Source: Ptychodera flava
Taxonomy: Eukaryota
NCBI RefSeq assembly: GCF_041260155.1
Contig: NC_091947.1
Span: forward strand, 31,706,780 to 31,770,779
DNA length: 64,000 bases
Direction: 5' to 3'
Part shown: piece after piece, positions 1 to 64,000 of the stretch
How the letters are laid out: the number at the start of each line of letters is the position of its first letter
Numbering within the stretch: the stretch's first letter is position 1
Program-made: the position numbers and the translations under genes
Notes under the pieces: model-generated
Databases searched by the model: none
Told to the model about the DNA's origin: nothing
What the model saw: the letters and a program-made list of their open reading frames with translations, nothing else

Positions 1-1745
1 GTAACCACAAGTGCTACAGCCTTCATGTATGGTATGATGGGACACCTTATGACGCCACATATTGTACCTCATTAATTATGCGCATATCTAATTTTGAGCG
101 AGCCAATAGAGCTAGAGGTCTGATTTTGGTATATAGGGAAACTTAGCAAAACAATTTTTTCGACAAAATGTCACGTGACCTCGGTGACCTTTGACCTCAA
201 ATATACATATTTGTCCATAACTCAGTAACCACAAGTGCTACAGCCTTCATGTATGGTATGATGGGACACCTTATGACGCCACATATTGTACCTCATTAAT
301 TATGCGCATATCTAATTTTGAGCGAGCCAATAGAGCTAGAGGTCTGATTTTTGGTATATAGGGATAACTTAGCAAAACAATTTTTCGACAAAATGTCACG
401 TGACCTCGGTGACCTTTGACCTCAAATGTACATATTTGTCCATAACTCAGTAACCACAAGTGCTACAGCCTTCATGTATGGTATGATGGGACACCTTATG
501 ACGCCACATATTGTACCTCATTAATTATGCGCATATCTAATTTTGAGCGAGCCAATAGAGCTAGAGGTCTGATTTTTGGTATATAGGGATAACTTAGCAA
601 TACAATTTTTTTGACAAAATGTCACGTGACCTCGGTGACCTTTGACCTCAAATATACATATTTGTCCAGAACTCAGTAACCACAAGTGCTACAGCCTTCA
701 TGTATGGTATGATGGGACACCTTATGACGCCACATATTGTACCTCATTAATTATGTGCATATCTAATTTTGAGCGAGCCAATAGAGCTAGAGGTCTGATT
801 TTTGGTATATAGGGATAACTTAGCAATACAATTTTTTTGACAAAATGTCATGTGACCTTGGTGACCTTTGACCTCAAATATACATATTTGTCCATAACTC
901 AGTAACCACAAGTGCTACAGCCTTCATGTTTGGTATGATTGGACACCTTATGACGCCACATACTGTACCTCATTAATTATGCACATATCTAATTTTGAGC
1001 GAGCCAATAGAGCTAGAGGTCTGATTTTTGGTATATAGGGATAACTTAGCAAAACAATTTTTTGACAAAATGTCACGTGACCTCGGTGACCTTTGACCTC
1101 AAATATACATATTTTTCCATAACTCGGTAACCACAAGTGCTACACCCTTCATGTTTGGTATGATTGGACACCTTATGACGCCACATACTGTACCTCAATA
1201 ATTATGTGCATATCTCATTCTGAGCGAGCCAATAGAGCTGGATGTCTGATTTTTTGTATATAGGGATAACTATAGGAGAGAAATTTTTTGACCAAATGTC
1301 ATGTGATCTCGATGACCTTTTACCTAAAATATATGTAAAGTATATGTAATAAATAAGTAACCACAAGTGCTATGTCCTTTGTATTTAGTAGGATGGGAGA
1401 CCTTATGACAACACACGCTTTACCTCATTAATTATGTACACATCTAATTCTGGGCAAGCGAATAGAGCTAGAGATCTGATTTTTTGGCATATAGGGATTA
1501 ATTAGCAATATAATTTTTTTTTTCAAAATGTCATGTGACCTCGATGACCTTTGACCTTGATTATACATATATATGCATATTTCAGTAACCACAAGTTCTA
1601 TACCCTGCAATTTTGATAGGATATTAGACCTTAAGATGTCACATCTTGTACCTCATTTATAATGCGCATATGTATTTCTTGGCTGGTCAATACTGCTAGA
1701 GGTCTGATCTTTTTTCCCGATTTAGAACCATAACTTAGACATGCC
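1..1745 (+). repeat. Tandem satellite array, unit ~225 bp, ~7.7 copies; unit starts (motif gtaaccacaagtgcta) at 1, 225, 450, 676, 902, 1127, 1357, 1585, diverging toward the 3' end
   Basis: Direct reading: the same ~225-bp unit recurs head-to-tail, with the last two to three copies increasingly diverged. Related copies occur at 14500-14850 (opposite orientation) and 15975-16540. Confidence 0.9.
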
Positions 1746-2134
1746 TCATGTGTTTCAAATTGGGAACAACGACATAGACCTATGTGCCATAGATCTCAAC
1801 ATATACACTCCAGTGATACTTCTTAATGACCACATTTCCTACCCCATCAAGACTAATACTCCTATTACAAGTGGGGACTATGTCATTGTAAATGACTTGT
1901 TGAGTTAATGGTTGTATCACAGTATTCGATATATCTAATTCTGTATTTTTTCCATTTTATATTCTGAATAATTACATTAAACATATTTCACTGTCTCCAG
2001 TACATTTCATTTAAGTATTTTCACTTCATGCACTTTATCCCTTTCACACATGTTCAAATATCTGACCAGAGAACAAACACTAAATAGTCCAGGATGGGAG
2101 CTACAGTGTCATTGACGCTATTTTTCTCTTTCAG

Positions 2135-2297
2135 TATTGCAGTGTATGATTTAGGCGGTGGTACCTTTGATATTTCAGTCCTGGAGATTCAGAAAGGTGT
2201 CTTTGAAGTGAAGTCAACAAATGGTGATACCTTCCTGGGTGGTGAAGATTTTGATAATGTCCTTGTTACGTATCTAATCGATGAATTCAAGAGAGAT
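2135..2297 (+). CDS. HSPA9: HSPA9-like (mitochondrial HSP70/mortalin) coding exon: (V)[54 protein letters not shown]
   Basis: Acceptor tttcag at 2129-2134, donor gtaagt at 2298. The translation matches the conserved HSP70 substrate-binding-domain start and is in frame with the next exon. Confidence 0.85.
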
Positions 2298-3037
2298 GTA
2301 AGTATTTCATAACTCATTGGTTTCCATGACAATAATTGGAACATAAAATAGTGAACAACAATGGGAACAATCAGGAGAATAGGCCCTGTCTGAAGCAGTT
2401 GTCAAATCCATTTCAGGAGTTCTATTGCGACCCTTGAATCTTAAACCTTGAATTGGATACCCTAAGTTTGAAACATTTTATAGTTCCTTAGGGGTCCACT
2501 ATCTTGAATGTTTCCCAGTAGAGTATGTAGACAACATCAAAGGCAACGGATGATGCCCAAAACAAAATGTGGACCCTGTTTTCTGAGTGGTCTCGTGTTA
2601 AATCATGATTCTCCATGACCCAAAGTATGCAAATTCATGTCTGTTAACTTAAACTACCTTAGTAAATGTAACTCTGACATTTTGAAATGCCAACTAACAG
2701 CTCTTGACTAGACTACAACTGGTGTAACATGATGATACACAACTCAAATTGAATTCAGGGCTGGTAGTTTGAAACAAGAGTTCTTAAATTATAATTCAAT
2801 TAAATTTGACACTTTTGAACTGTATCCAAATGGAAAAATGATGAAAGAAATGATTGCCAATGACATTCCATACTATGTAAGCTAATGTTTCTCCCTAGTC
2901 ATGTTTGCAGCCTTTTAAATACTGTTTTACAGCTTGTAATTCATTAATTCCATTTCTTCTTTAGTCAACCAAGTTACAAATCAAATTTTGAAAAAGTTAA
3001 CATGGAAATTTCTGATTTTCTTTTTTTTTATCATTGA

Positions 3038-3208
<171 letters not shown>

Positions 3209-3491
3209 TAGGCCAAAACTGTGTACAACACGTCTCCGCAATATCCGTGTTTGTGAGTTCATATCACCCAGTAACAAACAGAACATGTTCAGACTAAATT
3301 CCTTTCTCAATTTTTATTCAAAAAATGTCAAATATAGCTGATTATAAAGTCATTGCTCGCATATTAATCCTTAAATTGTTTTTAGCTCAATAGTCAGTTG
3401 ACTTCCGACCAAAAGTAGAAGTGTAGCTGATTAAAGTTCTACCTACTGTGTCATTAGTGTAACTTCCATTGTTTTTGTTATTCACTGACAG

Positions 3492-3701
3492 ACTGACATT
3501 AATTTGCCATACTTGACAATGGATGCATCCGGACCAAAACACATGAATCTTAAGATAACCAGGTCCAAGTTTGAGTCATTAACAGAGGGTCTGATTAAAA
3601 GGACAATACAGCCATGTAAGAAAGCAATTCAAGACGCTGAAGTCTCACAGACTGACATCCATGATGTAATCTTGGTTGGTGGTATGACCAGAATGCCCAA
3701 G
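3492..3701 (+). CDS. HSPA9: HSPA9-like exon: [30 protein letters not shown]...[12 protein letters not shown] (70 aa)
   Basis: Acceptor ctgacag ends at 3491, donor gtatgt at 3702. Near-identical to the mortalin segment [19 protein letters not shown]. Confidence 0.88.
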
Positions 3702-4252
3702 GTATGTCACTTTGAACTTTTTCTCCCTTCTGTAGAAAGATTTTCATAAACCATTGATACTTTTATGTCGTCGTCTGCTGTCTGCTTAGCTGTCTATCAG
3801 AATAAATTCATGGACCTTTCCCCCTTATTTGTAATGCATACTTAGCTGCTGTTACTAGAACAAAAAAGACTGATTTCTTAGTTATCGGAGAGACTGTATA
3901 GCATAAGGAATATAATGACTGCTATTTTAGAAACCACAACCCTTAATTGTTGGTTGTGGTGTTTTTGCCAGGCTTAGAAAACAAGGAAATGGTGCTTGAA
4001 TTGTTTTGAAATTATGCCTTCCCTAATGTGGCTGCATCGATACACCAGGAAACCGTGGCAAAATGTACCAGCATTCTTCTGTAGTAAAAAAAATCTACTG
4101 TCTCTTGCCTTCATGCTTTGAATATTTATCTGGCACATAGTACAACTGCTCAGATATTTATTTTCACTGCATGATTCCTGTGGAGAAGTATCAGAAAAGC
4201 TTTCTAAAAGCCGTAAAAAGCCTTAACAAATTCATATTGCCAAATGCAACAG

Positions 4253-4480
4253 GTTCAAGCGACAGTCCAAGAAGTGTTTGGCAAAGTGCCAGGAAAATCA
4301 GTCAATCCAGATGAAGCAGTTGCCATGGGCGCAGCAATCCAAGGTGGTGTCCTCGCTGGTGATGTCACAGATGTTTTGTTGTTAGATGTAACGCCGTTAT
4401 CATTGGGTATTGAAACTCTTGGTGGTGTGTTCACCAAACTTATCAACAGAAACACAACAATTCCAACAAAGAAGAGTCAG
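4253..4480 (+). CDS. HSPA9: HSPA9-like exon: [76 protein letters not shown] (76 aa)
   Basis: Acceptor aacag ends at 4252, donor gtaaga at 4481. Highly conserved HSP70 linker and substrate-binding-domain sequence. Confidence 0.9.
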
Positions 4481-5096
4481 GTAAGATTGTCAGAAATTCA
4501 TATGTGTCATTGTCCCATTTTGTTGCAACACTGATCATGCAGCCTTGATTTGGCAGTTTCAACACTACTCATCTCCTCAGATGTCAACCATGTATTGCAC
4601 ACATCAATGTTTTTGCTTATTTTTGAAAATGGCAGTGAATGTTTGACATCCTGCTCTTCCCAACACAAATATTTTGATATACCAAGGGGAACTCTGTTAC
4701 ATTTTCTACCAAACCACTGATAACAACTGCTAGTTAACGTCTTCCAGTTGATGTGTTAACTTTCAATTAACTTTGCTGTCAACAAAAGATGTGTCCAACC
4801 TACATCCCTAAGAGTCTGTGCAAGATCAGAGAAATTGTAATGCTTAAACCAAATGATCAGGAAAATTGATGGAACAGATAGTGGTATCAGACAAAGCCTT
4901 GACCCTTTCAGCACCATGGATTCATCCAAACCCATTGTTATGAATGGTGATTGTGGACCTGAATACAGGGAAATGGGGGTGAACAGGTTAAAGATAGTGT
5001 TCTGTTTGGCTTTTGACAGCCACTTTGAAGTATTGCACACAAAGAAGATGAAAACATTTCTACCAGTGCAGACAATGATACGAAGCAAAATTCTGA

Positions 5097-5279
<183 letters not shown>

Positions 5280-5500
5280 TGACATAGAAAAGTGTCACCT
5301 AAATAGTTTCTATTTGGCAGTGTTCAAAAACATATCCTCATGCAAAATATCTTTTCCTTACAAATGTTAGAATCAAGAGAAAACTGAAAAAAGGAGATAA
5401 AGAAATTATTAAGTGTACACTTTAGTTTATGTTGACCACATTTGCCATAATCACTGCTACTCTCATAGTATTTTTTGTATTGTTTGAATTGCTCACACAG

Positions 5501-5618
5501 GTAGGAATTCCTCCAGCACCGCGTGGTGTTCCACAAATTGAAGTTACTTTTGACATAGATGCCAATGGTATTGTCAATGTCTCGGCCAGAGACAAAGGTA
5601 CTGGCAAAGAACAACAAA
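5501..5618 (+). CDS. HSPA9: HSPA9-like exon: [39 protein letters not shown](+1 nt)
   Basis: Acceptor cacacag ends at 5500, donor gtaagt at 5619. The exon ends in phase 1, and the codon is completed as Ile by the next exon. Confidence 0.88.
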
Positions 5619-5811
5619 GTAAGTCTATGCTTGACAATAACATATATCAGAGTCATTTTACAGCTTAGTGGAAAAATTAACAGATGAACCGCACTAGTGG
5701 ATGCAGTAAGACTTTCCTCTCGCAAGGCGACAATATTTAAACTCAGAGTCTTTGAATACACAAAGGGGACAAACATGAGTGACTTTGCCAGCAAATTGAG
5801 ATGTTATTCCT

Positions 5812-5955
5812 TTGATAGCTGTACTTTGACATTGTATACACAGTATTTATAAGATATTTACAAGTAATGATTATCGGAATAATTGTAGGACTTTGACATT
5901 GTATACACAGTATGTATAAGATATTTACAAGTAATGATTATCGGAATAACTGTAG
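5812..5955. repeat. Tandem duplication of a ~67-bp unit (actttgacattgtatacacagtat.tataagatatttacaagtaatgattatcggaataa.tgtagg) inside an HSPA9 intron
   Basis: Two near-identical adjacent copies read directly. Confidence 0.8.
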
Positions 5956-6129
5956 GTCTTCGGAATGAACTACGGCCAGTTATTCCAAATGTGCTAAAAA
6001 TATTGTTTGCCTGTTTTAGTAAATAACTTAAGATTTGCAGAAATTTCTTTTTATTGCATTGTAATCGGACATGCGCTGCTGAAATGGTTCATTTTGGATT
6101 GTAAACAACTTTTGTTTATCTCTCTGCAG

Positions 6130-6224
6130 TTGTTATTCAGTCATCTGGAGGTCTCAGTAAAGATGAAATTGAGAACATGATCAAGAGAGCTGAACAGTAC
6201 GCTGAAGAAGATAGAAAGAAGAAG
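6130..6224 (+). CDS. HSPA9: HSPA9-like exon: (I)[31 protein letters not shown]
   Basis: Acceptor ctctgcag ends at 6129, donor gttggt at 6225; frame restored. Confidence 0.85.
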
Positions 6225-6526
6225 GTTGGTTTAACTTCATCTGTGTGATAGCTTGCAAACTGTCTGCAGTAATGTTTATGTATGACAACATGAACCGTGA
6301 TTGCAATTGTACCAAGCAAATACACATTAATTTTATGCTTTTCATGTCAGCAGGTAATCTATGCATGCTAAGATAGGCTCTGGAAAGGATGACTTAAAGC
6401 AATGTCATAGTAGACAGCATCCTTCAAGAAAGTGTCAATAATGAGCTGTTGAGTTTCAGGAAAAGGACACTAAATCTTTGCAAGATTTCACCTGTTTGAA
6501 TGATTTCAAAATATGTTTTCTTACAG

Positions 6527-6619
6527 GAAAGTGTTGAAGCTATCAACAAAGCAGAGAATATTATCCACGACACAGAATCCAAAATGGAGGAATACAAAGA
6601 CCAATTGCCAGAGGAAGAG
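6527..6619 (+). CDS. HSPA9: HSPA9-like exon: [31 protein letters not shown]
   Basis: Acceptor ttacag ends at 6526, donor gttagt at 6620. Confidence 0.85.
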
Positions 6620-7123
6620 GTTAGTAAGAGTTGTTTTGCTGAAATTATTTTGAGTAACACTGTTGTGTCATCTTCATTGTTCAAAAGAGAAGGCTGCAGA
6701 ATGGCAAGTGTAGGTTTGAGTAGGAGCTATTCTTATCTGTACCACGTTTTGGTATGTGATGTAATTTACTCATAAAAACAATAGTATTTCCAGTAAAGGT
6801 TGTATCAAGACATTGCTAACCTATAGTTACTGGTCGTCTGCATAGCTTGGTAAAATGGCAACAGCCTCCTTTCAGTGTTGCTTCAGTATCCACACAGACA
6901 TGGCTCATTAGAATCTACATTGTCAAAGTATAGCATCATCATCTATTTACTTACCCAGGGAAATCAGAATATTATTTTTATATTGGAAAAACGTACCGAT
7001 ATTGTTCAACTTTCTAATCTTAGCTTGACCAATGATGGTGGGGACTTCATAGTGTATGTTCCCGTAGCAGGATTCTGTCTTGTATGATAAAGTGTAACCA
7101 CTGTAATTTATATTTGCATACAG

Positions 7124-7264
7124 GCTTCCAAACTGAAGGAAGAAATTGCCAAGGTTAAGGAGATTCTTGCAAGGAAAGATGAAGAGACACCAGAAAACAT
7201 TACAACTGCCGTCAATAACCTTCAACAGGCGTCACTTAAACTCTTTGAAATGGCATACAAAAAG
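7124..7264 (+). CDS. HSPA9: HSPA9-like exon: [47 protein letters not shown]
   Basis: Acceptor atacag ends at 7123, donor gtcagt at 7265. Matches the mortalin C-terminal helical lid (..[12 protein letters not shown]). Confidence 0.85.
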
Positions 7265-7881
7265 GTCAGTACCCATAAGCTCCATAAATAATAAAACATA
7301 TTCTTTTGGTAAGTAAAAGATAAGTTGTTGTCTCGATATGTTACAACGAGAATGTAATGTAACAGTCACAGACAAATCTCTGCATTGGGAAGGCCTTTTA
7401 TGTTACATGGTAATCAGCCCAAATTGATCATGTTTCGTGTATTTATAGCCAACATCATTAAAATTCCATGATGCAACACTACAGTAACTTAACAAATATC
7501 GCACTACAGGACAACTGTCATAGGATATACAGATACCACTTTTCCAAAAACACAAGTTTCATGAATACTTCTTGCAAGAAACATTGAAAAAGTTAATTGT
7601 CCGAAACTTCAGAATGGTGATTACCCCTTTCCCATTACATTTGTTAATGATTTTCACTGGTCAGTTTGTTTATGCTGACTGCTACACAAGTTGAAGTGAT
7701 CATGAATTATGCAATGATGGTCAAATTTTTCGTCAACCGTATATCACTGTCAAAGTGTATGTGGAAACCTTATTCTGAGCATAATTTCATATCATTTCAT
7801 ACGGAATATGATGTCACCTTGGCAGAAAGCACTTCAATATTTTGGAAAAACAACTATTTATGTTTTTTACACAATTCACAG

Positions 7882-7953
7882 ATGGCACAAGAGAAAGACC
7901 AATCACAAAGCCAGTCACAAGAAGAAGAAAAGAAAGAAGAGGAAAATAAATGA
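7882..7953 (+). CDS. HSPA9: HSPA9-like terminal coding exon: MAQEKDQSQSQSQEEEKKEEENK* (stop TGA 7951-7953)
   Basis: Acceptor ttcacag ends at 7881; short acidic Ser/Gln/Glu-rich tail as in mortalins. Candidate polyA signals (AATAAA) downstream at ~8689 and ~8930. Confidence 0.75.
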   Translation: MAQEKDQSQSQSQEEEKKEEENK

Positions 7954-9689
7954 AAGGCATGAGGAGCTGGAAAATTTATATTAATAGAAAAATGGACATT
8001 TGATGCAAACTTCAACTTCTCCAGTGTTTTCCCTTCCTACTTTATTTACCTTGTTGTGCAAAGTTGTTCCTTTCTAGACTGTAATGCCATATTATTGTGA
8101 TAAAATCAAATGACCTGTACAGTTGTCTGAACTTGAGAGAACAAATTTATGATAGAAAATTATAGGGTATGATGTTTTTGAGTATTGTGTTTAAAAAAGG
8201 ACCCTTCTGACAAGTCAATTATGAGACAGTGACTTGTTACCTCAGTATTTGCATGGCAGGGTAGTTGTAGCAGGTTTCATGGACATTGCTTCAGCCAGTG
8301 GCAGCACATGTCATTCGTACATGTCAGTTGCTTTAGCCAATCAGAGTATATTGCATCACCATATATGGCCAGATGCCTCCGCCAATCACAGAGGCTGAAA
8401 TGGTCATTTGTTGTCATAATCCGGTTTTCTTCTTCTGCCAGAAACATTGTCAATGTTCATGATTTTATGTTCATTGATTGTTTTGTTGGCTAGCAGAGCA
8501 CACATTGGTCGGCCATGTTTTGACTCTAGTACTCATGTATTGTCACTTGTATATTCCCCAGTCACACATTTGTGTTTCAGGTCTTGTTTACCTATTGCAG
8601 CAATAAATCACATCTATTTAAAGTGATGTTAAATAGTTTCAAACTTTTGTTATTTCAGCAAGGTGCACTGTCCCTTTCACTTTGAATAAAAGGAAAATGC
8701 TTTCCAACTTGTTTAAATCCAGTGGTATTCACAAAGTTAAGTAATCAGTTTAAATTACTGGGAATTATTTATGGCGGTGAATGAGGCTGTGGTGGTGTCA
8801 ATCATAGGCTCATTAATTAGTGTGTCATTATGTCAAACTTTGTTATGAATTAGATTTGATTGCTTTGATTTAAACTAAGTTGACTGGTTGGAATTACTTT
8901 TGTAAAGATATTTTTTGCAAGACATAATAAAATATGACATTCAGAGAACTGTACAATTTGTTGTCTTCATTTCAAGCAATGTTGTTTTGTCTCCATGGTG
9001 ATATGATTATGTGTTCGTGAAGGTACTACAGGATGAGCTTTTTGTGAACTACTTTTGTACGAATGGATGAATAAGTGTGTGCATAGGCGATGTGAGTGTA
9101 TGTACATGTGTATCTTTATGTTGGTACTTCTTTGTCCACCAGAATGGCGTGCACTACCTCAAAATAAAGTGTGTCCATTTATGAGCCTGTTGCTACAAGA
9201 CTTGTACACATAGTCAAAAATAAGTGAATGATGAAAATCTTAATTCATTGTGAGATGGTTTTGTATTCGTAGAAATCTTAGCACACAGTGCCTGCCTGGA
9301 AAGTCAAACATTCAGCATCTCTCAGTATAAGTACACTTCATGTGTTTCCCGCCGAGCAGATTTTTTGCTGTTTTGGAATTAAATTTGAGGAAATCCTGTG
9401 TAAGCAACAAGTTTACATTCTTGCATTGATTTTGACAGCATACTGTAACCATGTGCCCGTCAGATGTATGATTGGCAACAAGGTGAAAGCATCACTTAGT
9501 CAGCATTGCTAGGTACTATTACCGCACATTGCAGTCTCATGTAGGCCCAGGATCCCATTTATATCTGCATTTGAATGAAATCCTGTAAATACATGAATAA
9601 ACTCGCATTTTCCCAAGCAAAATGGATTTAATCTCTTGTAAATTTGTCATTTTCTCCGTCAAAATAATTTTCTCATTGCACATGGTTTC

Positions 9690-10300
9690 AAGACAGGATA
9701 CTGTACCTTTGGTTCCCAGACACTTCGCACCAAAACCACTTCGCACCATACCATCTCGTCCCATACCATTTCGCACCAAAACCACTTCGCACCAAAACAA
9801 CCTCGTACCAAAACCACTTCGCCCCAAAAGTCATGTCCCCAAACCACTTTGCCCGAAACTTATCGCTAACTGCTAAAGCTGAAAATAACCACCTTTCTGT
9901 CATCCTGGGACTGAAATCTTGAAAGTGTACGCATTTCGCGAAATTGACATCGTGCAATTCCGCGCAAGGCACCTGAGTTGTAGCATTTGCGTGTTTCTAT
10001 TTTCTTATTCTATCGTTTATGGTTTCATGCAACAATAAATGGTTCGTGATAGCCAAAATGTCCTAACACATTAATGCTTCCAAGTTGCAGGTAAAAACAA
10101 CCTTGTGATACGTCGTAACATCGTTGTTCAGGACGAGTTGACGGTACTATACTTTGGGCGAAGTGGTTTTAGTACGATGTGGTACTTGGGGCGAAGTGGG
10201 GTTGGGCGAAGTAGTACTTGGGACGAGGTGGTTTTGGTACGAAATGGTTTTGGGACGAAGTTGTGTGGGGCGAACTGGTTTTGGTGCGAAGTGTCTGGAC
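9690..10300. repeat. Foldback structure: a ~20-bp minisatellite array (ttcgcaccaaaaccac-like units, 9690-9860) and its reverse-complement array (ggtgcgaagtggtttt-like, 10140-10300) around a ~280-bp spacer
   Basis: Direct reading of both strands; the arms are imperfect inverted arrays of the same 18-22 bp unit. Confidence 0.8.
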
Positions 10301-10339
10301 CCCGTACCTTTCTGTGTTTCAAAACTGTTATAGACACTG

Positions 10340-10990
10340 TAATTGCTCACTGACCAATATGTATAGGATAAAGCCCGAGTACGAGGGTTTTATCCGACTT
10401 AAAAACTATCGCCCCTAACTGATATATTTTCGTTTTCAATGTGTTTACGTCAACCGTCCCCTTTGTCAATGTAACATGTTTAGGATATGAATTAAAACTT
10501 TTATTTGTGAAATAGCCTTCCAATGTAATGGAACATCCTATAAATGCCCTAGGGCACATTATATAAATGCCCTGGGGCACAGCAGATTTTGTGTTGCAGC
10601 TGGTTTCCGCTGTGTTACCAAATTTGAATATTAAAACGTACCAGATGTCTACAGAATATGACATGTTCACTTTTGATTGGACAGTACTTTACTACGGCGC
10701 TGTCATTCGTTTCTGGAATTTGGTGACCAAGGCTTTATGAGTAAATAAAACACCCTGAATAGGCCAAACCCGGAATTCGAATCGACCACGGTACAAACAA
10801 AGCCATGTGCGCAAACGCGCATAGACGTACGTGTATTTCTTTACGCGCTAGTACACATGTGGGTTTGTTTGTACCGGCATCACGTGATTATTTGGGCGTA
10901 CTGAGTCTGTAGAACGCATCGCGTCCTTTTATTCCGGAGTAGAACCATTGAGCACTCTGATTGCTCAATCAACAGTAGATAGTTTTTAAA
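10340..10990 (+). mobile_element. Dispersed ~0.5-0.65 kb non-autonomous repeat (begins ggataaagcccgagtacgagggttttatccgac..., ends ..gagcactctgattg[c/g]tcaatcaacagtagatagttttta). This copy carries a ~195-bp extra segment (10760-10955) relative to the copy at 38420-38990
   Basis: Near-identical second copy in the PANK intron at 38420-38990. The embedded ORFs (10347..10670 -, 38395..38733 -) are identical repeat-borne spurious ORFs. Confidence 0.8.
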
Positions 10991-11995
10991 TAGAGTATAA
11001 ATCATTGCAGTTTGAATTGTGAAGGCTTCATACTCTTTAATGGCGATACATACTCTTTCTTAGCAATATATATCAAGCGTAATGAATTTCTCAATGATAA
11101 CAAGTGCTTTTCTGTTTCACTGAAGACAAGCTCCTTATGAAACTGCTATGCACTTCTTTACAGCAACTTCTATCATAGTTAGTGGGAGGATTGGTTTTTA
11201 CATTTCAAGTCTATCAATCGAGGCTCTGCCTGATGTGAATGGCCTCCACAAGGCTTCAGCAACAATCTGACGTCGCTAAAAACTTGCTGTATATGTGTTC
11301 CCATCTTCCTCTCTCTTGACTCGTTGAAGGTGATGACAAAGTGGTTAAGTAGCATCGGGTGTGAATGATGTATGTCTGATTTTATATGATAATGTTCAAG
11401 TTTAAACAAGATCAACAACTGTGATTTCTGTTTTCACACAACAAAAGGTTTATTTTATTATATGAACTGTGGTTGTATTTACATCTTTTTCTTCAGCCTT
11501 TGAAATTACCTGATATCATACTATGTGTATTCACATATGATCACTTGTACCCATTGCTTGTATGAGATCTTCAACCCTGTAACCAACTTTTCCTTGTACA
11601 AAGGGGCAGAAGTCCATCTTTGCCCTCGAAAACAATGGCATTGTATAAAAATTCAGGTTAATTTGAATCTCTCTGTGAATAACTATCATGTACTCTTGTA
11701 AGAAGTTTTACTTCATAACACTTTAATATATGCTCATATTTATTGGTAAAAGTTCCACACGATGGAAACAAAAATACCATCATTTACTGTGTGTGAGAAG
11801 AATGTAAAAAGGCAAAATAAATGTAAATGAGAAATTTGGGATAAAAAGGGTAAAACATTTCCATTTTGCGAAAATAAGTTTAGTACATATTTTGAAATCT
11901 TATGTTGACAATACAATGGCAGAGTAATTGTTTACATCTGCAAGTCAATCTCCCTGAACGATTAATTCAAAAAAGCACAAGAATGTTAAAAAAGA

Positions 11996-12211
11996 TTATG
12001 ATAACGTAAGTTTATTTATTTTATCTTGTGTTTTGTCTAATTTATCATTTATTTGTGTCTGGCCGTCAGAATTTATCAAGTTTCCATTGCTGATATTTTT
12101 ATTGGGTGCAACTTTGGCACCATCAACTGTACTTGGCTTGTCTTTGCTTGAAGTATCCCTTGCTCCAAATATAGTGCTTCCTACTCGTATGTTGGTACTG
12201 CCAACAGCTAT
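11996..12211 (-). CDS. PLPBP: PLPBP/YggS-family terminal coding exon: IAVGSTNIRVGSTIFGARDTSSKDKPSTVDGAKVAPNKNISNGNLINSDGQTQINDKLDKTQDKINKLTLS* (stop on - at 11998-11996)
   Basis: Acceptor (- strand) ttttacag; the conserved YggS C-terminal motif VGSTNVRIGSTIFGxR is followed by a long low-complexity C-terminal extension. Confidence 0.75.
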   Translation of the reverse strand: MAVGSTNIRVGSTIFGARDTSSKDKPSTVDGAKVAPNKNISNGNLINSDGQTQINDKLDKTQDKINKLTLS

Positions 12212-12480
12212 CTGTAAAAGACAAAAAAATCTCATATTAGCCTCTTCCAAACAGTTGTCACCAAACGTTCAGACAGTTTCAATTTTCTTTTATCTTATTA
12301 GTAAATACTACTGGTTAATTTCAATGCAAAAAGTCATCTGAAAACTGTGTCACTGTCAAAGATATGAATCCCACAATTTTTCATTGTTTCATAGAGAGGA
12401 AAAGAGGCATTGATGATACCCCTTAAACAATGGTTGATGTTATGATAAATACGAAAATTGTTGCATTTTGAAATAGATGT

Positions 12481-12582
12481 AGCCTAGATTCCTTTTCCCT
12501 CCGCTTGCCTCCGTACCTCCGTCTTCACTACCTAGTGCAGACGGAGGTACGGAGGCAAGCGAGGGAAAAGGAATCTAGGCTA
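12481..12582. repeat. Near-perfect ~100-bp palindrome (agcctagattccttttccctccgcttgcctccgtacctccgtc...gacggaggtacggaggcaagcgagggaaaaggaatctaggct)
   Basis: The two halves are reverse complements, read directly; intronic in PLPBP. Confidence 0.85.
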
Positions 12583-12829
12583 AAATAGATGTGACCACAT
12601 ATTTGACAATGTCAAACCTGACACTGGTGGCGCTCTATTAACGTCATGTTCACTCATTTATATTTGCCTTGCACAGATAGCAGCGCTACACACTTCGTCC
12701 ATATTTTACACATCACTGTTTGCCAGCAAATAAACTTAGTCTGAATTGAAAGTAAATGTGACTAAAATACCAATATCAGTGAGAGCGTTTGGAATTTGGA
12801 AACCTATACATGCAGCAGTCAGTAACATT

Positions 12830-13440
12830 ATACACTGCATACCAAGATATGTCCACATCATGTTATATTGTTATTACAGTATCAAAATTTCTCTACAAAA
12901 CACCTTCTACACAACAGATTTCATGTCATTTGGAAAGTCTGTAAATTACTGATACATGAAATAAACATCCATACAGCGGTAGCTATGTTTCTTACTGCAC
13001 CAGTATATCACCTTGACTACTACAATGTAAGAGAATGGCTGCACTGACGACATTGTGAATATATATACAGGATCTCATTGGAATTTTCTGGCACCAAAGG
13101 TGTCCTGTACTTCATTTAATGGCACCTGTAATTTCTGGCATTCAAGGTAGTCAAGGGGTTGACGTAGAAAGCTGTATTGATGATGAATATGGTTACATCA
13201 AAATTTCTCTGAGTGAAACATTTTAAACACAAAAGATTTGCATGTCATTTAGAAAGTCTTTCAACAACGACTGTATAAATTACATACCAACGCAGAGCTA
13301 AGTAACGCTATATACTGCAGAAGTTTAAGACATCCAGCTATGTCCATGATAAGACAATGCCCTTATAAAATTTCCCTACAAAACATATTGTACACAAATA
13401 TTTACCTATCTGGTCATCTTGAAAGTCTTTCAATGGTAGC
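12830..13440. repeat. About three degenerate tandem units (~200-260 bp) sharing motifs 'aaaatttc[tc]ctacaaaaca' and 'tcatttggaaagtct'
   Basis: Recurring motifs at ~12880/12930, ~13200/13250 and ~13365/13425; units are diverged. Confidence 0.35.
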
Positions 13441-13949
13441 TAGCTGTATGTATATCAATTGGTAAGTGAGGAGTGGCAAAGATCTTTCATCAAAGCGGTC
13501 ACATTACAAACAATTATTTTACCGGGAAGTCAGACAGACACAGTTCGGAGGGGAAGGGTACCACCACAGTGCCATACACAGGGTATACACATACATGATG
13601 CAGTTTTGCCCTCCCAGTCCCCTTTTTACCTCATGAGACATTCTGACTGGGGAATGTTGATACAATGTAGACTTTGATCCCTGCTTTCAACTCAAGTAGA
13701 ACTATTGACTTACAATTTTGTAGAAAATGTAGAGTTTGGACATTAATATTTGGTAAAAAATGTAGACTACTACGGACACATTGTGCCATCTGTGGATAAC
13801 AATTGAACCACATCCATCTTAACAAGAGAAGGACTGTTGAGCCAACTGGCAAGATGCACTGCTCTGTTAGATTCTGTTTATTAAAATATACAGTAGACCT
13901 CATAAATGTAGAGTGAATATGACATAAAAAGACAACATTTCATACTTAC

Positions 13950-14048
13950 AGCATGTTCAAAATCATTTGACATCCCCATACTAAGTTCCAGAGTGTCTTT
14001 AGAAATACCAAGTTTTTCACAAACAGAATCCCGGCATTGTATGAGTAT
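13950..14048 (-). CDS. PLPBP: PLPBP/YggS exon: ILIQCRDSVCEKLGISKDTLELSMGMSNDFEHA
   Basis: Acceptor (-) ttacaaccacag, donor (-) gtaagt. The motif ELSMGMSxDF is diagnostic of the YggS family; phase 0 at both ends. Confidence 0.8.
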
Positions 14049-14499
14049 CTGTGGTTGTAAAAGAAAAATTTCTAAAATAAGTCAACCGGAGTTTGGTGCT
14101 TAACCAAGATGCATCTGAATTAATCTATTGATATAGTTTTTTGAAACCATTTTGCATAACCAATACTGATGTATTTTTTTCCAAGAGTACAAGAATTTAA
14201 TGGTTAATGATGTCACCAATTCTGTCAAATCTGACAAAAAATACTTAGTTCAGACAGCCCTGATATAGATTTTTAACAAGTCATCGTTGATGACACAGTC
14301 CCCACTTGTTAATGGGTACTTTGATTACAGGTCCTGAGAGAGGATAGAGTCCTCTTCATTAGGTCTGTGATAAAAATACTTTTGAATAAATTCGCTTGAT
14401 ACATGTCTGAGCTGTAGTTCAGGACATGAAAGAATCGTAATAAAATGGCCACATGGCGGCCTTATTGGATCGTATCACAGAACAAATCTATGTGCATAT

Positions 14500-14850
14500 G
14501 TATGACAGACATCCAGGTCTATGGGTTTGCTCAGAATTAGATATATGCATAATTAATGAGGTACAGTATGAAGCATCATAAGGTCTCCCATCATACTATA
14601 TATGAAGGGTGTACCACTTGTGGTTCCTGAGTTATGGACAAATATGTATATTTGAGGTCAAAGGTCACCGAGGTCACATGACATTTTGTCAAAAAGATTG
14701 TAGTGCTAAGTTATCCCTATATACCAAAAATCAGACCTCTAGCTCTATTGGCTCGCTCAAAATTAGATATGCGCATAATTGATGAGTTACAATATGTGGC
14801 GTCATAAGCTGTCCCATCATACCATATATGAAGGGTGTACCCAGGGTTCT
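14500..14850 (-). repeat. ~1.7 units of the ~225-bp satellite (same family as 1-1745) in reverse orientation, ending in ..gtgtacccagggttctgcc
   Basis: Reverse-complement match to the unit at the window start. Confidence 0.85.
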
Positions 14851-15949
14851 GCCAAGAGTTCCAAGAGTGCTGGACGGCTCATTAATATTCATGAGCATTA
14901 ATATTCATGAAAAACTGTAACATTTATATGCTTGTATTTTTACATTCTTTGGGCTTGATATACAAATAATGGCCAATTCCACTGTACCTTCAAAGTATTT
15001 TTTCAGTTTTAATTGAACAAAACAGAAAGAAAACAATCTTTAGTAGTTGTAAAGGAATCTTTTGAAGCTTCTGAAATATAATGTACCACTTTTTTGTCAT
15101 CATTTTCCTGTGCTTATATCATCCCTCACCACTATGAAGTTTGGATTACCATTGCACTGTACCAGCATCCAGTGTTTTTTCAAATGACCTAGGTGGTCTT
15201 GTTACTGCTCATGCGCAGACTCTATAGAGTTTAAACCAAGAACTTAGGGGTTGGCTAATCGGCCATAGTTTTGAAAGTGGAATTTCTCGATGTCAAATTC
15301 ACTTCAATTGCTTCTTGATAGTCATTGTAGAATGGGAAAATTCACAAACAGAGAGGCTTGTTGCCACGGACAAGTAACTTTTGGCTTATTGACCTGAAAA
15401 ATAAGTGAGTGTTCATTGATAATTCAAAGACTGGATTCGTTGACACCAAACTTGCTCGTGACTTTCATTGCATGCAGTCTTTCCACAATGCCACTCATTG
15501 AGTTTGAACTGAACATTGAAGAGTACGTTTTAGTTAGAAGTCCTGTTTTTTGTGCTTATTTACGCTTCCGTACTTCATTTTTGTGGTGTTATAAACCTTG
15601 ATACAAAGCAAAAAAACTTCAGTTTTTCTCCTTCTTTCGATCGTACAGAGATACTGTGTGACAGGAAAACCGTGTCTAGTTCATTAGGGCGATGATCTTA
15701 TGAACCTACGTTCAACTGCTGAACAGCTTTTCATATGCAAAATTAGCTAATCAACCAGTGGTATTGTTTAAATAGCATTTTATTGAAAGGCATTCTATAG
15801 TACCATTGTTTTCATCAACTCTTCATGCAATTTTATGAACCGCTTGACCTCAAAAGTGTTACTCATAGACATTCATGTTGATTGTTCAAAGCATTGAACT
15901 GCAAGTGCCCGTCGGTCACTTGTCAATGCTGGTCGGAAATTCTGAGTGC

Positions 15950-16645
15950 CGGACGGGCCCGTCCAGCGCCGTCCGGCGTGGGCAGAACCCTGGGTGTACC
16001 ACTTGTGGTTCCTGAGTTATGGACAAATATGTATATTTGAGGTCAAAGGTCACCGAGGTCACTTGACATTTTGTCAAAAACATTGTAGTGCTAAGTTATC
16101 CCTATATACCAAAAATCAGACCTCTAGCTCTATTTGCTTGCTCAAAATTAGATATGCACATAATTAATGAGGTACAATATGTGGCGTCATAAGGTGTCCC
16201 ATCATACCAAATATGAAGGGTGTAGCACTTGTGGTTACTGAGTTATGCACAAATATGTATATTTGAGGTCAAAGGTCACCAAAGTCACGTGACATTTTGT
16301 CCAAAAAAATTTTATTGCTAAGTTATCCATATATACAAAAAATCAGACCTCTAGCTCTATTGGCTCACTAAAAATTAGATATGCACATAATTAATGAGGT
16401 ACAATATGTGGTATCATAGGGTGTCCCATCATACCATATATGAAAGGTTTAGGACTTGTGGTTACTGAGTTATGGACAAATATGTATATTCGAGGTCAAA
16501 GGTCACCAAGGTCACGTGACATTTTGTCAAAGTGTCTGAGATATCTGCTTGAACGGATGGACTCATGGATGGACTCACGGACGGACATGACCCAATCTAA
16601 AATCCCCCTTGACTTTATCTTTGGGGACTAAAAACTGTGTAACTG
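15950..16645 (+). mobile_element. Satellite-carrying element: 5' 'ggcagaaccctgggtgtacc', then ~2.5 units of the 225-bp satellite (15990-16540), then a 3' tail with (ggatggactca/ggacgga)n and a hairpin ending ..ctttggggactaaaaa
   Basis: The same 5' motif in inverted orientation terminates the opposite array at ~14829-14850, and the same 3' terminus type recurs at 17100-17150. Together with the 14500-14850 array this forms head-to-head inverted arrays. Confidence 0.7.
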
Positions 16646-16697
16646 CATCCTAATGCAATATGAATATGATGAGAAACTAAATTTTTATTTTTCTTGG

Positions 16698-16875
16698 CCT
16701 TATACATGGGAGTCTATGGACTGCCTTATACATGGGAGTCTATGGACTGCCTTATACATGGGAGTCTATGGACTTCCTTATACATGGGAGTCTATGGACT
16801 GCCTTATACATGGGAGTCTATGGACTGCCTTATACATGGAAGTCTATGGACTGCCTTATACATGGGAGTCTATGG
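16698..16875 (+). repeat. 26-bp minisatellite (ccttatacatgggagtctatggactg) x ~6.8
   Basis: Direct reading; it produces the spurious repetitive ORFs 16653..17006 and 16694..16888. Confidence 0.9.
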
Positions 16876-16989
16876 AGGTGAAAACTAAAAAGTCCTCTAA
16901 CACGGCCAAATTTGATCGCATTGTGAAACAAATCGATGTGCATCTGTATGAGGTAGGGTACTATCCTTGTACCAAGTTTGAACGAAATC

Positions 16990-17150
16990 GCTCCAGGCGT
17001 CTCTGAGATATCTGCGTGAACGGACGGACGGACGCACGGACGCACACACGTACGCACGCACGCACGCACGGACGCACGCACGGACATGACCAAACCTATA
17101 AGTCCCCCCGGACGGTGTCCGTGGGGACTAAAAAGACAACATGGTAGATA
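16990..17150 (+). repeat. Second element 3' tail: gtctctgagatatctgcgtgaacgg(acgg/acgcacgg)n...catgaccaaacctataagtccccccggacggtgtccgtggggactaaaaag (terminal hairpin plus A-run)
   Basis: Paralogous to 16540-16645, with the same order of motifs; hairpin gtcccc..ggggac. Confidence 0.75.
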
Positions 17151-17486
17151 GAGAGGAGATATGACATAGTATTTATCTGAATGGTAGTGTTCTGTGTTCA
17201 ATCTTACATATTCTTGAGGCCATAACAGGGCTGATACAAAGAAATTTCTACAATATTTTAACAATGGATGAAAGAGTTTGAGAGATCTTACATAATATTG
17301 CAACTTGTTTTGTTACAAATAGCTGTAATGAGTACTCAGTGAGCTTACAACAAGGTGAAGACGGGTAGAACGTAAACTTTGTAATGCATTCAAGAAGAAG
17401 CCTTGAGCAATTCATGTGATTTAGCATGATCTACAAATACTTTTTTGCTGTCTGTCATGAAAATAGTGAACAAGCTTGCAGAATAC

Positions 17487-17629
17487 CTGGAAATCTGGGT
17501 TTGGTCCCTTGCTTAGGTCATGGTCAAATGCACCAATTGTCATCAAGCCGAGCAGATGAAGATTTGTACAGTTCTGTTGGACATGACTCACTAAACGAAC
17601 AGCTTCATCAGGTTTGACACCGTGTTTAC
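17487..17629 (-). CDS. PLPBP: PLPBP/YggS exon: (S)KHGVKPDEAVRLVSHVQQNCTNLHLLGLMTIGAFDHDLSKGPNPDFQ
   Basis: Acceptor (-) ttttccttcag, donor (-) gtattc. The conserved GLMTIG and PNPDF motifs are present; the first 2 nt complete a phase-1 codon from the previous exon (a+gt = Ser). Confidence 0.8.
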
Positions 17630-18518
17630 CTGAAGGAAAAGAATATGAAATTTAAAAGCCCCCAGAGACTGAATCACTCACTGTACAAATATATGGCTGC
17701 ACTGCTGTAGAATGAGTTGTATACCATTCCTTCCAGTTCTCACACAAACACATTGCCAAACAGCAAATCAGGAAGAGAATAGCCATAGTTTTATAAGTCT
17801 TCAGTTGCTGTAAATAATGACAAACTAAATAAGGTACGACCTTCAAAGCTGCTACACACGGCCCAAGTTTATCTGTCCAACATTAAAGAGTACAGCAGAT
17901 GTGATTTTTCTGTACTGATTTTGCTGAAGACAAAGACTATACATTAGAGCCCACATAAGGGACAATGTGCTTGAGGGTAGGTGACCATTTGCTGATGTCA
18001 GGAAGGCAAATTGTCACCTGCCTTGAGGATACGCAGCCCCTTGTTTGGGCTATGATGTTTTTATTACATGCCTTTCTTACATAGTTTTCACTCTAAAATT
18101 CTGGTTTTAATGACAATCATATGCTTTATTTCAAAGTTAGACTACAACCCGTTGAAAAAATAGAATGATTTTCATCATCAAATAGTGCATTTATATATTT
18201 TAATCACTGTTGTATGGTTTATAAAATTTTTTCATGTATAATTTTGTAAAAAGACTATTTCCTTCCTATTTAAAAGATGTCATAAGATCATTTTTTTAAT
18301 CCAAAGTTGTCAAGTTGAAAATAGTTCTGGTTTACTTTCAGCCAAATGATGACTGCCCACAATGTCATCAACAAGTTACCACTGAATACTATGGAGTGCA
18401 CAACATTCAATAAACAAGGCATGTAATAATCAGTATTACCGCCTTCTAACCTGTGGTCTCTGCTTTCTGAGTACCAAACAAATGTTCAGTACAAGATATA
18501 GAGATTCTACAGACTTAC

Positions 18519-18653
18519 TGTCTTCTCCACTTGTGTTGACTTGAACCATTATTTTCAGCTTATCAGGTTTCTTCAGCCTACCCCAACTTTGATTGATAGA
18601 GTCTGCAAGTTTTTGTGTGTCAACTGTTTCAATCATAAATAAATTGGGAACAC
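18519..18653 (-). CDS. PLPBP: PLPBP/YggS exon: (G)[44 protein letters not shown](+1 nt)
   Basis: Acceptor (-) cttttttacag, donor (-) gtaagt after gaagaca; conserved ..VNTSGEESK.. region. Confidence 0.8.
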
Positions 18654-19019
18654 CTGTAAAAAAGGGTATTACTTTGTATGACTTCAAACTGCTTGTTCTT
18701 CTGTAGAGAAAAAACTTATTCACATAATACAGTAAAAGTGTTACTGATACTAGAAAAACAAACAAACAAAACAATCAACCTTTCTCGTCTAATTTACTAC
18801 TTTTAAATTAATTCTTTAATTGGCAAAAGCATTATGAAGAAATTTCATGAACAGAAAGACTACTTATGAGCACCAATTTGTCTAACACTTTTTGTGTAAT
18901 GTAGATAAGATTATTATGATTGCATAAACTGTCTTTTATCTCTGTGACTCTTGAAATTAGTTGTGCTGTATTTGTTTGAGAGTCTAGAATGGGTTCTACC
19001 AGAGCATAAGCACACTCAC

Positions 19020-19131
19020 CTAAAACTTTATTGACCTTGTTTCTCTGTAAATGTCCAATGAAATGCCATTTTATATCAGTACACTGACTGATCATTGTGC
19101 TGTCATGACCTTTATCAACCAATTCTTGAAC
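19020..19131 (-). CDS. PLPBP: PLPBP/YggS exon: VQELVDKGHDSTMISQCTDIKWHFIGHLQRNKVNKVL(+1 nt)
   Basis: Acceptor (-) atttcacag, donor (-) ag|gtgagt; conserved WHFIGHLQxNKV motif. Confidence 0.8.
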
Positions 19132-19799
19132 CTGTGAAATGCAATGATACAACATTCAATGAAATAAAAAGGTTGTTTGATGAATATCAATATGCATGAG
19201 ACGAAATTTACATTAGTGTAACTTGCATGCAACCCTTGACTCAAGCAGCAACAGTACCAGATCTGATCAACTGAACTCCAATAAAAGAGGGCAAAAGTCA
19301 CACAAATATTCAAAATTTTAATCTTTCACATGCGCTTTGCAAGAAGATTTCTTCTGCATTCAGATTTTTTAATAATTTTGACTCATGGATGTATAGACTT
19401 TCTTAAATGAGAATTAAAATTTGATATTACAGATACTTGTATTTTTAACCTCTTATTGGCTACAATCACAACACTAGTGATGATGATGACCATTATGGTG
19501 ATTATGATCATGATGATGTTAAGTCACTTGTTTTACTCTGGAACAAAAAAGATGCACAATGTTCACAGACTCAGTATACCGCAAAGGTCTTTTGATGGCC
19601 ATACAAACCAACCAACATGTACAAAAACGCTTATGGAAATACACATATATTACTAAGTGTGTTTTCAAATTTCAGGTGTGGTTTCGTTCGTAACACATTT
19701 CTGTTTCTCTTGAAATCTTGATTTAGCCCCTTATTAAACTATTTATTCATTTCACTGCAATTTCTATGTTATCACTTGTGAGAAATGATGACCACTTAC

Positions 19800-19907
19800 A
19801 TAATTTTCACCAAAGTGTCTTTGACCACATCCATAAGCCTCTAAAAGCATGGACACCGGTTTGGTCTTGCTGACTGCAACCAACCTTGGCTGAATGTGAG
19901 CAAATTC
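19800..19907 (-). CDS. PLPBP: PLPBP/YggS exon: [36 protein letters not shown] (contains the PLP-binding Lys of VSKTKP)
   Basis: Acceptor (-) cttgcag, donor (-) gtaagt. Hallmark YggS motifs LVAVSKTKP and GQRxFGENY. The first coding exon (~20-25 aa) is upstream (>19907), but I could not place it unambiguously. Confidence 0.85.
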
Positions 19908-20865
19908 CTGCAAGAATTGAACGAGCAGTGAGTGGTAAATATGCATCGTATGTATCTTGTATTTCATCAGTGGATTCAGTTGAAATATTACAGTAAAATA
20001 CTCATATTTGCCGCGATCACTCCACAAACTATCTGCCAACAATGTTCGTCTACCTCGTCAGGCCGCATAAATGATTTTGAAGTACAGCACGGTCGATCAC
20101 CATTAAGCAATATGATTGGGTTTTGCAATTTTTTACCTAATTTGTTGGGGCGGAGCAGTCAGCATACAACAAAGAAATGCTGCTTACGCCAAATTTTAAG
20201 CGACTTTTTTATTTGGACGATGAAACAATTTCATGTCGCTCACAAAAAAGTTGCAACATTGTGTGAGTCGGCAAGTGACTCTCAGAAGAACGTCACAGTT
20301 GTATCTAAAAATGTCAGTGATTGACATTTATTTTGTGTGTATGACAACGCAAATCGGGCGACACGTGCACAAACTGCAACTTAGGTTCGCGTTGATTGCG
20401 CCAGAAGTTGTATAAACAACTTGTCCTGCGGGCGACCAGATTTTATTTTTGACTTGCCCTAACATAAATTTCACTTGTCCCGGCCGTCGGGCGATAGGAA
20501 TTGTCAAGCCCTGAAACTTTTGCTCTAAAAGCTGCCAACCAGTCTCTTCTCAAGTCAAAAAATTAAAACCAGGAGTCAATGTGAGAAGTTTCGTACCGAA
20601 GAAAAAAATACAAAACATTCACTGGGCCTCCCTAAAACAACAATAACACCACTATTTGAAAGTTCTGACATTGCATAGCACTTCAATCGTTAACACGATG
20701 ACAACGCTGGCAGGCTAGGTCACATGGTCAAAGGTCATAGACAAATGTTTGCAGCCGGTCAGGTTAGTTTTCTCGAGTTAGTCCAGGCCCGAAACATTTT
20801 CCCTTGGGCTACAATGAGTAAATTTTGAGTTCATTTTAAATGGTATCTTTTGTCATGATGCATTC

Positions 20866-21540
20866 ATGAGCATGCAGTATACTAGCTGTAATATGTGGCG
20901 CTGTGGCGTCTATCAAACGTGCTCGGGTTAAGGGTCATCACCACAGAACTGCTGTGAGCCACCCCATAGACTTTTTTGGTAGTTTACTACAACACCGGTT
21001 GGTGTTGCTGATTTACCTTGCAAAATAATGAAATATATTAGTCTTTGAATAAATATACGTGAATCTTCTTTATCATTGCCCATCTATGACTCATTCTCTA
21101 CCCCTGATAACTAGCTTGACAATAAGAACATGTATTTTCATCCATTTTCCTGTGAGCCGTTGACGGTTTCTGCAACGTATTCCCGCTTGTGCGTACATCG
21201 TACTGAATACGTTGGAGGTCAAAAGTTCAAATTCGAGCAGAAACCGTCGACAGCTCATGGAAAAATGGTTGAAAAGACATGTTCTTATTGTCTAGGTAGT
21301 AACCAAGAGTAGAGGATGAGTCGTAGATAGTCAATAATAAATTTGGTTTATTTATTCAACAACTAATATCTTTCATTATTTTGCGAGCTGAATCAGCGAC
21401 ACCGATTGGTGTTGTAGTAAACTACCAAAGAAGTCTATGGGGTGGCTTGCAGCGGTTCTGTGGCGATGACCCTTAACCCAAGCGCAATTGATATACGCCA
21501 CAGCACCACTGCGATATCACAGCTAGCAGTATACTGTCAA
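20866..21540. mobile_element. Foldback/MITE-like element: ~125-bp TIRs (20870-21000 vs 21376-21530) enclosing a second nested palindrome (21075-21325)
   Basis: The outer arms (…gtggcgctgtggcgtctatcaaacgtgctcgggttaagggtcatcaccacagaactgctgtgagccacccc…) and the inner arms are reverse complements. A related partial arm occurs at 26920-27000. Confidence 0.75.
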
Positions 21541-21889
21541 TTGCAGGGCTTGCATTCAATCAAAGGGACTGCAAACGGACTGGTCGCCCGCTTCACCGGC
21601 CATCTGACCAACTTCCCGAACATTGACCAACTTCCTGAGCTCAAGGTGAATCATGGCAGAAATGTACAATTACTTGAACCAATTTATACACAAATTAGGA
21701 ACAGTTTGATTCAATCATTCAACAAAATCTGTCTCCGAAAAAATCTTAGCGTGTTAACGATGCGACTCAGGTTCAAAGGTCAATTTTAGCAATTTTTTTT
21801 TTATTTCAAATTTCGAACCACTGACACGTGGTCTTTCTTTTGGGGAAAGGTGTTGGGTCACATCGTACCGGGAAATTCCTGAAATATTA

Positions 21890-24400
21890 CTAAAATGGCA
21901 AACTATCAGCTCCACCGCGTGCCATTATTTCCCTTTTGTCTTAACGGTCGCGGATTACCGACCACGATATCTTTGATAAACACGCAGAGATTATGTATAG
22001 GCTTTGCGGTATAGTGCGCATGCGCTAGCTTCAACGTTATGCTCAGCGTTTTGAACTCCGCATGTATCGGTACGGCAAACACGTCGAGCAGACCAAAGCC
22101 GGCGCTCGCGCTCCGTACCGTCGAAAAAGCAAGCAAGGTCCACAAAAGTGGACCTGAAAAAGACGGCAACGTGCGCAAAGGTCGATTTAAATGTAAAACA
22201 GTCCGACTTTGGCTCATACTCCCTGCAATAACGATCAAGAATGCAGTGAAGAGTCAGATTTGGCCGAGGACGCAGACGATAACGGAGACAACTATTTGAC
22301 ACGCTGCTTTTCGAATTAGGCTATGCTGATTGCATACCCGAGTCCAACAATTAGCCTGAGCGAGATGAAACTTCTGTTAGTTGCAATAATTTTATCACTC
22401 TTGCTGTACATGCTTGGTGTTAGTATCGTGTTCTCTTATATTTTTAAACTCGAGTTTTCTATCGTGCAGTCTTTTCGTGTCTGCTGAGAAACCTTGAACA
22501 ACACCGTACCCGACAACAAGTGACATTTATGTCAAGGAGTTTCCCAAGCCAGTGCAGGAGTTCATACACACATAATGTAGATTCACAAGAGCAAGTTCAC
22601 CGATCTGCTAATTTTTCGAAACGAAATGCAAATATTTTTTTTATTTCATGCCTTTTCTTTCTTTAAATATAACCCAAAAATTAAATTACGTCAAACGTGA
22701 ATTGCGAGGGTTCACAAATGATTAGGCTATTGTGTGCGTGTTGTCTAAACTTATCAATTACCCGCAGACTCCACAGCTGCTAGCTGGACCTCAACACTGA
22801 ACGTAAAACAAACCCGGCTCAACTTCTAGAAGTGCTGAAACTAGCAATTTTTGCTATATGAGGTCAGTCATCGAAAGTTTGACTAAAAGTAAAAATCTCC
22901 GAAATAATTATGTGTGCTCTGGTATTGCGCAAGTCGAGTGACTCCACTGTAGACTAGTCGATACTCTGTCTCTCGGAACACGCTGTCGATGACAGCCTGC
23001 ACTGTTCTACGCTACGGCGTGATTATTATTAGTTTGATAAAATCGGTACAAGAACACATATAAATAAAGTTTGAAAAAATAACACGAGTCAATCTCTCCC
23101 GTCGTAACGAAGGGCGACAAGTTTGCAGTGCGGTGCAAAAGCTAAGAAAATACGACAGACATTTTATGTTGTCAAGAGTTACATGTGTTCGTCTCATCTT
23201 GAGGTAGGAAAACTAGCAAGTGACGTCCCGTTCGCACAGTGTCGGCGCTAACATGAACTTGACAATCACTTTTCACAAAGAACATGCATAAATTGCCGAT
23301 CGCGAGACAGGAAGTAGATACTTGAGTCAAGAACAAGTGAATGCCCGACGCGATCGCGCGACGACAGCACACAGATCTCGATCTGATAGACTTCTTTACA
23401 CAAGTTTCGACGTCTTCGTCTTGACTGTGAACACTGGTAACCAGATTGTAACCGTTGAGTTAACAGTATACAGTTAATATGCTAGTTAAACGTTCCAAAA
23501 ATGGATTAAATCGCTAAGTACCCCTCTGTGTTTGTTGTGTAAATACCACCCACTGCTGGCACTAAGCATTGCCAGTTCAGTGTATAATTTCTTTCTATTT
23601 TCACACGATCTGCAATCCTAAACATATTCAAAATTCCAAAACTGACTCTAAATATTTCAACTTATTCCTGGTATAAGAAAATTCGCAGAAAATAGTGCGC
23701 GAGTCGGACTTCTTGGTCACAATGTGTGACGCATAGGTCGTTTACACAAATCGTCGATTTTCTCAGTTCCGTTTTTGGCAGTGCGTACATTATTCAAATA
23801 AGTATAAGTCGGCGGCGCGTGGACAGACTAGCCTGATTTTTCACCTGTGGACAGTGAATGAATATATCTGAAAGACCGTGTCTCAGATTTCCGATAAAGG
23901 GCCTGGAAGTGAAGATATCCTGACAAACGTGAACAAAGGCCGATAATTTATGCAAAAAACGTCAAGTTGACACTTTGAAGGTGCATTGTGCGAAAACAAA
24001 AGCGAATTTCACAAATCCGGGACACGGTTTTTGCCCAGTATACCCAGCCGTCGATTGCCGTAAACAGATCACCAAGGCCGATTGGAGATTTGTACTTACA
24101 CTTTTTTGAGTAAAAAAACTAAAAAACACGTGTTTTTGAGTAAAACAGCCGTATGCGCACTGTTTTTGAAAAACTAACACATTTTCTGAACTCTTCGGTG
24201 ACCGAGCAGATAAAAAAAGTACCACATGTCGGGTGTGTGACCACGTCTTCTTTGTGAAAATGAGGATTGAAAATAAGTGACAATGAAACTGAGTCGCTAC
24301 CTTAATAGCCACCTTGGATATTGACAAACGTGTGACAATAGCCAACTTGACGCGTGGCAATAGACACTTTGTTTTTTATGCTGATATGATAATGGAGGTA
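21890..24400. promoter_or_regulatory. CpG-rich island-like region (dense CG dinucleotides, e.g. gcgcatgcgctagc, cgcgatcgcgcgacg) in an otherwise CpG-poor AT-rich window. It is a putative promoter region for the upstream end of PLPBP and/or an unannotated divergent transcript
   Basis: CpG density judged by eye; no recognizable conserved ORF. Only short ORFs are present (e.g. a 40-aa signal-peptide-like ORF from ~22354). Confidence 0.3.
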
Positions 24401-25344
24401 GAAGTGAGATTTACCTACTTATTGTGGAACTTTATTGTTTTTGTTGTTACAATGTTGACATTTGATTTGGTGCTGAGATCCTGAGTGAAACCATGAAAAA
24501 TCACTGTGTGCATTGTGTACCAATACTCATTGTTGTCAGAATCGCACCAACACTTAATAAGATCACAGGCGGTCCGAGTCCCGAGTTTGTGGCCCAACTA
24601 CTAGTAAATCAACTAATTCACTTATGTACATGCACTTTCTGTTGCCGTATGATCGTTCCCAACTTGGTCACGTGGGGCTGTGTTACGAAACGCTCGCGTG
24701 CCGGTCAGTTGTTATTTAATAAGAATGTTATGCCGGCAAAGTTTGAATGTTCCGCAATGAGTAAACGCGGTGCAGTGTATCATATGGATTACCGATATTT
24801 AATCGTTAATGTCTTGTTCTTACCGTAGATCTTGCCAGACATGCTGTTTGAACCCTTTCAAGGACAGACTTTAGAGCTTTCGTTACGTTGCTGTCTGCTG
24901 CAGCCATCACGACTCTGTACATTATCACCAATGTTTGCATTCATAGACTGTATCTTCGTCTGGTGATGTAAGTACAGTATGGAAATGTTATTTTATTGTA
25001 TAAACTACAATAGATTTTAAACCCCTTACTTCTGTTTTCAGATTTATTTCCTTAATTTAATGGCATGAATTTTCTGCTAATTGTCCTTCGATTAGATTCA
25101 CTTTAGATATTCAATCCGTGTACTGGAAATATCAAATATCATATGTCATGAGAAGCCCTTTAAGTGACCGTAAAATATCTATGTGATGTGACTGTCTATT
25201 TATATTTGTGTGTAGTTCTGCGTACAGAAACGGATCTTGCTGCTTTCAAATGAAAAATGGGAACTTGGTTTACATGTGCAGGTTATCCCTAATGCTTCTG
25301 TGCAAGCAGACGAATGTTCACATGCGATTCTTATTTTAACGACA

Positions 25345-28300
25345 ATGTACTTCTAACTACGATGCTGAAGTTATTTTCGTATTCGTTTTCATATTCGTTT
25401 TCGTATTTGTATTCGTATTCGTATTGAAGTCACTGACAGACATTGATATTTTTAGTCCAGGTTTCAGATGTGAAATGTGCAATATACGATATTTACTGAG
25501 ATTTAAATATTGTGATAATTTGATTCGTAATTTCATCTACCAAATTTGGTAAAATTTACATAAATTTGCATTTGTAGATTTTAAAGAATTTTGTTTCCTT
25601 CATTTTATTTGAAAAAAAATACTTAAAATCGGTTGGGATCTGGTAAGGCAGCATGTTCGCTTGCCAATGTCTCTTGACCGGGCAGCTGGATGCACCCCGA
25701 AATCAGGTGGTCAGTGCCAAGTAATGGGACTCGTGAGAGCGGATGCAAAGGAGCTGCCCTGGACTGTACCATTGTTTTGCGGGGAGGGCAGATTTTTGTG
25801 AGGCGCTGCAAAACGGGTGACTTGAAAGCTATGATGAACGGGGGACTTGTCTAGGACAACCATCTGAATAAAAAAATGTGAAAATTGTTATATCCGGTCA
25901 TCCTTTTGGACTCACTTTAGAATGATCATATCCCTTTACAATTTGTATTTCAAGTATTTTACTTGATTTTGATATGGCTAGACCTGAAATAAATTATAAT
26001 AACAATACAATACAATACTTTACAAAACTCAGGGAGTGCGGTAAGGCAAAAATTACAAAATTGCAAGTTACGACTAAGTTGTACGTGCTGCTACAGGGGA
26101 GAAAGTGACAGAAATCAATGACAATTTATCTTTCAGAGTAAAGATGTGAGCAATATTATACATAAAACCGGACCGACCGATAATTCATGTATTAGGCCCT
26201 ACATTCAATCAGGGCTCAAAGTAGCGACCATTTTCAGTAGCATAGGCGACCAAATTTTATGAGATTGCGACTGAATTTTTTTCAAGACATTTCTCCATAC
26301 CGTATACGTGATCAAATACAACATATATTCGCTCAGTGTTCACGGAGCATTGTCCTGAAAGGCCACGACCCCAAAATACGCATTGAATAAGCATAGCCGT
26401 TGAGCGGAGTTACTCAAAGGTTTGAGCGCGTTCTCTCCACTGCACAGCGCTACCAATGTGTCTGCTGATGTTATCTTGAATGACCTGTCAAAATATCCCA
26501 TGAATTTAACGATAAATTTTACTACAATCCAATCAAGTATCAGAAGCAGTTTTAGTGCTGTCACATCATTTCAAATGAACCAATCATAATCCCAGCATAA
26601 AATGTCATCAAAATATAGCTGACAGGGGAAAACAAGCAACCAGTGACTGCAAACATGTTTCATGCGTTCACGTGCGTAATGAATATTTGCGTAATAGTGG
26701 CATGTGACCGGCTAGACCATTTCCGGAAATCGTCCTTTGGAAAGCAGATCAAAGCACCGATTTCATCAAGCTTGGACTGGATTATCCTGTTTCATAAAGG
26801 TTTTTGTTTTCAGCTAGATCTAAATAGCAAGCAACTTTGTTGAAATATCATGGCAAATCTGCCAGGTAGCGACTGCAATTATGTAGAACCATGGACATGA
26901 TGGAGGTAGTAGAGAACAGACCATGGATGGGACTGTGGCGATGACCTCAATGACCGAGCGAGTTCGATACACGCCACAAGTACCGCTGCGATATCACAGC
27001 TGGGATTAAATGCGCATATACGTTTGAGTTTTGTTCTCTTGCCTACAAAATATCTATCGAAAGTTGATAGTTGCTGCATTTCTATTCAGAGTTTTTGTTG
27101 AAAAAAGTAGCTATCTACGGCTAGCGGCTTAATTGGTCCCCCAAAATAGTACTGCTGAAAGTTTTTGGAGTGACCTGCAGAACGGAGTTGTAGAGCGGGG
27201 CAAACTGCGTAACACTAAAACTGGATCGCAAAGTAACAAATGACGGAAACCGATTGAGCCAGTTGCGACAGCTACTAGACTAGCTGAAGTCTATTTATCA
27301 TAGAATACAGGTATTTCTCGATATTTCGCGATACAATTAATTTCCATGCATTCTGGTGTATCTTATCATAACGCAAGTTGATCAACATGTTCTGGCAATG
27401 ACAGTTGACGCAAACGCAAGGAAAGAAAAAGAGATGGGCCGTACTGAAATATTAAAGGATTCTGACAACAGCTCACACATTAATTTAATCTTTATTAGGG
27501 AAACAAATGTACCGATCGGGACGTAGGCCTATGATACCATTTTATTCATCTCGTTATGACGCTTTCCCACATCATATGAGATGATATTTTCTTTGCGACA
27601 GCAGTCTAAATATAACATGTCATCGACTTAGGGGCATGCGATAACGTTGAGCCCTGCATTCACTGTCGTTATGACGATCACTTTCTCAGAGATATCAGTT
27701 TAAAACAAGAAAATTACCTTTTAAGTTTACAACTCGTCAAATTGGGCGGGTCAGCTAAATTTCCATTATCGATACTAATGATGGTTGTTGTGATAAAGTT
27801 AATACGAAAACGAATACGAATACGAATACGAAAATGATGTTTGTTTAAAAAATCTTTCCTCCAAAGACTACTACTGGCCCACAGGCGCTAATAGCTTGGT
27901 AGTCTGCTAAATAGATCGATTTTCGGCTCGATCTATCATTCCCGTGGTCAGTATGCCCGCCACTGTAACCTAGTGAGTATTTGGTTACAATTGCGCGCAT
28001 ATCGACAACGGGATCGATAGATCGAATCGAAAATCGATCTATTCAACAGACTACCCAGCTAAGGAGTGCCTGTGTACTGGCCGTTTGTTTTTAAAATCTC
28101 TCCTCTAATTATAGCAACGATATCTTTCAATCTAGGGCCTAAAAAGATTGGATCTTTTTCAACTTACATTCTCAAATATTGAAGTATTGATATATTGTCA
28201 TATAAAAAGCACTTTAAGTTCTGTAAAGACAGAACTTTCATATAATACATACGCAATTTGGACTAAAAATAAAAAATTTTGTCAGTGACTCCAATACGAA

Positions 28301-28375
28301 TACGAATACGAATACGAAAACGAATACGAAAACGAATACGAAAATAACTTCAGCATCGTCTTCTAACTTAGGTAC
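25345..28375. mobile_element. ~3 kb segment bounded by ~130-bp inverted repeats (25345-25470 and 28240-28375). Each arm contains a (TACGAA)n microsatellite (ttcgta orientation on the left, tacgaa on the right); a third (tacgaa)n occurs internally at 27805-27835
   Basis: The reverse complement of 28240-28375 aligns to 25345-25470, including the flanking gaagttattttcg…gtattgaagtcactgacag…atttttagtcc. The interior has a GC-rich, structured-looking block at 25620-25840 and a ~190-bp palindrome at 27888-28080. Confidence 0.55.
27888..28080. repeat. ~190-bp palindrome (ggcccacaggcgctaatagcttggtagtctgctaaatagatcgattttcg … cgaaaatcgatctattcaacagactacccagctaaggagtgcctgtg)
   Basis: The halves are reverse complements around the centre ~27985. 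Confidence 0.8.
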
Positions 28376-31300
28376 TTCTAACTTAGGCGGCCTCCATAAG
28401 TTCATATCGCGTATCGTATCGCCTGATGTGATTGGACAGCGTGATCGACAGTCACGTTGATCGTGTGATTGAATGTGATCGTACCACTTACCCGGCATTT
28501 CAGAGGATCGATGTCGATCACAAACTAAGATTGACGTCGAGGAAGTTTTCTGTTGTGCAATTGCCGCGATTGGTTGCAGAATACTGAATTCTCAGAAAAT
28601 TAGGGTGTTTCCCGGCGAGTAGTAAAGACGCTACACGACCAGTTGTATTCGTTAAGTCAATGTTTACACTCAGGTGTGTATGCAATGCGATCGTGAGATT
28701 TCGTATCTATATATCGCTCGGTTACCGATTTCGGGGCTTTTATTGTGAAGTGTTCTTCACCGGTTAGCTCCGTATAGTTGTGGTTTTCCGTATTTTCCAA
28801 TGGAACATAACATGGATTCACAAAGAGTGTCGGAAACTGAGAAGAAACGACCTGCAACACCCCGTAAGTACTTGTAGTTGTACAAGTAGTGGTAGTAATA
28901 CTCATTGACAACATTGTGCTTTAACTGTAAGGTCAACACCTTTCAGAGGTAACTTTTGAACTTTTTCACAGGTGTATTGTTTGTATACTCATAAAGTTTG
29001 CCCTCTACGCTCGATTTGTCCACAGGATCAGTTTATCCCACCTCGTCAGTGTTACACCCGAAATTATAATATTTTCACGTTCAATAATGTATCCACGGTC
29101 CCTCTAATTAGTGATGTATCATTTTGGAGGCCAAAGATTTACAACGAGATAGATAGGGGAGCACTACAATAGATCATATTATCATCAGACTGTTTAGTCA
29201 TAGACAGTGGTCTTCCCCTCCACTGTCTATGGTTTAGTACATCTCCATGGTAAAGTGGTAATTCATGTAACTTGGGTGATATGTCAAAGGTGAACGATAA
29301 GAAGTGGTGTCGTAGCTTGACTTTGAAATGATTTATATACTGCAAATACACTACCAATGCATAAAAGAAAAATTACACTGATACACCAGGCACTCAAGAC
29401 TTCAAGTGATGTCATAGAATCATGATATTACAGGTAATCAGTAAATAATTCAAAAATATTTATATACCCCAAAAGATGATCCTTACAAATTATAAGTTCA
29501 TGTAATCATGTTTTGAAACATCAATGTCCTGTAACATTTGGTTTTGCAAATCAAGGTTAACTCTTGTAATCTGTTACCATAGTAACGGATGTCTCTTTGA
29601 TATCTGACAACATTGTTTGTACCCCGTCCTACTAACAATGAATAATGACACAAAAACAGTGACATGTGTTTGCTGCTATGTTGTGATAGTATGTGTTGAG
29701 CCACAGTTTGAATTTAAAAAAATCAACACAGACAATGGATCAGCTTTTACAAGACAGAAAAGATGATGGAGAAAAATGTTGCCAAATTCCTATAAAGTGA
29801 ATATTTTGTCATATATAATAAAAAAAATTGTGTCAAATTATTTATTAGTTGCTCAAAGTTTAGCATATGTTTCAATGATGTTACAGTGGTGGCGACTGGA
29901 AATGGGATACCTAATTAGCAAATTATCTCTCTGTATTGCAAGGCATGTCGCTATTTCCCTTCGTAATTAGCGAGCGACTTTGTTAACTTGTCAGCGATAT
30001 CGTTTTACGTTTCAGTCAGCTGCAGACACTTCTTGCATGTAGGGGCATGTTGCCATAAAGCTTATATGGGTTGTAGTAATTCAGTATAGGGGTGGCTGCT
30101 TGTTGTAACCGTATTCCTGACAGAGAGTATAACTTCCTTATCTGCCAAGTCAGTCAATAGCAGTATTGAGCCAAAATCATTATGTATTTTCACCCACTTG
30201 TCCTTAAAAGCCATGGTTACTGTATTTGCATTTTAAGGGGCCTTTAAATGTTCAAGATGACTTCATGGTGAAATATGAACTTGGCAGGATAAGGAATAAA
30301 GATGCAATGTTTCTGATATTTTGTAATTTCTTTAAGTCAAGGAGACACTATTTGTAAAAATCTCAAACTTCAAACCAATATCATATGATATGATGAGTGT
30401 CATATATTGCCAGTATGTATTTCAAGCTTGCATTTTATTGGAGCAGCCATTCTCCAAGAAGCATACATCTCATATCTCTGTAGATGATAGAAAACATGTT
30501 AAAATTTTCCTCTCTTTGTCAGCACATTGTGGCCATTAGTTACTCCTTCACCATGTTACAAGATCAAAAAGTCAATGACACTGACTTCTCAAATACATGT
30601 ATAATAAAGTTTGATAAAGATAACAAAAGATAGTGTTTAACTATTTGACCCCTGGTGATTCAAAACAAACAGCTTTTTTCTGATTGAGTCCTCCATGTAG
30701 TGGCAGATTGTTCAAGTATTTGATTCATTATCTATATAATACTATCATGTTTAATTTGATAATTTCTGTATCTGGGATCAGTGACTGGCAAGTTTGGTGT
30801 ACCCAACATTATTTTTGGGACCACAGTACTCAAGTTGTACAGTCAATAGAAAGAGTATATCATAATGGCTTCAGGGCAATCAGATACACTGTAGCTGTCT
30901 ACATGGTCAAGTGTCTCTGTATCTTTCATAATTTTGAAGGTCATTTTGCCAGACTACCATGCAAAGCAGGTTGATATACCTGTAAATCATGTAAATCAGT
31001 ACATGTCATCGTAGCTTGTAATATTGCAATAAATAATAGTGCAAAGGGTAATACCCACCCTCATAAAAAATTTCCACTGTTTGTCCATATCATTATCAAT
31101 AAGCCATTCTATGTGTTAGGTAAGTTGTTTGTGCCTTGCAATCATTAGAAGCTCTTAAAAACCAAGACGATAGTCATGACATGTTTTGATCTTTATTGAT
31201 GTGATGGAATACTGGAAAAGCTGAAACAATCTTCTCTGAGACAGTTTGCTCAGTCTGCTTCCAGTTGAGTTGACTTTCTTTGTTTTTATTCATACCTGTA

Positions 31301-32269
31301 CCCAGTTCATTCTTTGATGTCTGTAAATCATGGGTCTTTCCCTACATGTCTGTAAAACATTCGTCTATTCTTTCATGTTCGGAAATCATGAGTCGTGTCT
31401 GTAAATCATGGAATCAATTTAGTCTAACACTTTTTGCTGAAACTACACAACTATTTCAAACATTTCAAAGTTTCAGCCAACTTTGACTTTTTGCAAAGTT
31501 TTCAGAAACCTGTTGGTTTCACGTATTGAAAAACATGTGTCATGCTCACTGGTAACAGAAACAAGTTACCTCCATGCTAATAGGGGAACTTACTTAGATT
31601 TACAAGTAGCACGCACACAGTCTCTGTACCACTACCATGACAACAGCAAACATTCAGCGTAGTAACATGTCAGTGCAATGATTTGCAGTATTAGTTCATC
31701 ATGACATGGGACAAATTCTTAAATCATAAGAAATACTGCTGAATCATGCTGAATCACGGGTCTAGCAACACTAGCATCAGATGAAATGAAGTGGCCATCA
31801 ACTTTTGATTGTAGATATAGGAACTGTTAGCATGATCACAGTGTGTTTTTTAAGGTATGGACCCTTTTATTTTAGGACAAAGAGGCAGTAAAGATGAGAA
31901 CATGTACTTTTTTTGACATTTCATTATTTGAGGGAGGGGGCGAAGGAAAGATTGCAGAACTTGCAAAAGGTTTCTTCAGACTTCCACACCCTTTTTCTTC
32001 TTCCAGCGTTGTCATTATTTTGTATCAAATACAGCAATATTGTAAAGACATTTTCAAGGGTCAATTTTTCTCTTTTTTTTACCTTTCTTCCTGATTAAGA
32101 CGATAATGAAAAAATGTAGAATGCTTTTGCAAAGTTTTCACAATCTTTCAACGTCTCAAAAGAGGGAATGTTAATTCAGGGGCCACCACATGCTGTACCA
32201 TAAACTGTGGTCCCTGGTGTAAGGCATCAGTGTCTGTTTATGAATCCAGTGCATGTCTATAAAGTCACT

Positions 32270-33850
32270 TAAACATAGCCATAACTGTAAGACCAGATAT
32301 GAACTGTAAATGCTCATGTGTTTCATTATATATTGCAGTTATGTGTAAATTTGAACATTTGCCACATGTTTGCAACTTCATTGAAAGTATTATGATCAAC
32401 TTAATGAACAATAGTCACCACAGATTAACTCAATAGGTCATTAAGTATTCTAATATGTAATTAGCTGAAATAGAAATAATTAATTTCTTTGACTGCTATC
32501 ATTTTATCGCCATTTTATATAGCAAGTGTAATTGCCTTTGGTCAAGTCCTTCAAACTATATATTCCAAACTTTGAGAGCTCATTAGATATGCAAACTATA
32601 AATTAGCTGACATGAAAACTTAAGTGCGAAATGACTTCCAATATTGGTATAACCTGGTATAATCATCAATGTACATAGCATGTTATGCCAACTTTGATCA
32701 AATAAATCCAAGTATGTATCCCTAATTAGGAAAGTTAATTAAATACACACATTAGGAATTGGCTGAAGCAAAAATGCTTAATGCCTTTCAATAATGTTAG
32801 CCTACATAATAGTATCTTTAATGTGCATAGCAAGTTTCATCAATTTTGGTCATGTAAATTGAAATATATATCCCTAATTTCAAAAATTCATTTAATATGC
32901 AAATTAGGAGCTGGATAAAGTAAAAATGCTCAATGACTTTCAATAATGTCGTATCGTAGCATCTTTAATGTACATAGCAAGTTTTGTCAACTTTGGTTTA
33001 GTCAATACAGATAAATATCCCTGATTATGAAAGTTCATTAAATATGCAAATAAGGAATTGGCTAAAGTTTAAATGCTTAGTGACTTTCAATGATGTTCTA
33101 TCATAGTATCTTTAATGTACATAGCCAGTTTCATCAACTTTGGTCTCGTCAATTCAGATAAATATCCCTAATTAGGAAAGTTCATAAAATATGCAAATTA
33201 GGAATTGGCTGATGTAAAAATGCTGAATGACATTTAATAATGTTCTATCATAGTATCTTTAATGTACATAGCAAGTTTCATCAATTTTGGTCATATAACT
33301 TCAAATATATATCCCTAATTTCAAAAATTCATTAAATATGCAAATTAGGATTTTGATGAAGTAAAAATGCTAAATGACTTTCAATAAGGTTAAATCATAG
33401 TATCTTCAATATGCATACCAAGTTTCGTCAATTTGGTTCAAGTAAATTCAGATATATACTCCTAATTAGGAAATTTCATTAAACATGCAAATTAGTAATT
33501 ATCTTGCATGTCACCCCTTAATATCTTTCAAAGCTGATATATTTTGGTGTGATCAACATTTGTAGCGAATCTCATCAAATTGTGTGCAGTCGTTGGCAAT
33601 ATATATCAGTTTTTTCTAAAATCATTAATTATGCAAATGAGCAAAAAGTAAGCAAGCCACACCCACCAAGTTCTTGCCATTTGCAAACTGAATCTATGTA
33701 CCGGATTTGATGCTGATCTGATGAGCCGTTTTTGAGATATTGAGTATACAGACAGACACACAGACAGACAGACACACAGACAGACAGACATCGCTGCGAC
33801 GTATGCTCACGTGTGTCAACACGTGAGCAAAAAATGAAGGGTGATCAATT
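32270..33850 (+). mobile_element. ~1.55 kb satellite-carrying non-autonomous element (family X): 5' ccagatatgaactgtaaatgctcatgtgtttc…, ~8 tandem ~148-bp units (…tagcaagtttcatcaa.tttggtc…tccctaatt.ggaaa.ttcattaaatatgcaaattaggaattgg…), a (CAGA)n/(ACAG)n microsatellite, and a 3' hairpin gctcacgtgtgtcaacacgtgagc followed by aaaaaa
   Basis: Near-identical copies at 54430-55950 (+) and 47950-49580 (-); the structure was read directly. Confidence 0.85.
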
Positions 33851-34967
33851 AAAAGTGACAAGTAAATAGCACATGTACCGGTATATGGTATGTTGATGCC
33901 TACCCGATGTGATGACACTCAAGGGGAGATCGACCTTTCAAAAGGACATTGAACTACAGTAATCATACATATGAATAGCCATAGGTAACATCTCTATATC
34001 CCTGTAAGTTAGAAACAAGTTAACAAGCTTTCTCCTAATTCATTTACTGATTGACAGCTTCTGGCAAGCAAAGTTATATGAGTTTAGTTTTTTCCAAATG
34101 ATCATGATGTACGACTTGTTAGAGTCACACTCTATAATCTGTCTTCATGCTCTCTTTGAGGGGACAGAGACTGTTCTTATGGCTCTTATTCCACATTTTC
34201 TGCAGTTTCAGATACTTCCAGTCTCCTATTAAAAAGACTGACAAGCTAGGTAGTGGAATGTATGTTTTTTTTTAAAGTTTGTTTCCATATGCAATTGCAG
34301 ACCAAGAAAAAAAAAATTCATTGTGAAATCAAACTCATGTCAAATCATGGGCTGTGTGAATGACTTTGATACAGATATAAATTTTAAACAGTTTATGTAG
34401 CCAAACATCAAATTTGATAAAATTATCACACGCTGAGCGGCAATAATAATGGAAAATAAAAGTACTAAAAAAAAGAATAGTGTTGTTCCTAAATATTGAT
34501 CAGTATTTGACAGGACATTCTCACAGGACAACCTCTAATGAGTTCATAGGTTACAATTTAAACCATTTGTCTGTGAAAATGCATTTAAATTTAAATTGCA
34601 ATTGTCAATATATAATCTTTACCATGTTACGTAATTGCACAACTTCATTGGTGGGTTATTGTATTGTTTTTGAGTCGGAAGTAAAAATTACAGGTACAGA
34701 CACGTTTGCATTGATATTGTTTTATTTCCGGAATATAAAAGCCAGCAATTTTTTTAAAATTCATATTCAAGCTGTGCAGGGTCACAAATGCTACTGGTAC
34801 ATGAAATGAGGTTTACCAATCTGTCAGGTGGTGCCATGTGTGCGAGAGATTTTTTTGAGCTGGTAGACGTTTGTATAAATTTGGATATGTCAGCCTGCTT
34901 GACTACATGTTTGGTTTGATTTTATGTTAATTCATGACAGTTCTGATGGCATGTTTTTGAAAACAAA

Positions 34968-35402
34968 ATGGATGTGGAGTGTCATCAAGTTTCTCGTGGA
35001 AGGAGACACCAGCTTGATAATGGGAATTCATTTTCTCCAACAGCCATGCCATGGTCTGGTGTGGACATCGGCGGAACCCTTGTGAAGCTGGTATACTTTG
35101 AGCCCACAGATTTCATCAATGCCGAGCAGGAATATGAGGCTGAAGTGGAGACTTTACGGACTATCCGACATTATTTAACTTCCAACACTGCCTACGGAAA
35201 AAGTGGAATCAGGGACGTTCACCTCACGATAAAGGATTTTAAAATTCACGGACGCACTGGCAATCTCCATTTCATACGATTTCCAACGATTGACATGCCT
35301 GCGTTTCTTCAGTTGGTCAAATCCAAGAATCTTTCCAGTGTGGCTGACAAAATCTGTGCAACTGGAGGTGGGGCATACAAATTTGCAGAAGATGTGAGAG
35401 AG
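34968..35402 (+). CDS. PANK: Pantothenate kinase (PANK) first coding exon in window: [46 protein letters not shown]…[18 protein letters not shown] (145 aa)
   Basis: Contains the PANK motifs [19 protein letters not shown], TGx[15 protein letters not shown] and [10 protein letters not shown]. Donor gtaagt at 35403. An upstream alternative 5' exon cannot be excluded. Confidence 0.8.
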
Positions 35403-37280
35403 GTAAGTACAGTTATTGTCTCTCAAAACTCCACAACAAGATTTTGACATCCCTCCATCCAAGTATACATACCCTTATTATGTCCCAAATATTACAATGT
35501 AAATGTCAAAGTGTTAATTTTTATGGTATATATACTATTGGTTAAAGTGAAAATCGCAGCTCCATCTGCAATCTTCACTTATCACATTTGAATAGGTGTT
35601 ATGTAATTTAAACCTGTGCAACATCTTCAATTTATTAATTTGCTTTGTTTGTTGTTTTGCATATGGGCTGGAGGCCTTGAAAAGCAATAAATTATTATTA
35701 TTACTATTGGTTACAGGGTTCAAAAAGTCATCACCCAAGACCACTCACTAATTTGCTCACTTGAACATGAACATATGAAAAGAGATAATGTGTCATGTAC
35801 AGGAATAGACACGTCAGTAGTATTTAGAAGAATGGTTACTGGCAGTGAAATATCTATGTGTGTCCATTGTCCATTCTTTCTGACATCTCTTTTGAGATTT
35901 AAATTAATGATTTCTTTGTAAAAAAAATAGGAGTATGTTATCAATTATATGTGTCAGAGGTTTACTCTATACATTATTTCTACTGCGCTTTGATCATCGT
36001 TTATCCTATAAAGCTGTCTGGACTTTGAACTGTGCACGCGATGTAGAGTCAGCAGAGCATGTGCAATGAGGTCATTTTGAACTTGTTTCCTTGGGAAAAT
36101 TAGGCCTCATGATAATTCGCGTGAGGCAAAGCAGAGTGAACAAAAAATTTTCAGACATGATGTTCGGAATTGTTACTGGATTCAATATGTTGATACATTT
36201 CATGTGATTACGATTAATTACCCCAAATTTTCCTTTCTGTTGAATGCCATGTGATAATACTGATTACTTTCCTGCAGAGAATGAGTAAAAGTTTTGAGAT
36301 AGAATGAAGTTTGAACAATTTCTTTGTCAGACTTTGATTTTAAGTGTTTCTAGACATATACATGGTTAATTCTTTTACATTGCTTTTCACAAAATAAACA
36401 GAACTGCAGTACCTGCATTGTATGGCTTTCCAAATACTTGTATACTTTGTGAATTTTCTACCTTCCAGGAAAATGACCGTCTTTCCAAATGAAAGGCAAA
36501 TTGATACCAATTATACACAGCAATTTCTCAAGGTCAAAACACACAGGAATATACTACCTGAATTTCCAGTCATCATTGAATTAACTGTGTTATAACAGAC
36601 TTAGTCTAAATATTTTCAAGAAATTTTATTTTCATTCCCATTTGAAGTCTGACAAAAAACATGACATATTTTGAAATTAAAAACCTTCCGTCTCTTACTT
36701 TTAACGCATGTTATAGTCATTGCTGTTCAGTTAATGTTTCTTGTCTATGATTGATAATATTCTATCATTTTAAATGTCATGATAGATGAGATAATGGATT
36801 TCAATTTCCACATGCTATTTTATCCTTCCCTTCATTATACCTCAAGGATATCTAAATTTTAAATTTCAGCCAAACCTTTCATAGCAATCAGTCAATTTGA
36901 ATACCATTTTCATAATTGAGAAATGAATCATAATGAAAAAATATTCAAACTATGTTCCAGTTCCAACAAAGTTAATTGTGTTCATCAAAAAAACATAAAT
37001 TTGATGTTTTATGGGCGTTATCACTGGTTGGTCATCTTGATACATAGATCTTTTTCACTGATTTTCAGATTACTGTCAATTGAGGGGCTTCAATTTCAAA
37101 GTTGCCTTACTAATCAAACACTGATAATAAACAGGACAAGTTTCAAAGGCCAGGATATAAAGATATTTATAAATAAAACAAGTTTCCTATCCCAGTCCAT
37201 AAATTATGTATATATCTATATATATATTGTGATTATGACATCATCTTGACTTCATCAATCTTGCGTATGTTTTTTTTCAG

Positions 37281-37531
37281 ATCGTCAACATGAAACTAGA
37301 GAAATATGATGAGTTGGACTGTTTGATCTCGGGGATTCATTTTATTGACAGCAAAATACCCAATGAGTGCTACTACTGGGGCAATGTGGACCCTTTCAAC
37401 AGTGAAGCATGTGAGAAGATTCCGTATGATTTCCGTGATCCGTATCCGTACTTGGTGGTTAATATTGGCTCAGGTGTCAGCGTACTATCAGTGAAATCAC
37501 AGACTGACTTCAAGAGAGTTAGTGGGACCAG
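37281..37531 (+). CDS. PANK: PANK exon: IVNMKLEKYDELDCLISGIHFIDSKIPNECYYWGNVDPFNSEACEKIPYDFRDPYPYLVVNIGSGVSVLSVKSQTDFKRVSGT(+2 nt)
   Basis: Acceptor tttttttcag ends at 37280, donor ag|gtaagg at 37532; conserved LDCLIxG and NIGSGVSxL motifs. Confidence 0.85.
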
Positions 37532-38419
37532 GTAAGGAGGAGAAATTTGCTTCCACATTTAGACTTAAAGTTGTAAAACTGGGTTGTACAATGTGTCAAA
37601 TAAATACAATACGGGTGATGGTATCATTTTGAGCCATTGTCAGCTTTATTAATGTATAACCAATCTATCCATAGGAGCACATGTAAAGTTTGAATCCATC
37701 ATCTGTTAACAATATTTCATATGCCTAGATGTCAACTTCTCCTTGAAAAGCATGTTGATGACATGTAGATTTTGTGGGTTCCTGTGAATTAATTTATTCA
37801 GATTTTACATAAACTTGAACAAATCCATTTATCGGCATAATTTGTAACTATCCTCCTTTATCATCATGTTGCACTAGATGTAATTATTTCTTAGGAACTG
37901 TCACAGCGAATGGACCAATGATTTTATAACTATTGCTTGAAATGAAAAGTACAGTATGCTGCTTTTATTGTACAAAAAATTGCTGTGGCTATAGAAGATG
38001 TTTGCAGTACTGTAATAATACATATATCATAATACCAAAGTAGTGAGAGTAACTGCTAATATTTGTAAAGTACTGCTATAAAATTGTTATGGCTTTTAAA
38101 ACTTTTGCTTGCCAATATACATGTACACAGTAGTTCTTCTTTTCATGGCAATGCTGTATTCGATGTCATCATCTTGTAGACCAGGGATTTATGTTGGTGT
38201 AGACCATAAAATATAGCATACCAACAGAGTGTGTTAAGACATAAAATTTATCAGATAGCAGTCTTGGAAGTTGTAAATCATTAGTACCAGTGAACCAATG
38301 AGATCATTTGCATTTACCAGTTATGCTATCATGTTTCTTAGGTTTCATTGAGGAAATTCATCTTATGCATAATGTGTGAATGTAAAGTTCCTGTTTACAG
38401 AATGAGAATCTGTTTCAGT

Positions 38420-38990
38420 TCATTAGTATAGGATAAAGCCCGAGTACGAGGGCTCTTCTGGTATATAAAGTCCAACCCAACGATAAAATGTCGAGGCCGC
38501 AGGCCGAGACATTTTATCGTAGGGTTGGACTTTATATACCGGAAGAGCCCGAGTACGAGGGTTTTATCCGACTTAAAAACTATCGCCCCTAACTGATATA
38601 TTTTCGTTTTCAATGTGTTTACGTCAACCGTCCCCTTTGTCAATGTAACATGTTTAGGATATGAATTAAAACTTTTATTTGTGAAATAGCCTTCCAATGT
38701 AATGGAACATACTATAAATGCCCTAGGGCACATTATATAAATGCCCTAGGGCACAGCAGATTTTGTGTTGCAGCTGGTTTCCGCTGTGTTACCAAATTTG
38801 AATATTAAAACGTACCAGATGTCTTCAGAATATGACATGTTCACTTTTGATTGGACAGTACTTTACTACGGCGCTGTCATTCGTTTCTGGAATTTGGTGA
38901 CCAAGGCTTTATGAGTAAATAAAACACCCTGAATTGAGCACTCTGATTGGTCAATCAACAGTAGATAGTTTTTAAGTGTAGTATACTGTT
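38420..38990 (+). mobile_element. Second copy of the dispersed repeat seen at 10340-10990. It lacks that copy's 195-bp segment but carries a perfect 106-bp hairpin at 38440-38545
   Basis: Direct alignment to 10340-10990. The hairpin gggctcttc[t/c]ggtatataaagtccaaccc[a/t]acgataaaatgtc[g/t]cggcc [g/t]cggccg[a/c]gacattttatcgt[a/t]gggttggactttatatacc[g/a]gaagagccc is self-complementary. Confidence 0.8.
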
Positions 38991-41051
38991 TATGTAAACA
39001 AGAATCTTTGTGTATGTACTCTATATGTTTAAATACATGAATATTGGTAATGCATTAGGCGCCAGTGGGTAATATAAGTTTTATCTTAAAACCCATAGAC
39101 AGAAATGCACTGCATAACCTTGTTTGTGATGCCATAAATTATATTTTATACCGCTGAACAACTGAAAATATCACAAACATGTACCACATGTGCAGAGTTT
39201 GATATCTGATTCATATACCGGGATTAGCAAATCTATTTTTGTGTTCATAGGTTTCAGGACTGCTTTCAAGGCAAATCCAATGGGGCTTATCTATGTACTG
39301 GTGTATTGTTTATGATACAAATCACTGGGAATCATTGAAGGAGTGGGTTTTCACATTCCTTGATCCTGTTGAAAAAAACAAAATTGTAGTTCTGGATACT
39401 TGGCCATTGGTCTTGCTCTACACTGTGTTCATGTAATGCAAACATGACGTAAGCATTGCATATCCATAATGTCATGACAGCTCTAATGAAACATGAAAAA
39501 GAGTATCAAAAGGGCTCATGAACATCTGTTGAATGTGAAATATTTTTGTTGGTACGACGGTTGGCAACAGCTGGTAGCTTTGTCTGCTACAAAGGGTGGA
39601 CAAAAGTTAGTTGATTCAAATAGTGAATACAACAAATACTATTTGGAAATTTAATTGTTGAATTTTTTAAAACTGACAAAAGACAAATGGTTATTAAAAT
39701 CTAAGGTATTATTATCACAGGTTTCACCAATGCTAATGTAGCTACAGACTGGAGGTATTAAATATTTTGATTTGATTGTTCAAAGTTTAATTTTGTAGCA
39801 TTGTTATAAATCAGCTAATATGTATGCAAGTCAAATAATCTACAAGCAAAATTTTAATTCAGTGAAATTGGTAAAATATGAGTATTTTCAAATACGGAAA
39901 TTTCATTTGTTTCAAAAATATTAAATTCCCACTTTCCTCAGTATAAGGCTGGCTCTATCAAGGACAAATTAAAGGGTTTGCTAACTTTGGCAATGGAAAG
40001 TTCTGATGTCTTTGTTTCCCCAAAGGTTACAGTTGACAATTTGTAACTTCAGAAGTCAATGAACATGCAATGAAACATCTCCCAAAATAAGTTCCTATAG
40101 TTGATACATTATACTTCCAAATCCTGTATGATCATGAGTTACAGACTGACAAGTGTCTGTCGTTCAAAATATCAAAGTTGTATTCCATATTATGTTGTTG
40201 TTGTGAACATAAGATTGTTATACTTTTGGCAATGTCATAGAGGTGTTCAATAAAGTTCCCCTTGATTAGCATAGGAATATCATGTGCAAATATGGAAACA
40301 ATACAGACTTATGGCGCTGTAGTTGAGGCAAAGTCATTTTATAAGATGCATCTGCGTCGCACCCTCCTTTGATTGAGTTGCGTAGGATGAAATCCTTAAA
40401 ATAAGGGGGGAAGGGGGGGGAAACATAAGTCTTATAAGTCGCACCCCTTTTTCTGCACAGCTATCACACTACTAACTACCATTGAGGTTGACTCTGTTCA
40501 CCAAAAATTGAGTAGTCAGACTACGATCACCGTCTTTCATACTGCTATGGCACACATACCAAACGGCCCTTTCAGGGCCACCACATCCTCCAAAAGAAAA
40601 CTACCGTAATCAAACTCTTCTTTAATTTTGCAATAGAGCCAACTTCTATCAGTAATCCTCCCCCTAAAAAAATAAAATGAGAATTTCCATGTTATTGGTG
40701 TCATGCCCACTTAAAAAACACAAAAACGTACACATTGTAAGTTGCATCCCTTCTCTGGAGAAATCAAGTTCAAAATTTGCAACATCATAATAAAAGATGC
40801 ATCTTATGTAATGACTTTAACGGTGATTTATCCATTCATTTAATAGTATACTCACATAGATGAGTTCACTCATGTTTTTTAATAAGCATTGTGATGCTCT
40901 TGTTCTGAGTAATTTTGAGTAAATACAGTTTTCATAAACATGCAGACAAAATTGTGAGCTGTACAACCAATGGCAGATCAGGAGAGCTGTAACATTCTAT
41001 AAACTTCAAACAGTCACAGACGTTTGATCTTCATGTGTTTCCTTTCTTCAG

Positions 41052-41228
41052 TCTTGGAGGAGGAACATTCCTTGGCTTGTGTTGTTTGTTGACTGGATGT
41101 CAGACATTTGAAGAAGCCATAGAACTAGCCGAGGTCGGGGACCATACCAAGGTGGACAAACTGGTACGGGATATTTATGGTGGCGACTACGATCGTCTAC
41201 ATCTTCCTGGCTCTACTGTGGCTAGCAG
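41052..41228 (+). CDS. PANK: PANK exon: (S)[58 protein letters not shown](+2 nt)
   Basis: Acceptor ttcttcag ends at 41051, donor gttagt at 41229. Near-identical to vertebrate PANK ([38 protein letters not shown]). Confidence 0.88.
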
Positions 41229-41566
41229 GTTAGTAACTACATGTAACAGTGTCCAGTTGCAGACTGTGAATTCTGCGTTCTCGTGGCAGAATGAAAAACA
41301 TCAGGGAGTCAGAATTCTTCGATAATGGAGTGCCTGTCTTCTAATGGTGTTGTCTAATGTGGAGGTGTTTTGGTTAAAAAAAAACATAAACAAATATTTT
41401 GTATGGTAGATTCCAAAATTATGCTAATCCATCATACGGTGTTTACGTTGTTTAAATACTTTTGTTTTCAAAGAGAGTTGTCAACCGTATCCATTCTAAT
41501 ACTAGATAGAATCTCAGCACTTTGATTCTGTAAGTGTTGATTCAGAAGGTATTATAATTTTTCCAG

Positions 41567-41690
41567 CTTTGGACACATGAATGTACCGGAAAAGAGAGAG
41601 TCGGTCAGTAAAAACGACCTGGCTAGGGCCACACTCGTCACAATAACCAACAATATTGGTTCAATTGCAAGGATGTGTGCGTTGAATGAG
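41567..41690 (+). CDS. PANK: PANK exon: (S)[41 protein letters not shown]
   Basis: Acceptor ttccag ends at 41566, donor gtaata at 41691; conserved [25 protein letters not shown]. Confidence 0.88.
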
Positions 41691-42223
41691 GTAATAACTT
41701 GTCACATGGTATTGAATACTTGTACTGAATTTTATCCTTTTTGTTTACTTAAGACAATATTCAGAAATACTGACAAAATACTTTGCCAGGAAAAAACCAA
41801 ACCAAACACATTTCACACAGTTTGGATGTTAAATCTCAAACACAGTTGATTAATGTACACGTTAATAAAATCGGCTAGCATTTCACGCCATTAAGGCCTT
41901 CGAGACTTTGTTTGATTTTCCAAAATTTCTTAACATTCTGCAGTTAGCATACATTCTGTTGACTTCACTGTACTTTGTAAAAACTTTGTCTGACACATAA
42001 TAATGTACATATAACATCTCAGAGATGATAAGGGAAACAGTTTAAAGCAAGATATTTAATATCTATGGTATCATTCTATAAATGTATATATCTTCATTCC
42101 TTGTTGTGTTTCTGAATCAAAATATCATCGTAAACTAAGCAGTTAGAGTAAGTGCTAGTCATACTGTGCTGATGCAAGATAATCATGTTTACATCGTTTG
42201 GAAAAATGTATTCTTCTTTGCAG

Positions 42224-42349
42224 GGTATTGAGAGAATAGTATTTGTCGGTAATTTCCTACGGGTGAATCCGTTGTCAATGAAACTCTTATCTTATGCCAT
42301 GGAGTATTGGTCACAGGGTGCTCTAAAAGCTCTATTCTTAGAACATGAG
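42224..42349 (+). CDS. PANK: PANK exon: [42 protein letters not shown]
   Basis: Acceptor ctttgcag ends at 42223, donor gtgagc at 42350; conserved. Confidence 0.88.
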
Positions 42350-42969
42350 GTGAGCTGTTGATTTATTGCTGTGGTGTTTTAGGACAATGTGAGATTTTGA
42401 GGACCCTTGATAGTTTGGTCAAAGGTCAGTTTGTTGTCAAGCTGTGTTTATCCATTCTTACAGATTCTTATCTGAAAGTCAAAACAATATCTCTTGTACT
42501 TTGATACTGTAACATGCTGACTGATAACAGTGTTTTGAGGGGTCATCTTTGGTCTCTGACGTAGTTACCAGATCATTCACTTTTCCAACGAGTGTGTAAA
42601 CGTTTTTAGGCATTCCAACTTTGCAACCCAATGCCATCGCTTTTAACAAAATATGGAAACTTTTTCATGTAAAATAGAAAAGCGTGCCTCTTAATGTTTT
42701 TAAATACTCAGCTGGTTGAATCATTACCATCATTCTCACCGTCAAGAATAAAATATTGCCCTGATGCTTACAAATACTGTGGAATTATATGATCATACTT
42801 GGCAAGTTTGCAGTTCATAATGTTATTCATGAAGCATGTTTCCATTTATGTGCAAAGGAAGGTGCTTTATATGAATCTATAATTCTGCATGGAGCACAGG
42901 GACAAGTGTTCATCAGCGGACTAGAATCCTGTTTAGATTTCTCTATCATTTGTTTCTCTCTGTTGACAG

Positions 42970-43041
42970 GGTTACTTTGGTGCAGTTGGAGCACTGATGC
43001 AGCTGATGAAGATGGAGAACGGAGAAACAAGCCAATCATAA
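42970..43041 (+). CDS. PANK: PANK terminal coding exon: GYFGAVGALMQLMKMENGETSQS* (stop TAA 43039-43041)
   Basis: Acceptor ttgacag ends at 42969; conserved EGYFGAVGAL C-terminus. Confidence 0.8.
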   Translation, partial: GYFGAVGALMQLMKMENGETSQS

Positions 43042-46000
43042 AATTTTCTCACCATCGACACCAGATGGCGCTGCTTGTACAGAAGAAGAGGTTTTAATAT
43101 TCCAAATTTGCTCTTCCTGGACCAAAGGGGATTTACATTGTAATGCCAGTATCATTGTTGGGAAAATGCAGAACGGGAAAAATTCAACTCGCTTTTAATT
43201 CCATAAGGAAAATGGTATTATTTATTTGATATGCAAATTCTGTGAATTGTTTTATACAGATTGACTGTTATTGAAAGATGTTACTGCTGAGTGTTGTAGA
43301 TGAATGTAGAAACACCGTTGTTCATTTGTCAGATTGACACACAGTATCCAGTGCAAATAATACTGCAACTATAGATAATTATCTATCAGGTAACAATGAC
43401 AGAGACATTGAACAATGAAATTGCAGGTACAACTCACACAAAACTCTACATAGAACTTATGTACTGGAATACTTTGTGAGCACAAAACCACAGGGTCAAA
43501 GTTCATATGGAGTAACCAGTCAGAGAAATGATGGCTTTTTAAGAATGTAGCAATTTTTAGACATGACAATGAAAACAGAGAATTCAGTCTCAGAGATATT
43601 AATAATTAATGATCAGATGAATTGTTTGAAGTTGATTTGAGTGAAGAACTGAGCAGACCATTGCTAGATCCAATGGCTTCCCGTCTAGTAGTCCCTTTAG
43701 AATCACCTGCCATGCCTTTGGTTTCTGTAAGCCCTCCAGTCTACAAGTTTATGATTTCTTTAGACAAATCAATTGAGCTGGCTGTTTCTTTCAATTGGGG
43801 TCGGTAGAGCAGACAATTATCAGAACTGCCAACTGTTACCCTGTTAGCTCAGGCTAGGAATGATAGATGTATGTCATGCATGCTTCGACCAATCAATGAA
43901 TGTCTTAATCGTGGTGCTAGCCATGTTTAAGGTGGTGCTAAGAAAACAGTATTGTGATTGGTGAAATTTGAATAATTTGGATATTAGGGCAAAGAGGAAA
44001 CATTCTCTGTTGTAGACAAATAGGCTGTTGCTCTGATTGCGTGTTCCATCATTGTGTCCTATCTGTGGAAGAAATGTAAAGTAATGGTAATTGAAAGTAA
44101 TGAATGAAAAGTAGATGGTGTCGCCTAGGCAATGTAAAATTTCTGAGAAGTCCTATGGTCTTCCATGAACTCTTATATATAAATATTACATTCCACTCAC
44201 TCTTTTTATCAATAGTTTACAACTCCTCTCTGCATTTGATTCAGAGAGTTGCTTCTTTCTGAAAGGATTTGCATTCCTTATGAGGGCGCTGTTCAGGATG
44301 CATTCATTGATGTCTATTTTGACACAGTGTGTGTGTTGAAGGTCTTGTTGTCACACATTATGCATCATAGAGCTCTTCTCGGACAACGTTGTGTTCTCTT
44401 TCATAGAGTTTACAACTCAATATTTCTTTGTTCAGGGTCACTGTTTAGTTCATTAAACTTCATGTGTGATACCTTTAAGGTGAAGTACTACAAATTACGT
44501 CAAAATTAGGTTGTGGTGTCATTTTCTTGAAACTTTGCACAAATATTCTTGGAAGTTGTGCAAGTGCAAAAATGAAATAAAAAATGGGGGTCACCACGCT
44601 CGTATAATTCACTTAAACTAAAGAAAGCAATTATAAAACGCTTAGCAAATGAGTTAATTTTAATAAATACCAAGAATTAAGATCCATATCTATCGAATGT
44701 ATAGTTTTCATGATGTTTGTAAAGAAATTTTAACATAAGTATCGATTAAAAAATGACGATATCGAAATTATATCACTACATAATTTTCGAACTTACTTCC
44801 TGTCGCTTTGAATGGTGTCATTTTGACCAAACTTGGCGAATAAAATCCTGACATAATACCATTTAGTTTACACTTTTAATAAAGGGGTGTCACCACGCTA
44901 CTTTTTACAATATCTCCAGGTGAATGGGTAATATGCGCCATGTAAATGGAAGAGAAATGTTAATTTTGCGCTCATATTGAATAAAAACCAGCTTCCTAGG
45001 GGGTCAAAATATGACAAGGTTAAAGGTCACATGTATTTCTAAGAGACTGGGTCAAAAAATTAGGTAAAAGCGCAATTTCAACAATGACAGGTGATGTTAA
45101 ATACATGCGCTACAAAATAACCCATTTGCGGCAGGCTGGAGTTAAATCTGCGCAGAAATGTTCTAAAGCGTGTGCGCGTCCGAATTCGTCGCCCTTTACC
45201 TTAATGCATGCTTCATCCCCGTTTTTGAATTTTCAGTTCCAAGCCTGCGATTTAAAACAATTGGAGAAAGTCCAATAATGTCAGGAAAGGTTTAAATAAA
45301 TATGTTCTCAAAAAAAGAAATGAAACAAAACTTGCAAAAGAGGTCTGAAAATAATCTAAAAACTGATAAAAAAGTACTTCTTGTTTATACCAGTCAGTCA
45401 AGGGCTAGTCAGAAATGTGTGTTTGCTTCACTTCAGTCCAATCTCTCACTGTAGTTAGAGTTGTGTATTAAGATAAGGATGGATAAATGCAGAAAAAATG
45501 CTGCACAACATCCACCCAGTCATCCAGTCATTCTCTCCACAACTGGTACCTACTAGAAACTCATGTCCATGTTTACCAAAAGTCGAAATCAGAAATCAAC
45601 CACCAGGCATCAACCATTCAAAAGGGGAGAATTTACTTCAGGTGCTTTTGAAATTGCTAGTGTGGAAAAAAATTGAATTTGAAGACCACTGCTAATGAGT
45701 GATTCAAGAATATACACCACCACAAGTTTGTTCTTGATTATTAAAATAGGGAAAGGCATGCAAGATTATCATAAACGCACACTGTATTGACAACTGTATG
45801 AAAGTTGATTTTTGCATAGAGTCTTCGTGATAGTAAACATTCATCAAATGTACAATGTGCGACTTTACAGAGTTTTGATGAGCGTTATCCGTGGAAGCTG
45901 GATAAATATTATTGACATATTGTATAGGGAAAACTTTATCATAAGAAAAAAGCTTATACCCCAACAACAAGATGATACTGTACAGTACTATTCAGAGTAT

Positions 46001-47949
46001 TGTGTTGTCCTTCTGAAATACATTTGTTATCAAAGTTGAAATCAGTGCAGAAATCACAAATACAAAACCATTTGATCCATTTTATCTGGGTACGACTTCT
46101 TGTCAGAATGATCATGTCTCACTTACTGTAAACTTTGGATGTTGTTGTAAAGTAAATAACGAACACAAAGACCCAGCATCCAATAGAACTGAAATAATTG
46201 ACCCTAATGTAGTACTTATATTCGACTGATCTTTTTGGTAATAATGTGATTTCTACATTTATTGTTGAATGTCTTTCTCACCCCATATATTCTATGTAGC
46301 CATACCTGAATTTCAACATAATTTCTGAGCAGAATCCACCTTGATTCTGAACCATAGTGGTACATATAAAGATTTAAGCTTGAAGGCTGAAGTTGTCAGT
46401 GTAGCATGGTTACAAGGTCTTTTAATTATAAAGAAGTCATTTATTCCAATTTTATTCCATTGTACAGGTGCATTTCACAAAGATGTTTATGTAAAGAGCT
46501 AGTAAACCTAAACCATCAAAGAATATATCATATAACTTGCACAGCGACAAAGATATTGTCATATTCAGAATTTCTTGAAATTGTCTCTTCTACATCAGCT
46601 TTGCCTGATGGGAAATTGTGACTGCCAAACAGATCCTCATCAACCTTCTAAAAATTATATGCTTGAAGATGAGTATCATTATGTAGGTTTTAAAACTTTC
46701 ACTCTAAGACTTTGTTCCCTTCTGTTCTTCTTAGACAGCATTGTCAGACCAATAAAAAGTGGAAGGGATACTTTTGTAATTGTCTTTGACTAATGTGGAT
46801 TTGGAGAGAGCCATGATGAAACCTGGTATCTCAAAATTTCTGTTTATTTTAACAGACATGAATGAACAGTGGTAAAAAACATATAAGCTTGGACGATTTC
46901 AACTCCATGAAGCATTTTATTTTTATCCTCTGATTTTTTAAAATGAAAGCTAAGCACTTCATTCAATGTTGAGATGTTGATGTAATTTTTACACATGAAA
47001 TACTGCCACCATTGATAATCCATTCTGGAAAGTAAGTAAAATAATTAATATTTGTTCAAAATCAAAAGGAATATTCAGTGATACATATTCCTTTCCCAGG
47101 ATTATTCAGGGTCATGTTATACAATGTCTGTTTTCTTCTGTTTATTCATGTCAAACTGTATGTGTTCAGGGGGGTGGGGTGGGGGGTATGAGGACAATAA
47201 CACCTCGACATCTACCACACATTAAGGCCAGGGTTTTTGATTCCAGGGGTAAATATCCTATAATGGGCTGGGGGTATTGATCAAAAAATGTTGGATATTA
47301 TGAACTATTTGTTAAATCAAGTGTCAGTGTTGTTTGTTAAATGTTGACTTTGATGACAATGCTAAGTAGCATAAACCTCTCTCTCTCTTAGTCTCACTAC
47401 AAACCTTTTTGGCGTTTGTTGTTTAGTTGTAGTTCACACTTAGCTGCTAGTTCACTTTTAGGTGAAAAAATGTCAAAATTGTTGACCATCAAGTGTAATA
47501 ATTTTATTTAATTTAACTTTGCTGCAATATTTAATCATATCTCAGCTTTTAAAACTCAGAAGGGAATTCACCATTTGCTATAACTTTATATAACTCTCTG
47601 TGAACCCAGTTGGGTCAAATTTGATCTTCAATCAAATCTAAGTAACAATTTCACATTGTTTAAAAGCAAATGGTTTGTTCTTTAAAAACTGCAATAAACT
47701 CCTCTGTATATATTTTAAGAACTTTTTGTAAAATTGCAAAATCTGTAAGCCTTCTATCAGTGTCAAAGTAGTGAATTGTCAAACTCAGTGTTTTAAGGTG
47801 TAAGATAATGCGAAATATTGGTAAACATGATTTACAGTGTATGAGTAATATGTTGAAGACCAAACATCAATAAACTACACTCTTGTCAATATTGATGTTG
47901 TCTTTGCTGTGTCCATTGTCAGTCAATTCACTCAAAATCCTGGCATACC

Positions 47950-49580
47950 CAATCTCATAATGTCATTTTATCTGCTCACGTGTTGACACACGTGAGCATA
48001 TGTCGCAGCGATGTCTGTCTGTCTGTGTGTCTGTCTGTCCGTCTGTCTGTCTGTGTGTCTGTCTGTCTGTGTGCTCAATATCTCAAAAACGGCTCATCAG
48101 ATCAGAATTAAATCTGATATATAGATTCAGTTTGCAAATGGCAAGAACTGATTAGTTTTTGGTGGGTGTGGCTTGCTTACTTTTTGCTCATTTGCATAAT
48201 TAATTATTTTAGAAAAAACTGATATATATTGACAACGATTGCACACAATTTGATGAGATTTGCTACAAATGTTGATCACACCAAGATATATCAGCTGTGA
48301 AAGATATTAAGGGGTGACATACATGTAAAAGATAATGAATAATTTGCATATTTAATGATCTTTCATAATTAGGGATATATATCTGATTTGACTTGATCAA
48401 AATTGACAAAACTTGGTATGTATATTGAAGATACTATGATTTAACATTATAGAAAGTCATTAAGCATTCCTACTTCATCAAACTCTTAATTTGCATATTT
48501 AATGAACTTTTGGAATTAGGGATATTTATTTGAATTGACTTGACCAAAATTGATGAAAGTTGCTATGTACATTAAAGATACTATGATATAACATTGTTGA
48601 AATTCATTAAGCATTTTTACTTCAGCCAAATACTTATTTGCATATTTAATAAACTTTTCTAATTAGATACATAAATCTGAATGGACTTGACCAAAATTGA
48701 TGAAACTTGCAATATACATTAAAGATACTATGATATAACATTGTTGAAAGTCATTAAGCAGTTTTACTTCAGCCAAATACTTATTTGCATATTTAATAAA
48801 CTTTCCTAATTAGATACATAAATCTGAATGGACTTTACCAAAGTTGATGAAACTTGCTATGTACATTGAAGATACTATGATATAACATTATTGAAAATCA
48901 TTAAGCAGTTTTACTTCAGCCAATTCCTTATTTACATTTTTAATGAACTTCACTAATTAGGGATATATATCTGAATTGATTCGACCGAAGTGGATGAATC
49001 TTGCAACATATATTGAAGATACTATAAAACAACATTATTAAAAGTCATCGTTTACTTCAGCCAATTCCTAATTTGCATATATAATGAACTTTCCTAATTA
49101 GGGATATTTATCTGTATTGACTAGACCAAATTTAACAAAACTTGCTATGTACGTTAAAGATACTATGATACAGCATTAAAAGTCATTAAGCATTTTTACT
49201 TTAGCCGATTCCGTATTTGCAAATTTAATGAATTTTCCTAATTAAGGATATTTATCTGTCTTGACTAGACCAAAGTTGATGAACTGCTTTGTACATTAAA
49301 GATACTATGATACGACATTATTGAAAGTCATTTAACATTTTTACTTCAGCCAATTCATAATTTGCATATTTAATGAGAACATTTCAGTCAATTCCTAATT
49401 TGCATATTTTAATGAACTTTCCTGATTGGGGATATATACTGGGATTTAAAATTAATCTGTGGTGAATATTATTCATTATGTTGATCATAACACTTTCAAT
49501 GAAGTTGCAAACATGTGGCAAAGGTTCAAATTTACACATAACTGCAACATATAATTAAACACGTGAGCATTTTCAGTTCA
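47950..49580 (-). mobile_element. Family-X satellite-carrying element in inverted orientation (hairpin gctcacgtgttgacacacgtgagc and (CTGT)n at 47960-48070; ~148-bp units 48300-49400; 5' end ~49556-49580)
   Basis: Reverse complement of 32270-33850 and 54430-55950. Confidence 0.85.
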
Positions 49581-51844
49581 TATCTGGTCTGCAAAGTTGT
49601 TTGAAATCACTTGCCAACAGGGTTCTAAGATATTTCCCTTTTCATAGTGCATTCTGTGATCAATTTCCTTTTCATAGTGCATTCTTTGATCAAAGTGTGG
49701 CATCTTCATCATCTTGTACATCGCTATCAATATCACTGCTACTATCACTGTTAATTTTATGGTATTCATACCCAATAAATAATCTACAAATGATTTTGGA
49801 AAAGGATCCAAAGTAAAGCACTAAGCTCTATTGGTGAAGAAATTTTGTTGTCAGAAATATACGTGCTGAAGCAAACAATCTGTTCGGAGTGAAAAGTAGA
49901 TCTTTTGTTTGTCAAAGCAACTCTACTGATTTTGTTCCTGTCTGGTCACTTAAAAAAATGGTGTGACAATATTCACAAAGTCTCTTGAACAATTCAGTAT
50001 ATAATCCATATACAAGCAGTTTATAGACAAGTATTGGACAGGGAGTGTATTGGCAAGAGCATAAAGGATATATCAAAAGAAAAAAAATTTAAACATTTTT
50101 TGGAGGAAATACGAACTATTCTTCCTTCAAATATTGTTTTGATTTTTTTTTTCTGTTGATTTATCCTTCCTTTTTGCTCTTGCCAATACACTCTTGTCCA
50201 ATATTTGACTATAAACTGCTTGTATTTATGGATTATGTGTAGTGATCTTGAAAGCTTCAACATGAAGTGATTGAAATGGCGGAAATAAGTAGAAAGACTA
50301 TCATTACAGTGTCTCTCATTGAATGTAGGTATTGACATAGACAAAGATGCTATGGATATATGTGACAAGTTGGACCAAGTTACATGAGGGATGGGTGATT
50401 TAATATCTAGGGGTCTTGCAAAATGTTTGAATAAAAAGAACCCAAATGACAGAAAATTTTTGTCAGCAGGCCAAAGTCAATCAGAAGTAATTTCCCTTTT
50501 GGCACACTCTTTCAGCACTTTTTGTCAATTTTTTCAGCAATTTCATTTCAAGTACCTCTCTGGCCCTAAATATCAAAGAGTATGAATACCATGTTACCTT
50601 TATTTATAATTAAGAGGCAACATTTGAAAAACTTTTGAAACGTTTGCACTGGTCCTCAGCAAATAATTCTCACTAAAGCTGGTTGAAATGCCTGTTAATT
50701 TGGTCAGTAAATACAGCCGTTTTGGCCAAGCAGTTTTGTATGTGGCTTCTAAATGGGTGTTGTACGTTGCGAGTTCGAACCCAATTGAAAACACGGTAGT
50801 TATATCATGTGAGCACCACATGCTTAATTCTTTGGTCTTTTACATCATGACTTGTCTACAAAAGTTCTCTACATGGACTGATTGCATTGTTAGAAAAATT
50901 ATTTAGACGACTGCAGCCAAAGAATTTCGTTGTCATGTTGTATGTCGTACAGTGTCAACAAAAATATTTGAAAATCATTCCAAGTTCAACAGTCACTCTC
51001 CTTGAAAGCATTGAACAAGAGACATAATTAATTGAACTCCATGAACTTTATTAACTTTAAATCACACAATAAACTTAATCTATATAACTCTTCAAACATG
51101 CTAGTATACAGATACACAAAAACAAATCAAGGGTCAACAATGCTTGTAATTGTCACTTACTGTCCACGCATTTGAACCTTTCTTGCTGGCACTCAAAGCC
51201 ATGTGTGTATCACCTTTGCTTTGTTATCTGTATATTTTTGCTTTGGCAGTTGGATTGATATTTGATGCTGATTCTGCTGTTGTAGCCACCTGCTTTGGTT
51301 TTCTTTTATTGCTCCTGGAACACTCGCTTAAATTTCAAAACACACCACTGAAGTTTCAAAGTTCTCTTGTGAAGATCGAGTTACCAACCTGCTAAATGTC
51401 CTGTAGGGGATAGATTATTCTGTCGTAAGTTGAACACGAGAGTATAGTAGCTTTGGTGTTTTCAGGTATGGGTCTGAATAAGTTCTGCTCGCTGGAGGGG
51501 TGTCTATGCGTCACCAGCACTCCAGCAGGGGTTGTAGAGGGCACAAATCTGTTTACAGTACACTCTTCCCCGTCTTGTTGAGCAGGCCAAAGCTGTACCC
51601 GCAAACTGGAAGAGATTGAAGTGAGCAAACAAAACACAAAACAAAAAAAAACAAGAGACAAAAGTACACAGAACCTTCTTCTAGGTCTTCCGAGTGGGAC
51701 TATTCCCAGTGGGGCTCCCTTCTCTGAATGGGATGTTCTGTACTGGCTGTGTGGATCTTTGTGGCACAATACCACATGGGGCTTTACCTTGGGTATATGC
51801 CCCCTTATGGTACGAATCACTCCCAGATCTTCAAGCCTTCCTTC

Positions 51845-52736
51845 TCAACACCGGTATAGATGGCGGGTGTTGGCCATCGCCGTCTGCAGTAGCTGCTGGA
51901 CATCGCCACTGCGGTGTTTTACCACCACCAGTGCTACATCACCAATATATGCAGGGGTGTTAAATCGCTGACCTGGTCTGGGCATCAGGTAGGGCGAGTC
52001 TGTTTCAAGGAGGATCCGGTCATTGGGGATTTGGCTCAAAGCATTTGCCTGCACACAGTCAAAGCTGGCCACCATTGCTGAAAAACTAAAATAGCAATTG
52101 GGGAATGCCTGGCTCCACCGTCTGAAGGTATATATGTTCCCCATGAAGTTGTGAAGATGTATCCGTTGCAAGGGGTCACATGCTTCCCTCATGGACAGTA
52201 GAGCTAAAGCGTATGTGTCGGAGGCATACTTATCTTCCTCAGTGCCACAAATATGGAGTATAATGGGCTTGTTGGGATTTGCTAGCTTAAGGAGTTCACG
52301 GAAGGCCTGCTCCTGCCAAAGCCATCTATCGCTGCTCACCGTTCTATCAAGACCGATTTCCCCTAGGGCTGCCACATGTGGGGATGCAACAAAACTCCGG
52401 ATTTTCCGGAACACCTGCATGCCCGCGTCAGCAGCCACCTTGGGGTGGAGACCAACAGCCACTTTCCACCCTGGTTCCCGAACCAGGTCTTGGGGGTAGC
52501 ATTCTGGGTCGCTGTAGACTTCGACACCTCCGACCACTTGGACAGGAACCAGTGGTCGAACACCAGGGTTTGCGGAGATCAGCTGCGACGAGGTTGTGAA
52601 CCCGCTACCCCTTCGGAATTGGTTAATAGCCTGATCTAGGTGAAAGTGAGCATCCATGGCTTGAGGTAGTAACGGTCCCCTGGTGATGACGGCTTCTTGT
52701 CTTCTGCTCACCTGGAGGGATGCGAGTCTCTCCAGA

Positions 52737-52768
<32 letters not shown>

Positions 52769-53674
52769 GTGGGGAGGTTCCTCGATGGCTTTGCCCTTCC
52801 ACTTTCTGACTCTCTCCCTATCAAGGGGGGTCAAGTCAGACAGCAAAACTGCAATGACCCTCCAGTGGACCAGCACTGCGGGAGTGCTTGGTGGGCTCAG
52901 CCGAAGCTTCCTGGGTACCTCCCAGTCCATTCTGCGGCACAGGCCCTCGATTGTCCGCTGGCAGCCTTCAGTGATTTTGGCACTGAGTGGGACTCTCGCA
53001 GACCCATGGGCCAAGAAGTATTCGAACAAGGCCACTATGGGCATACTCGGGCCGACCAACTTGCCAGTGAGGAATTCCAGGAGGTCAATTATGGAATCAT
53101 AATCAACACACCTGGGGTCCTCTCGGAGGCATCGGGGGAGATGTTTCCGAAAGCAGTGCTCCTTGACTCCCTTTGATTCATGGAGGCATCCGGGGAGGGG
53201 GCATGGAGTGGGTTTGCGTGGGAAGAATGTTCCAGCTCCCTTCTCTCTCTCTTTCCATGGGCTGGTCTCCTCCTCCTTGCATTGCTTTTCATTCCTGTTC
53301 TTGCCTTCCCTCTCCTGGTTTTCCTCGCTGATTCTCCTAGCAAGCCGTTGGCGCCGTTGTCTCCGTTTGGAAGCCTTGGTCAGTTTTGGCTTGACCACTA
53401 TTCCCACTGGCTCCAAGCTTTCCATGGTCTTCCCCTGGTCCCCAATGGGCTGGCCTGTTGCACCCGACAATGTGGAGATGGCCTGTTCCCTTTGGGTTGC
53501 CTGGGGTCGACGGCTGGTCTTGCTTGGGGTGGGCGGTGGGGGCATGAGCCATTTGTCAAAGTGGGGATCTGTTCTGGACACTGCAGCTACTGGGGGCTTG
53601 ATGACATAATCCTCAGATGAGGTGTCCTCCGAATCAGATGTGAATTGGAACAGGTGAGTGCTTGATGTTGCCAT
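51845..53674 (-). CDS. Intronless ORF encoding an N-terminal extension plus a TatD-family metal-dependent nuclease domain (~609 aa from Met 53674; the uninterrupted ORF extends upstream to Met 53851, 668 aa). The N-terminus is Ser/Glu-rich with a basic KRRQRRQRLARR stretch, CPLPGCLHESKGVKEHCFRKHLPRC and poly-Ala. The C-terminal half carries the TatD motifs DAHFHLD, ALGEIGLD, ILHICGTEED, HNFMG and LLETDSPYL
   Basis: The single ~2 kb ORF is from the supplied six-frame track. I recognise the TatD signature residues (His pair in DxHxHLD, Glu in GEIGLD, His in HxF, Asp in ETD). The + strand ORFs overlapping it are antisense artefacts. Confidence 0.7.
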
Positions 53675-53879
53675 TCTCGTCGACAACACACTGAAAAGAA
53701 ACAGAAAAGAAACAAATTTAAAAATCATACAAATCAATGCAGCTTGGGCAGAGGAAATCACCCCAATGTGTTTTTCTAGAGGTGTCATTCCCCAGTATTG
53801 TGAAGACCAAGTTACCATTACGTGCTCCTGTAGGGGGTAGTCACTTCTCACGAGTAGGTTGACATCCCTTCAGTAGTTC

Positions 53880-54420
53880 TTGAGATACCGGGTTTACAGA
53901 CAGACACACACACACACACACACACACAGACATCGGTAAACCATATGCTCATTTGTGTGTGAACACGTGAGCAAAAAATTGAAGATTTCATCAAATTTCA
54001 ATATATCACACTAGGACAACCCCTAGGAACCTGTATACCAAATATCAAAGGCATCAGACAAGTAATTTTTGAGAAACACATTTTTTGACCAAAAATGGCA
54101 CAAATTGCACAAAAAATACAAAATTGCAGATTTCATCATATATTCAATACCTCATATTAAGTTCATCTGTAGGAACCTGTATACCAAATATCAAAGCTGT
54201 CAGACAAGCGTTTTTTTTTTAAATAAAAATTTGACCAAAAATGACCAAAAAATTCCTTAAAAATACAGATTTGCATATTTTATCACAATTTGAACAAATC
54301 CAAGTTGGGTTATCCCTAGGGACCTGTATATCAAATATCAAAGCTGTCTGACCAGCGGTTATGAAGAAGATTTTTTACCAAAAATGCCTTTTTTGGCGCT
54401 AATTTGCATATTTTCAACAA
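53880..54420 (+). repeat. Microsatellite (CAGA/CA)n plus hairpin gctcatttgtgtgtgaacacgtgagc plus A-run (a family-X-like 3' end), followed by ~3 tandem ~115-bp units (…cctgtataccaaatatcaaagctgtcagacaagcg…ttgaccaaaaatg…caaaaaatacaaa.ttgca.atttcatca…)
   Basis: Direct reading. The same 115-bp unit recurs at 56190-56470 (+) and in reverse orientation at 62270-62560 and 63340-63600. Confidence 0.75.
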
Positions 54421-54429
54421 TATCAAAAA

Positions 54430-55950
54430 ATTTAAAACCAGATATGAACTGTAAATGCTCACGTGTTTCATTATATATTGCAGTTATGTGTAAATTTGAA
54501 CCTTTGCCACATGTTTGCAACTTCATTGAAAGTATTACGATCAACATAATGGACATAATTCACCACAGATTAACTCTATAGGTCATTAAGTATTCAAATA
54601 TGTAATTAGCTGAAAAAAATATTAATTTCTTTGACTACTGTCATTGTATCACCACTTTATATAGCAAGTGTAATTGCCTTTGGTCAAGTCCTTCAAACTA
54701 TATATTCCAAACTTTGAAAGCTCATTAGATATGCAAACTATAAATTAGCTGACATGAAAACTTAAATGCGAAATGTCTTCCAATATTGATATAACTGGTA
54801 TAATCATCAATGTACATAGAATGTTATGCCAATTTTGATCAAATAAATCCATGGCAAGTATATATCCCTAATTAGGAAAGTTCATTAAATACAAAAATTA
54901 GAAATTGGCTGAAGCAAAAATGCTTAATGCCTTTCAATAAAGTTAGCCTACATAATAGTATCTTTAATGTACATAGCAAATTTCATCAATTTGGTCATGT
55001 AAATTCAAATATATATCCCTAATTTCAAAAAATCATTAAATATGCAAATTAGGAGCTGGATGAAGTAAAAATACTTAATGACTTTCAATAATGTCGTTAA
55101 TGTACATAGCAAGTTTCGTCAACTTTGGTCTAGTCAATACAGATAAATATCCCTGATTATGAAAGTTCATTAAATATGCAAATAAGGAATTGGCTAAACT
55201 TCAAATGCTTAATGACTTTCAATAATGTTCTATTATAGTATCTTTAATGTACATAGCCAGTTTCATCAACTTTGGTCTCGTCAATTCAGATAAATACCCC
55301 TAATTAGGAAAGTTCATAAAATATGCAAATTAGGAATTGGCTGATGAAAAAATGCTTAATGACATTTAATCATATTCTATCATAGTATCTTTAATGTACA
55401 AAGCAAGTTTCATCAATTTTGGTCATGTAACTTCAAATATATAGCCTTAATTTCAAAAGGTCATTAAATATGTAAATTAGGATTTGGATGAAGTAAAATG
55501 CTTAATGACTTTCAATAACGTTAAATCATAGTATCTTCAATATGCATACCAAGTTTTGTCAATTTTGATCAAGTAAATCCAGATATATACTCCTAATTAG
55601 GAAATTTCATTAAACATACAAATTAGTAATTATCTTTCAGGTCACCCCTTAATATCTTTCAAAGCTGATATATCTTGGTGTGATCAACATTTGTAGCGAA
55701 TCTCATCAAATTGTGTGTAGTCGTTGTCAATATATATCAGTTTTTTCTAAAATCATTAATTATGCAAATGAGCAAAAAGTAAGCAAGCCACACCCACCAA
55801 AAACTAATCAGTTCTTGCCATTTGCAAACTGAATCTATGTACCAGATTTGATTCTGATCTGATGAGCCGTTTTTGAGATATTGAGTACACAGACAGACAG
55901 ACAGACAGACATCGCTGCGACATATGCCCACGTGTGTCAACACGTGAGCA
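54430..55950 (+). mobile_element. Third copy of the family-X satellite-carrying element (ends …(cagacaga)n catcgctgcgacatatgcccacgtgtgtcaacacgtgagcaaaaaa)
   Basis: Near-identical to 32270-33850 over its whole length. Confidence 0.85.
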
Positions 55951-57189
55951 AAAAACTGTTTCTCATAATCATATTTTACTTCTACACAACAAATATCAAA
56001 TCAGTAAGTACTGTGGTTCTCAAGATATTTGAGTGGACGGATGCCTCACACACGTACATACATACACACATACTGTGTATACAGACTGACGCCGGACGGA
56101 TACCCATCCCAATATCTTCTATAGACTATAGTCTATAGTAGCTAAAAATCGCTAGTTTATACTTATAACTTCAATACATTATATCGAGATAAATCTTAGA
56201 TAACTGTACACCAAATATCAAAGCTATCAGATCAGTAGTTTTTGGATAAAAAAATTTTTGACCAAAAATTGGGAAAATTGCCCCAAAATTACAAATATGA
56301 CAATATCAATACAATTTGTACAAACTTGACTGAGGTCATCCTGAGGAACATGAATATTAACTTTAAGAGCGATCAGACGAGCGATTTCAGAGAACAAGAT
56401 TTTTTGACTAAAAACAGAAAAAAATACCCTAAAAATACAAACATGCAAATTTCACCTCAACTTGTGCACACATAATTGAGAATACCTAAAGGAATCCGCA
56501 TGCTAAGTTTCAACCCAATCTGACCAATGCTTACTGAGTTTAGCCATTTGCAGGATTTTTCCTTTTTTCCTCTCATTTGCATATTTTTGGCACTGATATG
56601 TTCATTTGAACAAATTCATATCTCCACCCCTGGGTGCATCTGTACACCAAATACTAAGACAGCAGCCATAGCGGTTTAGGAGTTTTTGATCTGTACAGAC
56701 TAACATACACACAGACCCCATTTTGCCACCTTATAAGAATACCTCCCATCTGCATATATACATATGCACATATAGGAGCTAAAAAAAATCAATCAATCAA
56801 TCAATCTTTTATTACTCAAACAAACAAACACAGAGTGTGGTATGGCACATTTCAGATGAAAGAACTACATGTTCAACACTGAACACCATCAAATTGATAA
56901 AATCAGTTCAATATTGCTGGTAAATTTTGTAGCTTCACTAATCACGACTATGGTCAAAGTTTATCAGTTGATCTACTGTACTATGGTGATCAGAGACCAT
57001 GGGCCTATTCAGTGGTCCTGGAGCCGAAACGACATGAAAATGACAAAATCATGCAAATCACCCATAAAAGTTATGGAATAAGCGTTTGTATAGTTAACCA
57101 AACTGGATATATTTTTCACAGATTTTTTTTAGAGTTAAAGTGTTATATGGACCACGGTCCTTAAAATAAGCTCATTGGTTTGTGGCATT

Positions 57190-57300
57190 ACCTTAAACTG
57201 TCGAGGTTTTGCCTGGGTATTTGGGTCGGACAGTGGCAATTTTTTGGCCGTCGGACCTGCATACCCAGGCAAAACTTTGAGCTACAGCACTGCAGCTAGA
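57190..57300. repeat. Palindrome gttttgcctgggtatttgggtcggacagtggcaattttttggccgtcggacctgcatacccaggcaaaac
   Basis: Self-complementary arms; a related palindrome occurs at 59146-59211. Confidence 0.8.
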
Positions 57301-58039
57301 GCTGCCAGCAGGTAAGCCATGCGTACAATGATCCCAGTGTTGTACAGCCTCCCTTTACAACACCAGGAATACACAGTAGGGTGACCGGACGAGAGGCCCT
57401 GATATTCCTTAACAATGGGGCTGACATGAAAAACTCTGAGAGTGAATGCTCGAAATCGAAGGCTTAAAGTGGGGCTTAGGTAGTGATAAGTTGTACAATT
57501 CCCCTTTAAGTATGCAACAGTTGTGCACATTTATGTGTGTGAACAAGGTAATGGTGACAAAATCTTGAAGTTTACGAACACACTTTGTCAACAAACGTCA
57601 GAGGGGATATGCCATCTTGGAAGTTGTCTACTCAGACGAAAATGGCATTTCACAGTGAATGTTGTAAAGACTAGGAAGTCAAAATGAGTGCAAAAATTTC
57701 CAAGAAACATCTTTTTTCTTCTGACAAACTACTGACGAAATTTTCACTTTGAAACGTCTATGACTTTTGGCATGGTTTAATTCCAAGAAGGAATAGCCAT
57801 GCGGGCAAATTGTACCTTAGATATTTTTCTACTGGTTCTATGCTCTAAAAGGCTCAGCTATGCAGCACAAATTAGCGCCCACTGTTTTCCCAAAGCAGGA
57901 AGTAATGTTTGCAATAGTGTTGTACTTGATCAATGTGCTTTTTCACCTGTGCGCACCTGTCATTGACCAGAAACAATGGCTTGTATCCATGATACTGGAA
58001 ACACAAAGGTCAGCGTGACATCAATCTTCCATTTTCTTT

Positions 58040-58900
58040 CACTGGACTTACCGTACTCGTCCGAGTATAAGCCCCTGCTCGTGTATAAGCCCCCCTACTG
58101 ATTTTAGAGGATTTTAGAAAATGCATTACATCCGTGTATAAGCCCCTACCCTAGTGTAACTCAAATACAGAAAGGTTAGGAGAGTATATTTGGTCATTTA
58201 ACGTGGTAAAATTGATTTAGATAATAAAGAAACTATTAAAAGATGTTAAAACAATGGGAAACTGGAGTTCCCTTGACAATATCGTAAGGAAAATGACACG
58301 TTTTTCCAGTACTATCTTGATTCTTTGACCCTACTCACCCCCGTCGCCTAAATAGAATAGTCTCACTCACGTCCGCCATTGTTTATTTTCATTCACGGCC
58401 ACGATGTTTTCAAGCTTGAAACATGCAGTTTCTTTTGTTTGAAGCAATTATCCTTTCATTTGTGAAGACTTTTCCTGGTGACTATTACAATTTTCACTGC
58501 TATGTTGTTGTTTTCACAAGATGTAGACAGTTTGATATTGGAATATTAAGTTGCCTTTCGATGTGGGCAATGCATGCCTGTTCACATTTATACTACACTA
58601 CTGTTGATCAGCAGCATACATGACGTCTTTGTTTCAAGTTTTGGGTTTCTTTCGACGCTGAAATTTCACCAAAATGTCACTTCTGTATTCAGAGATTGTA
58701 CAATCAATTTCTTTGGATGTGTAAGTCGATTTTGAAAGCGATAGAAAGATCGAGTGGTGTTGAAAAAAATCGTGCATAAAATTAGCATAAATTAAGCGTC
58801 CATGCCAGATAACATGGGGTTGCTCGAGTATAAGCCCCTCCCCTAGTTTTACCGCTGTTTAGTGTTGCCGAACCGGGGGCTTATACTCGGACGAGTACGG
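58040..58900. mobile_element. MITE-like element (~860 bp) with ~27-bp TIRs taccgtactcgtccgagtataagcccc / ggggcttatactcggacgagtacggta and internal repeats of 'gtataagcccct'
   Basis: TIRs read directly at 58047-58075 and 58868-58896. Confidence 0.75.
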
Positions 58901-58998
58901 TATATACCTATCCACAGTCCCTCTAGAGTGGTACACATGGCTTTGCCATGAAGGTAGAAAGAGTTAAAGATCTACCTCCATGGTTTTGCCGTCATCGC

Positions 58999-59476
58999 AA
59001 GGTGTCCAGCTACAAATTGTATAGCCCTGCGTACAGGTCTGTGTGTTCACGGCGTTATACGGCCTCCACCACAGGCCGTATAACGCCGGGAAACACACAG
59101 ACCTGTACGCAAGGCTACAAATTGTATAGCTACAGTACAGTAACTCGAGGTTTTGCCTGGGTATTTGGTCTTTTGACGTCAGACCCAAATACCCGGGCAA
59201 AATCTCGAGCTACTACAGTACAGTATACAGTACTGCACCTACAATTTGTACTGCAGCTATGCAGACACAGTCACCCTATTTACCCTGTAGTGTAGCTACC
59301 ATAGGCGACCGTGATCCGTACCACAGGCGTGCTGTTTTCTGGGTAGTTTCTATAAGTGTAGTTTATTCTACGTTTCGACGTTCTCTTCCGTAGCCTACGG
59401 AGAGAACGTCGAAACGTAGAATAAACTACACTTATAGAAACTACCCAGAAAACAGCACGCCTATGATCCGTACCTA
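58999..59476. repeat. Cluster of three long near-perfect palindromes: 58999-59140 (~140 bp), 59146-59211 (66 bp) and 59296-59476 (~180 bp)
   Basis: Each is self-complementary about its centre, read directly on both strands. Confidence 0.85.
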
Positions 59477-60399
59477 GTGCTTGCTGCAGAACTGCGGCTA
59501 CGTGTGACAAACTTGAGCTGTATAAATTAACTTACAAAAGCTAAAAGGTACAAATACCACTAAAAAGATAATGCATGTGATGAAAGGTTCTGGCAGTGTC
59601 ATGAGATTATCGTCGCTGATTACGTCTTGTTGTGTTCATTGGAGAGCAGGAAACAAACAACAAACTACTGCTGCGTTACCAAAACGAGGCGTATTTGACG
59701 TCATATCCTCATATAGGGGTTTTCTCATTTTGACAACAGACGAACCAAGTTCCACGTCAAAGAAGACAACAAAGCTGGAAAAGGCGACTTCTTACACATC
59801 TAGGTAGGTCGTCTGACTTTTTTGCTCCGTAGAGGTTCTTTAGTAGCACCGAGGTGCGAAAGATTGGTTTTAGGATCGTCAAAATCACCGAAATCTGCAA
59901 CGGAGCTGAACCCACCTCAATCCGAGCACAGTGACATTGTATGAAACAGGTACATTCATTAGGCTCATGTAGTTTCGGCATCTGTGACTCTCGGTATGAG
60001 GATTAAAATTTGGGCGACCGTTTGTGTTGGAGCCCATAATATAACAATTGCATTGGCCCACAATTCCCATGAGATTACCATTTTTCAATCAGAATGCTGA
60101 ACTATTAAAGATTGGGGATGGTCTTTTTAATTTGTGTACTCAAATACAAGAAGTGGTATGGTAGAATCATTTGCATTGTCAACCCACTGACTTCATTTAC
60201 TCGCCTCTCACATTGGGGAGTTGACATCGCATCGCGGTTGGTGTGAACACTAAGAAAGTATTCAAAAGAGAAACTAGTTTTAATCATGTAGAAATTACCG
60301 TGCATGACATTCTGCTGAATAAACATGATGTCATTGGCAAAGATAACAAAATATTGAAGATCAATTTTTTTAACCCCAGCTGAAACAAACCGTGTGTGA

Positions 60400-60865
60400 T
60401 TAGCCCTGCGTATGATGCTGTATGTTCCCAGCAATAAACGACCTCCCACCACATCCCTGCTGACTCTCACAGGAAAACATGGTGACGGCATTCCTGATTT
60501 GGACCGCGCACGAAAAACTACCTTTTCTAACTATTTTCCGCCGAAATCAACTACCCGATTAACTCAATTGCTCACAGACTGCAAAAAAATTTGCTCTCAT
60601 GACGTCCAAAACCATTAGTTTACCAGTGATTCATGGTCAAGGGTCCAGTGGCTGGCCATATCTAGCATGAACGTATTTGATGGCTGGACCCTTGACCGTA
60701 GATCGCTCGTAAACTAATGGTTTGGTGCATGATTCATGGTCAAGGGTCCAGTTGCCGGCCATATCTTGCATGAATGTATTTTCCTATGAGAGTCAGCAGG
60801 GCCATGGTGGGAAGCCATACAACGCCGGGAACACACAGCATCGTACACCCGGCTAGTGTGTGATG
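60400..60865. mobile_element. MITE-like element with ~75-bp TIRs (60400-60475 vs 60790-60865) enclosing two tandem ~100-bp units, each with an internal inverted repeat (ggtcaagggtccag…ctggacccttgacc)
   Basis: The reverse complement of 60790-60865 matches 60400-60475. ORF 60412..60618 lies inside the repeat and is considered spurious. Confidence 0.7.
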
Positions 60866-62269
60866 CATGGAAGGAGCTTGGTATGTTGGATCTTCCTACC
60901 TCCTCGGTGTCAGTCTGTATGTAATAAATGCATTTAAATATTGCAGATTCATTGTAAACTAGCCATGCACATCACTGGTGCCAGTCTTGTAAAGCTTTTT
61001 TCAATCGTGGTCTCCTTCACAAAAGAGTAGTTTGAATACATGCCTGTTGCTAGTGTTACAGATGTATTGAACATAACATGCATTTCAAGAAAACAGTATT
61101 ACTTCCATCTAGTTTGAAGAAGGTAAACCTCATGCAATAATGTGTACCAAACTTTTCTATTTTTCAGTGACATTACTTTGGAACAGAAACTTTCCCAATA
61201 AGTTGATTTCTTCAGTTGAAAGTAATAAGACCGTCACGCCTGATTTCAATTCCATAAAAGATCTACTGACGTTCTAAAGATTCTACCACCATGAAGCTGT
61301 ACGCTCTAACAATTCTCTATAAGGGTGCAAAAGTTGTAACCTTGAAAGCTGGGTATGATTTGTCAACATTTGGTTATTTTCAGAAATCAAGGTAAGTTTT
61401 ATAGCATCAGTTTAACATTTAGAGACATTAACACCTCATCCTATCACTGATTTAGGTTATGTGCAAGTATACATATTTTGTTTTGTGAATTAATTCAAGT
61501 TGGTTCACCTTTTGCCAGGCAGAGATACACACTCAAAGACAAGAGTAACAAATACCAGGTACTGGAAACAGTTATGTATTTGTGTTAAAGCTAATAAAAA
61601 TTGTTTTATTTATCATGTTGTCAGGATTTTGAAAAACATTGGTTTGGTCTGCTATAATTTCCAGATTAATTTCACATTTTCACAACAAGACTTTGGCAAA
61701 CCTTTATTCTTATGAATCGATTTGATACAGGAAAATGGAAAGGGTCAAATAAAATGCACATGCAAGGGACACCAGCTGTTATGACGGTTGTTTTACTGAT
61801 GATTGACAAATATGTCAAGCTTTTGCACTGTCCTTGCTATAAATTTATTTAGTTATATTTTATCATGTTTGGTTCTCATACAGTATACTTTGATTGCCAA
61901 TGACAAAATTTAAATTTCAAATTTTGATTCAATTGCCATAAAATATGTGCGCTTTCAGGGAACACATGTTACACTCAAGTAACATATGTATGTTAAACCG
62001 GTATAGGTATGTCCAAAGCATTGTACTATTATGTAATTATATGGTAATAGTGTCAGTAATTATATGCAAGCAGACAGGTTTTGTTAGCTACTATAGACTA
62101 TAGTCTATAGAAGCTATTGGGATGGGTATCCGTCTGGCGTCCGTCGTCAGTCTGTATGTATGTATGTATGTATGTATGTATGTATGTATGTATGTATGTA
62201 TGTATGTATGTATGTATGTATGTCCGTTTGTGAGGCGTCCGTCCACTCAAATATCTTGAGAACCGCAGT

Positions 62270-63600
62270 ACTTACTGATTTGATATTTGTTGTGTAGATG
62301 AAAAATATGATTTTGAGAAACTATTTTTTTTAATTTTTTGATATTGTTGAAAATAGGCAAATTAATGCCAAAAAAGGTGTTTTTGGTAAAAAATCTTCTT
62401 CTTCATAACCGCTGGTCAGACAGCTTTGTTATTTGGTATACAGGTCCCTAGGGATAACCCAACTTAGATTTGTTCAAATTGTGATGAAATATGCAAATGT
62501 GTATTTTTAAGGAATTTTTTTGTCATTTTTGGTCAAAGTTTGACTTACATTGTATGTAATTCTTGTACTGTATAAACCCTATCAATTCACCCAGAAAAAA
62601 ATAATTAATATGATTTTAAATAATTGAATTAATTAGGAAATCATCAAAGCCAAATAATTTTAGTGTGGAATTATCAGAAAGTTCAACTTTTTTGGACAGT
62701 TCATAGTGAATTGAGGATTTAAACATGTAAAGGCAACTTTCCTGAATCCCAACTTTGATATATTCTGAACCACCATTTATGTTATCTAAAAGAAATTGCT
62801 CATAATAGTTTGTCATGATAGGGTGGTCAAATAAATAGAGATAGAGAAAGTTCTAATTTCCATTTATGGTTGACTTGGTAAGGATAAAATAAGATTACCT
62901 TTTGAGGAAAAAAATAGAGTGGTCAATTAAAAGAGTGGTCAAAGTGATAGGGTTTTTATGGTAAAGCTGGGCTGTAAGATTTCTCATGTGCTATTTATAG
63001 CAATTATGCAATCTGTGTAAACAGTGCATTAAAAGTGTAACATGATTCCTTATAATGCTTTGATGACCTTGAACTTCTTAAGTTTCAAACATTTGTCTCT
63101 TCAGTGTGCTTTCTCTGAGTACGTACAGTCTCAACTATTCAACAGAACTTACTTACAATGTTAATTTGAAAGTTAAAATGTGCTTGGTTTAGGATGAAAA
63201 TACTGATATTAAAAGATAATCAGCTCAAGATTCTTTATAACCTCACAGATATGCTGTTTTTTTATGACGTAAATCTTGATTGAAGCAAGTCTTGTTTACT
63301 TTAATTAGAATGTAATTAACTCTCATTTATTTGCTATTATAGACTAATATAGTCTGATGAAATATGCAAATCTGTATTTTTACAGAATTTTTTTTCCATT
63401 TTTGGTCAGGCCATCCTGAAATTAGCTATCAAAGATATCCACCTTCTTCATCAATACATGTGTCACAAAAGGTTATTCTCTACATAACTCAGCAGAGCTC
63501 TGTCAACTGTTGAGTCGCTTGTCTTTTCAAAACCACTGGTCAGACAGCTTTAATATTTGGTATACAGGTCCCTAGGATGACCTTAGTGAGATAATTTCAT
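62270..63600 (-). repeat. Reverse-orientation copies of the ~115-bp 'ggtatacaggtccctagg…tttggtcaaa…atgcaaat' unit (62270-62560 and 63340-63600) separated by unique AT-rich sequence
   Basis: Reverse complement of the units at 54040-54400 and 56190-56470. Confidence 0.7.
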
Positions 63601-63744
63601 ACAGTCAGGATATACTTAATTTTGTATCCATGTCTATAGTAGCTTCAGGGACTTTGGCCCTATGTTTAAGAATTTCAGTCATGTTTGAAAAATATTTTCA
63701 AAGCACCAATATCTGGTGAATGAAATGAGACACCAGTCATTGCC

Positions 63745-63990
63745 TTTATAGCCCAGTACTCAGTGTTTCATCAAGGATGGCATCAACAGGGGGGATTTTC
63801 CCCCTTTACCAGAAAATTTAGGGGGGATTTCACCAGTTCACGTGTTCTACTTGTATCTCTAAGGTGTGACTGGCACCATTTCATTTGGGGGGAGGGGGGC
63901 CTGTCCCCCTAGACAAATTACTAGGGGGTGCCAACATGTCAGCAGAGGGGGAATCCCCCCATCCCATGTCTAGATGAAACACTGAGTACT
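63745..63990. mobile_element. Small MITE-like element with ~22-bp TIRs (agtactcagtgtttcatc… / …gatgaaacactgagtact) and internal G-runs (gggggg/cccccc palindromic blocks)
   Basis: TIRs at 63750-63772 and 63965-63988 are reverse complements. Confidence 0.65.
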
Positions 63991-64000
63991 ATATCCATAA

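Follow-up and report, generated by a model that had tools for sequence, protein, structure and literature searches.

For oysters and flies, good descriptions of satellite-carrying elements of the HINE type already exist. The HINE, DINE-1 and Cg_HINE elements share a common order of modules: a 5′ subTIR, an IR, a microsatellite in the left flank, tandem repeats and a 3′ subTIR (PMC4067079, PMC7492417). They are reported to use T-rich or TT targets, and the terminal Ts, variable in number, belong to the element (PMC4067079, PMC7492417). For DINE-1/HINE families, Helentron partners with >95% shared termini are known (PMC4067079).

Here we examine a 64-kb stretch of DNA (hereafter the window) from the acorn worm Ptychodera flava, a hemichordate. 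The window contains a repeat family, X, which we assign, with a probability of about 0.85, to the non-autonomous Helentron-associated elements (HINE, DINE-1-like) of this species. The family is represented by three full copies and a partial one, all located within a single 24-kb stretch. X-A (32292-33834, 1543 bp) runs 5′ to 3′ on the minus strand and X-B (47968-49588, 1621 bp) on the plus strand. X-C (54437-55955, 1519 bp) lies on the minus strand and is nested in a HINE of another family, Z. The fragment X-D (about 53868-53976, minus strand) comprises only the 5′ (LF) module. An earlier, sequence-only reading had placed three copies and a solo end almost at these positions, its end of X-B (49580) being 8 bp short.

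Read on its own strand, the element starts with a short T-run (33829-33834 in X-A, 55950-55955 in X-C), which in X-B takes the form of a T-rich junction, TCATTTTATCT (47963-47973). The 5′ subTIR GCTCACGTGT follows directly and is separated by a 4-nt loop from its complementary IR, ACACGTGAGC. Together they form a hairpin, TGCTCACGTGT-TGAC-ACACGTGAGCA, at 33805-33828 in X-A, 47974-47997 in X-B and, with one G-T wobble, 55926-55949 in X-C. The predicted fold has an 11-bp stem and a stability of -11 to -15 kcal/mol, with z-scores against shuffled sequences of -2.2 to -4.9 in the full copies; the hairpin is decayed in X-D. After a 16-nt spacer, a (GTCT)n microsatellite is followed by ~270 bp of conserved sequence which includes a decayed monomer. 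Next come 5-8 well-preserved 147-bp units with degenerate units at the edges, then ~130 bp of unique sequence, the 3′ subTIR ACACGTGAGC and the terminus ...ATTTACAGTTCATATCTGGT.

The 3′ subTIR is an inverted copy of the hairpin 10-mer and lies 20 nt from the other end (49559-49568 in X-B, 54457-54466 in X-C, and 32312-32321 in X-A, where it reads ACACATGAGC with one mismatch). The terminus itself is at 32292 in X-A (...CATATCTGGT) and at 49588 in X-B. The subTIR holds a palindromic core, CACGTG. Allowing up to one mismatch, the 10-mer ACACGTGAGC occurs 12 times where 1.7 occurrences are expected, and nine of the 12 fall within X copies. Beyond the 3′ subTIR, the stem-loop is weak, with a stem of 3-4 bp (CAG-N7-CTG, or ACAG/CTGGT with a bulge), and the last 61 nt fold no better than their shuffles (z of +0.6 to +1.7). 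No ORF longer than 85 aa is present in X and none is common to different copies.

The microsatellite (33748-33790, 48012-48070 and 55887-55910 in X-A, X-B and X-C) reads (GTCT/GTGT)n on the transposon strand. Its length varies, as had been noticed earlier, from 24 to 60 nt: in the ACAG/ACAC notation it measures 42 nt in X-A, 60 nt in X-B and 24 nt in X-C, and X-D carries mostly (AC)n. The difference in composition between CAGA and CTGT that had also been described is a strand artefact, since X-B was read there as its reverse complement. X-D contains T6, its decayed hairpin, a (TG)n/(TCTG) microsatellite and a ..GGTATCTCAAGAAC box. It is ~80% identical to the LF of X and has neither array nor 3′ end. 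One of its neighbours is a family-Z array, with an A/T-run at the junction; the second is the GC-rich TatD gene.

Both ends, the array, the (CAGA)n tract and the hairpin are common to the copies. On the strand chosen by the sequence-only reading, all three full copies start with ...ACCAGATATGAACTG and finish with ...ACACGTGAGC and an A-run, which is A6 in X-A, X-C and X-D and AGATAAAA in X-B. That reading had named ragged termini and the lack of a conserved hairpin as the signs of an ordinary satellite; the termini are sharp and the hairpin is conserved in X-A, X-B and X-C. X-A and X-C are 93% identical. X-B is ~81% identical to either overall and 92-97% in the non-array modules, and the stretch between microsatellite and array is 94-97% conserved among the copies. 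The sequences flanking the copies are unrelated to one another.

The period of the array is 147 bp according to TRF, one less than the 148 bp proposed before. The array spans about 32370-33691 in X-A (TRF core 32668-33500; nine units including degenerate edge units), about 48137-49451 in X-B (core 48340-49376) and about 54515-55822 in X-C (core 54859-55631). Its orientation relative to the flanks is constant in all three. Each unit of X-A is most similar to the unit of the same rank in X-C (90-97%), and the edge units 7, 8 and 9 of X-B match units 7, 8 and 9 of X-A and X-C at 86-97%. X-B lacks two degenerate distal units found in the other copies and shows a local duplication of units 5 and 6 (95%). 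Since units correspond one for one between X-A and X-C while the flanks are unrelated, the array transposed with the element. The satellite-like array is thus shown to be a cargo which was fixed in a master copy and is copied along with the element. After insertion, slippage and unequal exchange alter arrays and microsatellites, and this explains why the copies differ in unit number and in the length of the microsatellite.

The nesting of X-C provides a view of the insertion site. Its host, Z-1 (53977-56155, minus strand), belongs to a HINE family other than X. The 146-bp units of Z-1 (53977-54436) are interrupted by X-C, and Z-1 resumes at 55956-56155 with a pre-microsatellite box, a (GTAT/GTGT)n tract and a hairpin, CTATAGACTATAGTCTATAG plus TAGCTAAAAA. 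A second family-Z copy carries, at 62324-62331 (unstranded), an uninterrupted T8/A8 run. Around this run, the sequence matches the flanks of X-C with 92% identity, over 214 bp on one side and 125 bp on the other. The sequence of the filled site is ...AAAAAATTTAAAA[CCAG..1512 bp..GAGC]AAAAAACTG..., the core insertion being 54438-55949, and the paralogue reads ...AAAAAATTAAAAAAAATAG...; T8 has become T6, element and T4. The comparison of filled and empty sites therefore indicates insertion in a homopolymer run without TSD, with an ambiguity of 0-2 nt, as the boundary is drawn from a single, paralogous empty site with 92% identical flanks. At all four X copies, the 5′ junction is T-rich, with T6 at three of them and TTTTATCT at the fourth, and the sequence continues with T at the 3′ junction of all three full copies. 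No TSD of 3 nt or more is present at X-A or X-B. The search for A/T targets and missing TSDs proposed earlier thus bears out the second, and the target at X-C is a T-run rather than A|T.

At least three further HINE families in the window (F1, Z and W) have a 5′ layout of the X type: T5-8, (A)G, a hairpin, a GTNN microsatellite and an ..ATATCT.. box. In F1, the canonical 3′ subTIR GTGGGGACT is followed by a 6-bp stem-loop, in which a compensatory change preserves the pairing of the stem (GTCATT/AATGAC versus GTCATC/GATGAC). The window also harbors a true TIR+TSD element at 14842-15992, which forms a contrast to X.

The direction in which X is read matters for its classification. The sequence-only reading had likened the ends to rolling-circle termini; the hairpin would then act as the 3′ terminator, about 6 nt ahead of an A-rich 3′ end, and ACCAGATATG would be the 5′ end. 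The sole strong hairpin does sit at that end, and a hairpin close to the 3′ terminus is known from canonical Helitrons; the opposite terminus of X, which reads ...CTGG|T on the other strand, happens to agree with the CTRR-T pattern of Helitrons. Against this orientation, X has neither a 5′ TC nor an A|T target, and its insertion is inside a homopolymer run. In addition, the arm of the hairpin is found again at the opposite end, where it forms a subterminal inverted repeat, and the microsatellite adjoins the hairpin as it does in the left flank of DINE-1 and Cg_HINE. F1 has a 5′ hairpin by its T-run and a separate, compensated 3′ stem-loop, and this arrangement of two structures fixes the orientation of the shared layout. 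We consider the reversed orientation unlikely: the supposed 3′ hairpin with A-run corresponds to the 5′ end of a HINE-type element on the opposite strand, and the supposed 5′ end ...ccagatatgaactg to its 3′ terminus. What holds of the rolling-circle proposal is a mobile satellite carrier with defined termini and no TSD; its identity as a canonical Helitron does not.

The same end had alternatively been compared with a structured SINE tail. An origin by retroposition, with a short poly-A behind a structured 3′ tail, would agree with the A-run after the hairpin and with the non-coding character of X. Yet a TSD is missing from the reconstructed empty site and from every copy, the A-run is constantly 6 nt in X-A, X-C and X-D, and neither a tRNA, 5S or 7SL head nor an Rfam match was found. 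Subterminal inverted repeats are moreover foreign to SINEs, which makes this origin very improbable. A TIR-type MITE was also considered and rejected, as the repeats are subterminal and asymmetric, one lying 0-6 nt and the other 20 nt from its end, and a TSD is lacking.

X-B and X-C are inverted around an intronless, GC-rich ORF of 668 aa encoding a TatD nuclease (51845-53851), and the sequence-only reading saw in them the boundaries of a mobilisable unit of ~7.9 kb. In such a composite element, the inverted pair, or the 5′ end of X-D, would mobilise the segment 47968-55955 with the gene as cargo. Gene capture is known for Helentrons, and the ORF follows immediately downstream of the 5′ module of X-D and shares its strand. 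Against this, X-C inserted by itself in family Z and has its own empty site. X-B and X-C face each other 3′ to 3′, a configuration which a strand-specific 5′ to 3′ rolling-circle reaction could not use, and an X-type 3′ end is absent between 49589 and 51845. A second copy of the segment was not found. The sole TatD paralogue found in P. flava shows 48% identity across 29% of the protein, so recent copies are absent. The genes reported from Helentrons do not include TatD; instead, the only informative relative found for the gene occupies an env-like position in an LTR retroelement (L001). Mobilisation as a unit is therefore highly doubtful; X-B and X-C are independent insertions, and the inverted pair should not be taken as a functional unit. 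There is a slight chance that X-D came to lie beside TatD by Helentron-style capture or transduction, or by donation of a promoter or 5′-UTR. If so, a rolling-circle element would have picked up a nuclease gene derived from a retroelement.

An immobile dispersed satellite or segmental duplication, which the large share of the 147-bp array in each copy and the presence of three copies inside 24 kb might evoke, is scarcely credible given sharp and identical boundaries within unrelated flanks, unique terminal modules conserved at 92-97%, a precise empty site and copies in both orientations.

For the HINE assignment, a plausible mechanism is as follows. A Helentron Rep/helicase/endonuclease, supplied in trans, would recognise the subterminal repeats. 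One strand would then be mobilised by rolling-circle transposition and inserted in oligo-T tracts without target duplication. T-runs within the arrays of other HINEs are good targets, and this gives rise to the nested cluster in the window. P. flava has a protein of 253 aa (P0078) which is a fragment of a PIF1-type helicase (Pfam PIF1). In motifs Ia and II it is identical to the Saccoglossus Helentron (Thomas et al. 2014), and in motifs I and III nearly so. By these motifs, a Helentron lineage is present in P. flava, which gives partial support to an autonomous Helentron in this genome that would share the termini of X.

Family X reveals no new mechanism. It extends the satellite-carrying Helentron derivatives, so far mainly from Drosophila and bivalves, to a hemichordate; our literature search found no paper linking Ptychodera with Helentrons. 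The HINE reading also accounts for the dispersed 147-bp and 226-bp arrays and the microsatellites of the region. At least four HINE families, packed and nested in 64 kb, suggest a major and probably under-annotated repeat class in P. flava, whose members generic pipelines are likely to call ‘satellite’, ‘unknown’ or ‘Helitron’. The layout shared by hemichordate and molluscs comprises a T-run, a subTIR-IR hairpin, a GTCY microsatellite and nucleosome-sized monomers of 146-147 bp. It may point, though at low probability, to an ancient, conserved design of tandem-repeat-carrying HINEs which would seed satellite DNA in deuterostomes too.

Canonical Helitrons resemble X as a rolling-circle superfamily without TSD, with a terminal hairpin motif and with non-autonomous derivatives bearing foreign sequence. 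They differ in their 5′ TC, in their A|T target and in a CTRR 3′ end which is preceded by a hairpin 10-12 nt upstream on the same strand, whereas X has subTIRs and a T-run target. As a candidate, the canonical Helitron was rejected: the 5′ end of X is a T-run followed by GCTC, no hairpin adjoins the 3′ CTGG and the target is a homopolymer.

The DINE-1/HINE elements of Drosophila, Culex and the mite Metaseiulus are closer. Like X, they place subTIRs of 10-15 bp within a few nucleotides of the 5′ end and nest an IR at the 5′ subTIR (PMC4067079). A microsatellite is likewise present, tandem repeats may occupy the centre, and insertion takes place at TT or T-rich targets without target modification and with a varying number of terminal Ts (PMC4067079). 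The mite subTIRs contain a palindromic core, as the X subTIR does with CACGTG, but the 3′ subTIR lies 38-60 nt from the end in the mite HINEs and ~20 nt in X (PMC4067079). The 3′ stem-loop of X is marginal in comparison with DINE-1/HINE and clear in its sister family F1.

The oyster Cg_HINEs, like the older bivalve ‘pearl’, DTC84 and MgE elements, are non-autonomous, as is X (PMC7492417); they occur in a mollusc and X in a hemichordate deuterostome, and the two are likened by the description of their layout. A weak 3′ palindrome distinguishes X from Cg_HINE, and so does the conserved stretch between microsatellite and array, which is described as highly variable in the oyster (PMC7492417). In both, the left flank consists of a 5′ subTIR, a complementary IR and a 4-nt microsatellite of the GTCY type, the GTCT of X fitting the GTCY/GTCC/GTCK motifs of the oyster elements (PMC7492417). 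The centre is in both cases a short array made up of a few satellite-like monomers whose orientation is fixed, with 147 bp also the monomer length of the oyster cluster CL6, and the right flank has a 3′ subTIR (PMC7492417). Finally, both occupy oligo-T sites without TSD, often inside other repeats, and several related and unrelated families coexist in the oyster genome as they do in the P. flava window (PMC7492417).

Three full copies of family X, the satellite-carrying repeat, and one end fragment are present in the window, as the sequence-only reading had proposed, and all four could be aligned and their coordinates fixed. After reading and aligning each region, copies A (32292-33834, 1543 bp) and C (54437-55955, 1519 bp) were assigned to the minus strand and copy B (47968-49588, 1621 bp) to the plus strand, opposite to A and C; strands are given here for the element itself. 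Fragment D (approximately 53868-53976, minus) comprises only the microsatellite and the hairpin end. The G+C content of the full copies is about 30%. In the orientation of the sequence-only reading, which is the reverse of the element strand, all three full copies begin with ACCAGATATGAACTG and terminate as GCTCACGTGT-GTCA-ACACGTGAGC followed by an A-run. On the element strand, one end is T(n)GCTCACGTGT... and the other is ...CATATCTGG(T). The termini of A, B and C are thus identical rather than ragged, the hairpin is present in each, and outside the shared termini the aligned flanks are unrelated to one another. Overall identity is 93% between A and C and about 81% between B and either of them. 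Outside the array, the modules of B retain 92-97% identity to A and C, so its low overall value reflects divergence of the array. Fragment D is about 80% identical to X and its hairpin has decayed. Sensitive searches across the 64-kb window returned no further copies, and an exact-match scan of metagenome contigs with the 24-nt hairpin gave 0 matches.

Non-autonomous Helentron-associated elements (HINEs, DINE-1-like) share a defined order of parts: a few terminal Ts, a 5′ subterminal inverted repeat (subTIR), its complementary inverted repeat (IR), a microsatellite, optional central tandem repeats, a 3′ subTIR and a 3′ stem-loop (PMC4067079; PMC7492417). Family X matches this order once the strand opposite to that of the sequence-only reading is taken. 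It starts with T6, the subTIR GCTCACGTGT, TGAC, the IR ACACGTGAGC, 16 nt and (GTCT)n, continues with a conserved module of about 270 bp, the 147-bp array and about 130 bp of unique sequence, and ends with the 3′ subTIR ACACGTGAGC and ATTTACAGTTCATATCTGGT. The two arms of the ‘hairpin’ are therefore the 5′ subTIR and its IR, and we assign a probability of roughly 85% to family X being a Helentron-type HINE. A terminal hairpin ahead of an A-rich 3′ end had been described; the hairpin is real (11-bp stem, -11 to -15 kcal/mol, z-scores of -2.2 to -4.9), but it occupies the 5′ end of the HINE layout. The 10-mer ACACGTGAGC, allowing at most one mismatch, occurs 12 times in the window against 1.7 expected. 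At the other end the 3′ stem-loop is weak, the last 61 nt folding no better than shuffled sequence. The microsatellite, (ACAG/ACAC)n, spans 42 nt in A, 60 in B and 24 in C, and is mostly (AC)n in D; the supposed difference in composition between CAGA and CTGT disappears, since ‘CTGT’ is the plus-strand reading of copy B. The subTIRs and IR also harbor the palindromic, E-box-type hexamer CACGTG, up to three times per intact copy (bearing sites at 33805-33828, 47974-47997, 55926-55949, 49559-49568 and 54457-54466).

Published HINEs target oligo-T or TT and generate no target site duplication (TSD) (Thomas et al. 2014, PMC4067079; oyster Cg_HINE, PMC7492417). Copy C permits a direct comparison, as it sits within an element of another family, Z, of which a second copy (Z-2, 62090-62541) is uninterrupted at the corresponding point; identity between the two is 92% both over the 214 bp to one side of that point and over the 125 bp to the other. 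The empty site reads ...ATCAAAAAATTAAAAAAAATAGTTTCTC... and, in the filled site, ...ATCAAAAAATTTAAAA precedes the element (CCAGATATG...ACACGTGAGC), which is followed by AAAAAACTGTTTCTC... An A8 run, which is T8 on the element strand, thus received the 1512-bp core of C. The TSD check that had been suggested showed insertion into a T-run, with no duplication beyond a homopolymer ambiguity of 0-2 nt. Of the other 5′ junctions, those of A and D are T6 and that of B is TTTTATCT; in all three full copies the base after the 3′ end is T. Fragment D also abuts an A/T-run position of a Z unit. The terminal Ts of HINEs are considered part of the element; their number varies and the target is left unmodified (PMC4067079).

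The tandem array had been described as built from 148-bp units; the array stands, with a period of 147 bp by TRF. Each copy was cut into units and all unit pairs were compared. Every unit of A finds its closest match in the unit of C at the same position (90-97%), against about 65-88% for neighboring units, and the proximal units B7, B8 and B9 pair with units 7, 8 and 9 of A and C at 86-97%. This unit-for-unit correspondence indicates that the master element already contained the array and carried it along on transposition. Units B5 and B6 are 95% identical, which points to a local duplication in B, and the two most degenerate distal units are absent from this copy. Divergence from the consensus is much greater in units at the array edges than in those at the center, and the ‘unique’ pre-microsatellite module contains a decayed unit. 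Later changes in unit number and microsatellite length reflect ordinary slippage and unequal exchange.

The initial comparison with Helitron-type termini or a SINE tail is confirmed in part: family X is a mobile element of the rolling-circle superfamily, and the canonical Helitron, the SINE and the strand do not hold. A canonical Helitron would share the superfamily; X lacks the 5′ TC and the A|T target, and has no hairpin beside its CTGG end. A MITE with terminal inverted repeats (TIRs) is disfavored by the contrast with a genuine TIR and TSD element at 14842-15992. The latter measures 1151 bp, with perfect 12-bp TIRs (CAGGGTTCTGCC / GGCAGAACCCTG) and an 8-bp TSD (GGTGTACC, at 14834-14841 and 15993-16000) in an array unit of the F1 family, and it resembles a non-autonomous cut-and-paste transposon of hAT-like type. 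A SINE or other retroposon is rejected, as tRNA and Rfam scans were negative, ORFs do not exceed 85 aa, and neither a TSD nor a variable A-tail is found.

The Helentron-type assignment extends to three sister HINE families, F1 (226-bp units), Z (146-bp units) and W, whose 5′ layout is common with X: T5-8, (A)G, a hairpin, a spacer, a GTNN microsatellite and a box with ..ATATCT.. In every family the microsatellite adjoins the hairpin at the T-run end, so X too takes the HINE orientation. F1, the second HINE family, covers 1-1905, 14270-16636 and 16960-17135. Its 5′ ends (16530-16636 and 16985-17135, reverse strand) carry a T5-AGTCCCCA..GGGGGA hairpin and (GTCC/GTGC)n. Both of its 3′ ends (1872-1905, plus; 14270-14310, minus) are canonical: the subTIR GTGGGGACT, complementary to the 5′ AGTCCCCAC, precedes a 6-bp stem-loop and TTGTT, and a compensatory substitution maintains the stem (GTCATT/AATGAC versus GTCATC/GATGAC). 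A 26-bp minisatellite (GCCTTATACATGGGAGTCTATGGACT, 6.9 copies, 97% identical) occupies 16697-16876, between two 5′ ends of F1 type. Z-2, on the strand opposite to Z-1 (the Z element carrying copy C), contains a perfect (ATAC/TGTA)n of 71 nt at 62153-62223. More Z-like units occur near 63355-63585 on the opposite strand. The pre-microsatellite module of W is clearly related to the Z units (5-9 SD above shuffles); the corresponding module of X was rejected as source of the 146-bp monomers, scoring only about 2-2.7 SD over shuffles. Three HINE 5′ ends follow head-to-tail at 53977-56790 on the minus strand, namely W (~56790), Z-1 (~56155) and fragment D (53976). Each abuts the array of the preceding element, whose 3′ end is not recognizable. 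This chain could result from T-run targeting inside arrays or from rolling-circle read-through.

Copies B and C flank an apparently intronless ORF of 668 aa (51845-53851, minus) whose C-terminal part carries a TatD_DNase domain. A Ptychodera flava entry at NCBI, named ‘uncharacterized protein’, matches it with 100% identity, which identifies the window as hemichordate and not prokaryotic DNA. The G+C content of the ORF is about 50-60% against a background of about 35%, and the ORF includes a Cys/His-rich stretch. The inverted pair had been proposed to bound a mobilizable 7.9-kb unit. On the element strand, B runs 47968->49588 and C 55955->54437, so that the copies point their 3′ ends at each other; an independent empty site exists for C; neither an X-type 3′ end nor any X module was found downstream of the ORF toward B; and the sole P. 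flava paralogue found is distant (48% identity over 29% of the protein). Taken together, these observations leave the block without evidence as a mobile unit. Fragment D adjoins the ORF upstream on the same strand, and capture of the ORF, or a promoter role for D, would be an improbable reading of this arrangement. A foldback segment of about 236 bp (50001-50236, 81% arm identity) lies between copy B and the ORF. On an ENA contig (L001), a TatD homologue with 30% identity (P0003) occupies 10001-12280 within a putative LTR retroelement, where it directly follows the integrase in a series of protease, RT, RNaseH and integrase genes; a direct repeat of 90 bp, at 2373 and 13244, delimits this element. 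Near the TatD ORF of the window, only the ORF itself matches proteins of this retroelement. The literature searched gave no instance of a retroelement with a TatD nuclease as additional ORF, and the genes reported in Helentrons do not include TatD.

Elsewhere in the window, a 300-bp direct repeat (10372-10671 and 38546-38845, 28 kb apart, 99% identical) contains a 23-bp duplicated motif (..ATAAATGCCCTAGGGC..) and is probably another young interspersed repeat. The translation of an exon-like stretch at 2154-2300 matches Pfam HSP70 (E = 1.7e-20), hence the window starts in or beside an Hsp70-family gene.

Among acorn worms, Saccoglossus is known to encode Helentron proteins. A synthetic query assembled from the published Saccoglossus Helentron motif alignment (from OCR'd text) retrieved P0078, a P. 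flava protein of 253 aa in which Pfam recognizes a PIF1 domain. Its motifs Ia (VLLTAPTGVAAFNI) and II (ILIIDEISMVDKKLL) are identical to those of the Saccoglossus Helentron and motifs I and III nearly so; the aligned Helitron and yeast PIF1 sequences differ from them. This match shows that the P. flava genome contains, or once contained, a Helentron lineage, but it does not connect that lineage with the X termini. The query gave only proteins of at most 337 aa, and no full-length P. flava Rep/Hel/Endo protein.

The literature searched held no paper treating Helentrons together with Ptychodera, and the chromosome-level genome paper of P. flava gives repeats as broad classes only. HINE architecture, target preference and satellite cargo are established for DINE-1/HINEs of Drosophila, Culex and mites (PMC4067079) and for the bivalve pearl and Cg_HINE elements (PMC7492417). 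Sea-urchin DINE-1-like repeats reportedly share all three. The GTCT of X falls within the GTCY/GTCC/GTCK microsatellite motifs of oyster Cg_HINEs (PMC7492417), a likeness drawn from published layout and motifs. Cg_HINEs themselves are orphans, no autonomous partner having been matched to them. Peculiar to X are the conserved microsatellite-proximal module, the weak 3′ stem-loop, the subTIRs built around the palindromic CACGTG, the nucleosome-length monomer and the dense nesting with sister families.

Follow-up and report, generated by a model that had tools for sequence, protein, structure and literature searches.

We analyzed a window of 64,000 nucleotides from Ptychodera flava and found that a single-exon open reading frame (ORF) on its minus strand, at 51845..53674, encodes a 5΄-truncated homologue of the third protein (ORF3) of complete Ty3/gypsy-type LTR retrotransposons. 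We consider it likely that the locus is a stand-alone, truncated ORF3 copy derived from a marine-invertebrate lineage of such elements, and we read the gene as a retrotransposon ORF3 that was orphaned or perhaps exapted. More tentatively, the elements may constitute an undescribed and widespread metazoan Ty3/gypsy clade, with a PHD-bearing integrase and a third protein that joins a new zinc-finger/helical fold to a TatD nuclease and would be the first TatD protein of a retroelement, and the P. flava gene may be an exapted orphan kept by selection after its LTRs decayed.

The ORF comprises 609 aa and a stop when counted from the first ATG at position 53674, and the ORF listing extends it to 668 aa (51845..53851, minus strand) when counted from a GTG. 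From end to end, the 609-aa product matches XP_070541281.1 (‘uncharacterized protein [Ptychodera flava]’) with 100% identity, which means that the annotated CDS consists of one exon. The uninterrupted frame that an earlier note on this DNA had reported with both starts was confirmed. The G+C content is 0.50–0.54 over the ORF versus 0.29–0.35 in the flanks, and the gene thus forms a G+C-rich island amid repeats. A polypyrimidine tract followed by AG (tcttttctgtttcttttcag, 53691..53711, minus strand) ends 16 nt before the ATG and is splice-acceptor-like by sequence. An AATAAA lies ~535 nt past the stop codon (51305..51310, minus strand) and is followed by A-rich, non-homopolymeric sequence.

The C-terminal part of the protein (aa 335–608; 51851..52672, minus strand) is a TatD TIM-barrel nuclease domain, as recognized by Pfam (TatD_DNase PF01026; E 1.3e-33, 116.9 bits against a cut-off of 27), by sequence matches in the PDB (YcfH 1yix, 6.6e-13; TatD 4pe8/1xwy, ~4e-10) and by structure prediction. 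The predicted model reached a pLDDT of ~87–98 in nearly every block over aa 335–609, and a Foldseek search with it returned 1xwy, 1yix, 2y1h and 2xio at E values of 1e-11 to 1e-13, with TM-scores of up to 0.79 on the target. The motifs DAHFHLD (aa 341–347), GEIGLD (438–443), LHICG (473–477), HLHNF (506–510) and ETDSPY (557–562) supply all of the metal ligands: H343/H345, E439, H474, H506/H508 and D559. Four of these (H343, H345, E439 and D559) are nearly invariant across a 28-sequence alignment of the family. As judged from sequence and model, the active site of the protein is intact, and the complete domain and conserved metal-binding residues that the earlier note had read from the letters were borne out.

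The region ahead of the barrel is ~337 aa long, not ~380 aa as the note had estimated, and its features were located as follows. A basic stretch (KRRQRRQRLARR, aa 103–114; 53333..53368, minus strand) falls within a predicted helix (aa 100–124) surrounded by low-confidence sequence; it is NLS-like and may serve as a nuclear localization signal. The Cys/His cluster is part of a conserved 150-aa module (aa 150–298; 52781..53227, minus strand), in which a beta-beta-alpha zinc motif, C158-x4-C163-x9-H173-x4-H178 (CPLPGCLHESKGVKEHCFRKH, aa 158–178; 53141–53203, minus strand), is followed by a helical bundle closed by a motif of the type NSPAxLxHWRxL (LVHWRVI, 52853–52873, minus strand). A run of nine alanines (aa 305–313), encoded by (GCT)9 (52736..52762, minus strand), lies in the low-confidence linker that joins the helical module to the TatD domain, and this linker carries tandem-repeat expansions in relatives. 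The zinc-finger/helical module, a confidently predicted fold, had no match in Pfam, the PDB or viral structures and is without a solved relative. The architecture, which had been called non-standard, is conserved and has no counterpart among Pfam families or solved folds.

An exhaustive phmmer search with the window protein yielded 5389 matches, among which were 201 cluster representatives with E < 1e-30. Many of these relatives align from aa ~150 to 608 of the query, and share the zinc-finger/helical and TatD architecture. In the 28-sequence alignment, the two cysteines and two histidines of the finger, the HWR motif and the TatD motifs are conserved. The named members belong to molluscs and hemichordates, and the proposed clade would have molluscs, hemichordates and probably other marine invertebrates as hosts. 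The family was visible only by exhaustive search: word-indexed protein searches recovered little besides P. flava paralogues and bacterial TatD proteins. A generic ETDxPY pattern applied to metagenome and viral collections recovered only bacterial and phage TatD at 25–35% identity.

We examined ten genomic contexts of relatives outside the window, and in five of these the family member immediately follows a PHD-bearing integrase, as part of a Ty3/gypsy-type element. One of the five (locus L094) has 100% identical LTRs (1439–1670 and 12876–13107), a 4-bp target site duplication (ATTT) and a polypurine tract (GAAAAGGGGGAGGAG), and encodes an intact gag, a 1855-aa pol (PR, RT, RH, IN and PHD) and then a 920-aa ORF3 (P0171), to which the window protein is 32% identical over aa 158–608 (E 4e-71). 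Just inside the called ORF3 of this element, an in-frame ATG is preceded by ttccttctattttcag, which resembles the tract tcttttctgtttcttttcag of the window. L095 encodes gag, pol (IN-PHD) and then a 1076-aa ORF3, and its contig carries repeat arrays at either end. In L003, LTRs of 93% identity, a PBS-like site and a polypurine tract accompany a decayed gag-PR-RT-IN-PHD-ORF3; in L092, a 910-aa ORF3 begins 33 nt after the end of the IN-PHD ORF; and in L001, the IN-PHD region is split by a nested LTR element and followed by ORF3. Complete elements are thus arranged in the order LTR, gag, pol (protease, RT, RNase H, integrase and PHD finger), ORF3, polypurine tract and LTR. Within ORF3, an N-terminal helical domain is followed by a basic, disordered, repeat-prone stretch, the C2H2-like zinc motif with the helical bundle, a linker and the TatD domain. 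The window ORF is a family member without the N-terminal domain found in relatives. The kind of mobile element involved could not have been known to the author of the earlier note.

The five remaining members (L002, L007, L093 and L004–L006) stand alone with no recognizable LTR pair, and because such members make up half of the contexts, transfer may run from element to host or from host to element. An ordinary, lineage-specific, intronless host family of zinc-finger/TatD proteins, captured at least once by related gypsy elements, would also account for these contexts, in which neither LTRs nor pol were found within 10 kb, and the window gene would then be a host paralogue amid repeats. We regard this as unlikely, although the paralogues of P. 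flava group as a single clade in a neighbor-joining (NJ) tree, the window ORF is annotated as a protein by RefSeq, and the Ostrea edulis member is annotated and was found on the same transcript-like contig of ~6 kb from three sequencing runs. Against a host family, the PHD-integrase linkage recurs at distant positions, since L094, L095, L003, L092 and L001 occupy three separate branches of the rough NJ tree, which is star-like and weakly resolved. The integrases of the LTR-borne loci are 43–77% identical to one another, and an old linkage therefore fits better than repeated capture. Moreover, every family locus examined is one uninterrupted ORF, despite the fact that genes of the phyla hosting the family are usually intron-rich.

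The copy pattern also argues against a host family. At least nine loci or protein models of the family are present among the annotated proteins of P. flava. Four of these (XP_070567369, XP_070552512, XP_070573762 and XP_070556387) form one cluster of >90% identity spread over three large, chromosome-scale contigs (44, 48 and 63 Mb), and the further paralogues include apparently broken models (P0002 and P0003). Near-identical copies are likewise found on different contigs in Argopecten irradians (five copies) and Pecten maximus (three copies). On sequence grounds, this dispersed, multi-copy state resembles that of a mobile sequence. The window gene belongs to this multi-copy, uniformly single-ORF family, and the view of the earlier note that it is not a canonical TATDN housekeeping gene was upheld.

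The window gene does not lie within an intact element. Using tblastx and tblastn with gag, PR, RT and IN of L003, L092 and L001, we detected no gag, pol or integrase remnants anywhere in the 64-kb window, and only the TatD region was matched. Thus, the suggestion that the nuclease is borne by a mobile element holds for gypsy-type relatives elsewhere, and not for an intact element at this locus.

We then compared the sequences on the two sides of the ORF, where degenerate direct repeats of ~70 bp had been proposed. The segments 51367–51433 and 53798–53862 gave a gapped alignment of ~66–71 nt at 70–74% identity, with a local score of 23, compared with 11.2 ± 1.5 for 500 dinucleotide shuffles (highest, 21). 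When each flank was compared with the whole window on both strands by sensitive BLASTN, the other flank was the sole match with E < 0.01 (3e-4 to 8e-4). The direct repeat is real, yet short and weak. Both copies end in ...TTCACA, which is compatible with LTR ends, and the copies are putative LTR remnants. The upstream copy (53798..53876, minus strand; ending ...GGTCTTCACA) may represent the 3΄ terminus of a 5΄ LTR that a neighboring repeat cuts off at ~53876. The downstream copy (51367..51450, minus strand; ending ...GATCTTCACA), where the G+C-rich island stops, is possibly the 3΄ end of a 3΄ LTR of ~300 nt that would start with TGTGTAC at 51670; a purine-rich, polypurine-tract-like run (51674–51690) precedes this candidate start, 3 nt away from its TG. 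The remainder of the 5΄ LTR was not found elsewhere in the window by BLASTN, and because the 5΄ side of the unit is cut off, a target duplication is unreadable there.

The repeat that cuts the unit is the truncated end of a hairpin and microsatellite repeat (53876..53984, minus strand) that abuts the gene unit from outside, and is 78–80% identical to 33728–33839, 47963–48090 and 55887–55958. On a larger scale, the gene lies between inverted satellite-carrying elements, each with 147-bp arrays inside, whose arms are 96% (48048–48318/55641–55911) and 89% (49432–49588/54437–54593) identical. The presence of these inverted copies agrees with the earlier note; their role as the defining unit of the locus does not seem to stand. 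If the 1.6-kb repeats at 47963–49590 and 54437–55958, complementary at 89–96% and enclosing a 4.85-kb segment with the gene, were the termini of a foldback or composite element, the gene would be its cargo. However, a third, equally similar member of this young repeat family occurs on its own at ~32290–33839, so the elements look like independent insertions. In addition, unrelated sequence (49590–51300) and another repeat (53876–54437) part the gene unit from the arms, and no such arms surround its relatives in other genomes. We consider this origin very improbable and rejected it.

The single exon, the downstream AATAAA and the A-rich tail region are also what might be expected of a retrogene processed from a multi-exon housekeeping gene (TATDN1/2/3), an origin that the earlier note had likewise entertained. 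However, a poly(A) tract and a short target duplication are absent at the locus, and the 150 nearest relatives in the phmmer search all belong to the same intronless family. The zinc-finger/helical module and the overall architecture are common to retrotransposon ORF3s, and not to TATDN proteins. Solved human TATDN1 and TATDN3 gave no sequence match at E 0.001 or better, whereas bacterial YcfH and TatD did. The retrogene origin is scarcely credible, and it was rejected.

A derivation from retrotransposon ORF3 suggests the following course of events. The P. flava copy would have retained the sequence starting at the end of the N-terminal domain, including all catalytic residues, and would have lost gag, pol and the first ~200 codons. 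The ~70-nt flanking repeats would most simply be the terminal (...CA) ends of two LTRs, the 5΄ one having been cut by a later repeat. As to the biochemical role of the window protein, which we infer throughout, it would be a nuclear, Zn/Mg-dependent nuclease of the TatD type, acting as a 3΄–5΄ exonuclease or in an RNase-H-like manner on ssDNA, RNA or RNA:DNA hybrids, and the zinc-finger/helical module may steer it to nucleic acid or element particles. Within the element, the ORF3 protein may be translated from a subgenomic RNA produced by splicing, and could aid replication, either through the processing of cDNA or hybrid intermediates or as a countermeasure to nucleic-acid-based defences of the host. 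The orphan copy might still provide this activity in trans, or might have been co-opted by the host.

The usual description of an LTR retrotransposon comprises gag and pol, sometimes joined by env, and to our knowledge, enzymatic third ORFs are confined to a few cases, such as the DEDDy and GDSL ORF3s of rotifers. In the bdelloid rotifer elements Juno and Vesta, ORF3 encodes a DEDDy 3΄–5΄ exonuclease or a GDSL esterase, with no transmembrane domains reported, and TelKA2n is a non-autonomous derivative that keeps ORF3 without most of pol (Rodriguez, Kenefick and Arkhipova 2017, PMC5408684). Like the TatD elements, Juno and Vesta have pol followed by a third ORF that encodes an enzyme rather than an envelope protein, with intact catalytic residues. 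However, their nuclease is DnaQ-like DEDDy rather than a TatD TIM barrel, their host phyla differ, and, unlike these elements, the window copy is devoid of gag and pol. The zinc-finger/helical module, the PHD-bearing integrase and TatD (zero occurrences) are absent from the rotifer description (PMC5408684). The env-type third ORFs of errantiviruses and gypsy-like elements likewise lie between integrase and the 3΄ LTR, with a splice-acceptor-like tract at the ORF start, whereas the TatD ORF3 is no glycoprotein, and is a soluble nuclease by predicted structure.

Among TatD proteins, bacterial TatD/YcfH (PDB 1yix, 1xwy, 4pe8 and 6l25) have the same fold and motif set, and gave the best sequence and structure matches. 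However, they are single-domain proteins of ~260 aa, at 20–27% identity to the window protein, without the zinc-finger/helical module, the disordered N-terminus or a retroelement link. Vertebrate TATDN2, by description, resembles the window protein in layout, with a long, disordered N-terminal region preceding a TatD domain at the C-terminus. It is a multi-exon host gene reported to resolve R-loops, and we know of no zinc-finger/helical module in it. This likeness suggests by analogy that RNA:DNA hybrids are a plausible substrate class.

In a literature search, we found neither a paper tying TatD to LTR retrotransposons nor an earlier account of such a retrotransposon gene; Troyka elements, which were also considered, proved unrelated. 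A TatD ORF3 that is kept across phyla, and in an element whose LTRs are identical, would bring a new accessory activity to retroelement biology, and would suggest a testable TatD-type role on reverse-transcription intermediates or RNA:DNA hybrids. In RefSeq, dozens of mollusc and hemichordate models that carry the names ‘uncharacterized protein’, ‘TatD-like’ or ‘YcfH-like’ probably represent retrotransposon genes or orphans of this kind, as do some ‘MAG’ proteins assigned to bivalve symbionts.

The minus-strand, uninterrupted ORF at 51845–53674 encodes a 609-aa product identical to XP_070541281.1, an 'uncharacterized protein' of the acorn worm Ptychodera flava from a 39.1-Mb contig, and its G+C content is 0.50–0.54 against 0.29–0.35 in the surrounding A+T-rich, repeat-laden DNA. 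The earlier note had read a TatD-type nuclease domain from a set of motifs; every one of these was found in the protein, and Pfam TatD_DNase confirmed the domain (116.9 bits, E = 1.3e-33). The best sequence matches among solved structures were bacterial YcfH and TatD, and the C-terminal 275 residues, modelled by AlphaFold with a pLDDT of ~87–98 in nearly every block, superposed on TatD-family structures (E about 1e-13). The metal ligands (HxH, Glu, His, His and Asp) were all intact. A basic NLS-like stretch, KRRQRRQRLARR, is located in the N-terminal region.

An exhaustive HMMER search with this protein, covering 1.84 billion representatives, returned 5389 matches, of which 201 fell below 1e-30. 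Many of these span the query from about residue 150 onward to its C-terminus; its N-terminal half is no ad hoc addition. In both a 28-member alignment and an alignment of the excised region, an invariant C-x4-C-x9-H-x4-H motif was followed by a helical region terminating in an NSPAxLxHWRxL-like motif. An extra N-terminal helical domain is present in longer relatives, the P. flava paralogue P0003 among them; the window protein keeps at most the final few residues of this domain and so is 5΄-truncated compared with the full form. In-frame tandem repeats with units of 45, 75, 84 and 93 nt make up the disordered stretches of relatives encoded at loci outside the window (L002, 10330–11529; L003, 9725–9949; L095, 6996–7499; L007, 13370–13834), as exemplified by the 15-aa SSHEIPASSRGITYR-like units of the relative P0007, and this part of the proteins is apparently prone to rapid expansion and contraction. 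In the window protein, the equivalent linker contains the Ala9 run.

Family members with a named source belonged to the hemichordates P. flava, with at least nine protein models, and Glandiceps talaboti, and to the molluscs Haliotis cracherodii, Ostrea edulis, Pecten maximus and Argopecten irradians. Proteins of eukaryote-type architecture were also deposited under two bivalve-symbiont 'MAGs', namely 'Sedimenticola sp. MAG' (P0019, MES9882213.1, 754 aa) and 'Candidatus Thiodiazotropha sp. MAG' (P0051/P0168), which are probably mollusc host contigs mis-binned into symbiont assemblies. Clusters formed at 90% identity or more comprised copies from different contigs, several of chromosome size: five copies in A. 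irradians, three in P. maximus and four in P. flava. The P. flava models P0002 and P0003 look like fragments of broken copies.

In 5 of 10 contexts outside the window, the family gene was ORF3, the third gene behind gag and pol, of a gypsy-type LTR retrotransposon. The element at L094 is complete: its two LTRs, each of 232 nt, are 100% identical, it shows a 4-bp target duplication (ATTT), and a polypurine tract adjoins the 3΄ LTR. Its coding part comprises a PNMA_C-like gag, a pol of 1855 aa (with protease, RT, RNase H and integrase domains and a PHD finger) and an ORF3 of 920 aa that overlaps the pol end. L095 contains gag, pol (with integrase–PHD) and a 1076-aa ORF3; L003 is a decayed copy with LTRs 93% identical, a PBS-like site and a PPT; at L092 a 910-aa ORF3 begins 33 nt past the end of the integrase–PHD region; and at L001 a nested LTR element interrupts integrase–PHD, with ORF3 next. 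The window protein and the L094 ORF3 were 32% identical over the zinc-finger/helical module and TatD alike (E = 4e-71). The integrases of the five LTR-borne loci were 43–77% identical to one another, and in a rough NJ tree their ORF3s occupied three separate branches. The remaining five contexts (L002, L007, L093 and the O. edulis contigs L004–L006) were stand-alone ORFs, with no pol or LTR pair within reach. Capture of a host gene family by retroelements is a reading that we consider rather improbable; it would accord with half the contexts being stand-alone and with an ORF3 tree that is not rootable with confidence.

A PHD finger (Pfam PF00628) forms the C-terminal end of the integrase in this lineage (L094, 4440–10007; L095, 2153–6106; L092, 7812–9968; L003, 7601–8065), in the place where chromoviruses carry a chromodomain, and it may steer integration to particular chromatin. 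L092 is either rearranged or composed of two copies head to head, because gag and protease (4068–7059) are inverted upstream of integrase–PHD–ORF3 and a 30-aa piece from the start of the integrase–PHD ORF recurs in inverse orientation just past ORF3 (12846–12935).

The earlier note had also offered a mobile-element-borne origin, which the LTR-borne contexts support, although no similarity to gag, protease, RT or integrase was found anywhere within the 64-kb window. The flanking direct repeats it had described were recovered as an alignment of about 66–71 nt with 70–74% identity, whose score lay ~8 SD over the shuffle mean, with the best of 500 shuffles within two points; by BLASTN over the whole window (E below 0.01), each flank's sole match was the other. 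Both copies end in ...TCTTCACA; a truncated hairpin and microsatellite repeat stops at 53876, exactly where the upstream copy starts; the end of the downstream copy coincides with that of the G+C-rich island; and TGTG, after a purine-rich run, starts at 51670, about 300 nt upstream of the downstream copy. To judge from these sequence features, the flanks could be LTR remnants, and the locus would then be an internally deleted element in which a remnant of the 5΄ LTR and a short leader precede the 3΄ two-thirds of ORF3 and a 3΄ LTR of roughly 300 nt. If the flanks are cognate LTRs, they have diverged by about 0.16–0.19 substitutions per site per lineage, and under simulated neutral decay the ORF stayed open in 0.15% of trials at 0.10 and in 0 of 2000 at 0.15. 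Given that neutral simulations rarely keep the ORF open, cognate LTRs would point to purifying selection and therefore to exaptation. The locus is probably an orphaned, and possibly an exapted, ORF3 copy. The retrogene option of the note, in the sense of a processed TATDN copy, is unlikely, since the ORF has neither a poly(A) tract nor a short target duplication, it shares its architecture with the ORF3 family, and no sequence match at E 0.001 or better was obtained to the TATDN1 and TATDN3 structures.

Upstream of the ORF, a candidate 71-nt 5΄-UTR intron extends from GT at 53761–53760 to AG at 53692–53691 on the minus strand; downstream of the ORF, the AATAAA at 51305–51310 is a candidate poly(A) signal. 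Its polypyrimidine-AG tract stops 16 nt short of the ATG, and a comparable tract at L094 precedes an in-frame ATG slightly inside the called ORF3, a pattern that suggests env-like spliced expression. E. coli TatD is established as a nuclease acting on ssDNA, RNA or RNA:DNA hybrids, and TATDN2 has been reported to be of the same kind. By analogy, ORF3 and the window protein would be nuclear, metal-dependent TatD nucleases with such substrates; we infer that the zinc-finger/helical module might bind nucleic acid or element proteins and that, within the element, the enzyme might serve to process intermediates of replication or to counter host defence.

The nearest precedent in the literature is that of bdelloid rotifer LTR retrotransposons, in which the ORF3 product is a DEDDy exonuclease or a GDSL esterase, and for which a non-autonomous derivative retaining ORF3 was also reported; TatD is not mentioned in that paper (PMC5408684). 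Full-text literature on TatD and/or ORF3 with retroelements yielded nothing relevant, in a coverage outside which most subscription journals and Repbase reports fall, so that absence is not proof. An enzymatic ORF3 is in itself already known; the present one, also from an LTR retrotransposon, is of the TatD type and has a new, putative targeting module.

A young repeat family of ~1.6 kb, with copies 89–97% alike, occurs at 47963–49590, 54437–55958 and about 32290–33839. The first two are inverted copies, between which the note had placed the locus, and the ORF might be cargo of a foldback made by them; this is unlikely, as the third copy is solo and the sequence between the arms and the ORF is unrelated. 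At one end of the element, the perfect palindrome GCTCACGTGT-TGAC-ACACGTGAGC precedes a (GTCT)n microsatellite, and the interior holds 5–7 copies of a 147-bp tandem repeat, a layout that we take to resemble the non-autonomous Helitron/Helentron-like elements with tandem repeats known from bivalves. A second, distinct tandem repeat family (146–147 bp) occupies 53975–54437, 56167–56454, 62327–62547 and 63346–63593; it adjoins the hairpin end of the ~1.6-kb family at two places, and its segments 54220–54437 and 62327–62547 are 92% identical.
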